The notes under the pieces were generated by a model that ran no database searches, was not told the origin of the DNA, and saw nothing but the letters and a program-made list of their open reading frames with translations. This document shows positions 1-64,000 of a DNA stretch of 64,000 bases, piece after piece. The stretch lies in assembly GCA_965645245.1 (NCBI GenBank), contig OZ287071.1, positions 2,790,001 through 2,854,000 on the forward strand. Direction: 5' to 3'. Position numbers and translations under genes: made by a program. The DNA is from Massalongia carnosa. Taxonomy: Eukaryota. How positions within the stretch are numbered: the stretch's first letter is position 1; each line of letters begins with the position of its first letter.

Positions 1-500
1 AGTGAAAAAAGACGATTGATGCCGGAATGGTTGAAAATTCGAGGGGCTGGAAAAGACGCTCAGAAGAAGGCACGAGAATTTCTGACAAATGCATGAAATT
101 CTTCCGAGTTAAAAGACTCAACAGAGTACCTTTCTGCTGAATAGAAGATGAAATTGTGGCGCTGCATAGACGCAGAAGGCAGGAATAATTTTAGAGGATA
201 GAAACAATTCCTCTTGAGCACATGCCTCCCCCTTTGTTTTGTTGGAACTGTGACTGCAACAGGCGGAATAGTAGCACTGGGTAATTGATATGACTAGTTC
301 GACAAATGAGTTCTTGCACATGCAAAACAAACTGGGAGAAACGATTGACTTTCTACCACTACGTAGGGTAAAACTGCTCCTATTTATGCCCGTCTACCAG
401 CGATTCCAGAAGCTTCCATTTCCATCTCATCGGTTCCTTCTTCCGATGCGCTTTCTGACTTCATACAAATTTGCCACCGCCCCAAGCCTTTCCTTGCAGA

Positions 501-595
501 TTGCCTCAGTACCTCAGACGTGCGTGGCTCTATGAGCCGGCTAAGCCCCTCCGGGTTAGCCTATTTTCGCTAAGCCCCTTCGGGTTAGCGTCGCT
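501..595 (+). repeat. Left TIR of the Academ-like element
   Basis: TTGCCTCAGTACCTCAGACGTGCG...GTTAGCGTCGCT is the reverse complement of 12290-12384 with one mismatch seen. Weaker inverted similarity extends to ~686 / ~12227. Confidence 0.9.
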
Positions 596-1601
596 AATTC
601 CCTTCGGGTTAGCGGCCCTTTAGCTGACTACGCATGCTACGGGCGGCACATCTGAGCGCAAAACTCTGTATTTTTGTCAGATCCGGCTTATTTTGGTGCG
701 CGCTCATACAAATTTTTGGCTTAACCTCAAAAATCATCAAGAATCAAGTTGACGGCGGAATCAACTACGCGCAACGACATTTCATAAATTATGTAATAAT
801 AGAAATGATGCTTTGATATACATTCTATCGATTAATCAATATTTTAATTACATATCGATGCAAAATTGAGTCGCAATATCGATCTCGCGACGAGGACTCG
901 ACTTTGACTCGAAATTTCGACACCACCACAGCAGACTCAACGGGTCACTAGCTCCAGTTTTTCATTGTCGGCGCTTCTGATCATTAATCTGATCCTCCGA
1001 GCGTTGTTTTCGAAAGCCTAAAATCGTTGAATGTGATGAACTTGCTTGATATGCGTTTTGCGGGCTAAGAATCCAACTCGCGAATCGTCGAATATCGCTC
1101 GCGAACACATCGAAATGGACGATCCTATAGCGTCGATAACTCGCGAGCAGGTGAGGACCGTGATTTTAAGTAAATTCGGCTTTTATCCAAAGAATGAGTA
1201 AGTTGACGCTATCATGACTTTAGCACAAGATCAAAAGGATCTGATATTTATCGCCAAGACTGGATTTGGAAAGAGTATTATCTTTCAAGCTGTGACGAGG
1301 CGGCAACGGGGGGGCCTATTCAGGTGGTGAAGGTGGTGGCATTGCTAGCTATGACTATACTAGATAGACAAGACGAACACAAGGAAGAAAGCATCAATTG
1401 CTGCAGAGATTTTCCATGTAACTCCCGGAACCCATTTCCTTACCTGAATACGGTTAGCTCCCCACTAAGGCTAACGCGATACCTAAAACATTTAGCGTGT
1501 CGGGAGGTATCGCTTAGCAGAGCATCTCGCGCTCACACCATGACAGTAGCTCCCCCTTCAAGGCCTGCTTCCACGCAGGCTTTATAGCTTCAGGGTGTGA
1601 G

Positions 1602-4600
1602 CTATCGTGGCTTGGCTGGGTATCGTTGATGAAATTCTGCTACCCTTTCCTTGGCGTTAGTAACATACTCAGCATACTCCCAGGTGGGGTCGTTCCAGCC
1701 CGTCCATTGCACCAGGTACTTTAGGCGGTTTCGAAATTTCTTGGAGTCTAGAATTTCTTCAACCTCGTATTCTTCTTCGCCTTCGACTTCAATAGGTGGT
1801 GCGGGAGGGGGGATGTGATCGGGATGAGGGTGTTGCGGCACGGGCGAGAGAAGGGATACGTGGAACACAGGATGAATTTTCATGCCGGGGGGCAGCTCGA
1901 GTTGATACGCGTATTTGCTTACCACCTTAGATATCTTGAATGGACCCAGATTTTTCCAGTCAAGCTTTCGAGCAGGTCTTTGAGTACGGATGTTCTTAGT
2001 ACTCAACCATACTTCGTCTCCTGCTTGGTAACTTGGTGCTGGTACACGATGTTCATTGGCTCCAGTCTCGTACCTGGCTTGCGCGAACTTCATCTCTTCC
2101 TGTAGCACGGACGAGATATCTTGCATCTTCTTGGCGAACTCCCCTGCGTTTAGACTGGCTGGGGATCGAGAGGGCTCAATCGATTCGAATCCCATTCTCG
2201 GATGAAATCCCATCTCGGCCAGGAATGGGCTGCACCCAGTCGTCTCGGACACTACATTGTTCCCTGTGAATTCTGCCATGGGTAACCAACTTGCCCAATC
2301 GTCTTGAAGATAGTCCGTGTAGCTTCGAAGGTATTGTTCCATGGAGGCGTTTACTCGCTCGGTTTGACCGTCCGTTTCTGGATGGAAGGCCGTTGATAAC
2401 AGGCTCTTGATACCCAGTAGTTGACAGAGCTTTTTCCAAAATTCCGATACAAAGAGCACTCCACGATCCGATACTACGGTGCTCGGCAACCCGTGTAGTT
2501 TCCAAATATCTCGAAGAAAGAGTTCAGCCAGTTCCTGAGCATTGATCGTGGTGAGGCATGGAGAGAAGTGCCGTCGTTTCGATAGACGATCGACCACCAC
2601 TAATATGGCGTCGAACCCACTACTTTCTGGAAGCCCAGTCACGAAGTCCATCGAAATATCTTGCCAGCGGCGCTCCGGGACGGGTAACGGTTTCAAGACT
2701 CCCATTTTTCCTTGACGAGAGGGCTTGCTTCTTGCACAAACTTGACAATGTTGCACGTACCTTGCTACGAACTGATAGAATCGTGGCCAGTAATAGTGAC
2801 GTTGCAGAAGATCAAAGGTCTTGGCTCGACCGGGATGACCGGCTACAGGGCTATCGTGAACGGACTTGCAAAGTCTCATCTTCAGGGCGTGTGAGTCCGG
2901 AACGTATATCTTTCCTCGATAGTGCAGTCGGCCATCCATCTCTGTGCACTCTGCCAGCGAGATTTCCTTGGAGTGTCTAGCACCTGATCGTAATAATTCC
3001 AGAATTCTCATCGGAAAGAGGTCCTTTTCCAATGCTTCTTGCCATAATTCTTCCAAGGTCTTGATTTCATCCTGATCTGAGGCGATTTCCAGAGGTTCAC
3101 TTTGTTCCGAGGCTTCAACATTTTCTTCGAGAGGTTCATCTGCTAATCCGTTCGCTAGAAGTTCAAGATTTCGAGGTTTCAAGACCACTTGATGTTGAAT
3201 TTTTATCCGTGGATCATCCTCCCCCTTCGGTAGGTCTTGAGACCTTCTAGTCAGGGCGTCGGGTTTTCCACCGCTTTTCCCTGGGCGGTACATGATCTGG
3301 AAATCGAAGCGGGAGAGATACTCGGACCAGCGTGCTTGACGACGACTGAGCTGTTTCGTTGTCATGAAGTATTCGAGATTCTTATGATCAGAAATGACTT
3401 GAATAGGAAAGGCGGCTCCTTCGAGCTCGGATCTCCATTCCTCGAAAGCTCGAATGATGGCCATGAGTTCCTTGTCATAGATCTCGTAATTGATTTCCGC
3501 GGGGGCGTGTTTTTTCGAGAAGAAGGCTACAGGGCGTAGAACTCCCTCGTCATCGTACTGTGAGAGTACACCCCCCACTACCCAGTCGGAAGCGTCAACT
3601 TCTACCACGATTTTCTTTTCAGGATCGAAATGCATCAGAATGAGATCGCTAACAAATGCGTTTTTTAGCCTTTGAAACGCGGCCTCACACTCGGAGTTCC
3701 AAGAGAACACGGTCCCCTTTTTCGTCAGTTTGATCAGGGGCGAGGCAATGGCTGAGAAACCCTTGACGAAGCGTCTATAGAAATTTGCGAAGCCCACGAA
3801 AGCTTGAATATCCTTAATGTTCTTGGGTGTTATCCAGTCCTTGATCGTCTGAACTTTTCGTGGGTCCATCTTGATTCCTTTGTCCGAAATGATAAGTCCC
3901 AGGTAAGTGGTTTCCGTGACGAAGAATTCACACTTTTCTATGTCCAGTTGCAGACCTGCGGACCTCAGAGCTTCAAGAACTTTTCTTACGTGAATCTTGT
4001 GTTCCTTCTTTGATTTACTGTATACAAGAATGTCGTCGATATAGGCGGTGCAAAAGGCATCTAAATATTCTCGAAGAACGTCGTTGATATAGTGCTGAAA
4101 GGAGCCGGGCCCCCCTGAAAGTCCGAAAGGCAATACTTCATATTCGAAGAGACCGTACCTGGTCTTGAAAGCGGTCATCCATTCTTGCCCGCTCTGCATT
4201 CGTAGCTTGTTGAAAGCCGCGATGATGTCAAACTTAGAGAAAATCATGGCCTTGGCAAGACGATCTAGTGTTTCTTGAATCAGTGGTATTGGATAGCGAT
4301 TCTTGATCGTGATCGCGTTCAGAGCTCGATAGTCTACACAGAAACGCAGTCCTCCCGACGGTTTTCGGGCGAATAACACGGGCGAGGAGCAGGGCGAGGA
4401 GCTGGCACGAATAAATCCTTTGGCTAGGTTTTCTTTCAAGTATTTCTGCAAGACTAGTAGTTCAGGAGCTGACATCTTGTACAGCGGGCCTGACGAGGGT
4501 ATGGCTCCTTCCTTGAGAACGATTTTATGATCGTAGGAGCGGTGCGGGGGTAGTTTATCGGCTTCTTGCTTGGAGAAGACGTCTAGAAGATCGTGAAATT

Positions 4601-5546
4601 CCACGGGCACTATACTGGCGGGATCGATGATTTTCTTGGGCTTCAAGGACTTGGCGATATCTTCGAGGGACGAGGCGGAGAGATTGACTTTCTCTCTCGG
4701 ATTTCTGAGTTGTTCAAGGGCTTTGTCAATTTCATACATGGAAGCGGTGAAGATTTCGTTCTTCCGGTCCTTCATCAGGGTCGAGAATGGAGCGGCTCCA
4801 ACCATGTAAATGCTCATAGGTGAGGGATCGGGAGATTCCGTGCAGACCGTCATTGGTCGTGCGTTCGAGATCGGTGGCTCAAGAAGTGTTCGGGATTCAG
4901 GACTTGAAGGAGCGTTTAATACACTGACTTCGAGAGTTCTAGGAGTCGAGCGAGAGACCTTGTTCTCACTGACTTTCAGGGTTTCAGGAGTTTTCATACA
5001 AGAGACCTCGTTCTTGCGTGATTCGACGGTTTTCAAGGACAGGGACGAAGCGGACTCAGGAGTCCCTTCAGATGGATCAGGAAGGCCAGAAATGACAAGA
5101 GGGACGTGTTTATTCTCTAAACACTCCTGGAAACAGTACGTGGACGAGAAGGTCAGGGTATTTTCAGTCCAGCTGACGGAGGGGTCATGAATTTGAAGCC
5201 ACTTGACTCCCAGGACGACAGGATAATGACCCAGTTGGGTAACTAAGAACGAGCCTTGCTCGGAATGACGGTTTATTCGCATCCTTGACTTGATCAGATG
5301 AGTAAGTTTTCCGGCCGCCGCGGGGCGACCATCGACTACTTCGAGGATACGAGGACGGACAAGAGGGGTGAAAGGCAGGGAATTGTTTCGCGCGAAGGAT
5401 GAATCAATGAATGCGTAGCCCGAGGCACCGCAATCAATCAAAGCATGGGTGTGTATAACTCGATTTTCCACAGAGAGTGCTATAGATATGACACAATGTC
5501 TACCGTCTAACGAATCTTCTGAGAGAGAAAAGGCTGAAATCGACAC
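1602..5546 (-). CDS. pol: Gypsy Pol (protease, RT, RNase H, integrase, chromodomain), probably expressed by frameshift from gag
   Basis: LIDCGAS, YIDD, VDASD..NYEIYDKEL, GHPG..C..C, DFVT..SDRG..GQTE, HPVFHVSLL, YEVEEILD..YLVQWTGW. Confidence 0.97.
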   Translation of the reverse strand: MSISAFSLSEDSLDGRHCVISIALSVENRVIHTHALIDCGASGYAFIDSSFARNNSLPFTPLVRPRILEVVDGRPAAAGKLTHLIKSRMRINRHSEQGSFLVTQLGHYPVVLGVKWLQIHDPSVSWTENTLTFSSTYCFQECLENKHVPLVISGLPDPSEGTPESASSLSLKTVESRKNEVSCMKTPETLKVSENKVSRSTPRTLEVSVLNAPSSPESRTLLEPPISNARPMTVCTESPDPSPMSIYMVGAAPFSTLMKDRKNEIFTASMYEIDKALEQLRNPREKVNLSASSLEDIAKSLKPKKIIDPASIVPVEFHDLLDVFSKQEADKLPPHRSYDHKIVLKEGAIPSSGPLYKMSAPELLVLQKYLKENLAKGFIRASSSPCSSPVLFARKPSGGLRFCVDYRALNAITIKNRYPIPLIQETLDRLAKAMIFSKFDIIAAFNKLRMQSGQEWMTAFKTRYGLFEYEVLPFGLSGGPGSFQHYINDVLREYLDAFCTAYIDDILVYSKSKKEHKIHVRKVLEALRSAGLQLDIEKCEFFVTETTYLGLIISDKGIKMDPRKVQTIKDWITPKNIKDIQAFVGFANFYRRFVKGFSAIASPLIKLTKKGTVFSWNSECEAAFQRLKNAFVSDLILMHFDPEKKIVVEVDASDWVVGGVLSQYDDEGVLRPVAFFSKKHAPAEINYEIYDKELMAIIRAFEEWRSELEGAAFPIQVISDHKNLEYFMTTKQLSRRQARWSEYLSRFDFQIMYRPGKSGGKPDALTRRSQDLPKGEDDPRIKIQHQVVLKPRNLELLANGLADEPLEENVEASEQSEPLEIASDQDEIKTLEELWQEALEKDLFPMRILELLRSGARHSKEISLAECTEMDGRLHYRGKIYVPDSHALKMRLCKSVHDSPVAGHPGRAKTFDLLQRHYYWPRFYQFVARYVQHCQVCARSKPSRQGKMGVLKPLPVPERRWQDISMDFVTGLPESSGFDAILVVVDRLSKRRHFSPCLTTINAQELAELFLRDIWKLHGLPSTVVSDRGVLFVSEFWKKLCQLLGIKSLLSTAFHPETDGQTERVNASMEQYLRSYTDYLQDDWASWLPMAEFTGNNVVSETTGCSPFLAEMGFHPRMGFESIEPSRSPASLNAGEFAKKMQDISSVLQEEMKFAQARYETGANEHRVPAPSYQAGDEVWLSTKNIRTQRPARKLDWKNLGPFKISKVVSKYAYQLELPPGMKIHPVFHVSLLSPVPQHPHPDHIPPPAPPIEVEGEEEYEVEEILDSKKFRNRLKYLVQWTGWNDPTWEYAEYVTNAKERVAEFHQRYPAKPR

Positions 5547-5578
5547 AGGGACCCCTTCTGAACGTCTTCGGGGGCGAC

Positions 5579-6862
5579 TTAGCCCGAAGACGACGCGTTT
5601 TCCGAGACCTCAGCTAGAGAGGACTCGTTCAGCCGAGAGGTTCGCGGCTTGGTTTCTCCCTTTCGAGGGCAGACGGCCGCAAAATGTCCTGACCCCCCAC
5701 AGTAGCGGCACAACCCTTCGTTCATCCGACGGGTGACTTCTGCTTGAGGTAACTTACCTCTGTGTGTGGCGGAGAGGTCCATTGGCTCGGCGGCCGGAAG
5801 GGGAGACGGGGAGGCGGCGGAAGAAGAGACGGATCGGGGGAGGGCGACTCCTCCCGACAGGGGGTTATGAGGGGGGGTCCCCACACCAGAAGAAGGTGGG
5901 GCGGACCGGGGGGGGTATGGCTTCCGGAGGGAAGCATTGACATTCCGTTGGCGGGTGTCTAGCCGTTGGAGGAGGGTCACCAGTTCGTCGAGGTCCTCGG
6001 GAGTGATTTGGGTAACCATGAGCTGCTTCAGCTCGTCACTGATGCCTTCCAGCAGAGCTGAGCGCATTGCCTCCTCGTCGAAATTGGTATCCGGGGCAAT
6101 ACGCTGGAAGTCCGAGAGGTAGACATGGAATTCCTTATTGGCCTGGCGCAGGGACCGCAGTTCCCGCTGTGCCGTGGCCTTTTTGTCCGGGTCCCCAAAG
6201 GCCCTCTCCAACATAGCCAATAACCCTGCCACATCGGGGATACTCACTTCGTTGTGAGACTTGACGTAGGGTTGCACTTGCGCCATGGCACGACCCTCTA
6301 AGCGGCTGATGGCGTACAGAAGGCCGGCTTTGGGATTCGTGAAACGGTCTTGATTCACAAAGAGCTTCAGGTTAAGCTGGGTGACCCACTCGCGCAACTC
6401 GTCCTTCTTGCCCGAGAACTTCGGGATGTCCGGCAATTTCTCTGAGCGCGCCTCGCGCTGGGCGGTGGGTTGATGATGATGGTCACTGATCTGCTGACGG
6501 AGGCTGGCGATGGTGGCTCGAGAGGCGATGTTCTCGTTATTGGAGGTCTGCAACTGGCTACGGATATTATTATGCTCAGCTTCCAGAAAGTCATACTGAT
6601 TTGATTTTTCCGTTAGAAAGCCCTGAAGGGTCGCTGATCGGTTGGCGGACTGAATGGCCTGATGATACCATTCATGAGGGAATTTTTGGACCGATTGACT
6701 CCAGGCCTCAATAGATGCAACATGAGGGGCGAGAGAATCCTCGTCATCGAAGCTTGGGGGGGAAAGGCCAGGACTTGATTCGGAACGGGGCGTGGCTATC
6801 TTGGACGAGGAACTGGAAGCCATACTAAAGAGGTGAATGAGAAACGAGGAACGGAGCACCAC
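5579..6862 (-). CDS. gag: Gypsy Gag
   Basis: PKFSGKKDELREW retrotransposon-gag motif and CRYCGGSGHFAAVC zinc knuckle. The likely ATG is at ~6823. Confidence 0.93.
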   Translation of the reverse strand: MVLRSSFLIHLFSMASSSSSKIATPRSESSPGLSPPSFDDEDSLAPHVASIEAWSQSVQKFPHEWYHQAIQSANRSATLQGFLTEKSNQYDFLEAEHNNIRSQLQTSNNENIASRATIASLRQQISDHHHQPTAQREARSEKLPDIPKFSGKKDELREWVTQLNLKLFVNQDRFTNPKAGLLYAISRLEGRAMAQVQPYVKSHNEVSIPDVAGLLAMLERAFGDPDKKATAQRELRSLRQANKEFHVYLSDFQRIAPDTNFDEEAMRSALLEGISDELKQLMVTQITPEDLDELVTLLQRLDTRQRNVNASLRKPYPPRSAPPSSGVGTPPHNPLSGGVALPRSVSSSAASPSPLPAAEPMDLSATHRGKLPQAEVTRRMNEGLCRYCGGSGHFAAVCPRKGETKPRTSRLNESSLAEVSENASSSG

Positions 6863-9206
6863 CTGAACACGGGTGAGGTGTTCGTAATGTGACGAGGCGG
6901 CAACGGGGGGGCCTATTCAGGTGGTGAAGGTGGTGGCATTGCTAGCTATGACTATACTAGATAGACAAGACGAACACAAGGAAGAAAGCATCAATTGCTG
7001 CAGAGATTTTCCATGTAACTCCCGGAACCCATTTCCTTACCTGAATGCGGTTAGCTCCCCACTAAGGCTAACGCGATACCTAAAACATTTAGCGTGTCGG
7101 GAGGTATCGCTTAGCAGAGCATCTCGCGCTCACACCATGACACAAGCTATGCCATTAATGTTCTCTTGTCTTAAGATCGCTTTAATTATCATGCCTCTCA
7201 AGACCTTAGAAGCTCAACAGTGCAAGAAATTGAGCGTTATCGAGGGATGCAAGCCTTTCGTGTTGGACGGTGATAGTAATAATTCTTCTAATTTAAAGTT
7301 AATTCGTGAAAACAATTATACGCATGGTGTGTATTCAAATTATGATTGAGATAAATATAAAAACTTACTCGTTAATATGAATAGTTTTTACTAGCCCAGA
7401 GATAGCGACGTCAAAGCTGTTTAATCAGGAGGTTCTGAGGCATCCAAGTTTCTTCTTGAATTTATGTCTTTTAGCTCTTGATGAGATGCATCTTGTATCC
7501 GAATGGCGAGATTTCCGGCCCGAATACTTCAATCTCGGTGTGCTTCGTACACGATTACCAGATGGTATTCCTTTTCTGGGTGCGTCTGCAACGCTGGATC
7601 CAAGAACCCTAGAGAGCGTTAAAGATCGCTGTGGCTTTGATAACGAAAGTACTGTTATTCAAACAGCGCTTGATCGTCCAGAGATATACATACAGACAAG
7701 CAGTCTACAGCGGCCTATGAACAGCATGATCGATCTTCAACATCTTTTACCAACACGGGCTGAGAGTCCTTTTGATATTCCGAAAACGATTATCTTCATG
7801 GATTCAATTTCATCTATCAAAAAGGCGTGTGCGCTAATGAAAGTATGGATGAATCAATTGTCCTATCCAATTGAGGCTGCTAGTTGGGTCGCGCCTTTCT
7901 TTTCCGACATGGCCACCCAAGACAAAGAAAGGATTGCGGCTCGCTTCGAAATGCCCTCGAATCAATGTAAATTTCCTCGAATCCTGATCGCAACGGATGC
8001 ATACGGGCTTGGTATTGATAATCCAGACGTTATGAGAGTTACGCAATGGCTGCTACCCTCGTCAATGGCGAAGCTATACCAACGTTTAGGTCGTGCTTTG
8101 CGTTGCGGTCGAGGACAGGCGCATTTTACTCTTTTGCATCCTTCTTGGTGCATGGGTCCAAGAAGCGGATCAAAAATGGACGAACAGGACGGATATGACG
8201 CGGGAATCGAGATTGAATCCAAGGCCAGTAAACGCCGCATCAATCAAAAGGATGCTGATCGGCGACGAGATATGCCACCGGGTCTTTGGGAGATAATCAA
8301 TGTGCCTTCAGATGGTTGCGTTCGAGGTATTGGCTTGAATTTCTTCAATGATAAAGTGTATCCAACGTCGGCCTATGTTAAGCCGCAACCTTGCTGTTCA
8401 ATTTGCGATCCAAGTTTTCAGACATCAACAGCCGCCAATGAGATGTTAAATAGAACGGCCGAGCGTGACTCGTCTAGGCGGCCTTGGTTCACCCTTAAAC
8501 TTCGAGAATGGAGGGAGGCCAAGGCGCAGGAAAAGTTCCCAAATTCACATATGCGATACTTCCCATCATTGATAATGCCCGATGAGGTACTGAATTCTTT
8601 GACCACTTGGGCGGATCAGATTGTGGACGAGCCCACCATGCGGCGATGGATTGGTAACACATGGACTGGTATTAGGCCCTACGGCGCCGAGCTTTTAGAA
8701 ATTTTAAAGCGGGGTCAAGCAATGAGATTAGACGAGGGAGACATGTTCGAGGAATGGAAACGACACAACGACATAAAGAGAAAACGATTACCCAGCCTAA
8801 CATGCAACTCCGCCAGTATTGAATTTGAGGAACGGAGGAAAAACTGGATGATCAAACAAGGATATATGTCGAGAAAGGTTTTTAAAAAGCGAAATGCGGT
8901 CAAGAAGAAAGTCTCGAAGGAAAGCGAGAGCACGGAGCCATCGGGCGAGAATCCTGCGCCTAATCACAATATCTCCGATGCGGCGCTCGTTGTTGACAAT
9001 GTTGATGCTCTTAAATCATCGATGAAGGCATCAAAGACCAAAAAAGCGCCTCGAGATCCTATGGAAGCGTTGTCGCTGAATGTACCCATGGCCCTTCCTC
9101 CGACACGATCTAGACAAGAAAGAAAGTGCCCCGTCCGCTACCTCTGACTCTGTAAAGCCGCGCGGCGCGGATTTACATGACTAGGCTATCTCGTGGTATC
9201 GATGAT

Positions 9207-11885
9207 TTAATCAAAAAACATACCGCCGGATATCTCGAGACGGGCCATTGAAATGACAGGGCTGTCGGGGACCTGCTTTGTTTCATTGACAAAATCGGGC
9301 TCGGCTTCATACTTACCCTCAAGGTCGTCTGTTGAAATTTCTTTTGAAATTTCTTCGGAAAGATACTGCTGATTGTATTTTAATACATTTTCTCCAAGTT
9401 TCTTCAATCCCTCAACATAAAGATTAGCTGTTGGATTAGTTGAAAATCGATCATAGCTTCTTTTACAGAGTGATTTATGCGCTAGTGCCGTAGCCATGCC
9501 CCACACATCCTCTGCGGCCGATTTTGCTGGATGCCTTGAAGAGTTGACTCTTCCAAAGTAAAACTCAACGATTTCTTTGAGCTTCATAAGATATGGACCG
9601 TTGAGTGCCCAGTTCTCGAGCAAGGTGTCACTATACTTTGAAAAATAAGATCGCTCGTGCTGGAACGTCTTGAGGTTATTGTTTAGTATCTCTAAAAGCC
9701 GATCAGTCTCAAAACTCGACTCTTCGTCACCGCGTAAATTGACAAGACTATTCATTAAAATACTTTCCTGTAGCCTTATGGTCGCTGCGGAAGAATCAAT
9801 CGCATGAAGGGTGTATAGAAGAGCTTGCGCATATTTCGGGGTGCCAGCTACGCTTGCCTGAAAGATCACCGTTGCGTGGCGCAATGCGTGACGAAGTAGT
9901 CCAATATCCGCATATTTGATTGCGTATCGAAGTGTTAGATACGATTCAACGTGATCACAGAAGTTCTGATGATTCTGAAATTGTTGATCAAGCGTTGGAG
10001 GAAGCATATCTATTGACGTTGAGGGTAATTCCGCGTGAAGTTTGCGAGATATCCTGCCCAACATATTCATCCAGGTGCCATCCTGCCCGCAAGTCTGCGC
10101 TGTGAGCCACGAAATAGTTGCTTTGATTCGCTGCGGAGCATATCCATCCTTTCGTAAAAACCTAATCCACGTCCCAACGATTCTAGCTTGATAGCTCTGA
10201 ATGATCAGATCCTCTAAGGCCTGGAAATCGTTCGGCTGCACGACACGAGCGCGGCCCCACCGATCGGCGGCATATTGAAGAGTCGAAGGATCAACCGGCT
10301 GGGCCTCTCCCCAATGTATTTTATGAATAAGCTGCAGCATGTTAAAGCGAAGATGCCATAACCCTAATCCCGGTAAAATCCAGTCGAACCGATCGAAAGA
10401 TTACTCCGATATCCCACGACGTAATTCCTTAACAGATTGCATTCTCGACCATGTCTTGAGGTCACCATAGATAAGCCGAATGACGCTCGCAAACGTCGAG
10501 TCATCCTCCTTGAACTTGAACTGTCGCACAAATATATCCTCCAATATTTGAATATTATTAGATGTTGTGCTCTCATCCTTCATGACTGGTTTGATAGGAA
10601 TGTAATTGGTCTTGTATTTTTTCATCTTATTCAGCACGGGCATTGCAGTCGACCAAGGAAGTTGAACGTCGCCGATCTCTGGGCCATAAAGCGCTCGAAT
10701 CGCTGACTCTAGATGATGAAGACGAATCTAGGTACGCGGTGCATTAGCGATTGAGCGCGGTATATACACCTCGTCCTGTATTGAACTCACCTGCATCTCG
10801 AGATCACCAGTCTCCAGCTTTCGCGCAATTCTTTCAGCTGATAAAAGATGCGTGGCGGGGCGCCACATATCCTGCCTCAAAGCGCCGGCATCGAATCCTT
10901 GCCCCTGGAAAATTAGAGCGGTAGTGATTGATCTGACGTCTCTATTATCCCCCGTGCGCTCTCCTCGTTTACCTTCTGCGAAGTCAAAGTTATCGTATGT
11001 CAAGATCATGTTTGAGCCTTGTCCTAGCATCTGAACCTTTCGTTCGGCCTCCTTAATCAAGGACAACATGCGCCGCTGCAGGGTAGTATATGACATCGTC
11101 AGGTCAAAATGACAGAGTGTATCTAGAACTCGCCGCCTCGCCCCACCTTGATAAATATAAAGGCCTAAGAGGGACTGAATATTGGTCGCCTTATTTGGTC
11201 GCAATTTGTGACAAAGCATTGCCAATATAACGGTGTGCCGGCCGCTGGGAGAATCCAACGTCACATCGAGAGGTTCCTGCGGGCGAGCCTCGCGACAAAC
11301 ACTATCAATTAGCTCAAGCCATCGTGGCGCCAACTGCTTGGCGGCAGATGCAGCAAGTTTAATAGCCTCCAAGGTCCCAAACTCGACTGTCGCAGAGGGC
11401 GGCTGGAAAGGGCCAAAGGCTGCGTGATCTGCCAAAGCTTTGATTTCTTCACGAAGCACATCCGCGGCCCAAACCCATCCTCTCTCGCGAAGGATAGTGG
11501 ATATTCTACCAGGCCCAATGAGGCTTGAAAAGTCTTCTTGCCGCACAATATCGACATAGACAAAATCGAAGAGCTGGCCTTGCGCCTTTCGCATACTATG
11601 ACGGGCTCGATTCATACAAAGTGTTGATAAAAAATCTTTTACCGACCAATTTAGAGAGCTCAGAAATTTAAGCACCTCAACCAGCTTGTCGTAATCTGAT
11701 ATGCGCCGGCGGTGGCGTTTCGCGCCTCCATTTTTTTCAGGTAAGGCAGGAGGGGAGGAGGAAGAGGGTGAGCTATCATTACTGCCTGACGGCGATGGGT
11801 GGGGCCGCTTGAGCGCACCGGCGGGAGTCAAGGGACTTGTCCGTAGGTCGGTAAGTGGCGAGGAGGGGCCCCCGACAAGAGCCAT
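9207..11885 (-). pseudogene. Academ-type (DUF6589-like) transposase with one intron and one nonsense codon
   Basis: Exon 1 11885-10791, intron 10790-10728 (GTGAGT...GCTAAT...TAG), exon 2 10727-9207 with an in-frame TAA at 10401-10403. Motifs TYDNFD, DEST..NIQILE, YGDLKT, GLWH, AIKYADIG, KYA, ETDRLLE. Confidence 0.8.
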
Positions 11886-12289
11886 GGCTTTCGTCAGATA
11901 GCTTCAATCTAGATAAATCATACAATACCATTGATTGGCCGTCGTTATTCATATCATCATGATCTTTGTAACTCAATGTAATCGCGCCACATGAAAATAA
12001 TCAGTTCATCAACCTCAAAATTGAGCGAAAGCGAACAATTTATCACTTAATCGACTTTCACATCGCTTTTCTTAGCCTGACAGTAGTTATAACACATGAT
12101 TATCGAGTCATCCATCTTGAGAGGTGCGTTTTTGGTATAAAATACAGTCTCTGGTAAACTAATACGACCCTAATCATTGTATTAAATCCATAAAAGGAAT
12201 GGTTGCACTGCTAAAATTTTTATTACGCGGATCTGGCCGTAATTTTGAGTTTTGCGCTCAGACGTGCTATCGCACTGATGTTAGTCAGC

Positions 12290-12384
12290 AGCGACGCTAA
12301 CCCGAAGGGGCTTAGCGAAAATAGGCTAACCCGGAGGGGCTTAGCCGGCTCATTGAGCCACGCACGTCTGAGGTACTGAGGCAA
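12290..12384 (-). repeat. Right TIR of the Academ-like element
   Basis: Reverse complement of 501-595. Confidence 0.9.
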
Positions 12385-12696
12385 CTTGCCGAGTGTAGAT
12401 GCAAATTGCTTTGTCAGCTGGTTTCGGTACTTGGCATCGGTTGCCGTTTTAACATGTTTCATTCAAACAATTTCATATGAACGATTTTTCCCTCGATTCT
12501 TTCCTGACCGTTCTCCAATATCTGCTGAAACAAATCCTTATCCTGACTCTTTTTAAGCCAGCCCAAAAACATCGGTTGATCTATCATTGCAATTCCTATC
12601 TCGGGGACGCTGTCGAATCGCGACCGCATCAGTTGCATGTCTCCTATTTCGTCAATCACTCTCTTCCTATTTCATCAACCGCTCCCCACCTCAATC

Positions 12697-12987
12697 ATGA
12701 ATTGTAGCAGCATCATGAACAATGACTTTATTAAAACTAGTGATTCTATTGCAACGCGCGTGCAAAATGCTAAGCAGTTTTTATTAGAAAACCCCAAGGA
12801 GAGCATCGTTTGCGCTGCTCGAATCTTCAACCTTGTCGACACCACTCTATATAGTTTAATTGAACGTGAAAAGACGCCACTGAAGCCAACTGAAGGGCAG
12901 AACAAAATACTGGAGGAGCATCAGGTCAGAGCCATTCACGAATTCATTCGATCTCTGATTGCGTATGGCATTCAACCTACTCATAAA
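12697..12987 (+). pseudogene. pogo/Fot1-like transposase N-terminal fragment (psq HTH and start of CENP-B HTH)
   Basis: SIVCAARIFNLVDTTLYSLI...GQNKILEEHQ...GIQPT; cut by an LTR at 12988. Confidence 0.65.
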
Positions 12988-15900
12988 TGTAATGGGCTAC
13001 GAGACCAGTAAGCTAATCACGAGCGACACTGATCTCGAAAGGGGAAATGCTCAGCGTGAGAGGTGGAAGATAGCTACTACGTGCTGGTCTCCGAGAGTAT
13101 ACGTGATCCAAAGAACTAATGGATGTGGAAGTGCTTAGACCACCAAGAGATCCCGTCCGAGACCCAAACGTAGGTTGTTCATAGAATAAAGACTAATTGC
13201 TAACGAATACTACAGGATTCGTTCTGGTATTTATCCTACTCACCCCAAGCCTATAGCCTTGGGAGCCTTGGAACCTTAGGAGCCTTGCAACCCACATCTG
13301 ACCTTATCGCCTTACATCCAACCATCCCTCAGGATCCATCTACGAACTTTAGACAGAAAATAGTGTCAACTATCGCCCTGATAAAACTAAGGGTGTTGGA
13401 TATGCCTTTCGAGGTTATCCCTATGCTACCGCTCAAGTATCCTATGGAAGCCCCGCTCTGATGTCAGAAATATGCTTGGATTCCGGAACTTCGGTTACTA
13501 TGGGAAATCGTGCTTATCTACAGAAGCATGTTCCAGATCTCGTCATCACTAGAATGGCATCTCCGGTTCCTATTCGTGGAGTAGGTAAAGGCGAGGTAAG
13601 AACAGATGAAGTAGCTCTTGTACAGGTAAATCTTGATGGAATCTCCAAGGATGGTCTTGCTACTGGCGTAATAATCATCGAGGTCGACATAGTAGATAAC
13701 CTGAAAGTCAATCTACTCATAGGAAACGATGTCATGACGCCTCAAGGTATGACCTTAGACTTAGGGAAGCAGATCATGACGATCGATAGTTGCAAGGGCA
13801 TCAAGCTACCCATCAACAGTCGTGCCCGTGTTACTCCACACATCAAGCGCACGATCCGATCTAAGAATGCCTTCACTGTTCTTCCTGGAACGACCATGCG
13901 CGTACCAGTCACTTTCAATGGACAGTTACCAGATGACAGAGATTTTCTCTTCGAACCACAGCTGGCAGCCAGTCATGACTTGGGGCATGAGGGAGGCGTT
14001 TTCGCCCACATAGTAGACACTGACCTATCATGGGTAAACATTCATAACGCTACCAGCACTCCGGTGGTTCTTCCGAAGAGAGCTCGCCTAGGATCAGTGG
14101 TAGAATACACGCACCATGGATGCTACATGACATTACCAGCGGAAGCCCATCTAGCTACGTCAGGATGGAAGACTGGAAGATCTATAAGATCATTAATCAC
14201 AAAGGGAGCGGCCTTAATGGCTACGGCTTATGCCACATCCGTATCATCTAGTGGCACAATCGGTGTTGATACCACCACTTCGATAAAACCCACCTCAGTT
14301 ATAGCTCCCGATATGGAGATGAAGCTATTTAACGGAGTTACCGTTTATGGCCATATCGGTATGAATCAACCGCTCTCTGACCTTGTCACCGAATACCAAG
14401 ATGTGTTCATCGATCAGGGTACGACCGTGGACATTCCGGAGGAAGAATGGATGCCCATCAACCTGAAATCAGGTATCGTACCAAAACCGCCCGCGAAGGT
14501 GTACCCAATAGGACAAAGAGATAAAGAATGTATCGACACAACTTTTTGATAAGCTTCAGGAACAAGGAAAACTTAAGTTCACCACTCAACCTACAACGTT
14601 CAGCTTTCCATGCTTCGTAGTGTAAGAGGATACTCCAAGTGGACGAAAGGGTAGAGTAGTCATAGATATCAGAGGACTTAATGACATTACGGAAATAGAT
14701 AGCTATCCCTTGCCTTTACAAAGCGATATCATCGCAGCGGTCTCCGGTTATCCTTATATCAGTACGGTGGACGCAGTGGGTTGGTTCTACCAGTTTAGTG
14801 TTCAACACAAGGATCGGCACAAACTAACCGTTGTTAGTCATAGGGGACAAGAGGAATTCGGAGTAGCCTTAATGGGATATAAAGGAACTCTACCCTATGT
14901 TCAACGACAAACTGACAGGCTGCTACGGCCGTACATACCGTAAATTCGCTAGAGCTTTTATGGACGACATCATTATATTCAGCAGCACTCTGAAAGAGCA
15001 CGTAGCTCATTTACGACAGCTGTTTGACACGTTTCGACTCAAACGAGTCAGTCTAGCACCTTCCAAGTCATTTCTGGGATATCCATCCGTCATACTACTC
15101 GGTCAGCGCGTGGACTCCTTGGGAATGTTAACATCAGAAGAAAAAATAGCCGCTATTACGTCTCTGTTGTTCCCAATCAATCTACGAGACTTAGAAATAT
15201 TCCTTAGACTCACCAGGTGGTTGCGGACGTCTATCCCGCGATACGCTCAAAGAGCAAATCCTCTTCAAGAACGAAAAACCGCGCTAACACGTACGCTCCC
15301 GGTCATTTCCAAGGGTCCTGCCCGTAAACGGCAGTCTATTCGAGTATTCTTCTATGACCGACCACAGAGGAAGTGCTAGCCTTCAAGGACTTGCAAGACG
15401 CGTTCAGGTCTCCTAGATTTCTGGTTCATTTCAGCCCCAAACGCCGTCTTTACGTGGACCTAGATGCCTCGAAATCCTGGGGATTCGCCGTATAATCTAT
15501 CATGTCAAAGGCGATATTCTCATCATTCCAAGTGCTTATTCCCGCCCAAGCTGACATTGAACCGATTATGTTTCTTAGCAGGTGCCTCAACTCCACCGAG
15601 AAGAACTACTGGCCGACTGAACTAGAGATTGCCGGCATAGTATGGGTTGTACGAAAAATCAGGCACATGATAGAATCGACAGAATGCCCACCTACCATCA
15701 TATACACTGATCACTCAGCCGCTATTCCCATCTCCCGTCAAACCAGTATGACTACATCGAGCACTGATAAGCTTAACTTAAGACTCGTTCGGGCGTCACA
15801 GTACTTGTCTGGATTCAATCTTACTCTGCGTCACAAATCTGGTAAAACCAACATCGTCCCGGATGCCCTATCACGCCTTCAAGCAGACGTATCTACAGCT

Positions 15901-16671
15901 GAAAAGATAGGCGAACTGGAAGCCTTGTATGGATGCCCGGTTAACTTGGCTCAGCATGAGCTAAGTTCCCTACTACCAGACCTAGCTCCCGTAGCCTATC
16001 ACGTCACACTGGTAGAAATGGCGGATGAGTTCAAAAATAGGCTCAAAAAAGCATACGATGATGACTAATATTGGGAAAAGATTTTAAACCTAGTAAAACC
16101 AAAGGAGAGCGACCTGTCCTCAATCAACGAAGGTGAGGCAACCGAATTGACGATCGACAATTCCACCCCACCAGAAGGCTCCCGCCTTGGAATTTGCTTT
16201 CGCTATAGAGATGGATTATTATACTACGTATCAGCCGACGATGGGCGAGAGCGATTATGTATACCCGCTTCCCTAGAGGAGGAGATCTTCAGGCAAGCTC
16301 ATGACAGGACCAGTCATGGTGGCTTTCATAGAACCTATGATCGGATAGTTAACTCGATCTACATACGTCACCTCAATAAAAGATTGAGAACGTACATAGC
16401 GCATTGTCCGGAATGTCAGTTGAACCAAACCAAGAGGCACGCACCATATGGAGAACTCAATCCCATTGTCACTCCGGCTATGCCCTTCCACACCATAGCA
16501 ATGGATTTCATAGTGGCATTACCAGGGACGCCTCCAGACTGGTATGACAGTCTTCTCACCATCACTGATAAGTTCTCAAAAAAGGTGCTATTGCTACAAG
16601 GAAAGACCACTTATGACGCAGTCCAATGGGCCAACATAGTCATTGTGGCGCTCTTACAACATGATTGGGGC
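12988..16671 (+). mobile_element. Deleted and truncated Ty3/gypsy element
   Basis: The first ~360 bp match the solo LTR at 32126, then jump into pol. Motifs CLDSGTS, FMDD, DLDAS..NYWPTELE, HGGF..CPEC, MDFI. Several stops and frameshifts; ends at ..QHDWG inside integrase. Confidence 0.88.
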
Positions 16672-17022
16672 TATTGGAATTTGCCGAGATACCTGAATAT
16701 TTGCGACCGAGGTTCTTTTGCCTCCTGCTTACTAATTTCCAGATTAGGCAATCATATGCTATATGCGAAAAGCTTCAGATATCGGCACGACTTCGGCAAC
16801 TACAGTCGACTGCAAAAGGTTGGTCGCGACCCTGAATTTGGGACCACACATCAAATATTTACGCGAAAATGGCAAAATGCCGGCAAAAATCCGAATAACT
16901 ACCCTCACCGCCTACATGCCAATGAAGTCGTACTACTGGTCAGTATTGAAGCGACTTGTAGATTAGTATATGTAGATGCCATTCCCCGTCTTTTTCCCTC
17001 TCTCCTCTGCCATTTTCCCAAA

Positions 17023-18067
17023 ATGCCCCCCCCTCTCAGTGAGACCCTTCGTGAGACAATCACGCTTCGTTTTGTACGAGATGACAGCAATAAGACAATT
17101 GCATCTGTCACTGGTGTTGGCATCAAACAGATTCAACGAATGAGACGTAATTGGACTCATTTTGGAGATGTGGTTCTACCTCAATTGTCAATTGGACATC
17201 GCCCTCGTAAACTCAGTCAATTTCATGAGATTGAACTTCTGAAATATCTGGAGCAACGTCCGCATGCCTATCTGGATGAAATGTGCTGGTTCATTTGGGA
17301 CGGATTTCAGATCTCTGCAGATGAGACCACCGTTGGTCGTGCCCTAAAAAGGCTTGGTTGGAATCGAAAGAAGGTGATCAAACAAGAAGCTCAAAGAAAT
17401 CAAGGCCTTCGAGATGGATGGATGCAGAGACTCGGAGAATGGACTGCAGAGCAATTGATCTTTTTGGACGAAAGTGCAGCTTGCGAAAGAACCGGTTATT
17501 TCCTATCTCATCTTTCATCCCATCTTCGTCATTTTTCTCACTTTCTGACTAGGTGATCGACGATACGGATGGGCTCAGGCAGGCGTCCCTCCAATCATGA
17601 TTCAGGATTTGAAAAGGTCAAAGAGATGGAGCATTCTTCCTGCATTTACCGTCGATGGATATATAGCTTGGGAGGTGCATCAGGGCTCCATAACTGCCGA
17701 AATTTTCAACGACTTCGTTCGAAATCAGGTTCTTCCTCAGACGACTGCCAATGGAGGTCCTAGATCTGTTTTAGTACTAGATAATGCCAGCATTCATTGG
17801 AATCAGGAGCTTATTCAGATGTGCGAGACAGCCAACGTCACCTTGGCACGACTACCTCCTTATTCTCCAGATTTCAATCCAATTGAAACGTCGTTTGCAT
17901 TGCTAAAGGCATGGATTCGACGGAATGGAGAAATGAGTCTTTCGTACACGGAGGAGTATGGGGGATTCGGACAATTTCTTCGGGATGCAGTCAAAGATCT
18001 GAGAATGGGAGACCCCGGAAATTTATTTAGATTGGCTGGCATTCAGTATCCAACCATTTCAATCTGA
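17023..18067 (+). CDS. Tc1-like DD34E transposase (intron 17495-17552)
   Basis: N-terminal HTH region; FLDES, VLDNASIH, LPPYSPDFNPIE with 34 residues between D and E. The spliced frame is open. Confidence 0.92.
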
Positions 18068-18082
18068 TTAGATACATAGTAT

Positions 18083-20248
18083 CTAATCCTCATCTTCATC
18101 TTCGGCATAATCGTATTCTAGACTATGCGTCTCATCTTCCTCAATTGTATCTCTCACTCCAGATCCTACCTCCCCGCCCCCGTCCACCTCCCCATCCTCC
18201 ATCCCCTTATCCACCCGAGTGACCGCCTGAGTGACCGCCTGAGTAGCCATTTGCGATGTCGGTAAATGGCGTTGACGCCGAGGGGGAGGCGGGGGCATTT
18301 GCTGAGATATCTGTCGAGACATTTGTCGAGACATTTGCAAAGGCATTTGCCGAAACATTTCTCTTCCAAATTTACTGACGTCTCGCGCCAGTTGAATCCC
18401 GATTCCCGGAGGAATTCCTAGTTCCTGCCAGAACGTCTGATGCTCGATGCCTTTCAAGGATTGAACGGTCATCAGATCGTACCCACCTTCCATCAATCGA
18501 TCGCAGGCGTTGGTGAGCACTCCTTTCAAATGAGGCTTCATTTGAACGAGCCAACTGACATAGTCTTCCAGATCTTCTTCCACTGGACTGCTGCGGGCGA
18601 TGGAGGGGAGAGGGAGAAATCGACTCACGCTTCGACTGCTTCTGGATGATCTCGAATCTCTCCAATCCAACGGCGTTTCCTCACGGGCTCGTCTCGAGTC
18701 AGGTAATGTAGAAGGAGCATACTGAGAAGGATAAAATGCCGAGGGGGGAAATGCCGAGTGAGGAAATGCCGAGGGGAATGCCGAGGGAAATGTCGAGGGG
18801 AATGCCAATGACGAGGGGGGAAATGTCGAGTGGGGGTTTTGGTACGAGTGGTGTTGATACATGGGATGTTGATAAATGGAATGCCCACCTCCAAAGGGCA
18901 TTTCCTGAGACGAGGTTTCCTATTTTGGAGATGATGATTCAGTCTTTTTCTTACCTTTATTCAGGGAGAATAAATTCTCTCTGATCTTCGGTGGAGGTGT
19001 TCAAGAATCAACGCCTGAAATTCCATCATCTAGTGCTTTATTCCAGGTCACGAAATGAGCACTGTTGAGAGGATAATGCTGATTCTTCGTCTCATCATTC
19101 CAACAGTACTGTCCGAAATTCCTACATGCGTGTTTTTCACAGAGATGCAGACTTTGCAATTCGGACATTCTTTCGGCCGTCATGCCTTGCAACATGGCTC
19201 GTTCCTCCATCTCTTTTTGCAGCTTCATGGTCGCGGTTCCCAATTTCTTGGTGGCGACAGCTGTGGCAGCAGCAATAGGATCATCGGGAGGAATGACGCC
19301 ATCTTTGGTACGACTGAAGTTGAAAATAAGATCAACCGCGAAGCTTTTCTTTCGAATGCTGCTGTCTTCTAAATGAATTAGAACCTCCTCAATGGGCTGC
19401 CAGGATTCGATCAACATGAGAGCTGATTTTTCATGCGGTTTTATTCCATTCCATAACACGGTCGCTTTGATATCGACCAAATGACAAGCATACATTTTGC
19501 AATTCGCATACGTCTCGGCTTTCAAACTCATGTCCCCGGTGTAGCTTCTCAAAAAGAATCTTTTCGACGTAGTTGAATTGACTTCGTATGGAATCACCGT
19601 CTCGAAAAACGACGTGCTTCTCATACGACATCTTCACATTTAGTAGATATTTGATTACCATCGGAGGCAGTGGCGAAGGGATAAACGGGAGGGTTCCTTT
19701 CTTCTTGGTTTTCTAGACTTCTTACTGACAATCGAGTTACTAGGCACATTGAGATCTTCGACATCATCTTCGGCATCATCTTCGGAATCATCTTCGGCAT
19801 CATCTTCGGCATCTACAGCTTTCATCGCGTTCTCCTTTCTCCACTGACCCTGCCACCTCTGCTTCTCGTCTTCATCCGTCCAGTCGTCGGAGGAATCCTC
19901 CGTAATGACAAGGGGACTATAATAATTCGATTCGAAAGTCTTTGACTGCTGAGGCTGGACCTTTGACTTGGGAGGGGCCTTTGGCTTGGGAGGGACCTTT
20001 GGCTTGGGAGGGGCCTTTGGCTTGAGGGGGGCCTTTGGCTTGAAGGGGGGCTTTGACTTGAGGGGAGGCTTTGGCTTGGGAGGGGCCGGCGTCGATTCCG
20101 GCGAGGCTTCATCGATGCCGGCGGCGACAATGGCTCTGGCTCTCGGCCCTCCCAAAGTCAGTTTGATTCTCTTACCTTTGAAAGGCTCTTTTCCAGCCGG
20201 GGGGGGGCCGGAATTTGATCTTTTTGCTCTCGGTTCACAAAGTTTCAT
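18083..20248 (-). pseudogene. Uncharacterised second gene inside the Tc1 element (~700 codons)
   Basis: ATG at 20248 just inside the right TIR; probable short intron 19658-19617. ORFs 19001-19624 and 18083-18901 share a frame and are separated by TGA and TAG codons. PK-rich repeats, acidic tract, C-x4-C-x6-C..H..W motif, SAM-like C-terminal region. Confidence 0.7.
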
Positions 20249-20605
20249 ATCTGAGGTAAAAAATGGGGAATGGCAGAGGGAAAAAAGACGGGGAATGGCA
20301 TCTACATATACTAATCTACAAATCGCTTCAATACTGACCAGTAGTACGACTTCATTGGCATGTAGGCGGTGAGGGTAGTTTTCAGATTTTTGCCGGCATT
20401 TTGCCATTTTCGCGTAAATATTTGATGTGTGGTCCCAAATTCAGGGTCGCGACCAACCTTTTGCAGTCGACTGTATGGATATCATTCAGCCGCGCAACAA
20501 TAACAGCTTGACTGATGCTTTCTATACCACTCATTTCCAAAGCCAGCCTCTGCAAATTCCTACCAGGCTAGTTGTACAAGTCGAAGAAAGCTAGGACCTT
20601 CTATC

Positions 20606-23600
20606 ATGCCAGATAAAGATTTATGCCTATTATCTCTTGATGGTGGTGGAGTGCGAGGGCTATCGTCACTCGCAATCCTCAAGCGACTGATGGAGATCAT
20701 CAATCCGGATGCGCCGCCGAAGCCATGCGAGTATTTCGACATGATCGGAGGGACAAGTACCGGTGGATTGATTGCTATCATGCTAGGTCGTCTTGAGATG
20801 AATATCGATGAATGTATTGATGCCTATGTCGCATTGTTCGATCAAGTGTTTAAAAAAAAGCGGCATCGTGTCACAATAAACGGACACGTGCAGGGGAGAT
20901 TCGACACGGAAGAGCTGGAACGGTCGATTCGAGAAATCGTAAAGCGGAAGGAGAAGGCAGGGGAAAATGCTCTCCTCAAAGGATCAGAGAATCAGCAATG
21001 CAAGGTGTTAGTGCTTCGGAAGTTGCATTTACACGTATAATTCTAGTGATACTAATGAAAGCTAGATTTGTATGCGCTCTGAGCAAAGAGACTGCCGACA
21101 CAGTCCTTTTCACATCGTATCCTTCTCGAGGATCATCAGATATGTACCATAAGACACGAATTTGGGAGGCAGCTCGAGCCACATCTGCCGCATCATCCTT
21201 CTTTGATCCAGTTAAAATTGGCCAGTTTGAAGAAGAGTTTGTCGATGGGGCTGTGGGGGCTAACAATCCTGTCGCACATCTTTGGAACGAGGCCAAAAGT
21301 GTGTGGTCAGATGAAGTGCTTGAGGGAAACATCAAATGCCTGATATCTATCGGTACCGGTGTTCCATCCTTGGATTCTTATGGCTCAAGCCTCTTCGAGA
21401 TTGCAAAAACATTGAAAGACATTGCAACAGAGACAGAAAAAACAGCGGAGTCTTTTCATCGAGCGCATTCCGATCTCGACGATGGGAATCGCTACTTTCG
21501 TTTCAATGTTTCTCATGGACTTGAGAGTATTGGACTCGAAGATGCAGCACAGAAGAACAAGATCATGGCCGCCACAACCCGCTATGTGGCTTTGGAAAGC
21601 GTGATGAAACAAATGAAGCTTTGTGGAAATAATCTTTCAACACGAGAATGTGCGTCAATGTTTGCTTGATAATTCTTGAGTTACTAAATCCTTGAATAGA
21701 TAATGGTTCATATAAAGTGCCGTTCAGTTTGAAAGGCTTACTCCCTGTACCCAAATTCATAGCTCGTGATCAGGAAATGAATGACCTCAAGAATACCCTT
21801 TTCCCAAAACCAACTCGTGAGACTCGCCGGAAGGTGTTCGTTTTGCACGGACTGGGCGGCTCCGGCAAGACTCAGCTAGCAATCGAGTTCGCTCAAATAT
21901 CAAAGAAGATTTTCAGTTCTATTTTTTGGCTAAACGGTGATAGTAAGGAAAGTGTAAGTCAAAGTCTTGCACAGATTGCTCGGCAATTACCCCCAGATCA
22001 GATTCCGGATTCATGTATAAAATTCTCTAAAACATCCCCTGAAGAGCTAGATGAAATCATTAGCAATATTCTTATTTGGTTCAGTCGACATGAAAACAAT
22101 CAATGGCTTCTCATTTTCGATAATGTAGATCGTTCCCTTGAGGTAAATGATCCTCAATCATATGATGTGAAAGATTTTTTCCCGGAAGCCGATCATGGCT
22201 CTATTTTAATCACAAGCCGATTACGACAACTTTGACAACTCGGGCAGGACCGGCAACTTGGAAGGATGAGCGATCTACAAGGAGTAGAAGTATTACGATG
22301 CAGGATTGGACGATCAGTTGAAGGTAATGAAATTCAAGCAACAGTCTAAATCCAATTTACTAAGCATTATATAGGCCTTGATAGGATCGTCGAGAAAGTG
22401 GGTGGTCTCCCACTTGCACTTGCTCATGCAGGCTCCTATATCCACGGAACGACTACAAGTGTGAACGACTATATTCGATACTATGAAGAGACTTGGGAGA
22501 AGCTTCACAACAACAAAACGACTCGATTAATAGATTATCCTCGTAGCATTTTATCTACGTACACCATTTCCTATGAACATGTGCAACACAATGACGCGAG
22601 CGCTGCAAAATTGCTTAATCTGTTTGCATATCTCGATCATTCAGATTTATGGTATTCTTTATTCACACCTATACTTGACGAAGACGAGAGCATTATCCCA
22701 AAAGAGACATTACCTATCTGGTTTTCAAGTAGCGTGAAGACGGAATTTGATTTTACACAGAAGATTCAAATACTGCTGGATTACTCCTTGATAGAAACAC
22801 GATATGAGATCTCATCTTATGCGATTCATCCAATTATACATGACTGGTGTTTTCACTTGAATCTAACCTCTAACGACGAGATAGCTTCTTTAGCAGTTTC
22901 TGTAATTGGTTCCGCATGTCATTCCACTGGCAGTTCAGCAAACTGGCTGCATCGAAAACGACTGGCTGGTCATTGTAGTTATGTTCACTTCTGGATTGGA
23001 AAAAAACATCAAAACCTCGAAAGGAATATGAGATGGGAACAGGTACTATATCCTTCGTATCATGCTATTGGCTATTTTTCAAACGAACAAGGTAAGATGA
23101 ACGAGGCCGAAGAGATGTATCTGCGGGCATTGACAGGATACGAAAAGGCCTGGGGTCCTGATCACACATCAACGCTCGACACAGTCAACAATCTAGGAAG
23201 TCTGTATGCAGATCAAGGCAAGATGAACGAGGCCGAAGAGATGTATCTGCGGGCATTGACAGGATACGAAAAGGCCTGGGGTCCTGATCACACATCAACG
23301 CTCGCCACAGTCAACAATCTAGGGCTTTTGTATAAAGATCAAGGCAAGATGAACGAGGCCGAAGAGATGTATCTGCGGGCATTGACAGGAAAGGAAAAGG
23401 CCTGGGGTCCTGATCACACATCAACGCTCGACACAGTCAACAATCTAGGAAATTTGTATAAAGATCATGGCAAGATGAACGAGGCCGAAGAGATCTATCT
23501 GCGGGCATTGACAGGAAAGGAAAAGGCCTGGGGTCCTGATCACACATCAACGCTCACAACAGTCAACAATCTAGGGCTTTTGTATAAAGATCAAGGCAAG

Positions 23601-23921
23601 ATGAACGAGGCCGAAGAGATGTATCTGCGGGCATTGACAGGATACGAAAAGGCCTGGGGTCCTGATCACACATCAACGCTCAACACAGTCAACAATCTAG
23701 GAAATTTGTATAGAGATCAAGGCAAGATGAACGAGGCCGAAGAGATGTATCTGCGGGCATTGACAGGATACGAAAAGGCCTGGGGTCCTGATCACACATC
23801 AACACTCGACACAGTCAACAATCTAGGAAGTCTGTATAAAAATCAAGGCAAGATGAACGAGGCCGAAGAGATGTATCTGCGGGGCTCAAGCGGCTTTCCT
23901 GTGCCAGGTATGACATTCTAG
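20606..23921 (+). pseudogene. Fungal NLR: patatin-like phospholipase, NB-ARC, TPR (PLP-1-like architecture) with one in-frame TGA
   Basis: DGGGVRG, GTSTG and DGA patatin motifs; GLGGSGKT, LIFDNVD, ILITSR, GGLPLAL. Introns 21007-21065, 21650-21699, 22324-22374. TGA at 22233-22235. 42-aa TPR repeats. Confidence 0.92.
23088..23883 (+). repeat. 126-bp tandem repeats, ~6.3 units, encoding TPRs
   Basis: Units start at 23088, 23214, 23340, 23466, 23592, 23718, 23844 and are nearly identical. Confidence 0.97.
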
Positions 23922-24433
23922 GCAGGACAAGGCCTGATGACATATTCAAACGTCAAAATGAAATCAAATCAATACCGTCTGAAAGCTAGTTGAATCTTGC
24001 TAGCAATGGTGGCATTGAAATTCTATCGTTCAGCTGAGAGGGAACTTGAAGGTAAGGGGCGCAGGGGCGCAAGGTGTACGGCGGAAGTTTCAATTTCTTG
24101 GCATCTTGTCTCGCTGTGCCAAATCGGATCTAATAGGAATTGAAAGAGAGTAGGGATTAAAAGGGAGTAGTGATTGAAAAGGGATAGAGACTAAAAAGCC
24201 CCAGTCATTTTAAAGCCTTGGGCATTTTTTCTGACTGAAGATATCATGTTTCACAGGAGTTTAATATCGTTTTTTGATATTGCTACTATTGTACATAACG
24301 GTCTAGATAGTGGCCCTAAGGATAAAACCATTATCTCTGACTTTATGTGTGTTGCGACGAGATGCTCTCCATCTATAACGCGGTACATGTATGATTTAGG
24401 CTGCCATGTTAGATGAATATTAGATGGAGGCAG

Positions 24434-24631
24434 CTATCCTTCGTAAGAATACAGTGATTGATAGGTAAGGTCAGCATACGCACGATTGCCCCCGAAGTGA
24501 GCGACCCAAGTCTGACCTGTCCATGGCCGATGATCTGGTCTATGATGATGAGTCTTTAGACAGAAGGGACATTGTACGTATACTCCTAGGCTATTCCATC
24601 CGGTCGCTGTTGCAAATGGTACGGTAGCCAT
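24434..24631 (-). pseudogene. Possible 5' fragment of an unknown gene with a CPFC..HHH motif
   Basis: MATVPFATATGWNSLGVYVQCPFCLKTHHHR; short, no continuation resolved. Confidence 0.25.
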
Positions 24632-25292
24632 GATTTTGAAGACGGGATGTTGCGAGGGAGTAGAGGAGCCGAAATTGGGAGCTAGAGCGATACGAGAGTT
24701 GATGCTGATGATGACGCAGCAGTCATAGGCTACAAGGAGCGAAGAACCCATAAGAACCCGAGATGGTCATGAGACTTACCATTCGACGCATCGAAAACAG
24801 CAGAAGGGTATGGAATTAGTCAAGCTCGATGCCGAACCGAAGCTTTTCTATGGGGAGGCAACTTATTATGGCCGCTAGTAAGGCGGTGACCTTAAAGGAA
24901 TTTATGTAACCAATCTGCACGCAAAGGCCGAATGACAGTCAAGTGGGCGTCTTGTGAACTAACTCCGCAAGGTTCTGCAAGTGTATTGTGCTTGTCAAAA
25001 CATCTTGACACCTTGGATGAGGGCATGCGATCGGATGACCGTCTTGGTGATGACGAAGGTGTTTACAATGAAAGTGCTTTTTCAGATCGTAGCGGATGTG
25101 GAAAGACTTCAGACGTGTCTCGGTGGATAGCGCTACACAGCCGAGGCAAAAGATACATTGAGTGGGTTCGCATTCAATCGGGATGGAGTCTGAAAGAGAG
25201 GCTGGATCGAGGACAGATGGTGGTGTTAGACGCCTTCCTTGACGACCGACGTGGACGCTTGCCTTCCTGCAAGCGACAAAGGGCTGTCAAAG

Positions 25293-25592
25293 TGTTGGAA
25301 CTGTGACTGCAACAGGCGGAATGGTAGGTAAGTGATATGACTAGTTCGACAAACGAGTTCTTGCACATGCAAAACAAACTGGGAGAAACGATTGACTTTC
25401 TACCACTACGTAGGGTAAAACTGCTCCTATTTATGCCCGTCCACCAGCGATTCCAGAAGCTTCCATTTCCATCTCATCGGTTCCCGCTTCCGAAGCGATT
25501 TCTGACTTACAAATTTGCCACCGCCACAAGCCTTTCCTTGCCGAGGTAGATGCAAATTGCTTTGTCAGCTGGTTTCGGTACTTGGCATCGGT
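25293..25592 (-). repeat. Second copy of the LTR at 240, truncated by an Academ TIR ~13 bp before its end
   Basis: Colinear with 240-500 joined to 12393-12441, with scattered differences. Left flank CAAAG differs from copy 1. Confidence 0.88.
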
Positions 25593-25682
25593 TTGCCTCA
25601 GTACCTCGTGCGTGGCTCTATGAGCCGGCTAAGCCCCTCCGGGTTAGCCTATTTCGCTAATCCCCTTCAGGTTAGCGTCGCT
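25593..25682 (+). repeat. Third Academ TIR (left orientation); no partner seen in the window
   Basis: TTGCCTCAGTACCTCGTGCGTGGCTCTATGAGCCGGCTAAGCCCCTCCGGGTTAGC...GTTAGCGTCGCT matches 501-595 with small indels. Confidence 0.9.
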
Positions 25683-25847
25683 ATAATTCCGCGCCATCCC
25701 AAACTCATCACTCGATGAAATATGGCTTGGAAAAATGGCTATAGGTGACTCTAGGTCCAGTCGCTAACTTTAAGTTATAGAAGGTATCGGGAAATCGGTT
25801 CTCACGTGCGTGCACTTCTTGTATTTCACAAAAGTAACTGAATCTCA

Positions 25848-28800
25848 TGTTGAAGTGAATTGTTGATCACTATAGTGCATGTACGAATATTTAGAAGGAA
25901 TAGTTTTGATTAATTCTATCGTGGGTGCTTTTGAGCACCCACATCGGCTAAACTACCCTAGGCCCATTCCGGCCAAGCAGTCACCAACTGCCTGACACTT
26001 GTCCGTTAGGCTAATGTTTAGCGTAACATCAACACTCCCACTCAGGCATGGTGTCTGCCTTGGTTGATGCTATTCAGAAATTGCCCTGCCCTACCTCATG
26101 CCCATCATGGCCCTAAAGGCCTGGAACCTTGCTGGTGGTAGCGGCTTTGTCATCCCATCTGCTATCATTTCATTCGTTGAAATGTATGTGATGATTATCT
26201 TTCGGTCTAGTACAACTTCCCTTATCCAATGATGTCGTACGTCAATATGCTTTGTTCGTTTATGGAACTCTGGGTTAGCGGTAAGGTCAATCGCCCCCTT
26301 GTTGTCTGCTCGGAGGTCTGCTGGTTGGTCAGGTCGTCTGTGCCCGAGGGCCTCGAGGAAGCGAGAGCACCATAAGGCCTCCTTCCCTGCTTCAGTGATC
26401 GCCATATACTCAGCTTCGCATGAAGACAGAGCGACGGTCGGTTGTTGTTTTGATTGGTGAGAAATTGGACAGCCCGAAAGCATCCAAACGTACCCACCGG
26501 TCGACTTTCTTCCATCTACGGTCCCCGCCCAATCAGAGTCAGTGTATCCGATTAGTTCATCCGGAGAGTCAGCCGAAAATGTCAGTCCTATGGTCAGTGT
26601 CCCTGCTAAATAGCGGAAGATTTGTTTGACTAGCTGTATGTGGGTGGGTCCGGGGTTGCTGCAATAGCGGCTGAGGACTCCCACAGAATAAGAGATGTCG
26701 GGTCGGGTGTGGACTGCTGGCCACATCAGTGACCCAATTGCTGACTGATACCAGGCCACAGTGGCTTTGTCCGCCACCTGTTTTGAGGGTAGAAGGGAGC
26801 TTGCTACTCCCGGATCCATTGGTATGGAGGATTGCTTGCAGTCGGTCATTCCGAAACGGTCCAGAACCTTTTTGAGGTAGGTTGTTTGACGAAGGATTAT
26901 TGTTTTTCCAACGTCAACGTCAATTTCCATTCCTAAATAGTGAGAGACGTCACCCAGGTTCGTCATTTTGAACCGATCAGATAGTTGTTTTTGTATGAAC
27001 TCGAGGCGGGGTATGTCTGCCCCAAAGAGTAGTAGGTCGTCCACATATATCGCTATGAATTGCTTCTTGTCATCAGAAACAAACACTCCATGATCAAGTT
27101 CCAAGCGATGAAATCCTAGTTTCTTCAGGAAATCAACAAGGGTCTGGTACCACACTTGTGGTGATTGTTTCAGTCCATAAAGTGCTTTGATCAGCTTACA
27201 AACTAGGTGCGGTGTCGGGTTGAATAAATGAGGTTGTTCGACAAATATCAGTTCATCCAGATATCCATAGAGAAAAGCGGTCACAACATCCATATGACGA
27301 ATGGTAAATCCACGTTTAACTCCTACACCCATCATGGCCTTATATGACATGGGCTTGACTACTGCAGCGAAGGTGTCGATGTAGTCTAGACCTTCTTCCT
27401 GCTTGTAGCCATGAACCACCCATCGTGCTTTGTATTTTAGGATATTTCCATGTCGATCCTTTTTCAGTTTGAACACCCACCGTCCGGTGATTACCCGTCG
27501 GTCTTTTGGTGCTTCGGTCAACTCCCACGTGCCATTTTCGGTATGAGATTCAATTTCGGCCTTCATGGCCTCCATCCATTTGGGCCAATCAGGCCTAGCC
27601 ATAGCCTCTTTGAGCGAGAAGGGTTCGTCTGGCCCTTCATTATCAATGTTGTTTGCAAGCATGGTTAGTGCCTTCATCATATGTATGTGGGATTTTGCCA
27701 CGTTTTTGCTAGTGAAGTTAGTTCGTTTCGGTAGCCTACCTGGTCCATAAAAAATTTCATCAGGATATTGTGCTCGTTTGACTGGTGCCCGCTTGGACCT
27801 TCTCAATGGAACATGGTCAGAGGTGGAAGAATTGTGGCCTTCCGAGGCCTCGGGGGTCTCGGGGTCGGTGGCCTCGGCCTCGTGGTTGGTGGCCTTGGGG
27901 TCGTGGGTCAGACTATCATAGGGACTATCATAATTTCCCCCTCCATAATTTTCTTCGACATTTCTCCCTTCTGGCCTTGTTTGTTGTGAATCTCCCACTG
28001 AATTTTGGTGTGAATGTTCCGTGTTTGGAGGAGAATCGGGGGGTGTAGGTAGGTGAGGTTTATTTGACCAAGGGGTGTAATAGTCCTCGGGTTTGTTATT
28101 TCCCTCGTCGTCAAAATCGTCTGGATTTCCGAACTGATCATCGTCTGTTTGTGCCCATTCGTCATCAACAAGCTCGTTTGATTTGTAGGCTTTCCGGTCA
28201 AATAGGTTCTTTTCATCAATAGTTACGTCTCTAGTAACATGAACTTTGCCTGTGCAGGGGTCATATATCCGGTACTGATTGGTGCCTTCATAGCCCACAT
28301 GGATGCCCTGCCAGGACCGTTCGTCTAGCTTCTTTCGTTTTTCCTTGGGAATATGAACCCAAGCACGTGCACCCAACACTCTTAGATGACCGAGGTTAGG
28401 CTTTTTGTTGTTTAGTTTCTCATATGGTGTCACCCCGTCCGTGTTAGGACTTCTGTTCTTCAGATAACACACTGCTTTGATGATTTCAGGCCATAGGCCC
28501 TTCGGTAATTTCATTGCTGATAAGATGGACCGGACTGAACTCATCAGAGTATAATTCAGTCGCTCGGCTTTTCCATTTTGTTCGGGTGTGTATGGGGCAC
28601 TGCATTTCCATCTGATGTGTTGTTTCTTAAGATAGTCCTGAAAGGCTTCATTGTCATATTCACCTCCCCCATCCGAATGGAGTGCTCCCATCTGCATGCC
28701 AGTTTCCTGAGACGTCCATTCGATATATTCCTTTGCCTTCTCAAAGGCCTGGCTCTTTAGCTTCATTGGATAAACATGGTACGTTCCAGTGGCATCGTCT

Positions 28801-30953
28801 TTGAAAGATATGTAGTATTGTAACCCGTTTCTGGAGGCCGGGTATGGGCCTCCCAAATCACTATGGACCTCTTCCAGGAATTTTGAAGCTCGGGGCATGG
28901 GAGTTCGTGACGGCTTACGTTGCTGTCTACCCTTCATGCATGGCCCACAAATTTCCTCTGGGACCGGCCCTTTCACCTCAATTCCTTCAGCTATTTTCGG
29001 AAGTTTTAGGATGTTTCGATAACCAAGGTGGCCCATTCTTTGATGCCAAATTTCAATGGTTGGTTTGATTGCATTCACTACTGGTTTAGTGTTTGCGAAG
29101 TTCGTCATGGCCTCCGAGGTTTTAATTCGAAGCACATATTGTCGATTGATAACGTCAGCTAGTCCGTGGATATTGTTCTCATGAATTAATTGGGTAGGAA
29201 CATCCGTACGTCTCAGGAACACCTCAACACCTTTCATTGCAAGGGGAACGGTGCTCAGTAAGTTGTGGCCTAGGGCAGGTGCCCAGCTTACATCTTTTAC
29301 TGTCAGGACATTTATTGATCCGTCTTCCTGGACCATGTTTAGGACTACGTCACCATACCCGAAGGCAGGAAGAACTTGCCCCGAGCCCGTTTGGAACTCA
29401 TGGTAGTACTCAGTGTAGGTGGTAAAAAAGCCTCGGTTTGAGAAGAAATGGTCGGTGGCCCCAGAGTCTATGATTACGTAGGGGTTTGGTTTTGGAATGA
29501 CTGCGGCCACTGACTTACACGTCAAATGAATGGCCCCCATTCCTTTCTTCTCTTCGACCTCATTGGTCGGTGTGATCGGTATGATCTTTCTGATAAAGCA
29601 AGATAGCCCTTTGGTGGTTGCCTCTGGGGTGGTCGCCTCACTTTCCTGGTTCGTCTTGTTCTTTTTACAGAACTTCTTGATGTGGCCACGTTTACCACAC
29701 CCATTACACTCCGCTTTGTCCATCCAGCAATCACCTTTTCCATGCGTTTTCTTGCACCTGGTGCAGACATATGTGTCTTTGCTGTCGGAAGTGTTATTGG
29801 AGTTGGAGTTGGAGTTCTCCCCCGGCTTTTTCTTTTTACCGGAGTCCCCACCTTTCTTTCCTTTCTGCGTGTAGTTCGCGGTTGCTTTGTCCTGATTGGC
29901 TAGTCGTAACTCTTCATCCTCCAAGGCCTTTGCTAGGACCTCGAGTGTTGGAAGTTCTGCTTTCTCCCTCGACTCATGGCTGAGGATGGCCAGGTAGGAC
30001 TTGAACTGAGTGTCTAATGAATTTAGGGTATGAATTATGACCGCCTCGTCCATGGTTATTTTTAGGTCACTTATTTCAGAATTAATGTCCCTAATTTTAC
30101 TGATGAACTCGGCCACGTTCTTGCAGTCCCGTTGGTGGATGGAGTGCAACTTTCCGAGTGTATTCCATTTTGATGCCCAATTTTGTAACGTGTATCGCGA
30201 TTGTAGGTGGTCCCATAGCTCTTTTGGAGTCCATCTAGCGAGTGTGTTTTTGGATAGGAATTCTTTCTGGACGGTCTCGGTGCACATTCGCCCAATTTTT
30301 GCTACCGTACGGCGCGAGTCATCGTTGAAGTCTTTGATTTTTAGGGACCGCTGGTAAATTCGTTCGGCCCTTTCTTCATCATCATTTGTGGTCGCTACCA
30401 ATGTTGGAGGTGGAATAGCCGTTCCTAGAACATGGTCCCATAGCTTAGCTTCCTCCAACGCAAAAGACATGTCGCGAGTCCATTGCTTGTAATTGGTTGA
30501 ACCGGTCAGCTTTTTAAAGCTATAATCATACTTTGCATCAGATCCCATGGCTGCGGTACTGAAATATGATTGGTTCGGTCGGGTCTGGTCGATCTGGTGC
30601 GTCTGCACCGTTTGGTGGGGGGTCGAAGCAAAAGTTGACTGGCTGGTCGACTATTTGCTTGTTTGGGGTCGCAGGAACGCTGACTGGTTGGTCAGTTACC
30701 TGATTAGAATATATTCGTAGTGACTATATAATTGTAATGCAGGTACGCATCCGGGTTCTCATAACCTGTTGAAGTGAATTGTTGATCACTATAGTGCATG
30801 TACGAATATTTAGAAGGAATAGTTTTGATTAATTCTATCGTGGGTGCTTTTGAGCACCCACATCGGCTAAACTACCCTAGGCCCATTCCGGCCAAGCAGT
30901 CACCAACTGCCTGACACTTGTCCGTTAGGCTAATGTTTAGCGTAACATCAACA
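25848..30953 (-). mobile_element. Intact Ty1/copia LTR retrotransposon
   Basis: 187-bp LTRs 25848-26034 and 30767-30953, no differences seen. TSD TCTCA. PBS GGTTATGAG. One long open ORF. Confidence 0.97.
26091..30608 (-). CDS. Copia Gag-Pol polyprotein (likely ATG ~30549)
   Basis: Two zinc knuckles, IDSGATDH, WHQRMGH..C..C, HSD..SDGGGEY..NGKAER, YVDD, YTDSDW..SSCEAEY..TKHID. Confidence 0.96.
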   Translation of the reverse strand: MQTHQIDQTRPNQSYFSTAAMGSDAKYDYSFKKLTGSTNYKQWTRDMSFALEEAKLWDHVLGTAIPPPTLVATTNDDEERAERIYQRSLKIKDFNDDSRRTVAKIGRMCTETVQKEFLSKNTLARWTPKELWDHLQSRYTLQNWASKWNTLGKLHSIHQRDCKNVAEFISKIRDINSEISDLKITMDEAVIIHTLNSLDTQFKSYLAILSHESREKAELPTLEVLAKALEDEELRLANQDKATANYTQKGKKGGDSGKKKKPGENSNSNSNNTSDSKDTYVCTRCKKTHGKGDCWMDKAECNGCGKRGHIKKFCKKNKTNQESEATTPEATTKGLSCFIRKIIPITPTNEVEEKKGMGAIHLTCKSVAAVIPKPNPYVIIDSGATDHFFSNRGFFTTYTEYYHEFQTGSGQVLPAFGYGDVVLNMVQEDGSINVLTVKDVSWAPALGHNLLSTVPLAMKGVEVFLRRTDVPTQLIHENNIHGLADVINRQYVLRIKTSEAMTNFANTKPVVNAIKPTIEIWHQRMGHLGYRNILKLPKIAEGIEVKGPVPEEICGPCMKGRQQRKPSRTPMPRASKFLEEVHSDLGGPYPASRNGLQYYISFKDDATGTYHVYPMKLKSQAFEKAKEYIEWTSQETGMQMGALHSDGGGEYDNEAFQDYLKKQHIRWKCSAPYTPEQNGKAERLNYTLMSSVRSILSAMKLPKGLWPEIIKAVCYLKNRSPNTDGVTPYEKLNNKKPNLGHLRVLGARAWVHIPKEKRKKLDERSWQGIHVGYEGTNQYRIYDPCTGKVHVTRDVTIDEKNLFDRKAYKSNELVDDEWAQTDDDQFGNPDDFDDEGNNKPEDYYTPWSNKPHLPTPPDSPPNTEHSHQNSVGDSQQTRPEGRNVEENYGGGNYDSPYDSLTHDPKATNHEAEATDPETPEASEGHNSSTSDHVPLRRSKRAPVKRAQYPDEIFYGPGRLPKRTNFTSKNVAKSHIHMMKALTMLANNIDNEGPDEPFSLKEAMARPDWPKWMEAMKAEIESHTENGTWELTEAPKDRRVITGRWVFKLKKDRHGNILKYKARWVVHGYKQEEGLDYIDTFAAVVKPMSYKAMMGVGVKRGFTIRHMDVVTAFLYGYLDELIFVEQPHLFNPTPHLVCKLIKALYGLKQSPQVWYQTLVDFLKKLGFHRLELDHGVFVSDDKKQFIAIYVDDLLLFGADIPRLEFIQKQLSDRFKMTNLGDVSHYLGMEIDVDVGKTIILRQTTYLKKVLDRFGMTDCKQSSIPMDPGVASSLLPSKQVADKATVAWYQSAIGSLMWPAVHTRPDISYSVGVLSRYCSNPGPTHIQLVKQIFRYLAGTLTIGLTFSADSPDELIGYTDSDWAGTVDGRKSTGGYVWMLSGCPISHQSKQQPTVALSSCEAEYMAITEAGKEALWCSRFLEALGHRRPDQPADLRADNKGAIDLTANPEFHKRTKHIDVRHHWIREVVLDRKIIITYISTNEMIADGMTKPLPPARFQAFRAMMGMR

Positions 30954-31301
30954 TCTCATACAGCCCAGATCCCTTGTCATTGATTCTCTACAGAAAGCAA
31001 CAAGGAGCAAAGACGTAGGCCTTGCGTATATCTACTGCAGCTACAAAGAAAGGCAAAGGCAATCATCAAGCAATCTAACAGCAAGCCTCCTGCAGCAGTT
31101 GCTCATGCAACAACGCGACATACCCAACAATGTAATAGCTCTTTACGAACGGCACACCAGGATCAAGACTCGGCCATTGCTGAATGAGTATCTACAACAT
31201 CTTCGAGCTGTTATCGACGACTTTTCACGAGTCTATATCATAATCGATAGCCTAGACGAATGTTCAGAAGTAAATTCAACACGAAGCAGTTTTCTTGCTG
31301 G

Positions 31302-31418
31302 TGTGACGAAGCGAGATAGTGAATAGATTTCTACCATTGCGCTACCTGTCCTTCCCGACCAAAAGGCACAATACTTAGTCCGCAGACCAAGCTCTATTCT
31401 ACTATAACTGGGACTCCT
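31302..31418. repeat. Probable LTR stub that truncates the NACHT gene and is itself cut by the next copia
   Basis: The NACHT frame breaks at TGTGACG; no second copy seen. Confidence 0.45.
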
Positions 31419-32125
31419 TATCAAGCTGTATGGGCTAATGTGGAATATGGGTGAAAAGGAGTGGTGTGTATTGATCTATTGGAGGTCTAGGCTAGCTAAC
31501 TGAGGGATATCTCATAGGGGTTCGTGGGTCATGTAACCCATGGCGGGTCATGTGACCCCTAATCGCCTGACACACCCCCCCAGCTTTGACCAAAGCTGCC
31601 ATGACCGAAAAACCTATATTAGGTGGGGGTTTCCATGTTTTTCCTTGATTTCTAGTGATTTGGGCCGATTCAATTTGTGGCCGTATTTCCCTTCTTCTGA
31701 TTGGCCAATTTCTTTTGATTGTTGACCAGGTCCATGACATTGACTAGCCCTAATAGCTTGACGAAATGTTGATGCTTTTGAGGAGGTAGGATCTTGGTTA
31801 AACCATCTGCGACCATCTGATTGGTCGGCACATAGTCAACACATAATTCCCCCCTTTGCACAGATTGCCTAAGCCAGCATTGGGCGACGTCTATATGCCT
31901 CAATTTAGTGTCAGTTCTTCCCATTTCGGAGGTTAAAATGCGAATTGTCTGTAGGTTATCGTTATAGATAACTATATCTTGATCCGGGTTAAACTGTAGC
32001 TTTTCAAATAGATGTATCCACCATATGAGCTCTTTACCCGCATGAAGCATAGAAAATAACTCGGCCTCAGTGGTTGACGTGGTCACGGTAAGTTGCTTCC
32101 TAGCGGCCCAGTCAATCATCCCACC

Positions 32126-33155
32126 TGTAATGGGCTACGAGACCAGTAAGCTTATCACGAGCGACACTGATCTCGAAAGGGGAAATGCTCAGCGTGAGAG
32201 GAGGAAGATAGCTACTACGTGCTAGTCTCCGAGAGTATACGTGATCCAAAGAACTAATGGATGTGGAAGTGCTTAGACCAAGAGATCTCGTCCGAGACCC
32301 AAACGTAGGTTGTTCATAGAATAAAGACTAATTGCTAACGAATACTACAAGATTCGTTCTGATATTTATCCTACTCACCCCAAGCCTATAGCCTTGGGAG
32401 CCTTGGAACCTTAGGAGCCTTGCAAGCCTTGGGAGTCTTGCGAGCATTACAGCCTTGCAATCCACATCCGACTTTATCGCATTACATCCAACCATCCCTC
32501 AGGATCCATCCACGAACTCGGCGTTCGCTGGATCATCTAGTCAGCCTCGAGCAGCCTTCTAGACCTTCCCTTGCAAGGTAGAACAATTCTACCCCCGGCT
32601 AGATCCCTCACTACATGCCTCAGGCTATGTAGCTTCATTTCGCCGTCACCACTACCTAGTGATGGAAGGTTACCTCCGACTGAATACCTCGCTACACTGC
32701 GGACCTGCCTCTAAACACAAGGTCTAGACAACGAGGTCATGTAGGTTCATTCAGCCGACATCACTACCAACGTAGTAATAAAGGTTGAAGCTGAAGTTTA
32801 CACCGGGGAGCCTAGCTCAAGCTGCGTCCAGCGAGCCGTGCCTCCTGCTACCTCTCTTGATCCATCAAGAGATCTAGTAGCTCCGAGTAGGCTAGTAGAT
32901 CCCATATAGAGTTCCTTGGCGTCTCCACAGGAGTCCGCCTTACACTCCATGGCAATCTACCACCACGGCCTCGACAGGTGTTTGATCTGTAAGTAGTCAA
33001 GAACGTGATAACAATAACTCCGAAGTTTCGGGGCAAGATGGCAGTGTGTCAGCCTCGACGGCTTATGCGACTTCGTACTACGGCATGGTCCACGCTAGTT
33101 AATCCCGCAACCGCCATAGACGATCACGTATCCCTCTAGCGCCATCCGTATTACA
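32126..33155 (+). repeat. Solo LTR, 1030 bp, same family as the gypsy at 12988
   Basis: TGTAAT...ATTACA with TSD CCACC; splits copia RNase H (FKLFGG|MIDWAARK). Confidence 0.92.
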
Positions 33156-35687
33156 CCACCAAATAGCTTGAATGTATAGCCCTCGGAGCTTTTCCTATCT
33201 GGGTTATTTGCATAGGATGCATCAGCCGTTGCCTCAAAAACCTGCTTATTAGCCGGAACCGGTCCATGATTTGCCATAGTAGTGATTTCACCGCCCCTTT
33301 TGGCCGAGTACTGGATTCCCAGATATTTCGACCCATATAATAACGTAGGCAATGGTCTGCAGCCCTCATATGACTAGCTCCCGGGTTGGTCAGATATTCA
33401 GCTAATTTTGAAGCTGATTTTGCTATATCTGGCCGAGTCATAATAGCTGGGTAGCATATTGATCCAACTTTCTTCCTATATAAATGCATTCTGGCCGGAT
33501 CCACCTCCCCCTCATATGGCGCCAGTTCTTCATTGAATATAGGCGTTAGAGGTGTTTTAGCCTCCGACTTTTCATCTATGTCATATTCCTTGGCTAATTT
33601 GTTCATATAGGAGTCCTGAATCAAGTGGATCGTCTTTTCTTCTATTTTATGAATGACCCGTACGCCTAGAAAATAGGTTAATGGACCCATATCCCGTATT
33701 TCGATCATCTTCATGAAACGTTGCACATATTCCTCTACTTCGGCTTCTTTTTTGGGCCGATACGCCATTACTATGTCGTCCACATAGAAGAATAGTATGA
33801 TTCCCTCCGTATAGAATAGGCATGGTTCGCCTGGCACCTGTTTTAAACCTAGTTCTATGCACTTGCCTATTAGCATTCGTAGCCATAGAAGGGGTGATTT
33901 TCTTTGACCATATAGCGCTTTTTTCACTTTTAGCACCTTCTTTCTAAGCTTAAAACCATCAGGCAAAAGCAGTAAATAGGCTCGTCATTGTGAGCGTTTA
34001 GAAAGGTGTTAATAGCGTCCAACTGCCTCGTTTTCAGCCCGAATGCAGCAATTAATGCCATTAATGCCCTAAACACCTTGAAGGCTAATGTAGCTGCATA
34101 AACATCTTGAGCATTATCTTGCTGTAGATCACCTCTAACCACTAGACGTGCTTTGAACTTTGCCAAATAGCCGTCCGAATCAGTCTTATAGGTGAAAACC
34201 CATTTGAGGGGCAATATTGGCTGTCTAACCTCATCTTGATCAACTATTTCCCATGTTTCTTTGTGGAAAAGTGCCTCCCATTCAACGTTAGCTGCTTTCA
34301 TGAACTCAGCTACATAGGGATGCCTTAGCAGAGCTCGCCAATGAGATGGGGGGTCGGGCAAATCATCAGTTCGGAGCTGATTAGTCATTCTCGCCGTCCC
34401 CGCCATAAACGCTGTATGAAATTGAGGGAATTTCGACATTACTTCTGCTGACCAAGCTCCATTTGCAGCGTATCTAGGGTTTGGTTTCCTAGTACGTTTT
34501 CCCTCTATAACGTTTGCCTCATTTATCCCATCGCTCCTTTTTCCTGATGATTGCTCTATTTCCGTCACATTGAGGGGCGTTCGGCCCGTTTGCGGGAGTT
34601 GTGGAGGGTCAATTGTTGATGCCCTTACCTTTTTGGGCCTTCTTTTATCTATGGAGACATTAGGGCTGATATCTGGTTCAGGTGTTTCTATTGGCGTTTC
34701 CAGTTGCATGGGCGTTGATGAAACGGGGAGACCTTCTCCCAGCAGGCATTCACTACTGGAAGATGGGATCCACAGGGGCTACACAACGTGATGGTCACAA
34801 TAGAGGTACAAAATAGGTAGGGTCGGGTCAAAGGGTAGACTAAATGCTACCCTTTTGAAGTGCTTGATCATTGATCTATATAGGATAGGACAATCCATAA
34901 CCTAAGCTCTTCTTCCATACCTTGCCCATACTACCTGGTATTTTCGGACTCCGAAATACTTCGGACACCGAAAGACACGGGTAGATAAGACTAGGCAGGT
35001 GAGCTAGGGGAGGTGAGGCGAGGCGAGGGGATACTTCGTGTACTACGAAAACACCTCCATAATAAGTTAAGTCCCCACACTATGCCTAACTGGGTTAGGC
35101 GGGACTTTATTGTCTTGGTGGTTGTTTTGGCTGTACGTATCCCACATAGCCACATAGGCCAGTCTTACGTTCAACGAACGCATACTAGGCCTACCCTATT
35201 ACAACTGCCTCCCTCCTATGGTCGAGTCCCATCCGAGACATGCACTGCAAAAGATAGCCTCATGACGACCTAGGGTGCGTACCTAGACAACTCCATAAAA
35301 ACCCTCTGACCCTTTGGGACAGAGGCAAAAAGGCATCGCTGTCATGACAGGTACGGCCTAGCCGAATGATCCACTGCGCCGACGGTCCCCTTGTGAGTAT
35401 GCAGCCCCTTCCGGCCATTAGGCACCGACTTACATACTCACTGCCAATGCCGCAGCATTGGACTTCTTCGCCTGTCCCTTAGGACCAGACTCGCGGCTTC
35501 TTGCGCGTATGGACCGTCCCAGCCGCGCCAGCGTCATCTATACCTAACTGCCGACGACCCCTCGTGGGACGTCCTAGACGCAGCGGTGTTACCAAGTCGA
35601 CCCCCACTTGCGAGGTTAAAGGCAAAGCCTCATCGACAGGGCCAGGCGGGGAGTCCGGCTGCAGCGCGGAGTACGTCGATTTCTTCG

Positions 35688-38600
35688 CTAGAGGAGGACG
35701 TGGAGGACCTGAATCGACTGGGGTTCCGCTTGCGGTGGATTTTGAAGGATTATCCTATGGAATAACCTCACCATCTTGCGTAAATGCTTGATGGCCGCAT
35801 ACGGTTCCCAGCTATCCTCAGACTCAGGGTATCCTTTCCAATGGATCAGATAATAAAGCCCTACAGGTCTCCCGTCCTCCGACTCCCTAGCATAGACAGC
35901 CGAATCTTGAATACTCTCGACCTCGTACTCCTTTGGTTCATTTTCATTGAACTCTATCTGCTCCGCTAATTCTTTATCGACTCCCCCCTTCTTAGTGCCA
36001 TTCTTCTCCAGAAGAGACACATGAAAGACATCGTGGATTCGCCAACGCGGCGGCAGTTGGATGCGATAGGCTTGCTTGCCAATCGGCTCAATAACCATGA
36101 ATGGACCTAGGAACTTGTGTCCAAGCTTCCTATTCCTCTTCGTGTTAAAGTGCTTGCCATCCAACCAAACTGACTCGCCGGGGCTGTACACACGATCCTT
36201 TGTAGCCTTGTTATGGTAGCGAGCTTGAGACTCTTGTGCACCTCTAAGGTTTGCCTTGCACAGGTCCATAAGCTCTTTGAGTTCCGCGACCTCAGCCCCC
36301 GCCGCCCTAGACCGCGAACGGGGCTCCAGCTCATCCTCATAGCTCATCCGCGGATGATAACCGCAGTTCAACTCGAAAGGAGTCAACCCGGTGCTAGAGT
36401 GCTTGGAGTTATTGAAGGCGAACTCAGCCATGGGCAGATACTGCACCCAGTTGTCCTGCTCGAATGAGACAAAGGACCGGAGGTACGCCTCCAACGTGCT
36501 ATTCTGACGCTCTGTATGGCCGTCAGTTTGTGGGTGAAAAGCAGTGCTGAGACGCCTCTTAATGCTAACAAAATAGCACCGCGAGGGCCAGAACTGCGAT
36601 GTGAACAGGGAGCCACGGTCTGTAACTATAGAGTCAGGGAGCCCATGGTATCTCACGACCGAATCCATAATTACTTCCGCGAGGCCTTCAGCCGTCAGCG
36701 TTTTCATCACTGCTTCGTAATGGACCATCTTCGCCAGGCAGTCAACAATGACGAGGATGGAGTCATATCCTACTCCACGCCAGTCGCAACTGCGCGGGAG
36801 CCCTGTAACGAAGTCCATCGTAATGTCTTTCCACTTATGCGAGGGAATCGGCAGGGACTGGAGACTCCCATACGGCTTATGCCGCTGCGACTTCGACCTC
36901 ATGCATACGTCACACGCATCCACGTACTTTTCAACGTCCACCTTGATAGTGTCCCAGTGGTATTTCCGAGTCAGCAACTCCTGGGTCTTTTCAATGCCTA
37001 AAGGCCCCGCCAAGGGGTCATCATGATGGCGCGCCATTAGCTCAGTTCGTAACGTCTCGGGGATATAAGGCTTGCCTTCATAATATAAGACATCCCCGGA
37101 CTCCTTCCAGGGCTCGCCCGAAACACCAGAAAACGCATTAACTTCGGAGGTAGCTAGCCTCTTCCGTACAGCCTGGGCGCCCTTGTCTTCCGCAAGCAAC
37201 TCAGGAAGACGTGGAAGTAATGAACCGATTGCAGTGTAGGGACCCTCTTCAGCCACGACTGCCCTTATAACAGCCCATGACTTGACGAGGTCCGGGACCA
37301 CCGCAGTCCCACAGATAATCACCTCTAACATCATTTTCCTATACCCCTGCGAGTAGTCACGCTCGCGGGGCTTCTTAGGTTGGCTTAATGCCTTGCAGGC
37401 CCGAATGGTCACGGGCTCGTTCAACAGCAAAGAATCCTGCAAGCGGTGCAATATCTGCCTATTCTCAACTATTAACTCATCGTCATCCGCCTCAGCCTGG
37501 GCGGGGCGAGATAAGGCGTGTGCGGGGTTGTGAGAACCCTGACGATAGTCAATCCGAAAGTTATACCGGGAGAGCTCCTGCGCCCAACGGATCTGGCGTC
37601 CGCCGAGTCGTTTGGTATCCATGAACCGTTTTAGGTTGTTGTGGTCGGTGAGAACTAGGACTTCATGAGTGCTGCCTTCGAGATAATGCCTCCAATGCCT
37701 AAAAGCCTCGACAATGGCCAGCAACTCCGCGTCATGCGTTTCATAATTACGCTCCGCGGGAATCATCTTCCTAGAAAAGTAGGCTACTGGATGCCAATGA
37801 CTCTCATCGTCCTTTTGTGATAGTATCCCACCGATGGCATACCCAGATGCATCAGTCTCCACGCGTATATGTCGCTCCGCATCGAAATGCCTGAGGACTG
37901 GGGCCGTGACAAAGGCCCCCTTCAGTTGATCGAACGCTACTAACGCCTCAGCAGTCAGAAACGAGTCCGATTTCGGCATCTTAGGGCCCGTCGTCTTCAG
38001 CATCGCGGTCAAAGGCCTAGCGATCTTACTGAACCCCTTGATGAACCGGCGGTAAAAATTGGCAAAGCCTATAAAGACTTGAATATCGCGAACGCACTGG
38101 GGTCTAGGCCAGCTGCGCACGCTCTCTATCCTATCATTCTCCATCCGAATACCTTCAGGTGAAATAATATACCCAAGAAAGCGAACCTCTTTCTGACTGA
38201 AACGGCACTTCTGCAAATTGGCATACAGGCCGTGCTTTCGTAACTGTTCAAACACCCACTTAACCGCATCAGTGTGCGCTGAACCAGTCTCTCCAGTGTA
38301 AATGAGAATATCGTCTAAATAGACAATGCAAAAAACATCAAGTTTTTCAGCGAGTACCTTGTTAATCAAAGCTTGAAACGTCGCTGGTGCATTGGAAAGC
38401 CCAAAGGGCATAACCTGATATTCGAAATGGCCATAGCGAGTTCGAAAGGCAGTCTTCCACTCGTCTCCCTTTGCTATTCGCACCCTATGGTACGCATGGA
38501 TGAGATCAAGCTGGGTATACTCCTTCGCTCGGCCGAGCCTATCTAGGGCCTCGCCTACTAACGGCAGGGGGTAACGGTTTTTAATCGTTATATTGTTGAG

Positions 38601-39476
38601 ACCCCTGTAGTAGACGCATAGCCGCAATCCTCCGCTGGGCTTCCTAATAAAGAGGATAGGCGCCCCCGCAGGAGAAGTCGACGGTCTGATGAACCCGTTA
38701 TTGAGGTTGACTTCGATATAACCCCTTAGAGCTTCTAACTCCGTGGGACCGAGGCTATAGATAGGCCCATGAGGAGGCGACTTGCCCTCCTCTAGGACGA
38801 TTCTGTGATCATCCGGGGTCAGCGACGGCAACTCGTCAGCTTTCTCCGCAGAGAATACCCCTTCATAATCGGCGTATTCCACAGGGAGCTTGATCTCCTC
38901 TGTAGTCGAAATAGCCTGTAGGTTCACGCGCCTAGCGTCGTCCAACGCATCAAGAATGGCGGCTACTTGTACGACAAAGCAAGCGGACTTATCATCCCGA
39001 GCATCCTCTGCGAAGGTCTCCGGCTCAACTAACTCAATGCGCCTTTCGGTCGGCAAAGAAGTCGAGACAGAATAATCTCTCCAAGTGAGAGACCCTTCAG
39101 CGAAGTGGACGTCCGGGTTGCCGAGTTTCAGAAAAGGCATCCCCAACACAACATCATGAGAGACGTTTGCTATTAGAAAAGTCTCCTCAAACCAGCGAGT
39201 TCGTTCGAGCTTGTCATCAACAGAGAATTTGGCTAACACCATGCCATGGGTAGTCAACCGAGAGCCATCTATCGTAGCTGCACCCCAATTGGTATGCAGG
39301 GTCGGAAGACCTAAAGATCGAACCAACTCTGGAGCGATAGCATTGACTTCGCTACCAGAATCGATCAAGGCTTTCAGACTAGAAAGATCCTTCACCATCT
39401 GCATGTCGTACAACATATAGGGTTCTCTTTGAAAACGGGGCGCATGCTTGGCAATTGCCTCCCTAGGGTCAGTCAC
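35688..39476 (-). CDS. pol: Gypsy Pol with chromodomain; several conserved residues are mutated
   Basis: LIDSGS, YLDD, TDASG..NYETHDAEL, DFVT..TDRG, HDVFHVSLL, YEVESIQD..YLIHWKGY. Confidence 0.93.
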   Translation of the reverse strand: MTDPREAIAKHAPRFQREPYMLYDMQMVKDLSSLKALIDSGSEVNAIAPELVRSLGLPTLHTNWGAATIDGSRLTTHGMVLAKFSVDDKLERTRWFEETFLIANVSHDVVLGMPFLKLGNPDVHFAEGSLTWRDYSVSTSLPTERRIELVEPETFAEDARDDKSACFVVQVAAILDALDDARRVNLQAISTTEEIKLPVEYADYEGVFSAEKADELPSLTPDDHRIVLEEGKSPPHGPIYSLGPTELEALRGYIEVNLNNGFIRPSTSPAGAPILFIRKPSGGLRLCVYYRGLNNITIKNRYPLPLVGEALDRLGRAKEYTQLDLIHAYHRVRIAKGDEWKTAFRTRYGHFEYQVMPFGLSNAPATFQALINKVLAEKLDVFCIVYLDDILIYTGETGSAHTDAVKWVFEQLRKHGLYANLQKCRFSQKEVRFLGYIISPEGIRMENDRIESVRSWPRPQCVRDIQVFIGFANFYRRFIKGFSKIARPLTAMLKTTGPKMPKSDSFLTAEALVAFDQLKGAFVTAPVLRHFDAERHIRVETDASGYAIGGILSQKDDESHWHPVAYFSRKMIPAERNYETHDAELLAIVEAFRHWRHYLEGSTHEVLVLTDHNNLKRFMDTKRLGGRQIRWAQELSRYNFRIDYRQGSHNPAHALSRPAQAEADDDELIVENRQILHRLQDSLLLNEPVTIRACKALSQPKKPRERDYSQGYRKMMLEVIICGTAVVPDLVKSWAVIRAVVAEEGPYTAIGSLLPRLPELLAEDKGAQAVRKRLATSEVNAFSGVSGEPWKESGDVLYYEGKPYIPETLRTELMARHHDDPLAGPLGIEKTQELLTRKYHWDTIKVDVEKYVDACDVCMRSKSQRHKPYGSLQSLPIPSHKWKDITMDFVTGLPRSCDWRGVGYDSILVIVDCLAKMVHYEAVMKTLTAEGLAEVIMDSVVRYHGLPDSIVTDRGSLFTSQFWPSRCYFVSIKRRLSTAFHPQTDGHTERQNSTLEAYLRSFVSFEQDNWVQYLPMAEFAFNNSKHSSTGLTPFELNCGYHPRMSYEDELEPRSRSRAAGAEVAELKELMDLCKANLRGAQESQARYHNKATKDRVYSPGESVWLDGKHFNTKRNRKLGHKFLGPFMVIEPIGKQAYRIQLPPRWRIHDVFHVSLLEKNGTKKGGVDKELAEQIEFNENEPKEYEVESIQDSAVYARESEDGRPVGLYYLIHWKGYPESEDSWEPYAAIKHLRKMVRLFHRIILQNPPQAEPQSIQVLHVLL

Positions 39477-39502
39477 CGGTTCGGAAGTAACGCCGGCGAC
39501 AG

Positions 39503-40850
39503 CTAGTTTTTTGGCTTGGGAGGATTGGTGCAGTGGGTAGAGATATGCCCTTTTTCACCGCATCTATAGCAGGTGACTTCGGCAGGAGGCTCTGCGTTGG
39601 CGCCAGTGGCAGGCGTCTTGTTGGCAGAGGTGCCGGAAGATTCGGTAGGCTTGTTGTTACCCTTGCCACGTCTGTGATTCTTACCCTGAGTCTTCGACGA
39701 TCGAGTTTGCGAGGCATCCCTTGACTTATCGCGACGAGAGTCGCGATGTGAGGAGTTCTTGGTCGAGGTGTGCATATTAACGGATGCCTCGGCCTGCATT
39801 GCGAGAGCGACGAATTGCGAGTAGGTGCTCGCATTGTCAACCATGTTGTAAAGGGCTGATTTAATCTCAGGACGCAGAGCATTTCGAGCGCGGCGAATCA
39901 TGTCGGACTCGCGGGGGAAATGAAGGTCATACTCCTGAAGAACGGAGCACAATTGTTGAAGCTGTACGCTAAACGTGCGTACGTTGTCTCCAGGGCGCTG
40001 AACAAAACTAAAGAACTTTCCCCAGGTTTTGTCCACGAAGGTCTTCTCGTTGCCAAGGTCATCCCAGAGGACCTTTGAGAATTCGGCCCAGGGTGGGTCG
40101 TAATCAAGCGGCAATGTCTGGACGTATTCTGACCATACATGGCCAACAGTCTCTCCGCGAAGAAAGGAAGCCGCGAAAGAGACGGAGGAAGAATCATCGG
40201 GATGCGCCCGTGCAGTTTTTGAAGTACTCGTGACACTGACGAGCGAACTCATGCAGCTCCTTGTGACTACTTCCCTTGTATATGGCAGAAACCTTGGGCT
40301 TCAGTAAGGGACGAGAGGCGCCGTCATAACGGCGGCTTGAGTAGTCACACGAAGGTGACCGGCGGCGATGGTAATGGCCGGGCGAGCGAGAGCGAGAGTC
40401 CCGGCGGGTATGATGACTATTCCGCCTGGATGACCTCTCAGGCGACTGGGGTGCCCGAGGAGATCGTGGGGCCGATCGAGATTGGCGAGCAGACCGAGAG
40501 GGAGTTCGGCCCTGGCCCTGGTTGATTTGGTCCAGGGTAGACTGGATAGCAGCCCATTGCTCGGCAGTCAGAGTCACTGTGGTAGCTGACGTGCCAGAGG
40601 AAGGACGGGAGGAGCCGTGCGGGCCGACAGGAAGGGGGCCATTAGACGGCGGAGCACCAGATGCATTGGCTGAATTTAGCTGAAGCACCGGAGGTGCCGA
40701 GGAGAGAAGGATCCATTGAGGCCCTAATTGCAGCGGACTGGCTGCGGGTGGCCATGGAAGAATCGATGAGGAAGTTTGGCCTGAACGACGAAAGGCCAAA
40801 TGGTGCTGGATGGCGAAAGCGGTAAAAAGCAGCACCCTTATTGCGACCAC
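39503..40850 (-). pseudogene. gag: Gypsy Gag, frameshifted near 40205
   Basis: ORFs 40194-40850 (YKGSSHKELHEF) and 39503-40252 (CYRCGEKGHISTHC). Confidence 0.85.
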
Positions 40851-43800
40851 CGGATCGTGCTAATCCGGAGATATATAGAGCAATTAGAATTGAAACGGGG
40901 AGACCTTCTCCCAGCAGGCATTCACTACTGGAAGATGGGATCCACAGGGGCTACACAACGTGATGGTCACAATAGAGGTACAAAATAGGTAGGGTCGGGT
41001 CAAAGGGTAGACTAAATGCTACCCTTTTGAAGTGCTTGATCATTGATCTATATAGGATAGGACAATCCATAACCTAAGCTCTTCTTCCATACCTTGCCCA
41101 TACTACCTGGTATTTTCGGACTCCGAAATACTTCGGACACCGAAAGACACGGGTAGATAAGACTAGGCAGGTGAGCTAGGGGAGGTGAGGCGAGGCGAGG
41201 GGATACTTCGTGTACTACGAAAACACCTCCATAATAAGTTAAGTCCCCACACTATGCCTAACTGGGTTAGGCGGGACCTTATTGTCTTGGTGGTTGTTTT
41301 GGCTGTACGTATCCCACATAGCCACATAGGCCAGTCTTACGTTCAACGAACGCATACTAGGCCTACCCTATTACAGTTGATGAGCGAGTTATTTTCTCCT
41401 GTATTTCGTCCTGACTAGGTGAGTTATCTTCTATGGTCAATTGCTCTATACGCTTATTGACTGATAAGTCATAAGTCTAGCCATTCTTCTTCCTCACTAT
41501 CTATCTCCTGAAATGGAGGGCGTGGTTCAACTACATGAAACTCTATAAAGCTCGCTTTTTCAGTCTCCTTTAGCAATAGCTCCTTATTCGACGTATAGGC
41601 GCTATAAAGCTCATCTTCGTTGAATATGACGTCTCTATAACCGCTGACATCTCCCTTTTCTGGATTCCATATCCTGAAGATATTGGTTGAATCATAGCCA
41701 ACCAAATAGCCAACAAATGCCCTAGGTTTCAAATTATTGCTTTTGGGAGGAGCATCGGCCCCTTTTAGCAATGGATACGCCTTGCAACCAAACACTTTTA
41801 GATGAGCCAGCTCGTATCTGACTGATTGACCCGGATTGGTCAGTTTCTGCAATTTGACCAATGGGGAGTCCCATTCCAGAGCTTTATTAGGGGTTCGATT
41901 CATCAGATGGGCTGCAGCTAAATAGCACTCCGGATACAGGTCTTCTGGCATTTTTGCATATTCCCTGATGCATCGAGCTTTTCCAGTTAATAGGGCTCCG
42001 AAACGCTCCGAAACGCCATTTTGCTCAGGGGTATTCTTTGCTGACCATGACCATTCTATGCCTTGCTGACTGATCCATGCTTCTAGGACTTTTCCTATTG
42101 ATGTTTCTTGCCCCGTGAGAATCGTGGTTACCATTGAATTAATGGAAATGCCAGCTCTATCGCATTGATTGATCAAGCTTTTGAAGATGGGCAATAGGGT
42201 CTTTTCCTTATGATTATTCAATGGATAAACCCATACATATGAGGTAAATTCGTCCGTAAAATGAGCTATACAGCTCGTTCCATCGAACCCCTTATTATTG
42301 ATGGTTAGGTCAAAATGAAGCACCTGATATGGCTTGATGGCACGCCCTGACGGAGCTTTATTGATGACTCTATGCATTTTGGAGACTGCACACGTTTCGC
42401 ATTGAATGGTCCTAGGTGCGTTTTCACCCCCTACGCCTTTTGAAACTGTCACCTCATCGATCTTCTTTAGCTGGTCAATCACCTCTGGCCGGCAATGACC
42501 GAGACGAAGATGCCATTTCTATGGAGTTGCTTTTGACGTATCGCGTGGCTGCACTGAGTTAGCAAACCCTATATCTATGAATTCAGGGTTATATTCTATG
42601 ATTGAGAGCCCATAGTGCTCCTTTATTTCACATATTTGTTGCCCTGTCTCCTTAACTATAAGGATATCAGTGAACATATCCCAGAAAAAGCCTCGTTTTT
42701 CAAATTATTGGCCGAAACCAACGTCACTGATGAATCAGGAATATAAGCTGTTCCTTCGAATAATAGCTCCCTTTTCTGGCCATTCAATAGGCCATTTACC
42801 CTCATTGTGCCATGACCATGGATTTTCATCTCCCCGTCGGGGGTGTCCACCGACATGTCTGACGAAGTTGGGGTTATCTCTCCTATAAACCGTGATTTAT
42901 CATGGGTCAGGGGGTTATCGCATCTAGAGTCAAAGATGACGCTTTTATGCAAGGGGTTATTTGCCCTAGATGTAACGTTCGCAAACGAGAAGGATTGACT
43001 AGGAAATTCAATGTGATTGCCCTGATTATGTTAATCATTCTCTGCTTTATGGGAGCTCTTTTTGACTGACTCCTCAGTTATTCCATCTAGTATGTTGGTG
43101 TCGGTGACCTTCTTAATGGCCATGAAAAACAGAATGTTTGACTGAATTTTCTGACGTATTTCATTGCGTACGGTTTTATCTTCCTTCCATGTAGGGGGGC
43201 GAGCTGATTTGACGATATATGGGCATAGCCTGAACAGGTGTATTTTCCCGCATACGCACTTTCTATCCTTGAATCTGGCCTCTTTTGATTGGCCATTCCA
43301 TTGACTTGATTGGCTAGGCCCCGGACATTTATTTTCGTCTTGCATTTGCCCCTGCAGCGAGGCTGCATTAGCTTGATTTCTAGACGTTGATTGTGCCTCA
43401 TTCAGGAATGATTCCACGGCTAAACGATATTCCCTGGTTGTCTCGTAAAATTCAACCGTCGTCTTAGCAGCCCTATGCTGCATTACCCAATTTTCACAGA
43501 AATTGGGCGCCCATTTCTTCCCTGATTGGAGAAATTCATTGATGAATATGGTCTCGGAGCCAAATAGGCCCGTTACATTGAGCTCAACAATTTGTCCCTT
43601 AATATTCTCCCAATCAGCTACCCATGCCTCTATTTTACCTTTAATGGGCAGGGTTTTTAGGGCTAGAAATTGCTCATGCAATTGCTCTATGACTTGGTCA
43701 TCTGACCGCTTATATCTTGCAGCCAGAATTTTCACTATTTCCCTAACCGATGAAGCCATCTTATTGGGGGGGATGTATGCTCGTGCGGAGCTCTTTAGTG

Positions 43801-44363
43801 CATTGTCCACTATTCTGAGTCCTTGGGCGACCTTCTCCACCTGTTTTTCCTTCATCTTATAGGCTGATATCTCCATTTTATAGTCCTCCTTTTGCTCAGC
43901 CGATAAATCGCCGTATTTCTCAGCCGATTTCGTGGCTATTACAACTCCACCTTCTATAATGGGGTAAGCAATTCCACCTGCTGGCTGTGCTTGAATAGGG
44001 ACTTGATATTGTGAAACTTCCGGATATTCTCCTTCTTCGGGCTCCGGTTTTGAACCATTGGGGTCCACATATTGCCATACCTTCGCTTTCTCGGATATTC
44101 CTTGTAATTCCCTAATCCATAGATGATAATTCTTGGGAGTTAGGGCGATCATCGTTGCTTTGTTGGTCTCCTCCATTTTGATCGTTTTGTTGGATCGTTT
44201 TGGGAAGAGGGTTTTATTCAACTAGATCAATGAGTAGGAATTTGAAGCTTCTATGCTCACCGGGCTCATAACTATCAAGCTGTATGGGCTAAAGTGGAAT
44301 ATTGGTGAAAAGAAGTGGTGTGTATTGATCTATGGGAGGTCTAGGCTAGCTAACTGAGGGATA

Positions 44364-47218
44364 GAAGAGTTGCGGGGGCAACCGCCCAAAAGGGGCAACC
44401 GCCCAAAAGGGGCAACCGCCCAAAAAGTGCCCCATTGCTCCTTTTTCATAATTTATTCAACAACCACACCATTTAAATCGTTATAAAAGCAATGGATCGA
44501 AGCGTACGCTCTGGGAGAGAAGAGATTGTCTGTTAGTATATCCCTTTTTCAGCTCTGGCGAGTGCTAAAAATCTAGAAGTCGTCCAATTCGATATCCCCG
44601 ATTCGGTTTGTTTTGCACTTAACCAATACATCCTCAAATATCGCGAACCTACCTCTTCACGCCATAGAACCGGTATCTCTTTATGCGAGGTCGATTCTAC
44701 AAGCCATTTTGGGTGGATTTTGGTTCGGGACAGCCCAAAAATCGACTCTTAGATGCGGGCTGGATTGGATATTTGGTGCGAAGTGGATTATAAAAGTGAT
44801 GCTCTTTGGTCAGAGCGTGGAGGCAGAGAGTGGTGGACAGGGAGCGTCCTTTGGTGGTGCTAGGACGAAGGAATAAGTGGAGGGAGTACTACGGAAGGAG
44901 ACAGCCAAGAAGGCGGGCAGGAGGGGGAGGGTTCAAAAGCTTAGGGCGTATCGAAGCTTTTGAGTGGCTTATGCAATTCATATAACTCTGGCCTTAATAA
45001 CTCTGCCACGCGTACTCTTGAGTGGTTCTTTTGGAGCTTCCTCTTGGCCTTCTTGCGGAGGGTCCACCGGCCCTGTCTGTACTCCTTTGCCCTTTAAAAC
45101 CTGCCTTTCTCGTTGATTCCTTGGCCTTAGAGGCTTGCCTAGGGTCTTTCTGGTGGGTGAGAACTCAATTTCGAGGCGCTCTAGAGCCGTAAACGTCTCC
45201 GTATCGGTAGGGTTAAGGGAGAGCTTGGCGATAGAGTTGATTATGTGGTTTTGAGTGCCAACCTGGGTCTTCTTTGGCGATGGTGGTAGTGTAACAGCCT
45301 CCCCTCCAAATAGTCGAGGCGTCCACGAGAGGAACTGCTTCCAAAGAGTATTCTCTTGACGTTGGATCGCTTTCTTCCATGACTCCCAAGCTTTGGCCTT
45401 CTTGGCCTGTCGTTTCTCCTGCTTTTCGGTCTCGATACGCTCCGCCGTCTCCTTGTCCATAACCTTGGCCTCTCCGTAGGCCTCATGACTTCTCCCTTTC
45501 TTCTTCCCCTTTTGCTTTCCAGCCTCTACGAGCTCCGTAATAGTTTGCCCTTGAATCATACTTAGAGCCATCTTCTGGCCACATGCTTTAGCAAGCTTAA
45601 GGGCAACTTGCTCCCAGTAGTCAAACTCCGCTTGAACGCTAGCTAGCTTTGCTCCGGCCAAAAGCTTGTCGACGTCCACGATATTAGCAGGAGTAGCGGC
45701 CGAAAGGGGTACGAGAGCAGTTCCGTCTCTAGTTGTTGGACTGCTTCCACTTGTAGGTGTCGCGGGAGGTTGAAAGGAGGATGAATTTAAGCTCATAATT
45801 GAAGGTCCAGAGCTTGGTATCGAAGATGGTATTTGTTGAAGGACGACAGACGGGTTGTAGGGCGTGTGGCCGGTAGCGTGCCACGCTTTAATGACATTCT
45901 CTGGTGTAATAGCCTTTACTCGAGCTTCTTGAATTAGCTCTAGGAAGTCGACTTTTGATATTTGATATGTAATATTGAATCGACTCCGTTCTCGAACCGC
46001 TGTCTTGTAGTAGTGAGCCAAAAGCCTAAATACCCCGACGTCGAGAGGCTGTACGAGGTGAGTAACGTGAGCTGGCAAGCAAAGAGAGAGAATCTTATGC
46101 TCTAAACAAAAATCGATAGCTTTCCCTGTAAGATGAGACCCATGGCCGTCGAATATAAGGAGTCTCCACTTGCTAGGAGTCGTTGGACGAGTCTCTGGTT
46201 CAAAGCACCGCTTTAACCACTCAAAGCAAAGCTCATTATCTGTCCAACCATTCTCCGAGACTGATATATGGCCGGTTTTAAATGCGTCCCACCAAGCTTT
46301 CATCTGTTGTTTGCCCTTGAATATAACCCATGGTTTAAGAGACCTCCCACTAAGCCCAATAGCTTCAATAAGGGTCACCCACTCTCGATTCCCACAAGCC
46401 GTCATGTACTGAGATATCTCCTTTTTGGGTATTATAACCCTTGTCTTGCCAATGACCCCCGTAGCAACTCCTTTCTCATCCATATTGTACTAGTTTTCGG
46501 TATCAATATCGTACTGATCCACAGTATTCTTATAGAGCTCGAGGTAGCGTAGAATTGTAGCGGGATCAATAGCTAGAGTACGCTCTTTTTCGATAGGACT
46601 GACGAATTTTGACTTAATGCTTGGGTGACGGTCCATAAACTGCTGGATCCAGGTGTGCCCTAGGGGGTTCATGTCGCCCTTCGCTTGAGGAGCTCGTACG
46701 CCATCTTTAGGAGCTGTTGATGGGTGGGTGGATATCCCCAGCTAGCTAGAACGACGATATAACTGACAAGAACGTCTTCCTTTAGCGGAGTGAGCTTTTG
46801 CATGGCTTGGTTAGCTGCTTTTTTCGATATAGCACCATTTTTTCGATCCCGTAAAGTCTCCCATACCACCCCTTGAAGCCTAGCTGCTTCACGAAGACTT
46901 ATAGGCTTATTAGAAGCTTGCCCAGTGGTCCAAATCTCTAGGGCACGTTCCATTCGAGTGTCATAGTCGACGTCTGGTGGGGAGCTATATCGTCAGGGTC
47001 GTCAAAGTACTCGGGGTTTGGACGTTTCGGCTTATAATTTCGAACCATGATGATAGCTAATGTTAATAGAAAATTGATCGAATTTTCACCTGCAAAATCG
47101 TATGGAGAGTTTTCGGAAGTGGTTAATTTTCTATGATTTATTCACGATGGGGCATTTTTTGGGCGGTTGCCCCTTTTGGGCGGTTGCCCCTTTTGGGCGG
47201 TTGCCCCCGCAACTCTTC
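44364..47218 (-). mobile_element. pogo/Fot1-like DNA transposon
   Basis: TA|GAAGAGTTGCGGGGGCAACC...GGTTGCCCCCGCAACTCTTC|TA; ~70-bp TIRs containing 3 copies of GGGGCAACCGCCCAAAA. Confidence 0.95.
44978..47048 (-). pseudogene. Fot1/pogo DDE transposase with frameshifts and a stop
   Basis: SLREAARLQGV HTH, NMDEKG, NGWTD, LIFDGHGSH, HLVQPLDVGVF; split into ORFs 46669-46953, 46490-46672 and 44978-46483. Confidence 0.92.
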
Positions 47219-47220
47219 TA

Positions 47221-47869
47221 TAGCATTCTGATTTTCACCCTTCAGTGCTATAGCACCTTCCCTTCAAAATACATTCACTGTCGGAGAAGCATCATCCTGC
47301 ATCAGGCCGAGCTCAGTCATCAATAAGCGTATCCATATGGTCTCTTTAGCAGCCAAGGTAAGTGCCATATATTCTGCTTCTGTGGATGAGAGTGCGACGG
47401 TTTGTTGTCTTCTGGAACACCAACTGATTGGTCCGTTATTTAACATAAAGACATATCCGGAGGTGTACTTGCTGTCTTCCTTGTCTCCGGCTCAGTCGGA
47501 ATCGGAATAGCCCTGTACAGACATATCTCCTCCAACCAAGGTGATACTTCTGTCTTTGGTGGCACTGAGGTATCGGAGTATGTGTTTGGCTGCTTTCATA
47601 TGTGTTTTGCCTGGGTTTTTGGCATGTCGGCTAACCACTGAGGTTGCAAAGGCTATATCTGGCCGTGTCTCTATGATGCCAAACATGATGGACCCTACTA
47701 TGGCTTGATATTGCTTGATGTCTGATTCTGAGGCCTGAGATTCATTTCTGAATAGACTGCCTTCTTTCATAGGGATTCTGGCTAATAGAACAAGTGGGTC
47801 CTCTGCATGTCTGTCTTCAGATGTATGGACATGGTCTGGTTCAACTAAAGCTTTGTCGGAGAGCAGAGA
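47221..47869 (-). pseudogene. Copia RT C-terminus / RNase H fragment
   Basis: TRPDIAFA, GYSDSD*, SWCSRRQQTVALSSTEAEY. Confidence 0.85.
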
Positions 47870-50800
47870 TGTCAAATGTCAGCTATACTAGCATTAACCA
47901 ACATTGGTCAACGGGCCCGTCACATGCCCGTCACATGACATTGCCACCGCGGCACAGGTAAAAATTCTTCATCCCCCACATTCTTTCTTGCTTCGGAGAC
48001 ATCTCTTGATCTATCCCCTGGCGGCATACCTAGCTAGAAAATCATTTATTGATCAATGCCATTCATTTCACCTCATCTGGTCAAGACGTAAATCATCTCA
48101 ACTGATCATTAGGGCAAAAAGCCTCAGAGCATACAATTGCGGCCGTAAAACAAGCTGAGAGAGAGATTCCTGGTCGTGTTCCGCCGTCTGCTGCTGCGGG
48201 TCCGTTAGCGCCCTCTAGCTCAGGTACTAGTCCAAAAGGGTCACTTAATCCTAGATTAAGTGACCGAGGAAGATCTATTGTTCCAGGCACCGAGCCTTCT
48301 GTTACTGCGCCTATCCGGTCACACCCACCAGTCGGCGAGCTACTCCTACACTATTCTCTGAACATTCATCGCCGTTGACAGAGTTTTCTAATACGCCGCC
48401 TTTCAATCGTTCACCAAACTCACCGCGTGTGGCCACTCCTCTTGTGGGGGGTGAGTTTACGCCGGCGAGAAGGCAAGTATTGGGACACAGGTCCCGTCAT
48501 TCTATTGGGTCACCACTGAGGCCGGGGAGTTGTGCGCCGGACACGGGGGGAAAGATACTGGGGGAAGCGAAGGGACAAGAAGAGGACGAGAGATGCGCAT
48601 ACACGGCACCAGAAGAGTGGGTAGCAGACCTGGAGGGGGAGGGGAATCGAGCTCCACCCGGAGTATCGAGCTCCTTTCCTTCCATCAGTATGGATCCATA
48701 GGTTTGTGTGTTCGTCACGTGAATATGCTTGCTGCCCTATTCGGACTAAAAACTCCTATCGAACCTAAGGAACAGGTGAGGCGGTTAGCAAGGTTGTGGG
48801 CAGATAGGAAGAGAGGTGTGGACCGCTTGCGGTCCATGCCCGAGACGGACACGTGGTGGGACTTGGGAGCGCCGCCGACTGGGTGGGCGGATAGTACAGG
48901 CAGACATTGATGCCAGGGGACGGCATCAATGGGGGTCTGTGGGTGTGTGATAGGGTGAATAGGGACAAGGGCAGGTGCTGAGGGGAGGGGGGGGATTGGT
49001 GTGGACGGAACGGAGGGGAGGTTTTTCCGGGGCTGAGGCGCCCATTTTTCTATAGATAGGGGAAGTTTCACCCTCTAGACAGACAGGCAATCAACATTTT
49101 TCTTTCCTTCAGAGTCAGTATTCGTGTCCGAGTGACAGTGTCAGAGTGGCCGAGTCGTCACCGCCAACGTTCTGTTTGTTGTTTTCACGTGTGTTCCTTG
49201 TTTGCTTTCTGCCGGTCTTCTCTCCTTGAGGTCATCACGTATGCACCACCCACGACTACCTCTCTTCACCACCTTCTCAGGTTTCTTACTCTCCGATGAC
49301 GATGACGAGGCGACGAGCGACACACAGATGTTGGATGTAGGCCGAAAGGTCAACAATGCAATAGGTGCCAGCGAATCAACTCCCAGCGAAGTAACCCCTA
49401 GGAAGGGCCGAAAGGTCACTACTAGAGATGAAACTACGGAGACAAGGAAGTCTCGGTCTGGCCGAACGATAAGGCCTACACAAAAGGCTCAAGATCAAGA
49501 TCTGATAGTACATCTCAGCAAGCTGCTAGACCTTGACTGGGAACACAACTCGGAGGAAAAAGCAAATGCATTCCTGACAAACATCGAATGCGAGGAGGAC
49601 GGCCATGACGCAGACGACGACCCATACACAATCTTGACTTCGAGGCTCATTCAGGCCAACGCCCAAAGTAAAGGAGACTACGTCCTTGCCACCCAATTAG
49701 ATGTCGAAGAACCTGAGTCATACAACATGGCAATGCAATGCCCCCACGCCTCGCAGTGGGCACAGGCAATGAAAGAAGAAATAGACTCCCTACACGAAAA
49801 CAAGACCTGGGTTCTCATACCAAAGAACGAGATGGAGTCAGGTCATCGACCTCTGGGGGGGAAGTGGGTGTACAAGGTCAAGCGTGATGTCGAAGGCAAG
49901 GTATCTAGATTCAAAGCCAGATGGGTTATCAAAGGGTATCTACAACAGTTTGGTGTTGATTGTTAGATGAGACAGCCATCCTATGTGCCGTGCCAGACGG
50001 CAACATAACGGCTTGGGAATAACGTCTCAAGTGATCCGCACACGGCTAGGTAATGAGGTGGTACGGCAGGGAGATTCAAGGCAAACCTGCCCTGCCGCTG
50101 TGCCTGCTCTCTATCTTATTCATCTCTCATCTATCTAGCTATATAAACATAGTAGATAGCCACCTAGATAGAATAATCAATCCTTCCCACACATACTATT
50201 ACCTACCTATTTAACTCAACAGGTTATGAGTCCCGGGTTTGCGCTTTGCGCCCCTCCGACGGCATCCTTCATGCATAGACTACGTACTATCATGTCGTAT
50301 CAAGAAGATGATGAGGTGAAAGTTCAGACGTGGAAAGCGTGAAAACGAAGCGGAAACGACATCGAAAGGGATGAGAAACGAAGCGGAAACGAAGCGGAAA
50401 CGTCATCGAAAGTGGTGTACGTACGAAACGTGCTGAGGAGGACATCTACAACGGGCGGTGCCTCGAAGACTTCACATCTTGCATTACTGGTCAGATCAGC
50501 AAGGGGAGATAAAAGCCCTGCGATCAGGCCACCAACGTCAATGGTCTGCGGGAAAATGTCTCACAGAGACATCGAGAAAAGCCCTGCTCAGGCCATCAAT
50601 AAAACACGTCAATAGTACTCTTCCCATCCACCCATACACTCACAAAAGCTACGTTTCGAGAGATGGTTATGGGTTTAATGAGGCTACAAAGCAGGACAAC
50701 AAAAGACATAAGCTAGTTCGTGTCAATCTCGTTATATTGCTACTAAGTATGTTTGGGCTATTGCTCACAGCCCCCGGCCTCGAGAGGGGGACTCGATAAG

Positions 50801-51439
50801 GGCCTTGCTGTCTACTAATGTAAGACCCTCTCGCAGGCCTTGGGCTGTGAACAGACTCCCTCTATCTAAGCGACAGAAGAACTGGAGTGGGTGGGTGGGA
50901 AAGAAAACGTTGCAAACAGTGCTATCAAAATGCTATGCTTTTTGATTGTCTTGAGATGTGAGATGATGAGGGATACCGTCTGGGACCTCCTCTTTATATA
51001 TCTTCTTCCTATTCTCCTTGTCCTACTCTACCATCCCAGTATGCCCCATCAACGCGGCCCATAGCAAGGCATACACAAATCCGAAACCTAACTGTCGTCC
51101 GAAGGATCGATGCGGTGCTAAGATCTCTATGCCGTGCTGAGACATCCTTATGGTGCTGAGACATCTATGCCGTCCGAGAGATCCATGCGGTGCCGAAATC
51201 AAAGCGGGAGCTGTCTCGATTAACGACGCACTAGCTCTCAGCATAGCCGAACTAGCTAGTTCGTGTCAATCTCGTTATATTGCTACTAAGTATGTTTGGG
51301 CTATTGCTCACAGCCCCCGGCCTCGAGAGGGGGACTCGATAAGGGCCTTGCTGTCTACTAATGTAAGACCCTCTCGCAGGCCTTGGGCTGTGAACAGACT
51401 CCCAATCCCCAACATGGAACGACCCGCTTGCGGTGTTGT

Positions 51440-52495
51440 TCAGGACCTAGTGACTGGATTGTGAGGTTCCGTGGGTAATGTTTGAAGGCGTTTTGAGGCG
51501 TTAAGAAGGTAAGTGGGGTGGGTTTGTATGTAAAGCTTGTATGCGTCTGACTTCCATCTTCCTAGCATCTGAATCTCGTCTTCGGTGAGTCCTGCCCGTC
51601 GCGCTGTTGTTGCCGCACCTCTTCTGAACGAGTGGCCAGAGAAATTTCCTATATAGCCCAAGTTCCTTAAGGTGGATTTCATCGCTGTTGTAATGTAGTC
51701 TCGAGTGAAGGACTGACCGTTTTTAAAGAGTGGTGCGGCCGGAGAACTTGGGAATCGCCTATATAAATTTGTAAGAGAAGCTAGTGCACAAGCAACATCG
51801 TTGGTAGCCGCAATTGTCAGTGTTATGCCTCGGCGAAAGGGATCGGTTTTGGAGACTGGTAGAGAGAGCTGTAGGTGATCTGCTTCGAACCTAATAGATT
51901 TTCTGGTGAGGTGCCATTGATCAAAGCTTGGGTCTAGTACATCTTGCGTTGTGTAAGTAAATTCTCCGGCTCGTAAGAAGCCTGCAAACGCTAAGCAGTA
52001 CGCCGCATGTAAATTTGCGCCTTTCTCTTTCGTTTGATCAAGACGACTTAGCAATTTGATTAAGATCTCTCTAGTAATTGGTAACCTTTCACGTTTCTCG
52101 GCTTCACCGTTCTTTCGCTTTATGCCAGTAAGGATGCGATCTAACACCGGGTGATGAAATACGTCGAGATTACCGAGGCCCATATCTATCTGGCATGATC
52201 TTATGCCCGTCAAGTAGCTCTTAATAGTTTTTGGTTGCAGGCGTCGTTCACCCAACGCTGCGATCCACGAAGACAGCGTCCGGATGTTGGCTGGAAATGG
52301 TGGCGCGTTGAGGTTTACCCTACAGTAAAGAACGTATCCCTTTCTTGCCGTTGTGTATAAAGATCTTGTCTTAGTGGCCAGGCCCCACCAGAGGTATCGT
52401 GCTGCGATTTCGTCTAGAGGTACCTCACTGTACCAAGATGGGGGTGGATCGCGTCCTATATTGCTGAGGGTAGAGCCTGAAACTGAGGGATTTTG
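51440..52495 (-). CDS. Tyrosine recombinase; frame overlaps the end of the RT ORF and has no N-terminal ATG
   Basis: FLRAGEF, SKTDPFRRG, GHSFRRGAAT, GRWKSDAYKLY catalytic set. Confidence 0.93.
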   Translation of the reverse strand, partial: QNPSVSGSTLSNIGRDPPPSWYSEVPLDEIAARYLWWGLATKTRSLYTTARKGYVLYCRVNLNAPPFPANIRTLSSWIAALGERRLQPKTIKSYLTGIRSCQIDMGLGNLDVFHHPVLDRILTGIKRKNGEAEKRERLPITREILIKLLSRLDQTKEKGANLHAAYCLAFAGFLRAGEFTYTTQDVLDPSFDQWHLTRKSIRFEADHLQLSLPVSKTDPFRRGITLTIAATNDVACALASLTNLYRRFPSSPAAPLFKNGQSFTRDYITTAMKSTLRNLGYIGNFSGHSFRRGAATTARRAGLTEDEIQMLGRWKSDAYKLYIQTHPTYLLNASKRLQTLPTEPHNPVTRS

Positions 52496-54027
52496 TCAGC
52501 CAGTTTCTTCAAAAGTCCTCTAGACAAGAGATCAGCAATATAATTTTCTTTGGATGATATCCATCGCGCTTCTATCTGGATATCATGTAATGCAGCTAGC
52601 ATTGTAATTGCCCGCAGGGCATGCATTGCTTGGCCTCGTATAGAGGTTTTATTCACTCCTTTCGTGACAGCGTAGCTATCACAATAGAGGATTAAATGAC
52701 TACCCTTGCATATAGGTAGCCACTTTTTCATAGCTTGAAGAATTGCTGTCATTTCTTTGACGTTGATATGCTTTGCCCTAAGGCGCGTAGTAAAGCGTGT
52801 GCTAAAAGCCTGCCGGGCTGCTTGTATATTATGCAAATTTTGATCCTCGCTGAGGATAAAGCCGCCCATACCATATGAGCCGGACGCATCTGTCCATATT
52901 CTCATAGTATGTCTAGTACGGTTGAGCAGATGTATGCCATTCCATTTAGGTAGGAAATGATGCCACCATAGAAGATCAGCCCTCATGTCCTTGTTAAGAT
53001 GGATTAGTTTAGAGGTTACGCTTGCCGTAGCATTGAAAAGACGGCGTAGAAAGGCTCTTCCTGGTTTTACCACTCTGGCTGCAAAGCATAAGAATCCTAG
53101 AAGAGAGTCGAGTTCCTTCCTGGGTATGGCTTTTTTATTCAAAGCTGCCGATACTAGGGTCTTTGCTTTTAGTAACTTTTCGGAAGGCAAGCGTGCTTCC
53201 ATGAGCGCGGTATCGATTTCAATGCCGAGGAAATCGCAAGTCGTTCCAGTTCTGTTCTTTTCGAGCTTGATTTTCATGCCAAGATCTTTACAAATGTTGT
53301 GGAAAACTTGATCAAACTTTTCAGCATCTGGTCCGGTGCTGACTATTATTAAAAAATCATCCAAGTAATGAATAGCGTCTTTCCAACCACAGTTGTACAA
53401 TATCCAGTTGATACCCTTCGCGAACAGATCAAAAAGGAACGGCGACGTTCTCAGCCCAAAGGGTAAGTATTTATCCATCCAAAAGGAATCCTGCCACTTG
53501 AAACCTAGTAACCACCAATCGCTTTTTGCTACTGGTATGTGGCGAAAAGCGTCCGCAAAGTCTCTTTTAATAAGAATACACCCTGGCCCGCGTTGCTCAA
53601 TCAACCTAATGGCTTCGTCGAAGCTGGTATATTCCAGGGAGCCCCAGTCTTCCGGTATGTGGTCGTTGACTGAGCTACTCTCCGGATACGATAGATGATG
53701 GATTCGCCGCCAACCACCGTTAGCCTTTGGTACAAGGCCTAATGGGGAACATATAAAGCAAGAAGGAATGTTGTTGACTTTCTCCAACCGATTACTAGCT
53801 ATTTGTTCTTCGAGGTCATTGGTAAGAACTTCCGGTGCCTCATTTGCAGAGGCAAGATTATCGCTAATAATGAGTTGATGTGGTCCTGTATAACCAACTT
53901 TGGCACCGTAGGTGATGATATCGATAATTGTTTGTGTGTAAGTGCGATCCGGGTGATTGGCCAAATGTTTCTCCCAGCCTTCTTTCTTCAATGGGCCCGG
54001 TGGGATCTTTGTTAGATTGTCCGTCAA
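52456..54027 (-). CDS. DIRS/Ngaro reverse transcriptase-RNase H
   Basis: WRRIHHLSYP, DFADAFRHIP, LPFGLRTSP, HYLDDF, TDASG, HINVKEM, NYIADLLSR. Confidence 0.95.
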   Translation of the reverse strand: MTDNLTKIPPGPLKKEGWEKHLANHPDRTYTQTIIDIITYGAKVGYTGPHQLIISDNLASANEAPEVLTNDLEEQIASNRLEKVNNIPSCFICSPLGLVPKANGGWRRIHHLSYPESSSVNDHIPEDWGSLEYTSFDEAIRLIEQRGPGCILIKRDFADAFRHIPVAKSDWWLLGFKWQDSFWMDKYLPFGLRTSPFLFDLFAKGINWILYNCGWKDAIHYLDDFLIIVSTGPDAEKFDQVFHNICKDLGMKIKLEKNRTGTTCDFLGIEIDTALMEARLPSEKLLKAKTLVSAALNKKAIPRKELDSLLGFLCFAARVVKPGRAFLRRLFNATASVTSKLIHLNKDMRADLLWWHHFLPKWNGIHLLNRTRHTMRIWTDASGSYGMGGFILSEDQNLHNIQAARQAFSTRFTTRLRAKHINVKEMTAILQAMKKWLPICKGSHLILYCDSYAVTKGVNKTSIRGQAMHALRAITMLAALHDIQIEARWISSKENYIADLLSRGLLKKLADKIPQFQALPSAI

Positions 54028-54072
54028 GGTGTATGGAAAGGACTCCGCGATGGATAAGAATGGGGCGGTTAG

Positions 54073-55088
54073 TCATTGCCTTGATGGGAGAGGCATCGAA
54101 TTTGGGTTAGAGGGTTGATTTTTTCCATTTGTACAGTCCATCGCCCGATGTTGCTTTCCACATTTCTCACACACATGTTGGAATCTACAATATACGGGAC
54201 AGTCTTTGCCATAGTTGTATTTCTTACAGATAATCTTTTCGCCTGAGGTTTTGAAAGCCGTAGAATTATCGTCCGGTTTTGCAAAGTAAGCGGACGGTTT
54301 CCGCACAAGATGCCTTTCCAAGGAATGGTCCATTTCTTTCCATCCATCCGGGTTGTCAATCCCGCGAAAGGCTCGAGATTTGTGGAAATTCAAATGAAAG
54401 ATGCGAACCGAGTCCCAGGTGTAGAAGGCGTATAATGATAGAAGATGGTCCTGATAAGCCATGAAGGCTCTCATCAGGTTTATCTGGAGACCGGGGTGTG
54501 CAAAGTGTAGTAGTATCATCCAATATACCCCGAGACATCGTATCAAATGAACTATCCCTTTGATATCTTTTAAGGAGCCATCTTCTTCTCTCGTGGCGAT
54601 TTCCAGACCTTCTCCGAGTTTGACGTATCTAGAGTTGGTTTGAACTCCGTCGATGTCGGTACATAGCTTGGTAATGTTGATTGGGTCAAACGTATTCTCG
54701 GAGATTTGCTTTATCCATATGGGCTTGATAGTGGGATATTCGTTCATAAGAGAAACAAAACGAGGATCCATACCTTTCTTTCTCTTTCCTCGGCTTCCCT
54801 GCGGGACATTTCGCGTTGTGCTCTAAGTTCAATAATGTCATCAGGGGTGCGAGAACGGGTTTCCGGTATAACAGGCCCTTGTGAGGAGGAATTAAACGCT
54901 GAAGATGGAAGAGGAGAAGGTTGAGGATGGCTTTGAAGGGTTGCCGTGCTGTCTTGTGAGTCGGGTACTTCGACGTCTGGGTTGGAGTTGGCTAGATTTG
55001 CCCTAGCTCTAGTTCTAGTACGGGCTAGAGTGCTGCCTTGTGTGCGGGAGGTAGGCTTGGTGATTCTGTTGGAGATGCGGGTGGCCAT
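54073..55088 (-). CDS. Ngaro Gag-like ORF1 in two frames, joinable by a possible 50-nt intron (~54773-54724) or a frameshift
   Basis: MATRISNR start at 55088; C-terminal Zn finger CKKYN...C...CRFQHVCEKCGKQHRAMDC. Confidence 0.75.
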
Positions 55089-57188
55089 TTTTGGAGGAGA
55101 GGGATTTGAATAGAGTAAATTTAAGTGTAGTGGTTGTATAAATTTGAATTGGGTGAAAAGAAAACGTTGCAAACAGTGCTATCAAAATGCTATGCTTTTT
55201 GATTGTCTTGAGATGTGAGATGATGAGGGATACCGTCTGGGACCTCCTCTTTATATATCTTCTTCCTATTCTCCTTGTCCTACTCTACCATCCCAGTATG
55301 CCCCATCAACGCGGCCCATAGCAAGGCATACACAAATCCGAAACCTAACTGTCGTCCGAAGGATCGATGCGGTGCTAAGATCTCTATGCCGTGCTGAGAC
55401 ATCCTTATGGTGCTGAGACATCTATGCCGTCCGAGAGATCCATGCGGTGCCGAAATCAAAGCGGGAGCTGTCTCGATTAACGACGCACTAGCTCTCAGCA
55501 TAGCCGAACTAGAAAGAACTACGTGCTTAGGGAAAATGGAGTCAGAGGGAGCTAGATTCGTTCCGCAAGGGGAGCGAATCGGACACAGCTGGATGAATCA
55601 CTTCGCAAGGGGAGTGATGAAAGCTGGATAGTTTCAATTTTGGAGGCGAAAGGGGAGCCACGCTCGAAGAGGAGTGTTGGAATACTCGCTTAGCCCCATT
55701 AGTTCGAGCTCAGCCCTGCAGGCTGCCATGACTGCTATAAGCAGTCACTTCCGTAGTAATTTCAACATTATGCCGTCAACTGTTTATTTAACATTGATTT
55801 CGATCAAACCTACGCATCCGTGGTGAAGCCAATGGCCTTCAGAACCCTGTTCGCCCTTGCCGCCTTCTTCGACCTGGACATCGACCAGATGGACGTAAAA
55901 ACGGCTTTTCTCTATGGCCTCATTGATCAACTGATATATATGGAGATTCCAAAGGGAACTGAGACAGAAGCCACAAAGAGTATGATTTGCAACTGTTGAA
56001 AGCTATCTACAGCCTCAAACAATCTCCCCGCCTCTGGTACGAACGCTTTTCAGCCTTCCTCCTCGAGAAACTAGGCTTGAAACGCATCCACGCAGACCAC
56101 AGTATATTCGTATCGGGTGCAGGGCTGAAAGGTCCCGTACTCAGCGTCTTCGTAGATGACATCAAGATTATGGCGCCAAAGGACAGTGGGATAATCAAGC
56201 GAGTCAAAGCAGAACTCACAGCTGCATTCTCTATGTCAGATATGGGTCCCATCAGCTTTTACCTAGGACTGAGAATAGATCAGGATCGAAAGCAACGAAC
56301 CATCAAACTGTCTCAACCGGCCTACATCGAAAAAGTGTTGGAGAGATTCCATCTCGACAAAGCCAACCCCGTCAACACCCCGATGAAAGAATCTGTGCCA
56401 CTCTCCCAACGCGAGAAAGGAGAAGCCTCACCACCAGAAAAGGAGAGATACCAAGGAATGACGGGGTCCATAATGTTCTCCATGGTAGACACCAGACCAG
56501 ATATTGCATTCGCCACGTCCTTCGTAAGTCGCTTTGCCAAGAACCCGAGCCATCAGCACACCGAAGCAGTCAAAACCATCCTCAAATACCTCAAGGGCTC
56601 GAAACATCGAGGCATAACCTATGGGGGGGATGAAGAACTGAAAATCGAAGGCTATTCGGACTCGGATTGGGCAGGTGACAAGGACAGCCGGAAGTCAACA
56701 TCCAGTTTCATCTTTATGCTGAACGGGGGACCGATAAGCTGGTGCTCTAAAAGGCAATTAACAGTTGCTCTCTCTTCCACAGAAGCGGAATACATTGCAC
56801 TCACGCTGGCCGCCAAAGAAGCCACCTGGCTTCGTCTACTCCTCACAGAGCTTGGGGTGTTGGAAGCGGACCAATAGCATGCTGAGATCAAGGTCTCCAA
56901 CAAGAACTCGTGCGTACAAGCGATCAACAGAGACCTCAACAGCCTCAAGCCCAGCGACGGAGACCCCACTGTTTCACTCAAAGGTGACAACCAAGGATCT
57001 CTTGCTCTGGCACACAACCCAGTATTCCATGCCAGGACCAAACACATCGATATCCAGCACCATTACATCCGAGACGAGGTGGAGGCAAAGAGAATCGAGT
57101 TAACCTACGTGCCAACTGGGGAGATGATCGCCGACGGCCTGACGAAGACCCTAACGCACGCAAAGGTTCCACACCTTTGTCGGACAGA

Positions 57189-60100
57189 TGTCAAATATAT
57201 AAGGGTCAAAAGGCATAATCAGGGAATTGGGTAGATGTTGATTGTATGGTGGAGGATGTGGAAAAAGTGGGAATCTATCTAAGGGGGGAGGCCACGTGTC
57301 TAGTCGGGCCGGAATAACCCTTCGGATATATCAGCCTGAGTTACCACTGATGTTTAGGATTAGTTATCCTATAATTTGACACCCCCCCTCAGATCTAGAA
57401 ACACCGTTTATAGATCTGGAATCAGTCCAGTATAATCCCTTATATTCCTCATCTTGATGCTTTGTCCTCCGAAACACGCCACCTGAACGCCCGATTGTGA
57501 ATGCATTAGACGATTTTTCAAACTTTCCATCTTTCGTATCGAGTCCAATCTTTCCGATATGTTCACCAATCCTATCAATCTTATGAATCCCTCATGCTTC
57601 TGCCTTGATAAGGCCTTCGTCAATCCGTCCGCCGGCATCTTAGCTGTGGCCAACCATCTTATCGACACCCTACCGGCCTGATATTCCTGTCTCAACCAGT
57701 GATTATGTATGTCCACATGGCGAAGCCGAGTTTGAAGCTTCATATCCTCACTAGTTATCAAGTTGATAGTCTGTTTGTTGTCGCAGTCGATGATCACCGG
57801 TCCCTCCAGTCTCACCTTGATGGCCTTTAACAGTCATCTTAGATACATTGCTTCTTTGGTGGTGTCCGACAAGGCCAGCAATTCGGCCTCAGTGCTCGAT
57901 GTGGTCACCGTCGCCTGTTTCCTTTCTTTCCATGCAACCGGTCCTCCGAACAGCGTCATTATATATCCTTGAGAACTTTTCCTATCCTTGTTGTCCGCGA
58001 AGGACGCGTCGCTAGCACATAGGAACCCTTGTATCCCCTCCTCTTGTTATCCTTCATATTGAATCGCCAGGGTTTTGGTGGTGTATAGGTATTCTAGGAC
58101 TCGCATCGCTGCCTGGTGATGTTCATCGGAAGGATTTATGGAGAATTGGGATAGTTTGGACACCGTGAATGCGATATCTGGTCTGGTGGTTATGGCTGCG
58201 AATAGGGCTGTTCCTATCCTTTGTTGATATAAGTGAATGGACTGATGGGAAGCTTTGTTTTCTGAGACTGTATATTGAGTTGATATCATAGGAGTATCTG
58301 GTAGTTTCTTATCTAGTTGAACATCGAATTTATTAGCCATCTTATCAATATAGGCCTCTTGGGATAGCCATAGAAGTCGTTTAGACCTATCTCTTATGAC
58401 TCTGATTCCTAAGAACCATTCGATTTCCCCCAGTGATTTCATGGTGTATATTGAACATAAATGCTCGATGGCTTTCAAGGCCTGATCATCGATCGATTTG
58501 TGGTAACAAAATACCGTGTCATCTACATAATAGAATACTAGGATTCCGCCTCTCATCATTATACATGATTCTTGAGGTATGGCCCTAAATTTCATGGATT
58601 GAAATGTTTTTGACAGACGCTTCTGCCTTAGACATGGTGACCGTCTCAGGCCGTAGAGTGCTTTTCTCAGTCTTAACACATATTTTTGTTTTAGACCACA
58701 TCTCTGATTTAACCTCTTCCACCTTTGAGATTTACTGTCCGGGACTATACCGATTCAAGGGTGATCAGTCCTTGTCGACTAGTTCTCCAGAGTGGTTTCT
58801 CACCTAGACTGGCCGCGTTTTCTCTTGGGTGTGAAGGCCTTCCTTTTACAGAAGTCATCATTTCACCAGGGGTCGCCGCTGTTTGGTCTTCTGATAGAGT
58901 CGTCCTCTTTTCAGTGCCCGCCCGCTCGACGGCGAATGCGAATGCCTACCTGTGAATGGATAATATGGTGGAATACGTATGTATACCACCTCGTCCAGCG
59001 GCCAGTTGACAAATGCATTTACTGCGTCGAGTTGTCTAGTTTCTAGATCATACTTCGCAACTAACGCCATCATGGACCTGAATGCTGAGCTGGCCAAAGT
59101 GGTCGCTCGTGTTGGTAGTTCCCCAACCTCTTGTTGATTCCCACATACTACTAATCTAGCTTTGCATTTTACCAAATAGCCATCACTGTCTGTCTTGTAG
59201 GTGAAAACCCACATGCAGTCCAGCACTTGATGTCTTATGGTATGCTTGCTTTCGACTAGTTCAAACGTCTCCATCTTCTCATGCTCACCGAGATGTTCTC
59301 TGATGGCATCGATGAAGTGAGACTCGAACATGTGACCCTCCAGGTCACGTATGGTTTTGGGAGGTGGGGGTAGATTCAACTTATGGAACTTACTGAACAA
59401 CCGACCAGCGGCAAATGCCCCGAGTTCTGATGGTTGGATGCGTGGTGCTTCTTTAGTGATATAGATATTATCGTCGAAGTCACATTGAAAGCAGCTTGCC
59501 TCATGTATATCTTCAATTTCTAACCGAGCATGAAGTGCCATGGCTAATTCGTCATCCTCATCTGGTGGTGGTGTTGGTAATCCACGTTCTTGTTCCTCTG
59601 CTTGGCGTAGATCCTCGATCAATTTGTCTGGTCTATCAAGCCTATCGACGTCAGATATATCCTCTGCTTCATCATTATGATACTCCAGTATCTCCACATC
59701 TTCCTCTAAGATGCCTTCATTTATTGCTTCAGCCACTGGCAACTCGATCCTATTTATGATGGTCTCTCTCTCTACTTCAGACGTTCCTTCTTCGGGTAAC
59801 TGTCCTTCGTAGAATCTGGACTCATCGAATATCACGTCTCGTGTGGAGATGACACCATGTCTTTCTGGTATCCACACTCTAAAGATATTCGTCGATTGGT
59901 ATCCTACCAGGTGTCCTATATATGCACGGGGTTGGAGTTTCTGTCGTCTGTTCTTATGAAGTTGAGCGTCCTCAGTCATCGCATATGCTCTGCAGCCATA
60001 GGCCTTTAAATGGGCCAATTGAGGTTTTGTTTTGTAGAATGTTTCGAACGGTGATTTCCAGGACTGAGCCTCTCTAGGAGTCCTATTATGTAAATACGTT

Positions 60101-62592
60101 GACGCATCTATTACCTCCTTCCAGAGATTTGATGGTAACTTAGCTCCTATTGACATCGCCCTCGCCTTCGTCACTATCACACCCCCTGAACGTTCCGCTA
60201 CACCATTTTGTGCTGCAGTTCTAGGAGCGGAAGGTTCGAATTCTATCCCTACCGATGACAACCACTTGTTGGTACGCTTTCTATTCAACTCCAAATCTGA
60301 CCGTATCCTTTCTATCAGTAGGTTCCGTTGCTTGCACCACGCCATTAGGTCTTTGAGAATATTGAGGGTTTCTGACTCCTCTCCGTGTGTTGACATGAAA
60401 TAAGGTATGACTAATCCAGTATATTTGTCTGTGATAAACATTATTCGTATAAAACCATCCATGGCCTTATCGAAATCCGTCCAATCTATGTGCAGTTCCT
60501 GGAATGGCCTCGTTACTTTTCTATTTCCTGGCCGACGTGATATTTGTCTATGCATCTTTGCCAGACTACACGCCTCACACTGAGTGGTCGATGGCCCTAA
60601 TAGTGTAACACCTAATGAGTTCTCTCCTAGTTTGTGAAGGCTTATTGGTCCAGGATGTCCCATACGACAATGCCAGATGAAGGCATCTCCCTTTGAGGAG
60701 GATCTAGGTTTTCCTGAACGACGACGATGTATTGGAGTTATTAGCAATGCGGCCTTACTAGATGAATCTGACCTTTGGAATGCAGGAAGTTCGTCAACTT
60801 GATGAATCAGACAAATTGTCCTTCGTCCTTTATTAGTCTTCTTGTATAGAACATTCCTTTCCGTGTCCCAGTATATATCTCTCTTTCTTAGTTGTTGAAA
60901 CGACACTAGATTTACCACGAAGTCCACACAATATGCCACGTTCGATAGTCTCATCACCCCCTCAGATTTATCTTCTCGGAGTATAGGTATTCTGACACTA
61001 CCGTAACCAAGGATTGGAATCCTTGATGATCCGGCTTGTATGTATATGATCTTTGATGCTTTAGTGAAGTTCTGGAAACGAGCTATGTCATTGAAGACAT
61101 GTATGGAGGCTCCGGAATCTAGGATGTCGTCAGGCCATGAAGAAGGAAGTGATGTTTCGGATTGATGATTTAGAAGGAATGCAGCGTCTATTGATTCATC
61201 TTGATTCTGATGATCCACCGACGTTGATTCGTGAAGATCTTGGTGGTCCACCAACGATATTTGCTATGGTGGAATCTCCTCAACCTTCTTTTTATCCTTC
61301 CTTATCCTTTCGACTTCTTTTTTTAACTTCCTGTCCTTATCCACTCTATTGTTTACCTCTTTAGTTTTCCTTTTCCCTCGAGTGTAGTCATCTGGTTTCC
61401 CTTCTGGGAATATAAACCAACAGTTCTCGAGATCATGGCCTGGTCTTTCACACGCAGGGCATATCTTATCGTGCCTTTTCCCTCCACGGTGAGATTGTCC
61501 AGTTGTATTTGCCCTCTTTCTCTAAGTGGCTGTATTGGCTACTTCTTCTAGTAGGCCATCTTCGTCTTCGTCGTCCACTAACGTCTGGAACGCGGCTCCC
61601 CGGACCGTCTGCTTCACTCCATCTCTCAAGTATTCTCGGATTTCTCGTAGGACTTCTGGATATTGCGATATGTCATTTCTTGCGGCGTCGTTGCCTCTGG
61701 ATCGAAGTGCATAGGATAGTTCTGGTGCGTGTGGTTTCATCCACGACGACATATTTCCAAGCTATATTCCGTGCTTGAGCTCCGACAAATCGTGTTGTCG
61801 GGCCTTGGCTACTACCTTCTCCCACTTATCCAACCAGTCTAGTGGTTTCGCCTTCATCCTAAGCAACTTATCATATTTCTCCTTCGCCAACGCCATGGAA
61901 TGTCCCGTCGGAGGTGCCATAAGGTTTCGTAAGATAATGAGACACTCCTTTACTGACATACTCGCTTTCAGGCTCGTTCGGTTTGTGATCGGAACTATTT
62001 CTACCATGTGTTTTCTTATCGTCGTCAACGAGGTTTATTGTCTTATATAGTCTTTCTGATCCGACTCGTAATGTTTTCTTGCATTATCGAACATTCGCTG
62101 ATTTGCGGCTGAGAGTTTTTTGTATAGTGTCTCTCCTTGTACTATGTCTGCTACTACCGGCTTGTAGGGAGCTGCCGCAGGAAGAACAGTAGGTTGGTCT
62201 GGATCTGCCATATTCCAAAACTCGTTAACTGATATCGTTTTCAATTCATTATACCACGTCTCCCAATCCTCTGATGTCTCGAGGATTGTCCTCATCGTTT
62301 TGGATTCTGCTGCCATTTTCGCGATTGCTGTCTCGTTGAATTTAAGAATCTAATGCTCTTGACGATTTGCGGTGTCTTTACGACTATCCGGGCTCATAAC
62401 TGTCAAATATATAAGGGTCAAAAGGCATAATCAGGGAATTGGGTAGATGTTGATTGTATTGTGGAGGATGTGGAAAAGTGGGAATCTATCTAAGGGGGAG
62501 GGCCACGTGTCTAGTCGGGCCGGAATAACCCTTCGGATATATCATCCTGAGTTACCACTGATGTTTAGGATTAGTTATCCTATAATTTGACA
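57189..62592 (-). mobile_element. Decayed full-length Ty1/copia
   Basis: LTRs 57189-57381 and 62401-62592 with a few differences; PBS GTTATGAGCCCGG; LDSGAS, WHCRMGH, NGVAER, YVDD, RHVDI; many stops; flanks ACAGA/AAATC do not match. Confidence 0.93.
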
Positions 62593-62802
62593 AAATCTCT
62601 CATCTAGGGTGAAGGTAAAACATTCGAAAGAAGGGGCTGGCTCAGGTATAAAATAAGGACATATCCAGTAGATAGCTGACTCCTCGTCCGACGTCTTGTA
62701 TAGCAAACCACCTCCTAGCTATAGCCTCATTAATAAAAACATCTTGATCATCCAATCCAATTCCTAGGAACATTAGTTCAATTTCCGACCCAGTCCTTGA
62801 CA

Positions 62803-63140
62803 CTGCTCGAAGACGATCAGGCATTGTCGCTACCTTTTCGTTTATAAATCTCTGTGGAAAAAGACTCCATTCCTCGTAAATAAACTCCTTAGTGGTGCCG
62901 TCGTCCCAATGAGGACATTTACGAAGATGTTGTTTTGAAGGTTGCCAGCAATTCTCAATAGGTGCTAAATCGGGAAATGAAGACAATTGAAGGAGTTATT
63001 TAAGTTGTTTGTCTCCTTCCAGGTGCGTACGATGTTTGATTTGCCTGGTCCATGACCGGAATCACCAATATCTTCCAAAACGAACTTCTGACCTGATTTT
63101 AACCATGGAAGAATGACTAAGTCGAGAATTTGTTCAATGT
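62803..63140 (-). pseudogene. Tc1-like transposase C-terminal fragment
   Basis: FVLE..DSGHG, PDLAPIENCW, MPDRLRAV; bounded by TGACA at 62802 and TGTCAC at 63141, both LTR-like termini. Confidence 0.75.
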
Positions 63141-63602
63141 TGTCACGGTTTTACTCGACACTACTTTCGGCACCAGACTATCGACCTAGCTACTTCGGAT
63201 CTAACTCTCTAGCTCGAGTTTAGGCTGACATAAGCGGAACAAGCCGCGGTTGAGTTGGTTGAGGAATAGTGGCCGCTGGACTATATAGAGGCGAGATTTT
63301 GTATACATGGTTCTTGATTTGGAGGTCTCCTGCTACCAAAAAAATTAAGCGAATATGAAATTCGCTTAAAAGAGACCTCTCCTGCACGCGAGATTAATCG
63401 AAGAACTTTTAAATAAGCGAACCTCATATAAAAATAACCGAATTCTGAGATGATGTGTAACGTAATAAGTAATCATGTTTATGATATGCAGAATTATACG
63501 CTGAATCCAAATCTGAAAGAATTTTAATAATCGAACAAGAAACGACATAGTAATTGCCGATTACAATAAAGTTTACCTTTAAATTTTCAGCTTCAAATGT
63601 TA

Positions 63603-63631
63603 ATGCTTCCCTCGGGACCCGAGGGAAGCAT
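63603..63631. repeat. Perfect inverted repeat, 14-bp arms, 1-nt loop
   Basis: ATGCTTCCCTCGGG-A-CCCGAGGGAAGCAT. Confidence 0.9.
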
Positions 63632-64000
63632 CACTTGATATCGAAGTTCTTTGAGAGCGAAACACTACGTTCCGACCTCTTCTATCTTCCTGCTTCTTCG
63701 TGAAAGTGAAGCTGAGCCAGCTGCGCGATGCGATCAAAGTAACTCTATACGCCGCCGACTTAACGGAACACGATCGTATTCATCAGGTAACTACTCTGTA
63801 CATATAATCGTTTTCTTGTTCTTGGAAAAGCTTCGTCTCACGCCGGCACAGGACCTGCTCGCATTGGAAGAATTGCACGAACGCCGTGCCACTCATCCCT
63901 CCAGTCTTGTCATCATGACCGACTGGTTTCGAAGCCTCACTTCAATCATTGAGATTCGAATAACTCCCCGACCCAATGATAGCGGAAACTATTCGCGACG

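Follow-up and report, generated by a model that had tools for sequence, protein, structure and literature searches.

A plausible AcademH-type transposon family that meets one LTR twice in Massalongia carnosa, and a suggested preference for end-like DNA

Academ is among the least studied of the eukaryotic DNA transposon superfamilies. Its AcademH lineage ranges over fungi, molluscs and cnidarians, and is said to have been described by Kojima in 2020, in Mob DNA 11:15. AcademH is treated in PMC10045372, PMC10799480 and PMC8290104, the available parts of which cite Kojima 2020; the available part of the first gives its target site duplications (TSDs) as 9 or 10 bp. An HMM of the Academ RNase H domain is available as supplement text of PMC5751038, and Academ had no Pfam family in 2017. 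In the literature searched we found no stated target preference and no biochemical data for Academ.

Bacterial IS30-type transposases integrate into or beside sequences resembling their own ends. In Drosophila, double insertions and tandem dimers of the P element are taken to reflect insertion, more than once, at a favoured site in the available part of McGurk and Barbash 2018 (PMC5932611). Mutator-like elements with tandem terminal inverted repeats (TIRs) are treated as a structural subgroup and not as evidence of target choice, and Mutator-like elements reportedly favour low-copy genic DNA (PMC3903597, available part).

The window, the whole 64-kb stretch of Massalongia carnosa DNA analysed here, is crowded with gypsy, copia, Tc1-like, pogo-like and DIRS-like elements. 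It contains a DNA transposon (E1) of 11,884 bp (6,027 bp minus a nested gypsy element and its TSD copy), which plausibly represents a new AcademH-type family of a lichen-type ascomycete and lies within an LTR (LTR-A).

235..239, no strand: left copy TGTTT of the LTR-A TSD, by direct reading (right copy 12455-12459)
240..500, + strand: 5′ part of LTR-A, beginning TGTTGG (240-497 is 93.0% identical to 25293-25541; self-BLAST)
493-500, + strand: left TSD copy of E1, CTTGCAGA, the last 8 nt of the LTR-A 5′ part
501..12384, + strand: E1, AcademH-type DNA transposon, from TIRs, ORFs and Pfam
501..595, + strand: left TIR of E1, tip TTGCCTCAG (98.9% identical over 95 nt to 12384-12290, inverted; self-BLAST)
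1202..1290, + strand: start of the helicase gene, an ORF with motif I (TGFGKS), interrupted at its end by the gypsy insertion
1291..7142, − strand: nested Ty3/gypsy LTR retrotransposon (255-bp LTRs 99.6% identical, TSD CAAGC)
7148..9147, + strand: rest of the helicase gene, with the C-terminal half of DEAD (5.4e-5) and Helicase_C (1.3e-11)
9207..11903, − strand: DUF6589 gene, predicted DDE transposase (Pfam PF20231, 2.7e-62)
12290..12384, − strand: right TIR of E1, by self-BLAST and tip search
12385..12454, + strand: 3′ part of LTR-A, ending GGTTGCCGTTTTAACA (12385-12445 versus 25537-25597, 96.8%; self-BLAST)

Minus E1 and one TSD copy, LTR-A is 323 bp long and has the TG..CA ends (TGTTGG...TTAACA) and the TGTTT on either side of a solo LTR; the placement of 501-12384 within it, as the initial annotation had it, holds by self-BLAST and direct reading. 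E1 is flanked by an 8-bp TSD, CTTGCAGA and CTTGCCGA, matching at seven of eight positions (pattern CTTGC[A/C]GA), the right copy being the first 8 nt of the LTR-A 3′ part; alternatively the TSD is 9 bp, if the right joint lost one C. The left TIR contains repeated near-palindromic 21-bp GCTAAGCCCCTYCGGGTTAGC units, and weaker inverted homology runs past it to ~685 (646-685 versus 12267-12228, 80%). The 15-nt tip TTGCCTCAGTACCTC has exactly three exact copies in the window (501 +, 12384 − and 25593 +), and two more matches with 2-3 mismatches, the chance expectation being 1.43.

The helicase and DUF6589 genes of E1 are convergent. When the nested gypsy element, which makes up about half of E1 and has open gag and pol frames, is removed in a script, helicase ORF 1202-1290 joins 7148-7346, and a short intron probably separates frames 7148-7346 and 7381-9147. 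The DUF6589 gene has two in-frame stops; the TAG at 10728-10730 probably sits in an intron, and the TAA at 10401-10403 is a true nonsense codon. Judged by its reading frames, E1 is unable to provide its own proteins, though its TIRs are intact: its helicase gene is broken in two by the gypsy element, and at least one nonsense codon interrupts its transposase gene.

A Pfam search of the DUF6589 protein returns DUF6589 alone, with no chromodomain or other tethering domain. Its AF2 model (pLDDT 83.4, pTM 0.80) predicts a DDE RNase-H transposase fold with an insertion domain; the best 32 rows of the VIA fold comparison are all DDE transposases or recombinases (Z of 9.0 for the P element, 8.4 for Hermes, 8.3 for ISCth4, 7.6 for Tn5 and 7.4 for RAG1), and the top nine Foldseek matches are Hermes (best E 1.8e-3). 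The nearest homologues (43-63% identity) carry names from Teloschistes and Icmadophila, and DUF6589 is found in fungi (rusts included), molluscs and cnidarians.

E1 is thus like AcademH in being bounded by TIRs (95 bp, 98.9% identity) and carrying a predicted transposase gene and a separate superfamily-2 helicase gene with DEAD and Helicase_C frames, in residing in a fungus, and in the spread of DUF6589 over the range given above for that lineage; the DUF6589 protein itself resembles DDE transposases in predicted fold, which leaves the AcademH assignment plausible. E1 is unlike AcademH in its TSD, which reads as 8 bp, matching at 7/8, or as 9 bp if a base was lost. A distant sister family, represented by 17 metagenome loci with the same convergent gene pair, has 9-bp TSDs in all seven paired elements (each 8/9 or 9/9 matching), inside the reported 9-10 bp. 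Its tip, TTACCTCAG..CTCAGAC versus TTGCCTCAG..CTCAGAC in the window, has TTRCCTCAG in common with that of E1, so that the tip is conserved between families with transposases only about 25% identical.

The LTR has only two copies in the window, and the second (LTR-B) abuts a further TIR of the family (TIR3):

25293..25592, + strand: LTR-B, second copy of the LTR, without its last 12-13 nt
25593..25683, + strand: TIR3, orphan truncated TIR of a second family copy (92.7% to 501-596, direct; self-BLAST)
25684..25847, no strand: DNA without relation to E1, its right part a degenerate P-loop region (GIGKSVL) in frame translations
25848..30957, − strand: copia LTR retrotransposon (190-bp LTRs 99.5% identical, TSD TCTCA, 1519-aa open frame)

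The site that E1 occupies in LTR-A (site A) is intact in LTR-B, with CTTGCCGA uninterrupted at 25537-25544, and LTR-B meets TIR3 exactly at the TIR3 tip (site B), 44-52 bp farther along the LTR by alignment. The initial annotation described the same arrangement, an empty first site and a TIR in the same orientation at 25593, ~50 bp further on, and pointed out TTGCCG at both sites; there are indeed two copies of this motif within the last 70 bp of the LTR, one inside the E1 TSD at site A and one at the place in LTR-A matching site B, which reads GGTTGCCG. TIR3 is ~8% diverged from the E1 TIRs, and its homology to the family ends after about 88-91 bp, at ~25680, where other family copies run on with CAGCTGACTAACGTGG (loose ends in public-run contigs). 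No inverted TIR, TSD or LTR tail (GCCGTTTTAACA) that could partner TIR3 was found within the window. The P-loop region beyond it is part of a NACHT-type gene fragment that resumes past the copia element (30946-31326; NPHP3_N 8.9e-19, profile positions 40-149 only) and is 5′-truncated. Since both TIR3 and this adjoining fragment are truncated, deletions took place near TIR3.

Further copies of the family were sought in contigs of four public runs (X6 and X7 among them); the copies seen there are among the joints listed, and the flanks of the main copies are not among these. Among the joints listed, at least two other copies have DNA other than the LTR next to the TIR tip (12384), in one a gypsy pol-like region homologous to the window from 16677 onward and in the other a TPR repeat near 23362. 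The window holds an empty paralogue of the former site:

16677..16688, + strand: unoccupied paralogue (GAATTTGCCGAG) of a third family insertion site, occupied in run X6

At the X6 joint, position 12384 is followed by GAATTTGCCGAGATACTGCGACCGA and then by the window from 16729 onward. This flank has GAAT-TTGCCGAG directly after the tip, placing the 8-mer 4 nt away, and site A has C-TTGCCGAG, with the same 8-mer, which has six occurrences over both strands of the window. TTGCCG lies as near (−14..+9 nt of the tip) for 1.1% of window positions, and TTGCC for 5.3%. The offsets of the motif from the TSD differ (positions 2, 5 and 8), and it is therefore no fixed target consensus. Run X7 contains a possible third LTR contact, in which the LTR, starting at its 4th base, comes after the tip and CTTGC (12389 to 25296, in one contig with a shorter side of 23 nt), and additional LTR-to-TIR joints, on opposite strands, are 12404/25617 in X6 and 25554/25618 in X7.

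In the sister family, 5/20 insertion events fall between 8 bp outside and ~80 bp inside the terminus of another copy, and none of the 20 is in internal family DNA, these zones constituting ~0.9% and 47%, respectively, of 261,839 bp (binomial p about 1e-6). Both 9-bp TSD copies are present in two of the five near-end events, and end-directed integration is seen in this family only. The nestings are mostly within the resident TIR, with no consensus TSD evident, and at locus L003 two ends lie 8 bp apart, head-to-head. By analogy, integration at end-like DNA would resemble IS30 in behaviour only, IS30 being prokaryotic and its transposase family unrelated. The spacing at L003, one TSD length, is like that of P-element dimers, and the P-element enzyme is, in the fold comparison, the solved transposase structurally nearest to the DUF6589 model, whereas in P dimers the copies follow each other head-to-tail, with a GC-rich consensus of 8 bp (PMC5932611, available part). 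Long TIRs, a TSD of the 9-bp class and additional TIRs stacked at the ends are shared with Mutator-like elements (PMC3903597, available part).

We favour an account in which the LTR was hit twice through end-like DNA and not through recognition of the LTR; taken whole, with E1, TIR3 and the motif, it has about an even chance of being right. The DUF6589 protein, as a DDE transposase, would bind the 95-bp TIRs with their 21-bp units, excise the element and join its tips to target DNA cleaved with a stagger of 8-9 bp, the convergently encoded helicase serving as an accessory protein. The family would tend to integrate in or beside end-like DNA, perhaps by tethering of the transposase to it, and one copy, E1, would have inserted into the solo LTR. 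That the same LTR was hit twice is most likely because its last 70 bp hold two TTGCCG, sharing TTGCC with the tip. The second contact is most readily explained, at the same even chance as the account it belongs to, as the tip of another, diverged family copy joined by a transposase-made joint. This could be an ordinary insertion or an intramolecular transposition into the second LTR copy, after which the remaining element and the LTR tail would have been lost; an insertion at LTR-B would be expected to have had a matching right end and then GCATCGGT-TGCCGTTTTAACA, that is, TSD plus LTR tail.

The evidence thus suggests, but does not prove, that end-like (TTGCC) DNA is preferred. Against this count five further TTGCCGAG sites of the window, which stand unoccupied; the single flank (the X6 contig) that is independent of the pair from which the hypothesis arose; the depth of the public-run joint contigs, about a tenth of single-copy depth (X7: ~430 versus 4,433); the lack of overall similarity between the LTR and the E1 ends (p = 0.6); and the non-nested flanks of the sister family, which show no end-likeness (p above 0.1 for 19/27 flanks). 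In these flanks TTRCC content is marginally raised only, in a count by eye, and no common motif was found. A stronger form, in which AcademH end recognition carries into target choice through a synaptic complex tethered to end-like DNA, with copies homing to the terminal ~80 bp and to pseudo-ends (TTGCC...), is a tentative possibility.

The joint at 25593 might instead be a deletion, or microhomology-mediated end joining could have used the TTGCC of the LTR and that of the tip of an element close by; in either case there would be only one true insertion in this LTR family. TTGCC is common to LTR and TIR exactly at the joint, and the missing partner, TSD and LTR tail, together with a TIR that breaks off after 88-91 bp beside a truncated NACHT fragment, fit such an origin. 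We nevertheless consider it unlikely: microhomology joining predicts GGTTGCCTCAG and the actual sequence has one additional T, whereas site B reads GGT/TGCCG and a simple integration cut after GGT requires no indel. Transposase chemistry places a breakpoint precisely at the outermost base of the TIR, as here, where a random break is improbable, and the sister family also has orphan TIR stubs of this sort next to complete ends (L017 11891). More serious, though still on the doubtful side, is coincidence in a transposon graveyard, where near-random insertions survive only in gene-poor repeat nests and the two LTR contacts were singled out after the fact from many windows scanned. The density of elements in the window, the non-LTR flanks of other copies, the dissimilarity of LTR and TIRs and the motif-free non-nested flanks of the sister family all accord with it. 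However, LTR-A and LTR-B together account for ~1% of the window, with the two joints 44-52 bp apart in a 323-bp unit (rough chance estimate 1e-3 to 1e-4), the independent flank repeats an 8-mer as scarce as TTGCCGAG, and the sister-family insertions cluster at resident ends.

The initial annotation proposed a target preference for this LTR, as a safe haven, or for a TIR-like motif. The X6 8-mer and the near-end events of the sister family speak for the motif; the LTR itself finds no such backing, because TIR3 is without a partner and other copies have non-LTR flanks, two outcomes that the initial annotation had named as telling against its proposal and that are found at least in part. True LTR-directed integration, by a transposase or host factor recognising the LTR family or its chromatin, would account for the two contacts in the window, the possible third in X7 and the opposite-strand joints, but is highly improbable: the same tip is joined elsewhere to gypsy pol-like DNA and a TPR repeat, so the LTR is not the exclusive target, in contrast to rDNA- or small-RNA-gene-specific transposons, nearly all of whose copies lie in one kind of target; 0/19 sister-family flanks outside the family's own ends have a repeat family in common; Pfam shows no tethering domain in the DUF6589 protein; and no small-RNA or tRNA gene was found in the LTR.

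The more modest, practical yield is a curated AcademH-type family in a lichen-type fungus, a link between Pfam DUF6589 and a predicted DDE transposase fold, and a TIR tip conserved across divergent families. If the end-directed preference is true, the landing sites of Academ elements would follow a rule open to testing, and there would be an explanation for repeated insertions in one small repeat and for a source of confusion in repeat annotation, the stacked and orphan TIRs. Such homing would be a mode not described for the Academ superfamily, and Academ would join P elements and bacterial insertion sequences, from which such behaviour is otherwise known, as a eukaryotic example.

The helicase-encoding transposon E1 (501–12384) is bounded by a 95 bp inverted repeat with 98.9% identity in the window self-comparison (501–595 versus 12384–12290). 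Its surroundings are one small repeat, a 323-bp solo LTR (LTR-A), classified as such from its TG and CA ends and the TGTTT on either side. A second LTR copy, LTR-B (25293–25592), is ~93% identical to LTR-A and unbroken at LTR-A's split point; in the LTR alignment it enters an orphan TIR (TIR3; 25593–25683) 44–52 bp beyond the position matching the E1 insertion point (site A). TIR3 has the orientation of the left TIR of E1, with 92.7% identity in the self-comparison.

240–500 and 12385–12454: LTR-A, starting with TG and finishing with CA, with TGTTT at 235–239 and 12455–12459
1291–7142: Ty3/gypsy element nested in E1 and about half of its length, with 99.6% identical LTRs, TSD CAAGC, and open gag and pol

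The 15-nt TIR tip TTGCCTCAGTACCTC has three exact matches in the window (at 501, 12384 and 25593) and two extra matches with 2–3 mismatches (chance expectation 1.43). A TSD of its own borders E1: the letters CTTGCAGA close the left flank and CTTGCCGA opens the right one; the empty site A in LTR-B contains CTTGCCGA once (25537–25544). The self-comparison and direct reading of the sequence confirm the initial annotation, which had placed the element within a solo LTR and a second TIR junction in another copy of the same LTR. Scanning the LTR region for Rfam families and tRNAs gave no hits.

With the gypsy element removed by script, E1 is 6,027 bp long and contains two convergent genes. The first, which the gypsy insertion splits, codes for an SF2 helicase (DEAD and Helicase_C domains). 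The second, on the opposite strand, encodes a ~890-residue protein whose sole Pfam match is DUF6589 (2.7e-62), and its frame has two stops. TAG 10728–10730 is probably intronic because homologues skip that stretch and database gene calls often break there, and TAA 10401–10403 is a true nonsense codon, the residue it replaces being present in 8/8 aligned homologues. E1 now needs proteins supplied in trans.

The AlphaFold model of the DUF6589 protein, built from an alignment of 45 sequences, is confident (pLDDT 83.4, pTM 0.80). The top nine Foldseek matches are Hermes (best E 1.8e-3), and VIA-align places the P element highest (Z 9.0; rmsd 5.7 over 359 residues), with further matches to Hermes (8.4), ISCth4 (8.3), Tn5 (7.6) and RAG1 (7.4). 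By the caution that the tool itself gives, such Z values are middling, though the list is uniform: all of the best 32 rows are DDE transposases or recombinases. This uniformity of structural matches indicates that the DUF6589 protein is most likely the transposase.

The nearest transposase homologues (43–63% identity) are named from Teloschistes and Icmadophila, both lichen fungi, and the public runs best matching the window include a lichen metagenome. Across the full library, phmmer picks up 1,184 relatives (E ≤ 1e-3). Molluscs, cnidarians and Mucoromycota are the sources of the atlas look-alikes with a DUF6589 label, and a rust-fungus preprint includes DUF6589 among enriched domains. Published descriptions of AcademH transposons give them a helicase gene, an occurrence in both animals and fungi, and TSDs of 9 or 10 bp (PMC10045372). 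E1 is a putative new AcademH-type family member, an assignment based on architecture and TSD length and not on transposase homology.

A distant sister family was recovered by scanning metagenome contigs with a transposase alignment, giving 17 loci from two samples. Its transposase has ~25% protein identity to that of the window family, and it shares with E1 the convergent transposase and helicase pair; its termini are TTACCTCAGCAAGCTCAGAC, compared with TTGCCTCAGTACCTCAGACG in the window family. It includes a multi-copy element of ~11.2 kb whose reference copy is decayed, with no ORF of at least 150 aa. There are 27 ends (26 plus L017 15651), the pattern match at L008 949 being left out, with inner sequence unlike the listed family ends. 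Seven whole elements are bounded by paired ends and all seven have 9-bp TSDs (9/9 match in four, 8/9 in three), in agreement with the length reported for AcademH, which suggests that the 8-bp TSD of E1 either varies naturally or has lost a base. At L010 6892–19400 there is a short, non-autonomous ~1.4-kb derivative with a 9/9 TSD CTACTTGCC, and a 60-nt orphan TIR stub (L017 11891) parallels TIR3. TIR pattern scans of the metagenome contigs and of the genome contigs each gave 0 matches.

The family match of TIR3 stops at ~25680, where contigs from X7 and X9 (two of the four public runs compared) go on with CAGCTGACTAACGTGG, the counterpart of E1 sub-terminal DNA. Downstream are ~160 bp of unrelated DNA, a young copia (TSD TCTCA) and a NACHT-type gene fragment lacking the first 40 profile positions. 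Given the mismatch from ~25680 and the missing 5′ part of the NACHT-type fragment, the TIR3 element is truncated and adjacent DNA has been lost along with it. Within the window, no inverted tip copy is present downstream of TIR3 within 6 mismatches, sensitive BLAST finds no further E1 homology, and the missing LTR-B tail GGTTGCCGTTTTAACA is present in LTR-A only.

The joint between LTR-B and TIR3 (site B) falls at the first base of the TIR tip, and a plain cut after GGCATCGGT yields the site B sequence without any indel. Formation without transposase, by microhomology joining through the shared TTGCC, would demand one extra T at site B and is improbable. The exact-tip joint and the indel-free cut instead favour a joint that would have been made by transposase, through either insertion or intramolecular transposition, with a deletion as the later step. 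Contigs in two runs contain the LTR up to ~18 nt past site A and then the last ~25 nt of a TIR3-subtype TIR, running towards the tip (joints 12404/25617 in X6 and 25554/25618 in X7); these could be what survives of an LTR-borne element's missing right end.

Contigs of the four runs (X6, X7, X9 and X1) were compared with window positions 6001–26000; a further 59 joints and 903 loose ends, main-copy flanks among these, lie outside those listed. The transposon family is present in 4/4 runs. Gypsy-free contigs exist, the loose end before 7143 corresponding to E1 1261–1290, and in X7 the gypsy-free helicase contigs are roughly four times as deep as the single contig next to them; depths were otherwise not used as copy numbers. 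Window features at which contigs join or end include the following.

14873–17556: decayed gypsy pol
16801–20475: Tc1/mariner-like element (DDE_3, DDE_1) inside the decayed gypsy pol, with ~200-bp TIRs 98% identical
20516–23921: fungal NLR-type gene with a patatin-like N-terminus, NB-ARC/AAA_16 middle and TPR_10/TPR_12 C-terminus

The TPR part of the NLR-type gene (23081–23883) is composed of tandem 126-bp units that are ~94% identical, and introns or decay interrupt the frames of the gene from one domain to the next. At the loose end at 16803, contigs of 4/4 runs go on with a common ~30-nt sequence unlike the window, which could be the empty site of the Tc1/mariner-like element.

Among the joints listed, those of the 12384 tip lead to other DNA in X6, and one of them does so in X7 as well. 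One leads to DNA homologous to 16677 onward in the decayed gypsy pol, with the intervening letters GAATTTGCCGAGATACTGCGACCGA; another leads to the TPR repeat (23362), with no motif drawn and the joint letters unread; and the third passes through CTTGC to LTR base 4 (25296), seen in a single contig whose anchor is short, the letters between being unread. The joint contigs have ~1/10 the depth of neighbouring single contigs and may be minority insertions. With the tip also joined to non-LTR DNA, the LTR is not the exclusive target; the proposal that the family uses this LTR specifically as a safe haven is not borne out, given the gypsy pol-like and TPR joints among those listed. The LTR has no similarity to the E1 ends (local alignment p = 0.6 versus 300 window controls), nor is its match to the TIRs of the two families significant over their first 60 nt. 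A 14-point local match between the flank of the sister family's short element Z and the LTR around site A (p = 0.017 versus shuffles, before correction for six tests) is taken as chance.

Further features of the window are as follows.

12988–13348 and 32126–32518: unclassified abundant repeat of 300–390 bp, 88–97% identical
within 33151–42518: copia element around the young gypsy, with RT 33151–34778 and integrase 41469–42518
34719–41375: young gypsy nested in the copia, with 485-bp LTRs 99.8% identical and a 1288-aa open pol
44978–46489: pogo-like DDE_1 transposase between 75-bp inverted repeats (44361–44435 and 47221–47147; 98.7% identical)
50711–55512: DIRS-like-looking retroelement with RT/RNase H and a weak tyrosine-recombinase (Phage_integrase) match

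The unclassified repeat has very high summed contig depth in 4/4 runs (bin 12671–13337), and the DIRS-like retroelement is bounded by 364-bp direct repeats (50892–51255 and 55150–55512).

The initial annotation had also raised preference for a TIR-like motif. The sequence is tip|C-TTGCCGAG at site A and tip|GAAT-TTGCCGAG at an independent site in X6; site B is cut one base into TTGCCG. TTGCCGAG occurs six times in the window with both strands counted; TTGCCG lies inside –14 to +9 nt of 1.1% of window positions and TTGCC of 5.3%. The X6 site is the sole flank independent of the initial observation, so p is taken as ~0.01 for the 6-mer (~0.002 for the 8-mer, by our own arithmetic from window counts). 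Because its offset from the TSD varies among sites, the motif does not amount to a fixed target consensus. Taken whole, the LTR is not TIR-like. Among 26 sister-family flanks CTTGC tops the 5-mer enrichment (four occurrences against 0.37 expected; p 5e-4 before correction) and fails correction for 1,024 words; three of the four occurrences are in flanks that are TIRs.

Sister-family insertions also lie at other copies' ends. By our own count the loci, which were chosen for their transposase gene, show 20 insertion events, 7 of them paired and 13 seen as single ends. Of the 20, five are in or beside another copy's end (binomial p ~1e-6), the terminal 100-bp zones amounting to ~0.9% of the 261,839 bp.

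L010 8255–19383: inside positions 9–17 of the short element's TIR, TSD T[A/G]AGCTTGC
L013 595–2172: at about position 70–78 of another left end, TSD CCTTTTTTG
L017 15651: 44 nt inwards from the end at 15607
L017 11811: ~80 nt inwards from the end at 11891
L003: two facing ends with 8 bp between them

Both TSD copies are in view for two of the five. Internal family DNA is the flank at none of the ends, though family DNA makes up 47% of the 261,839 bp. Against 400 random 100-mers of non-family DNA, the nested flanks separated cleanly; this control ruled out a by-eye impression that other sister-family flanks are TIR-like, and a further 'hit', the L002 right flank, is AT-rich low complexity. IS30 is known to target inverted-repeat ends. 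The nesting is like the double insertions described for the P element, with an 8-nt TSD between copies (PMC5932611), and tandem-TIR MULEs are likewise on record (PMC3903597).

The explanation of E1, TIR3 and the double hit taken together stands at an even balance. Within it, a preference for end-like DNA (TTGCC and resident TIRs), based on one independent flank and a distant sister family, offers the best explanation at hand for the double LTR hit and is held tentatively, at somewhat below even chances. The nesting in the sister family is the strongest sign that such elements integrate at end-like DNA.

Follow-up and report, generated by a model that had tools for sequence, protein, structure and literature searches.

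According to passages in PMC10045372 and PMC10799480, AcademH (Kojima 2020) is the lineage within the Academ superfamily that encodes a helicase. The former gives its TSDs as 9-10 bp, and the latter, citing Kojima 2020, indicates that the lineage has already been reported in Ascomycota. In AcademX, a passage of PMC10045372 describes an XPG nuclease fused to the transposase in place of the helicase, and TSDs of 3-4 bp. KolobokH and Helitron are also presented, in a passage of PMC10799480, as eukaryotic DNA transposons that carry a helicase, the role of which is unknown or replicative. Neither of these two matches the features of the element described below. Helitrons have a Pif1-type helicase fused to an HUH nuclease and are without TIRs and TSDs, and Kolobok elements have TTAA TSDs.

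Here, we analysed a 64,000-nt stretch of DNA (the window), in which positions 501-12384 very probably represent a cut-and-paste transposon of the AcademH lineage. This copy is inactivated, its family is young and multicopy, and its host is a Lecanoromycetes-like ascomycete. Like AcademH, the element combines a separate SF2 helicase gene with a DDE transposase gene and TIRs; the low-to-moderate copy number of AcademH in fungi is counted as a further likeness, and distant relatives of the element share the 9-bp TSDs of that lineage. It differs in the 8-bp TSD of the window copy and in its lichen-type fungal host. Relative to AcademH as portrayed in the citing passages, it is also distinguished by a RecQ-family helicase with a zinc module and by ends with a conserved foldback. 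The element is a new member of this already known lineage.

Ends and target site of the element

The transposon is bounded by 95-nt TIRs and a CTTGCAGA/CTTGCCGA duplication. The left TIR (501-595, plus strand; tip TTGCCTCAGTACCTCAGACG) pairs with the right TIR (12290-12384, minus strand) and is identical to it at 94 of the 95 positions. The 24-nt tip occurs at two places in the window, the left and the right end only (0 expected, 100 shuffles), and had no match in collections of genome contigs and viral contigs. We identified the left TSD as CTTGCAGA (493-500) and the right as CTTGCCGA (12385-12392), with a single mismatch between them; by simple arithmetic, the chance of an 8-mer pair with at most one mismatch is 25/65536. 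For the window copy this 8-bp TSD, preferred in the earlier note, is still the best reading, as a 9-bp TSD requires an assumed 1-bp deletion at a junction. It is genuine for the window copy, yet it is a single measurement based on one degraded copy.

The element inserted into a 323-bp host repeat with TG..CA ends (repeat F; left part 240-492, right part 12393-12454, plus strand). This repeat has a 5-bp TSD of its own, TGTTT at 235-239 and 12455-12459, and is probably a solo LTR. A copy of F that lacks the element is present at 25293-25593 (plus strand) and carries CTTGCCGA once, at 25529-25536. There, the left flank (240-500) is fused directly to the right flank (12385-12442, 98% identity). 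As the flanking DNA is a 323-bp repeat in its own right, this empty site is a paralogue at a locus other than that of the insertion. Contigs from runs X1 and X2 contain the empty form of the flank as well. At 25593-25690 (plus strand), 57 bp from the empty site, lies a 98-nt fragment, with 91% identity, of another left end of this family. Both the TIRs and the empty site claimed in the earlier note are thus present.

The ends contain further repeats. The 21-nt palindrome GCTAAGCCCCTYCGGGTTAGC is found in three tandem copies at the left end (538-614, plus strand) and in two copies at the right end (12296-12345), and has 7 matches across the window (0 expected). In addition, each end has a terminal foldback. 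At the left end (513-657, plus strand), CTCAGACGTGC (513-523) pairs with GCACATCTGAG (647-657), and the same pairing occurs at the right end (about 12256-12372). The foldback is conserved in 15 of 18 ends, spans 90-145 nt and starts 12 nt from the tip.

The convergent helicase and transposase genes

Two intron-containing genes lie tail to tail between the TIRs, as the earlier note had described. The helicase stop codon ends at 9147 and the transposase stop codon starts at 9207, leaving a 59-bp spacer (9148-9206). Both predicted introns are of the GT..AG type and are supported by homologue alignments; none of the 19 runs listed for the element is an RNA run.

The helicase gene (plus strand, 705 aa, one intron) consists of exon 1 (1115-1290), with the start codon, motif 0 and Walker A, exon 2 (7148-7326), and exon 3 (7385-9147), which extends from motif II through Helicase_C, the zinc module and an HRDC-like region to a disordered tail. 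The 58-nt GT..AG intron (7327-7384) is placed by homologue alignments; the reading frame of homologue P0019, predicted with a prokaryotic gene finder, continues across this position. The encoded protein is a RecQ-family SF2 helicase with a four-Cys zinc module. It has the Pfam domains DEAD and Helicase_C, and the four Cys, within ORF residues 313-342, are invariant in all 25 family members (Pfam RecQ_Zn_bind is sub-threshold, in 4 of 25). The homologue P0031 matched WRN (9e-33) and RecQ (2e-26) among PDB sequences in an alignment that spans the Cys cluster, and a comparison of true RecQ with the helicase by hhalign gave a probability of 99.6 as far as this cluster. For the window helicase model, Foldseek retrieved BLM, RecQ and WRN at about 1e-14, and the VIA alignment with the RecQ core, which covers model residues 1-351, has Z 20.9.

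The earlier note had assigned the helicase a zinc module and an HRDC-like domain. The former holds, and the HRDC-like region, a helical stretch at ORF residues about 374-447, is weakly supported. In 3 of 25 members, Pfam HRDC scored under its cut-off (best E 0.002; 18.5 bits vs 23.8), the Pfam scan of the window helicase gave no HRDC match, and the hhalign alignment ends before HRDC. The VIA alignment to a BLM construct reaches HRDC residues (model 1-451 vs chain 762-1291, rmsd 14). No winged-helix (RQC) match was seen, and the listed alignments to RecQ cores stop at model residue about 345-351. In combination with motif 0 Gln, DEAD and Helicase_C, the four-Cys zinc subdomain is shared with cellular RecQ proteins (E. 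coli RecQ, WRN, BLM, RECQ1 and RECQ5). Unlike these, the helicase is encoded within a transposon, lacks a visible RQC match, has an HRDC signal only at the sub-threshold level, and bears a long disordered C-terminal tail that closes in a family-specific basic motif, the conserved SRxxRxxPxR.

The transposase gene lies on the minus strand and encodes 871 aa, with one intron. Its product matches Pfam DUF6589 (E 7e-62), the similarity on which the earlier note had staked its reading of the minus-strand protein. Exon 1 (10791-11885, 365 aa) encodes a disordered N-terminus, a helical region and YDNFDF with the first catalytic Asp. Exon 2 (9207-10727) encodes the bulk of DUF6589, with GDLKT, DWILPGLGLWH and a candidate catalytic Glu in ETDRLLEILNN. 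The 63-nt intron between them (10728-10790, GTGAGT..CTAAT..TAG) corresponds exactly to the bases skipped by homologues P0003 and P0005. An in-frame TAG at 10728-10730 was considered as a third nonsense mutation and rejected, as it is the end of this intron. In a profile search, 1316 representative proteins scored E<=1e-3, and 163 reached <=1e-30. Neither an XPG nor a PHD domain, which would link the family with the other Academ lineages, was present in the 22 long DUF6589 proteins scanned, and no longer, fused transposase forms were found among proteins of 1849-5000 aa. The element has a helicase and not the nuclease of AcademX, which presumably belongs to the same transposase superfamily.

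We modelled the full-length transposase homologue P0007 with AF2 (pLDDT 81, pTM 0.80). In VIA-align the model matched Hermes (Z 11.8, 278 aligned, rmsd 6.1), P element (9.8), ISCth4 (8.0), RAG1 (7.4) and Transib (7.1); every one of the top 39 rows is a DDE transposase, with unrelated entries appearing from Z 4.5. Foldseek E-values for the transposase model were weak (best 1.2e-2). Based on the model, the DUF6589 core is predicted to be a DDE transposase of the RNase H-like type that carries an alpha-helical insertion domain. The predicted architecture, an RNase H fold interrupted by an all-alpha insertion domain, is the one found in hAT (Hermes), P element, Transib and RAG1. The window element differs from these in having no Pfam-level sequence similarity to them (DUF6589 only), much longer TIRs and a helicase partner. 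hAT and P elements have 8-bp TSDs as well.

The RNase H profile consensus of Academ, in the part of PMC5751038 Supplementary File 1 considered here, includes fDNwD (2-6), yvpiirds (151-158), gdq (190-192) and eWlvP (213-217). In the same order, the window transposase has YDNFD, YIPIKPVMKDES, GDL (GDQ in the family) and DWILP, a match made by eye, unscored and covering 5 of about 19 profile parts. The sole match within profile positions 16-40 was tngi, and this in P0007 alone. The core of the Academ transposase is probably Pfam DUF6589, folded in the manner of hAT/P/RAG1. In the supplements of PMC10799480, none of PF20231, DUF6589 and AcademH is mentioned. As for the other domains that the earlier note proposed to look for, DEAD and Helicase_C were matched, and HRDC was not matched in the window protein.

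Damage to this copy and other copies of the family

A gypsy/Ty3 LTR retrotransposon (1291-7142, minus strand), encoding gag, RT, RNase H, integrase and a chromodomain, is nested in the element and interrupts the helicase gene. Its LTRs (1291-1545 and 6888-7142) are identical at 254 of 255 positions, and its 5-bp TSD is CAAGC (1286-1290 and 7143-7147). Moreover, each gene contains one nonsense codon derived from CAA>TAA, at 1199-1201 in the helicase, in place of the motif-0 Gln, and at 10401-10403 in the transposase. The window copy is therefore inactivated by the gypsy, which splits the helicase gene, and by one stop per gene. A GTAAGT..TAG near 1199 was rejected as an intron, as it is only about 27 nt, the frame continues and a conserved Gln stands at the stop. 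RIP was rejected as the source of the stops, given that the RIP indices of the element (0.65 and 1.37) are not RIP-like. Compared with the run contigs, 6 of 8 differences are T/A in the window against C/G, and 4 of these 6 are at CpA.

At this locus the 323-bp LTR-like repeat came first; the Academ element then entered the repeat, and the gypsy later entered the helicase gene. Each gene also acquired one C>T nonsense change.

Other copies lack this damage. The joint 1285>7143, which bypasses the gypsy, was found in all four public runs, as were 1199 T>C (CAA in the helicase) and 10403 A>G (CAA on the transposase coding strand). The earlier note had rebuilt a complete element by removal of the gypsy and reversion of the two stops. 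The 43 members of the helicase 90% cluster lie on contigs of 1.3-3.8 Mb, one of them on 10 contigs. The family is multicopy and young, because gypsy-free CAA copies occur in the four runs and because of this 43-member cluster. In run X3 a different right flank adjoins position 12384. In total, the marks of mobility are the TIRs, the TSD, the empty site, the many copies and the gypsy-free intact copies.

In X1, read depth was about 5900 in the element and 110-170 at single joints, which suggests many copies, depth not being equal to copy number. In X2 the corresponding values were 120-170 and 13, to be read with the same restriction.

Relatives, alternative readings and a proposed role of the helicase

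Homologues of the transposase and the helicase occur together on metagenome contigs of 5685, 10167 and 12760 nt. A convergent helicase was located downstream of the transposase in 5 of 18 metagenome loci; in the other 13 it is absent from the sequenced stretch, and many of these loci end at contig ends. Distant relatives have the terminus TTRCCTCAG and the convergent gene pair in common with the window element, and their transposases are about 24% identical to that of the window. All three complete relatives have a 9-bp TSD (perfect in L012 and L010, one mismatch in L003). The closest metagenome relative, L001 (63% transposase identity), is on a contig that stops just after the transposase, and a single end was found, 5.9 kb upstream. 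The TIR search at L004 found none.

The TSDs of the relatives bear on how the window TSD is read. That the family truly makes 9-bp TSDs, and that the window copy lost one junctional base, either once inserted or in the course of gap repair, has in our view just short of an even chance. The three complete relatives with a homologous terminus agree with it, as do the 9-10 bp given for AcademH in a passage of PMC10045372 and the substitution that the window TSD already carries. Moreover, the junction at the right TSD has been altered, because a private 1-nt insertion (T at 12394), recognised by comparison with the paralogue and the X1 and X2 contigs, adjoins it. However, the 8-bp reading requires no indels at the junctions, whereas the 9-bp readings CCTTGCCGA and CTTGCCGAG each require a deletion exactly at the TIR boundary, and with transposases about 24% identical the stagger of the relatives need not match that of the window family.

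The relatives bear as well on whether this is an Academ element, as opposed to a separate superfamily that combines a DUF6589 transposase with a RecQ-like helicase and is AcademH-like in gene content only, DUF6589 not being the Academ transposase. We regard this as improbable. The Academ likeness of the transposase consists of motifs matched by eye, a full-text literature search for DUF6589 retrieved a single paper, in which no link to Academ is made, and the structural neighbours hAT and P element do not discriminate between superfamilies. On the other hand, the four colinear motifs, among them the DNxD start with its strong conservation, agree with the published profile of PMC5751038 in the parts compared. 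The separate helicase gene, gene content, long TIRs and 9-bp TSDs of the relatives are reported AcademH features, Basidiomycota is the commonest phylum among the nearest DUF6589 clusters in the Atlas, and Academ is most abundant in Pucciniomycotina (PMC5751038 Table 1). It could also be argued that both genes belong to the host, one as a RecQ paralogue and the other as a domesticated DUF6589 gene, and came to lie between inverted repeats by chance; helicase domains derived from transposable elements are often co-opted in fungi, according to a passage of PMC10799480. This would have to accommodate the TIRs, TSD and empty site, dozens of near-identical copies on different Mb-size contigs, the different flank in X3 and the element-free forms of the locus in X1 and X2, and the fact that both window genes are broken, and we consider it next to impossible. 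The AcademH-like element with a RecQ helicase and a transposase, as the earlier note had it, is supported by the DUF6589 match, the RecQ fold, the TIRs, the mobility and the 9-bp TSDs of the relatives.

For transposition of this AcademH element, the transposase would bind ends that carry 2-3 copies of the 21-nt palindrome and the 90-145-nt foldback, excise the element and integrate it at cuts staggered by 8-9 nt. The helicase may act as an accessory subunit, held by the transposase via the helicase C-terminal half, and could open the palindromic ends, or flank or target DNA, letting the DDE site act. A predicted complex of transposase and helicase scored 0.53, against 0.01 for the best of three controls, with runs that agree in at least 26% of contacts and a partner pLDDT of at least 52. 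The pair was non-cognate (P0007 transposase and window helicase) and alignments were not used. Of 78 solved complexes, 51 reach the mark applied, as do 2 of 108 mismatched pairs; scores of 0.60 or lower account for 5 of the 78 solved complexes and all 4 passing mismatches, of 180. A score of 0.53 thus falls in a range where a pass is wrong more often than it is right, except where the contact is likely beforehand, and the model is a weak indication of contact. In its fullest form, the proposal is that the AcademH helicase is a physical transposition subunit docked on the transposase by its C-terminal half, that its substrate is the foldback 12 nt inside each end, that unwinding extrudes hairpins which the DDE site needs, and that the ascomycete stagger has shifted from 9 to 8 nt. 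We consider this combination speculative and unlikely to hold as a whole.

The window element does not overturn current knowledge, and its 8-bp TSD, if confirmed, would slightly widen the 9-10 bp reported so far. AcademH ranks with the most poorly studied lineages of transposons, and no role is established for its helicase. To this the locus adds several leads, namely the DUF6589 link, a RecQ-family helicase with a zinc module, the foldback at the ends and a weak contact prediction. With near-identical intact copies apparently present in lichen-fungus genomes, sharp ends and an empty site, the family is natural experimental material. If the proposed role is true, a helicase in a cut-and-paste transposon with TIRs would for the first time have a role that can be tested.

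Gene pair and copies elsewhere

The element spans positions 501-12384 between terminal inverted repeats (TIRs) of 95 nt that are identical at 94 positions. On the plus strand, a RecQ-family helicase gene starts at 1115, is interrupted at 1290/1291 by a gypsy/Ty3 retrotransposon (1291-7142, encoding gag, RT, RNase H, integrase and a chromodomain), resumes at 7148 and ends with a stop at 9147 (705 aa product). The transposase gene, on the minus strand, starts at 11885 and stops at 9207-9209 (871 aa product). Coordinates and homologue alignments agree with the earlier note that two intron-containing genes lie tail to tail, with stop codons 59 bp apart. Both introns, at 7327-7384 in the helicase gene (58 nt, GT..AG) and 10728-10790 in the transposase gene (63 nt, GTGAGT..CTAAT..TAG), are predictions placed by homology: the transposase homologues P0003 and P0005 skip theirs exactly, and the unspliced gene call for the helicase homologue P0019 continues through the other.

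The gypsy insertion has LTRs identical at 254 of 255 positions and a target site duplication (TSD) of CAAGC. Two nonsense codons were also identified, a TAA at 1199-1201 that stands in for the conserved RecQ motif-0 Gln and a TAA at 10401-10403 in the transposase gene. The RIP indices of the element (0.65 and 1.37) are not RIP-like. We compared window positions 1-13500 with contigs from four public sequencing runs (X1, X2, X3 and X5), which are labelled as four different organisms. All four contain the joint 1285>7143, which skips the gypsy, and all have C at 1199 and G at 10403, so both stops are CAA (Gln) in other copies. These copies bear out the claim that a complete element results once the gypsy and both stops are taken out. 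The gypsy interior has no coverage at all in X3 and X5, and the right flank at 12384 differs in X3. Across the four runs, element contigs of 1.8-2.0 kb carry 2-4 differences from the window (~99.8-99.9% match). The transposon family is mobile and young.

Outer-flank contigs in X1 and X2 diverge far more, with three differences within 96-127 and many within 12520-12893. A near-identical element with divergent flanks could mean that one fungus is present in several samples, that the element spread very recently, or that the flanks are paralogous. One element-bearing run is labelled as a lichen metagenome. The helicase cluster at 90% identity has 43 members, of which the 15 listed sit on contigs of 1.3-3.8 Mb; one sequence of this cluster occurs on 10 contigs.

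A DDE transposase and a RecQ-type helicase

The only Pfam family matched by the minus-strand protein, with its stop read as X, is DUF6589 (E 7e-62), as anticipated. A profile search of 1.84 billion representatives returned 1316 matches at E≤1e-3; the closest named relatives are from the lichen-forming Lecanoromycetes Teloschistes, Icmadophila and Xanthocarpia. For the full-length homologue P0007, AF2 predicts (pLDDT 81, pTM 0.80) a core of beta-sheet and helices that is broken by a large helical domain. Foldseek gave weak matches, the best to P element transposase (1.2e-2). VIA-align placed Hermes first (Z 11.8 over 278 residues, rmsd 6.1), with P element at 9.8, ISCth4 at 8.0, RAG1 at 7.4 and Transib at 7.1; the top 39 rows are DDE transposases throughout, and unrelated rows begin at Z 4.5. 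The candidate catalytic residues, all kept in the window copy, would be the Asp of YDNFDF, the Asp of GDLKT and the Glu in ETDRLLEILNN.

Among PDB sequences, the full-length helicase homologue P0031 aligns with WRN (9e-33) and RecQ (2e-26) through the C..CC..C cluster, and all 25 family members compared have the four Cys of the zinc module; the RecQ zinc module is thus kept, as first proposed. The model of the window helicase ORF (pLDDT 75) matches BLM, RecQ and WRN at ~1e-14 in Foldseek, and its residues 1-351 align to RecQ cores with a Z of 20.9. The HRDC-like domain also claimed is less secure. One alignment to a BLM construct reaches HRDC residues, but at an rmsd of 14, and Pfam HRDC is sub-threshold in 3 of the 25 members (best E 0.002) and has no match in the window protein. 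By hhalign, similarity to a true RecQ (probability 99.6) extends as far as the zinc module and ends before HRDC. The helicase tail is disordered, and its last ~20 residues (9085-9144, in the ORF 7381-9147) carry the family motif PSxSRxxRxxPxR, in which Arg581 occurs in at least 90% of 25 sequences. This motif may act in nuclear localisation or as a docking peptide.

Relatives, target site and terminal foldbacks

Scanning metagenome contigs with the transposase alignment yielded 18 loci, five of which, distant relatives at ~24% identity, have a convergent helicase downstream of the transposase. The three complete relatives share the terminus TTACCTCAGCAAGCTCAGAC, the window counterpart being TTGCCTCAGTACCTCAGACG, and each of them has a 9-bp TSD, without mismatch for GCGTGTTAA and CTACTTGCC and with a single one for AGTGTGGCC/AGTGTGGCT. 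The published RNase_H_Academ profile has 465 positions, and in 5 of its ~19 parts, compared by eye and unscored, the consensus reads fDNwD, yvpiirds, gdq and eWlvP (PMC5751038); the window transposase has, in the same order, YDNFD, YIPIKPVMKDES, GDL (GDQ in the family) and DWILP. Given the relatives' convergent genes, termini and 9-bp TSDs and this motif order, the element very likely belongs to AcademH, and the earlier description of an AcademH-like element with helicase and transposase is essentially right. Low-copy AcademH is described from Basidiomycota, Ascomycota and Mucoromycota (PMC10799480), and Academ as present in most fungal taxa and, in 2017, without a Pfam match (PMC5751038). In the closest metagenome relative (locus L001, 4081-10001; 63% transposase identity), the tip is 5.9 kb away from the transposase start downstream of it, compared with ~0.5 kb in the window, which suggests a nested insertion or extra cargo.

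The 24-nt tip TTGCCTCAGTACCTCAGACGTGCG is found solely at the two element ends (0 expected, 100 shuffles). Adjoining the TIRs are CTTGCAGA at 493-500 and CTTGCCGA at 12385-12392; by simple arithmetic, two 8-mers agree at seven or more positions with a chance of 25/65536. The element split a 323-bp repeat, F (240-500 and 12393-12454), which starts with TG, ends with CA, is flanked by the 5-bp duplication TGTTT (235-239 and 12455-12459) and is probably a solo LTR. F is multicopy in X1 and X2. The empty site noticed earlier is real: 25293-25593 joins the left flank 240-500 to the right flank 12385-12442 (98% identical), and CTTGCCGA occurs there a single time. It is a paralogue, a different locus from the element's own. 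Contigs of X1 and X2 also contain element-free F, with the joint 497>12395 and CGAG between, and an outer flank free of both F and element (joint 234>12455 in X1, 228>12455 in X2).

The position of the terminus follows from homology with relatives that have perfect 9-bp TSDs, and the window copy's TSD therefore reads 8 bp, in contrast to the 9-10 bp given for AcademH (3-4 bp for AcademX) in PMC10045372. A 9-bp reading would require a 1-bp deletion exactly at a junction. The best-fit value of 8 bp proposed earlier accordingly stands for this copy. As a rule of the family it is rather doubtful: it would rest on one copy, whose TSD already carries a substitution and whose right TSD adjoins a private 1-nt insertion.

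A 98-nt fragment of a second left end of the same family occupies 25593-25690, at 91% identity and with a small deletion inside it. Only 57 bp separate it from the empty target site of the paralogous F, and the window has no right end to go with it. We infer from its position two independent insertions of this family into the same 323-bp repeat, 57 bp apart.

Each end of the window element has 2-3 copies of a 21-nt palindrome. The conserved plan of these and related ends is a 12-nt tip, TTRCCTCAGYAN, and behind it a foldback stem that opens with CTCAGAC. We examined 18 ends (window 501, 12384 and 25593; metagenome loci L001, L003, L007, L008, L010-L013 and L018) for a stem that has 10 or more pairs, begins 12-23 nt from the tip and has its partner arm 74-156 nt further inward. 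It occurs in 15, which are not independent cases since the metagenome ends are mutually related, and at most 2 of 100 shuffles equal it; it is missing at window fragment 25593, L010 at 19383 and L018 at 15607. Families differ in stem sequence, as do even the two ends of L003, while pairing is kept. Single-strand DNA folds have z of -2.5 to -9.6 in 9 of 10 ends.

Elsewhere in the window, inverted repeats at 16801-17001 and 20275-20475 (202 nt, 98% identical, 3.7 kb apart) may mark another TIR element; ORFs within the pair have no Pfam match at 1e-5 except an integrase zinc-finger fragment (16069-17556). At 20854-23921, a patatin-like domain precedes a long TPR array on a 126-nt tandem DNA repeat (23074-23883), which looks like a fungal NLR-type gene amid a TE-rich stretch. 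The remainder is mostly transposons (25848-30953, 34719-41375, 44361-47221, 50892-55512 and 57189-62592), including copia (identical 187-nt LTRs), gypsy (485-nt LTRs, 99.8%), a DDE_1 (Tc1/pogo-type) element with 75-nt TIRs and more LTR pairs with RT fragments.

Transposition and a possible role of the helicase

The anatomy is that of a cut-and-paste DDE element that was recently mobile. The transposase would bind the repeats in the ends and insert at an 8-9-nt stagger. More speculatively, the helicase, bound to the transposase, might open the foldback ends. Complex prediction for a non-cognate pair (P0007 residues 225-838 with window helicase residues 280-588), run without alignments, was graded "weak support", with a score of 0.53 where the best of three controls reached 0.01; predictions agreed in at least 26% of contacts, and partner pLDDT was at least 52. 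Of 78 solved complexes, 51 pass the score mark used, as do 2 of 108 mismatched pairs; at scores of 0.60 or below, only 5 of those 78 passed, along with all 4 passing mismatches of 180. The possible 8-bp TSD, the foldbacks in the ends and the contact between helicase and transposase count as leads rather than results. The element adds a member to a known, rarely studied lineage.

Follow-up and report, generated by a model that had tools for sequence, protein, structure and literature searches.

Positions 16803–20473 of the window, by which we mean the whole 64-kb stretch of DNA analysed here, hold a Tc1-like element of 3,671 bp, as read from the window sequence. The element is probably a young copy of an autonomous Tc1-like family (DD34E, DDE_3) of a fungus, itself probably lichen-associated; when intact the family carries two genes, for a transposase and for a second protein, and we read this two-gene Tc1 lineage as an evolved one, laid out like maize MuDR, rather than as a random capture. 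A two-gene Tc1 element had been placed at these positions in the preliminary description; all of the features described there were found, and the second gene proved to be broken in the window copy. Both genes begin a few bases inside inverted ends of about 215 bp and together fill the element, which is arranged as follows.

16801–16802: left TA target-site duplication, read directly and the same as the TA at 20474–20475
16803–17016 (+): left terminal inverted repeat, from the 98.0% match to the right end over 200 nt and three inverted-repeat arms
16868–16874 (+), 16977–16983 (−) and 17008–17014 (−): three AATGGCA motifs in the left terminal inverted repeat, from the motif search
17023–17494 (+): transposase exon 1, with the putative helix-turn-helix region and the first catalytic D ('LDES'), from the open reading frame and an alignment to 40 transposases
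17495–17552 (+): transposase intron of 58 nt, GTTATT...CTGACTAG, predicted from the sequence; the join restores the conserved 'ERTGDRxYGW'
17553–18067 (+): transposase exon 2, with the DDE_3 core, the second D, the E and the stop codon TGA at 18065–18067, from the Pfam DDE_3 match
18068–18082: spacer of 15 nt between the convergent stop codons, from the sequence and the list of open reading frames
18083–20248 (−): second (accessory) gene of about 721 codons, single-frame, intronless and broken here, from tblastn of P0001, near-identical proteins and other runs
20260–20473 (−): right terminal inverted repeat, from the repeat search and end-to-end comparison
20269–20275 (+), 20294–20300 (+) and 20402–20408 (−): three AATGGCA motifs in the right terminal inverted repeat, from the motif search
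20474–20475: right TA target-site duplication, read directly

The inverted match between the two ends bears out the terminal inverted repeats (TIRs) of about 200 bp first proposed; the repeat search resolved them into arms of 95 nt (99%) and 113 nt (94%) and a weaker stretch of 26 nt (77%) that reaches 17016 and 20260. Because the ends are 98% alike, the window copy is young and was inserted recently. The distances given earlier for the start and stop codons hold as well: 220 nt lie between the left end and the transposase ATG at 17023 (+), 225 nt between the right end and the ATG of the second gene at 20248 (−), and exactly 15 nt separate the transposase stop from that of the second gene (TAG, 18085–18083, −). 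AATGGCA was matched 16 times in the 64-kb window, with six of these matches falling within the two TIRs. No further copies of the element were found within the window. The copy is without signs of repeat-induced point mutation (RIP), the indices of the element being 0.42 for TpA/ApT and 1.53 for (CpA+TpG)/(ApC+GpT). In the window, transposable elements of gypsy, copia and pogo type form a nest, which also includes a high-copy fragment (16671–16802).

The first gene encodes a transposase of 328 aa with one predicted intron, and its frame is still open in the window copy. Its match to Pfam DDE_3 (E 1.6e-22) is above the cut-off; DDE_1 also matched, and no MULE-type family did. The assignment to DD34E holds, as a hand count in the translation gave 34 residues from the second D (LDNASIH) to the E (NPIE). 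An alignment with 40 homologues preserves the catalytic columns and also agrees with the splice joining '...DESAACERTG' to 'DRRYGWAQAG'. At the N-terminus, where Tc1-like elements have a paired helix-turn-helix, the putative region matched HTH_33 (E 0.0012) and HTH_32 (E 0.0017) weakly, both under the Pfam cut-offs, and the same two families are carried by the transposase homologues. Relatives of the transposase number 201 at E<=1e-10, the closest being 64% identical.

The second gene spans 2.17 kb on the strand opposite the transposase and is dead in the window copy, being interrupted by two single-base frameshifts and two stop codons. These four lesions split it into the pieces 20248–19655, 19633–19001 and 18919–18083, all in the same frame, and tblastn of the family member P0001 against the window aligned 498 columns at 56% identity, all of them in a single frame that is interrupted by two '*'. 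The same element was found, at about 99.3% identity and with the four lesions absent, on contigs of three other public runs from three studies (X1, X2 and X3), which allowed each lesion to be compared base by base.

18920–18922 (−): stop codon TAG, CAG (Gln) in the other runs; all three show 18922 A>G at full depth; P0001 has Q
19001–19003 (−): stop codon TGA, CGA (Arg) elsewhere, the change being a transition at CpG; all three runs show 19003 A>G at full depth; P0057 and P0053 have R
19605–19609 (−): extra base, TTTTT on the coding strand against four elsewhere; one letter fewer at 19605 at full depth in X1, X2 and X3
19678–19680 (−): lost base, CCC on the coding strand against four elsewhere; G inserted behind 19677 at full depth in X1 and X3

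In X2, the G behind 19677 was present at a depth of 2847.5 of 6065.9. The base missing at 19678–19680 shifts the frame for about 73 nt, down to 19605, and stop codons are met there. Near-identical catalogued proteins read straight through both frameshift sites, and one of them, P0002, reads 'SRLSPSPLPPTVIKY' across that at 19678–19680. The two lesions of homopolymer size (19605–19609 and 19678–19680) could be assembly errors. Introns were rejected as an account of the interruptions: a 93-nt in-frame intron holding both stop codons (starting with GTTGAT near 19012 and ending with the AG in the TAG at 18920) does not agree with P0001, which is colinear and similar there, or with the sense codons of the other runs, and a 27-nt intron bridging 19655–19633 would be too short and out of phase, with near-identical proteins showing two compensating single-base indels instead. 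RIP was likewise ruled out as the source of the lesions by the indices, and the changes resemble ordinary or CpG transitions.

In the versions of the three other runs, the second gene is open (about 721 aa), and so are both frames of the element. X1 is represented by two contigs, of 2511 nt over 16972–19481 and of 800 nt over 19513–20305, which together show 21 letter changes and 10 gap positions relative to the window, among them the four that remove the lesions; none of these differences creates a stop codon. Since an X1 record spans both genes, the two-gene unit is contiguous outside the window. This contiguity bears on the idea that the second gene came from a different element, by insertion into a one-gene Tc1 or by recombination with it, an origin for which one could cite the nest of elements described above, with its gypsy, copia and pogo members and the high-copy fragment, and an X2 contig that diverges from the element at 18058, shortly before the transposase stop. 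We regard such an origin as highly improbable: besides the X1 contig, no inverted or direct repeats or duplications surround 18083–20248, the start of the second gene lies symmetrically inside the right inverted end, and the pairing of the two genes recurs on other contigs.

The other runs also document the borders of the element and speak for its mobility. Their contigs have loose ends exactly at 16803 and at 20474/20477, and in all three runs the right flank of the window is joined at 20474 to a different sequence. The 23-nt motif that precedes the right flank in these runs is absent from the window at up to three mismatches, which leaves the second half of the empty site unplaced. The element family is multi-copy. 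Fragments of the second protein of the window's family form a cluster of eight on megabase-size contigs of seven different sizes, while a second family, 56% identical to the window's, has six members on six different megabase-size contigs. As one contig size occurs in both, the two families are probably present in a single genome.

The second protein, judging from its sequence, is one of a small and uncharacterised family of fungal proteins whose domains are conserved. A search of 1.84 billion representatives brought 46 clusters of this family at E<=0.001, and a word-indexed profile search with a family alignment returned 10 proteins; searches with a further alignment in metagenome and prokaryote genome contigs, and with P0030 in metagenome contigs, returned none. 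Distant full-length relatives of 600–806 aa have the same layout and motifs as the window protein, the common motifs being a basic 'R-[IL]-K-L..GP' N-terminal stretch, a CCCH motif, a conserved Trp, 'SSPV' and a C-terminal domain. The low-complexity N-terminal part (19754–20087, −), seen in the repeat search and the translation, is built of an 18-nt repeat present seven times at 19960–20087, which encodes Lys/Pro-rich hexapeptides, and a 12-nt repeat present five times at 19754–19813, which encodes an acidic stretch. Two conserved domains follow.

19004–19603 (−): central conserved domain with Cys-x4-Cys-x6-Cys-x8-His, from the alignment; model pLDDT 84.7
18338–18607 (−): 'SSPV' motif and a five-helix C-terminal domain, weakly SAM-like, from the alignment; model pLDDT 84.1

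In the family alignment, C247, C259 and H268 of the CCCH motif are invariant and C252 is nearly so, and the serines S6 and S7 of 'SSPV' are invariant in the C-terminal alignment. Identity of the window protein to the P0001 family is 60% in the central domain and 78% in the C-terminal domain, compared with 56% overall, where the linkers are gapped.

Sequence and fold comparisons yielded no clear relative of either domain. Pfam has no family for the window protein or for P0001, and a Pfam search with 18 family members at E<=0.01 gave nothing beyond one chance match; hits to Pep1_7 (E 0.029) and poxvirus 2L_N (E 0.015 and 0.0076) lie far under the Pfam cut-offs and were set aside as chance. A sequence profile search of the second protein against the PDB had a best E of 0.18, with no solved relative. 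For the predicted fold of the central domain, no clear match was seen with Foldseek in the PDB (best E 0.32), with VIA (best Z 5.1) or in BFVD (best E 0.013, TM 0.19). The C-terminal model gave as its best Foldseek match the Scm SAM domain, a weak one (E 0.42, probability 0.85, TM 0.50–0.61), and VIA returned Z 5.0–5.9 for SAM, RAD51-family N-terminal and NusA acidic-repeat domains, values within the range of common helical arrangements. SAM and helix-hairpin-helix domains are thus the best scorers for this model, if weak ones, and neither a SAM nor a Myb/SANT match was found in the second protein with Pfam. Among Protein Atlas neighbours of the second protein, fungal clusters lie at 0.90–0.91 and a SAM-named cluster at 0.79, which we note as leads only. 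Full-text literature searches gave no account of this two-gene lineage among fungal Tc1 elements or of the protein that its second gene encodes.

Contig sizes and phylogeny point to a recurrence of the pairing between this transposase clade and the second-protein family in distant lineages. For the accessory protein P0018 (771 aa) and the top-ranked transposase, P0065 (64%), the source is in each case an ENA contig of 4066 nt, and for the accessory protein P0039 (806 aa) and the fifth-ranked transposase, P0069 (56%), it is one of 10484 nt. Exact agreement in contig size between accessory proteins and transposases occurred three times, where 600 offset controls gave an expectation of 0.35; among the top five transposases it occurred twice, the expectation being 0.013. 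In the third case (2471) the two sources differ, and the agreement may be due to chance. In a tree of 41 rows, the window transposase, P0065 and P0069 fall in one clade of 11 rows with support of 99/95. From the contig sizes we also infer a tail-to-tail order of the two genes in the distant relatives. If the pairing does recur in this way, both genes travel and evolve as a unit.

This bears directly on whether the second gene is merely a passenger, that is, a gene of host or foreign origin, picked up in the past by a Tc1-like element, that hitch-hikes without a role in transposition, perhaps serving itself or the host. Such a history would suit the state of the window copy, where the transposase frame is open while the partner is dead, and the frequency of broken second genes elsewhere, with catalogued copies often truncated or frameshifted (P0002, P0053–P0059 and P0049). 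It would also suit the rapid evolution of the second protein, which diverges much faster than the transposase (identities of about 20–30% among relatives against 50–64%). The same low identity tells against it when set beside the apparent linkage to one transposase clade, which implies a long co-inheritance with conserved motifs. Moreover, no host-like, single-copy or free-standing parent gene, as gene-capturing (Pack-type) transposons would have, was found among the 46 clusters or in cluster look-ups, the family members lying on element-sized contigs (2.4–10.5 kb) or being multi-copy, and the gene is intronless and, with the transposase, fills the element exactly. We consider a passenger unlikely. 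The earlier view of the second gene as an evolved component rather than a random capture accordingly gains from the lesion-free copies in three runs, the multi-copy clusters, the relatives that keep the motifs and the pairing suggested with the same transposase clade; it is weakened by the broken state of the gene in the window.

A retained second gene might also act outside the chemistry of transposition, as a factor that shields the element from host silencing or limits its own activity. VANC is said to protect VANDAL elements from host silencing, and the predicted features of the protein studied here are of a DNA- or chromatin-associated type, namely the basic Lys/Pro repeats, the acidic stretch and a SAM-like domain that could oligomerise. 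In addition, the window-specific changes lean towards G:C>A:T (13 of 23, six of these at CpG), which suggests cytosine methylation or deamination acting on copies of the element. The fold matches behind this reading are weak, however, and we judge a counter-silencing or self-regulating factor to be quite improbable.

Compared with canonical Tc1-like elements of the IS630-Tc1-mariner group (DD34E), of which impala of Fusarium is a fungal example, the element shares the TA duplication, the TIRs, a DDE_3 transposase with DD34E, a putative N-terminal helix-turn-helix region and the cut-and-paste ends. It differs in its size (about 3.7 kb against about 1.3–2 kb), in its long inverted ends (about 200–215 bp), where a short motif occurs three times per end, and in the conserved gene of 721 codons added on the opposite strand, where canonical elements encode a transposase only. 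PIF/Harbinger elements pair a transposase with a Myb-like DNA-binding protein. The likeness would lie in a second gene kept or needed as a DNA-binding helper, which is our working model here; the transposase family and target duplication are different, and the second protein shows no Myb/SANT match. MuDR of maize makes a target duplication of 9 bp and encodes a MULE transposase, whereas the element described here has a TA duplication and an unrelated DDE_3 transposase, and the second proteins are unrelated as well. Its resemblance to our element is one of end size, gene orientation and packing: as far as the published account goes, MuDR has two convergent genes, for a transposase and for a second protein of unknown function, between TIRs of about 215 bp that hold a transposase binding site and promoters, and read-through between the genes yields antisense RNA (PMC3440606). 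Among fungal Tc1/mariner elements, TremE of Paracoccidioides (1883 bp) is described as having a second ORF of unknown function besides a transposase of 335 aa, and by that description this ORF encodes 217 aa and follows the transposase ORF in the same orientation, while the ends of the element measure 42 bp (PMC2836289). The ciliate TBE and Tec elements likewise combine a DD34E-type transposase with further ORFs between inverted ends, and differ, in the account given, in having three ORFs, including one for a zinc-finger protein or recombinase, in their ciliate hosts and in their role in DNA elimination (PMC7325037). The extra proteins of these ciliate elements are not known to be related to the second protein described here.

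We hypothesize that the second protein could be a DNA- or chromatin-binding helper, a reading suggested by its Lys/Pro-rich basic N-terminus, its zinc-knuckle-like CCCH motif and its SAM/helix-hairpin-helix-like C-terminal domain. By analogy with MURB of MuDR or the Myb-like protein of Harbinger, it may cooperate with the transposase, either on the inverted ends or on the target. The inverted ends would drive inward transcription of both genes, and, because only 15 bp lie between the stop codons, the two transcripts would then have to overlap in antisense at their 3' ends. As a joint mechanism, a DNA- or chromatin-binding helper acting with the transposase together with inward transcription from the ends is offered tentatively and remains somewhat doubtful as a whole. 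A broader proposal, to which we give appreciably less than even credence, is that a clade of fungal Tc1-like transposons is obligately two-component, with a new-fold partner (CCCH knuckle and SAM-like domain) that has been retained across deep divergence, is needed for transposition, targeting or escape from silencing, and is expressed from a promoter in the TIR within a convergent layout like that of MuDR.

Tc1/mariner elements are the standard self-sufficient single-gene transposons and the basis of widely used gene-transfer tools. If the two-component reading is true, the lineage described here would be the first helper-dependent one in this textbook single-gene superfamily. A fungal protein family devoid of annotation also gains its first genomic context. 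The case is directly testable, as both genes appear intact in related public data. A retained second protein would imply either that transposition in this lineage needs an extra function, such as end assembly, targeting or nuclear entry, or that the element itself counters host silencing, and either meaning would be new biology for the Tc1/mariner superfamily.

The element occupies 16803–20473 (3,671 bp), with TA at 16801–16802 and 20474–20475. Its termini are inverted repeats of 200 nt at 98.0% identity (blastn, element against window), resolved by a repeat search into one 95-nt arm (99%) and one 113-nt arm (94%), beyond which a weaker stretch of 26 nt extends to 17016 and 20260; blastn revealed no second copy of the element within the 64-kb window. 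Sixteen copies of the heptamer AATGGCA are present in the window, where 9.15 are expected, and six of the 16 lie in the inverted repeats, three per repeat at mirrored positions, where we regard them as candidate protein-binding sites.

The transposase gene begins at ATG 17023 (+), 220 nt from the left end; its frame breaks near 17495, and a second ORF ends at TGA 18065–18067. Excision of a predicted 58-nt intron (17495–17552, GTTATT...CTGACTAG) joins '...LIFLDESAACERTG' to 'DRRYGWAQAG...', the conserved junction of 40 aligned homologues, and yields a predicted product of 328 aa; with the intron removed, neither a stop nor a frameshift was observed. Exon 2 matches Pfam DDE_3 (E 1.6e-22), and exon 1 gave sub-threshold helix-turn-helix matches only. 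The exon 2 protein search returned 201 proteins at E<=1e-10, nearly all with DDE_3 and the best 64% identical. Counted by eye, 34 residues separate the D of 'LDNASIH' from the E of 'NPIE', which bears out the DD34E assignment of the preliminary description.

The second gene runs on the opposite strand from ATG 20248, 225 nt from the right end, to TAG 18085–18083, with a 15-nt gap between the two stops. As both genes start just inside the ends and their stops lie this close, genes plus ends exactly occupy the element; the tight packing reported earlier is thus all directly visible. ATG 20248 is a putative start because of a run of nine G early in the gene (20203–20212), upstream of which the N-terminus of the catalogued second-gene protein P0057 differs, and because other runs have 7 additional nt behind 20275, within the right inverted end.

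The second gene is not open in the window copy, where three ORF pieces share a single frame. The 584-aa homologue P0001 aligned to the window (tblastn) over 498 columns at 56% identity in one frame, with two '*'. Three further catalogued proteins (P0002, P0053, P0057; 97% identity) are uninterrupted over 'SRLSPSPLPPTVIKYLLNVKMSYEKH[VI]VFETVIPYEVN', whereas the window gives this stretch only if the reading leaves the frame at a C-run and returns to it at a T-run. The in-frame stops and these shifts therefore amount to four lesions.

Lesions in the second gene of the window copy, with the change found in run X1
19678–19680 (−), one base missing (C-run); X1, G inserted behind 19677
19605–19609 (−), one base extra (T-run); X1, one letter absent at 19605
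19003–19001 (−), TGA stop; X1, 19003 A>G, TGA to CGA
18922–18920 (−), TAG stop; X1, 18922 A>G, TAG to CAG

Both indels change the length of a homopolymer, so assembly error is in principle a possible source; the two stops are coding-strand C-to-T transitions, one at a CpG.

Public runs were searched with 16303–20973, giving eight holders from six studies, none recorded as RNA; four of the 12 listed runs, from four studies, were compared. The element is present at about 99.3% identity in X1, which is labelled as a lichen metagenome, and in X2 and X3. One X1 contig (2,511 nt) covers 16972–19481, the entire transposase gene plus 1.4 kb of the second gene, with 17 letters different and one gap; another (800 nt) covers 19513–20305 with four letters different and nine gap positions. 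Applied codon by codon, the X1 differences create no stop (the X1 pieces omit 19482–19512), and four of them exactly reverse the four lesions. These reversals stand at full depth in X1, X2 and X3, except for the G behind 19677 in X2 (2847.5/6065.9). The remaining run, X6, which may derive from the window's own strain, gave six pieces at depth 2 that match the window without a difference and lie outside the lesion sites. Among the 23 differences listed within the element, 13 run from G:C to A:T in the window, six of them at CpG, and three run the other way; the element's TpA/ApT of 0.42 and (CpA+TpG)/(ApC+GpT) of 1.53 are far from values of repeat-induced point mutation (RIP). On the run contigs, which leave 19482–19512 uncovered in X1 and may mask rare variants, the common family version has both genes open and the window carries a slightly decayed copy. 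The earlier proposal of an evolved two-gene element is supported, with the qualification that the window's own second gene is dead. Separately, an X2 contig tracks the transposase gene as far as 18058, where it diverges into unrelated sequence, and a 324-nt X2 contig matches 17671–17994 with 44 differences; related elements that differ in their 3' part, or that form a sister family, seem to be present in the X2 organism.

The second gene is multi-copy. The window's family cluster comprises eight proteins on contigs of seven different sizes, and the P0001 family (56% identical) six proteins on six contigs, three of the six full length; one contig size (2,110,715) is common to both clusters, so the two families probably coexist in a single genome. 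The two families are 56% identical overall, with gaps in the linkers, but 60% identical over the central domain and 78% over the C-terminal domain, an uneven conservation of the kind selection would produce. Full-length distant second proteins lie on element-sized contigs (2.4–10.5 kb). Two of them share source and exact contig size with transposase relatives: P0018 with P0065 (rank 1) at 4066 nt, and P0039 with P0069 (rank 5) at 10484 nt. Exact contig-size matches numbered three against 0.35 expected from 600 offset controls (at least three in 0.7% of offsets), and for the top five transposases two against 0.013. The third match (2471) is not relied on, its sources being different. When 41 transposases were analysed by maximum likelihood (the window's exon 2 with 40 of the 120 listed matches, the exon 1 row being left out), the window transposase, P0065 and P0069 grouped in one 11-row clade (support 99/95). 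Copy number, uneven conservation, matching contig sizes and a single transposase clade together support an evolved pairing over random capture, as originally suggested. Among rival readings, a dispensable passenger gene seems unlikely, and a nested chimera is poorly supported and highly improbable.

Against 1.84 billion representatives (phmmer), the central piece matched 46 proteins at E<=0.001, 12 at <=1e-10 and three at <=1e-30. The long family members (605–806 aa) have a single common layout.

Layout of the second protein, N- to C-terminal
Basic N-terminus with 'R-[IL]-K-L...GP' (window version 'KRIKLTLGGP')
Central domain ending Cys-x4-Cys-x6-Cys-x8-His, with a conserved Trp
Pro/Tyr-rich linker
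Invariant 'SSP[VI]'
C-terminal domain with '...GI.PGIG..LA.DV'

Across 13 sequences C247, C259 and H268 are invariant and C252 nearly so. Barring one chance match, no Pfam family was matched at E<=0.01 in 18 members, and profile search found no solved relative. The central domain model (pLDDT 84.7) shows an alpha-beta core, one long helix and a beta-beta-alpha unit with the CCCH residues, with no clear match in structure searches. The C-terminal domain was modelled as a five-helix bundle (pLDDT 84.1), its best matches, all weak, being SAM domains, RAD51-family N-terminal domains and NusA repeats (Foldseek E 0.42, Z 5.0–5.9). In the window, repeats in the N-terminal third encode a Lys/Pro-rich and an acidic stretch. 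From composition and these weak folds, we infer a protein that binds nucleic acid or chromatin and may oligomerise; that it is a counter-silencing or self-limiting factor we consider quite improbable.

Contigs of X1–X3 have loose ends at 16803 and 20474/20477, and two X1 contigs exit the right end into different flanks. In X1, X2 and X3 alike, a single common foreign sequence adjoins the window's right flank at 20474, the appearance that an empty site in close relatives would have; the other half of the presumed empty site was not found within the window. The gene immediately to the right (20606–23921), whose ATG lies 131 nt from the element's TA, joins a patatin-like phospholipase to NB-ARC and TPR repeats, an arrangement of the fungal NLR type. 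Since X1–X3 carry other sequence before 20474, insertion upstream of this gene seems specific to the window genome.

The left flank, 16671–16802, is a fragment (132 bp) of a repeat present in very many copies: contig depth there sums to 4530 in X1, versus 271 beside it, and to 32590 in X2. In run contigs many different sequences precede 16671 and other repeat copies extend beyond 16803; the element sits inside or against this repeat. The two X1 contigs exiting the right end start much like the repeat's continuation. The whole window (1–64000) is a nest of mobile elements.

Other mobile elements, and one candidate, in the window
1602–6916, complete gypsy
7381–10400, helicase C-terminal-domain ORF adjoining an opposite-strand ORF matching DUF6589 (E 2.6e-44); possibly belonging to a further large mobile element
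14873–16670, truncated Ty3/gypsy (reverse transcriptase, RNase H, integrase zinc-finger pieces), cut at 16670, where X1–X3 contigs go on with the integrase core motif
26091–30650, copia; fragments 41469–42518 and 58858–61263
35688–39554, second gypsy
44978–46489, pogo-type DDE_1 gene (TpA/ApT 1.18, which suggests RIP-like decay)

A full-text literature search found no description of this two-gene fungal Tc1 lineage or of its second protein. The closest published element found, TremE of Paracoccidioides, is 1.9 kb with a second ORF of 217 aa on the same strand (PMC2836289), and in the reviews found, extra ORFs in Tc1/mariner relatives are noted for ciliates only (PMC7325037). In architecture the closest precedent of a two-gene element is maize MuDR, which has convergent transposase and mudrB genes, the latter of unknown function, ends of ~215 bp with a binding site and promoters, and antisense RNA from read-through (PMC3440606).

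Together, our results establish a cut-and-paste transposon of the Tc1 type that is flanked by a TA duplication, is bounded by long inverted ends and, in its family version, encodes two proteins. We hypothesize that both genes would be transcribed inward from the inverted ends; with stops 15 bp apart, the two transcripts must then overlap antisense. The closest mechanistic precedent is Harbinger's Myb-like partner, and the second protein of this family may likewise assist the transposase, acting either on the inverted ends or on the target.
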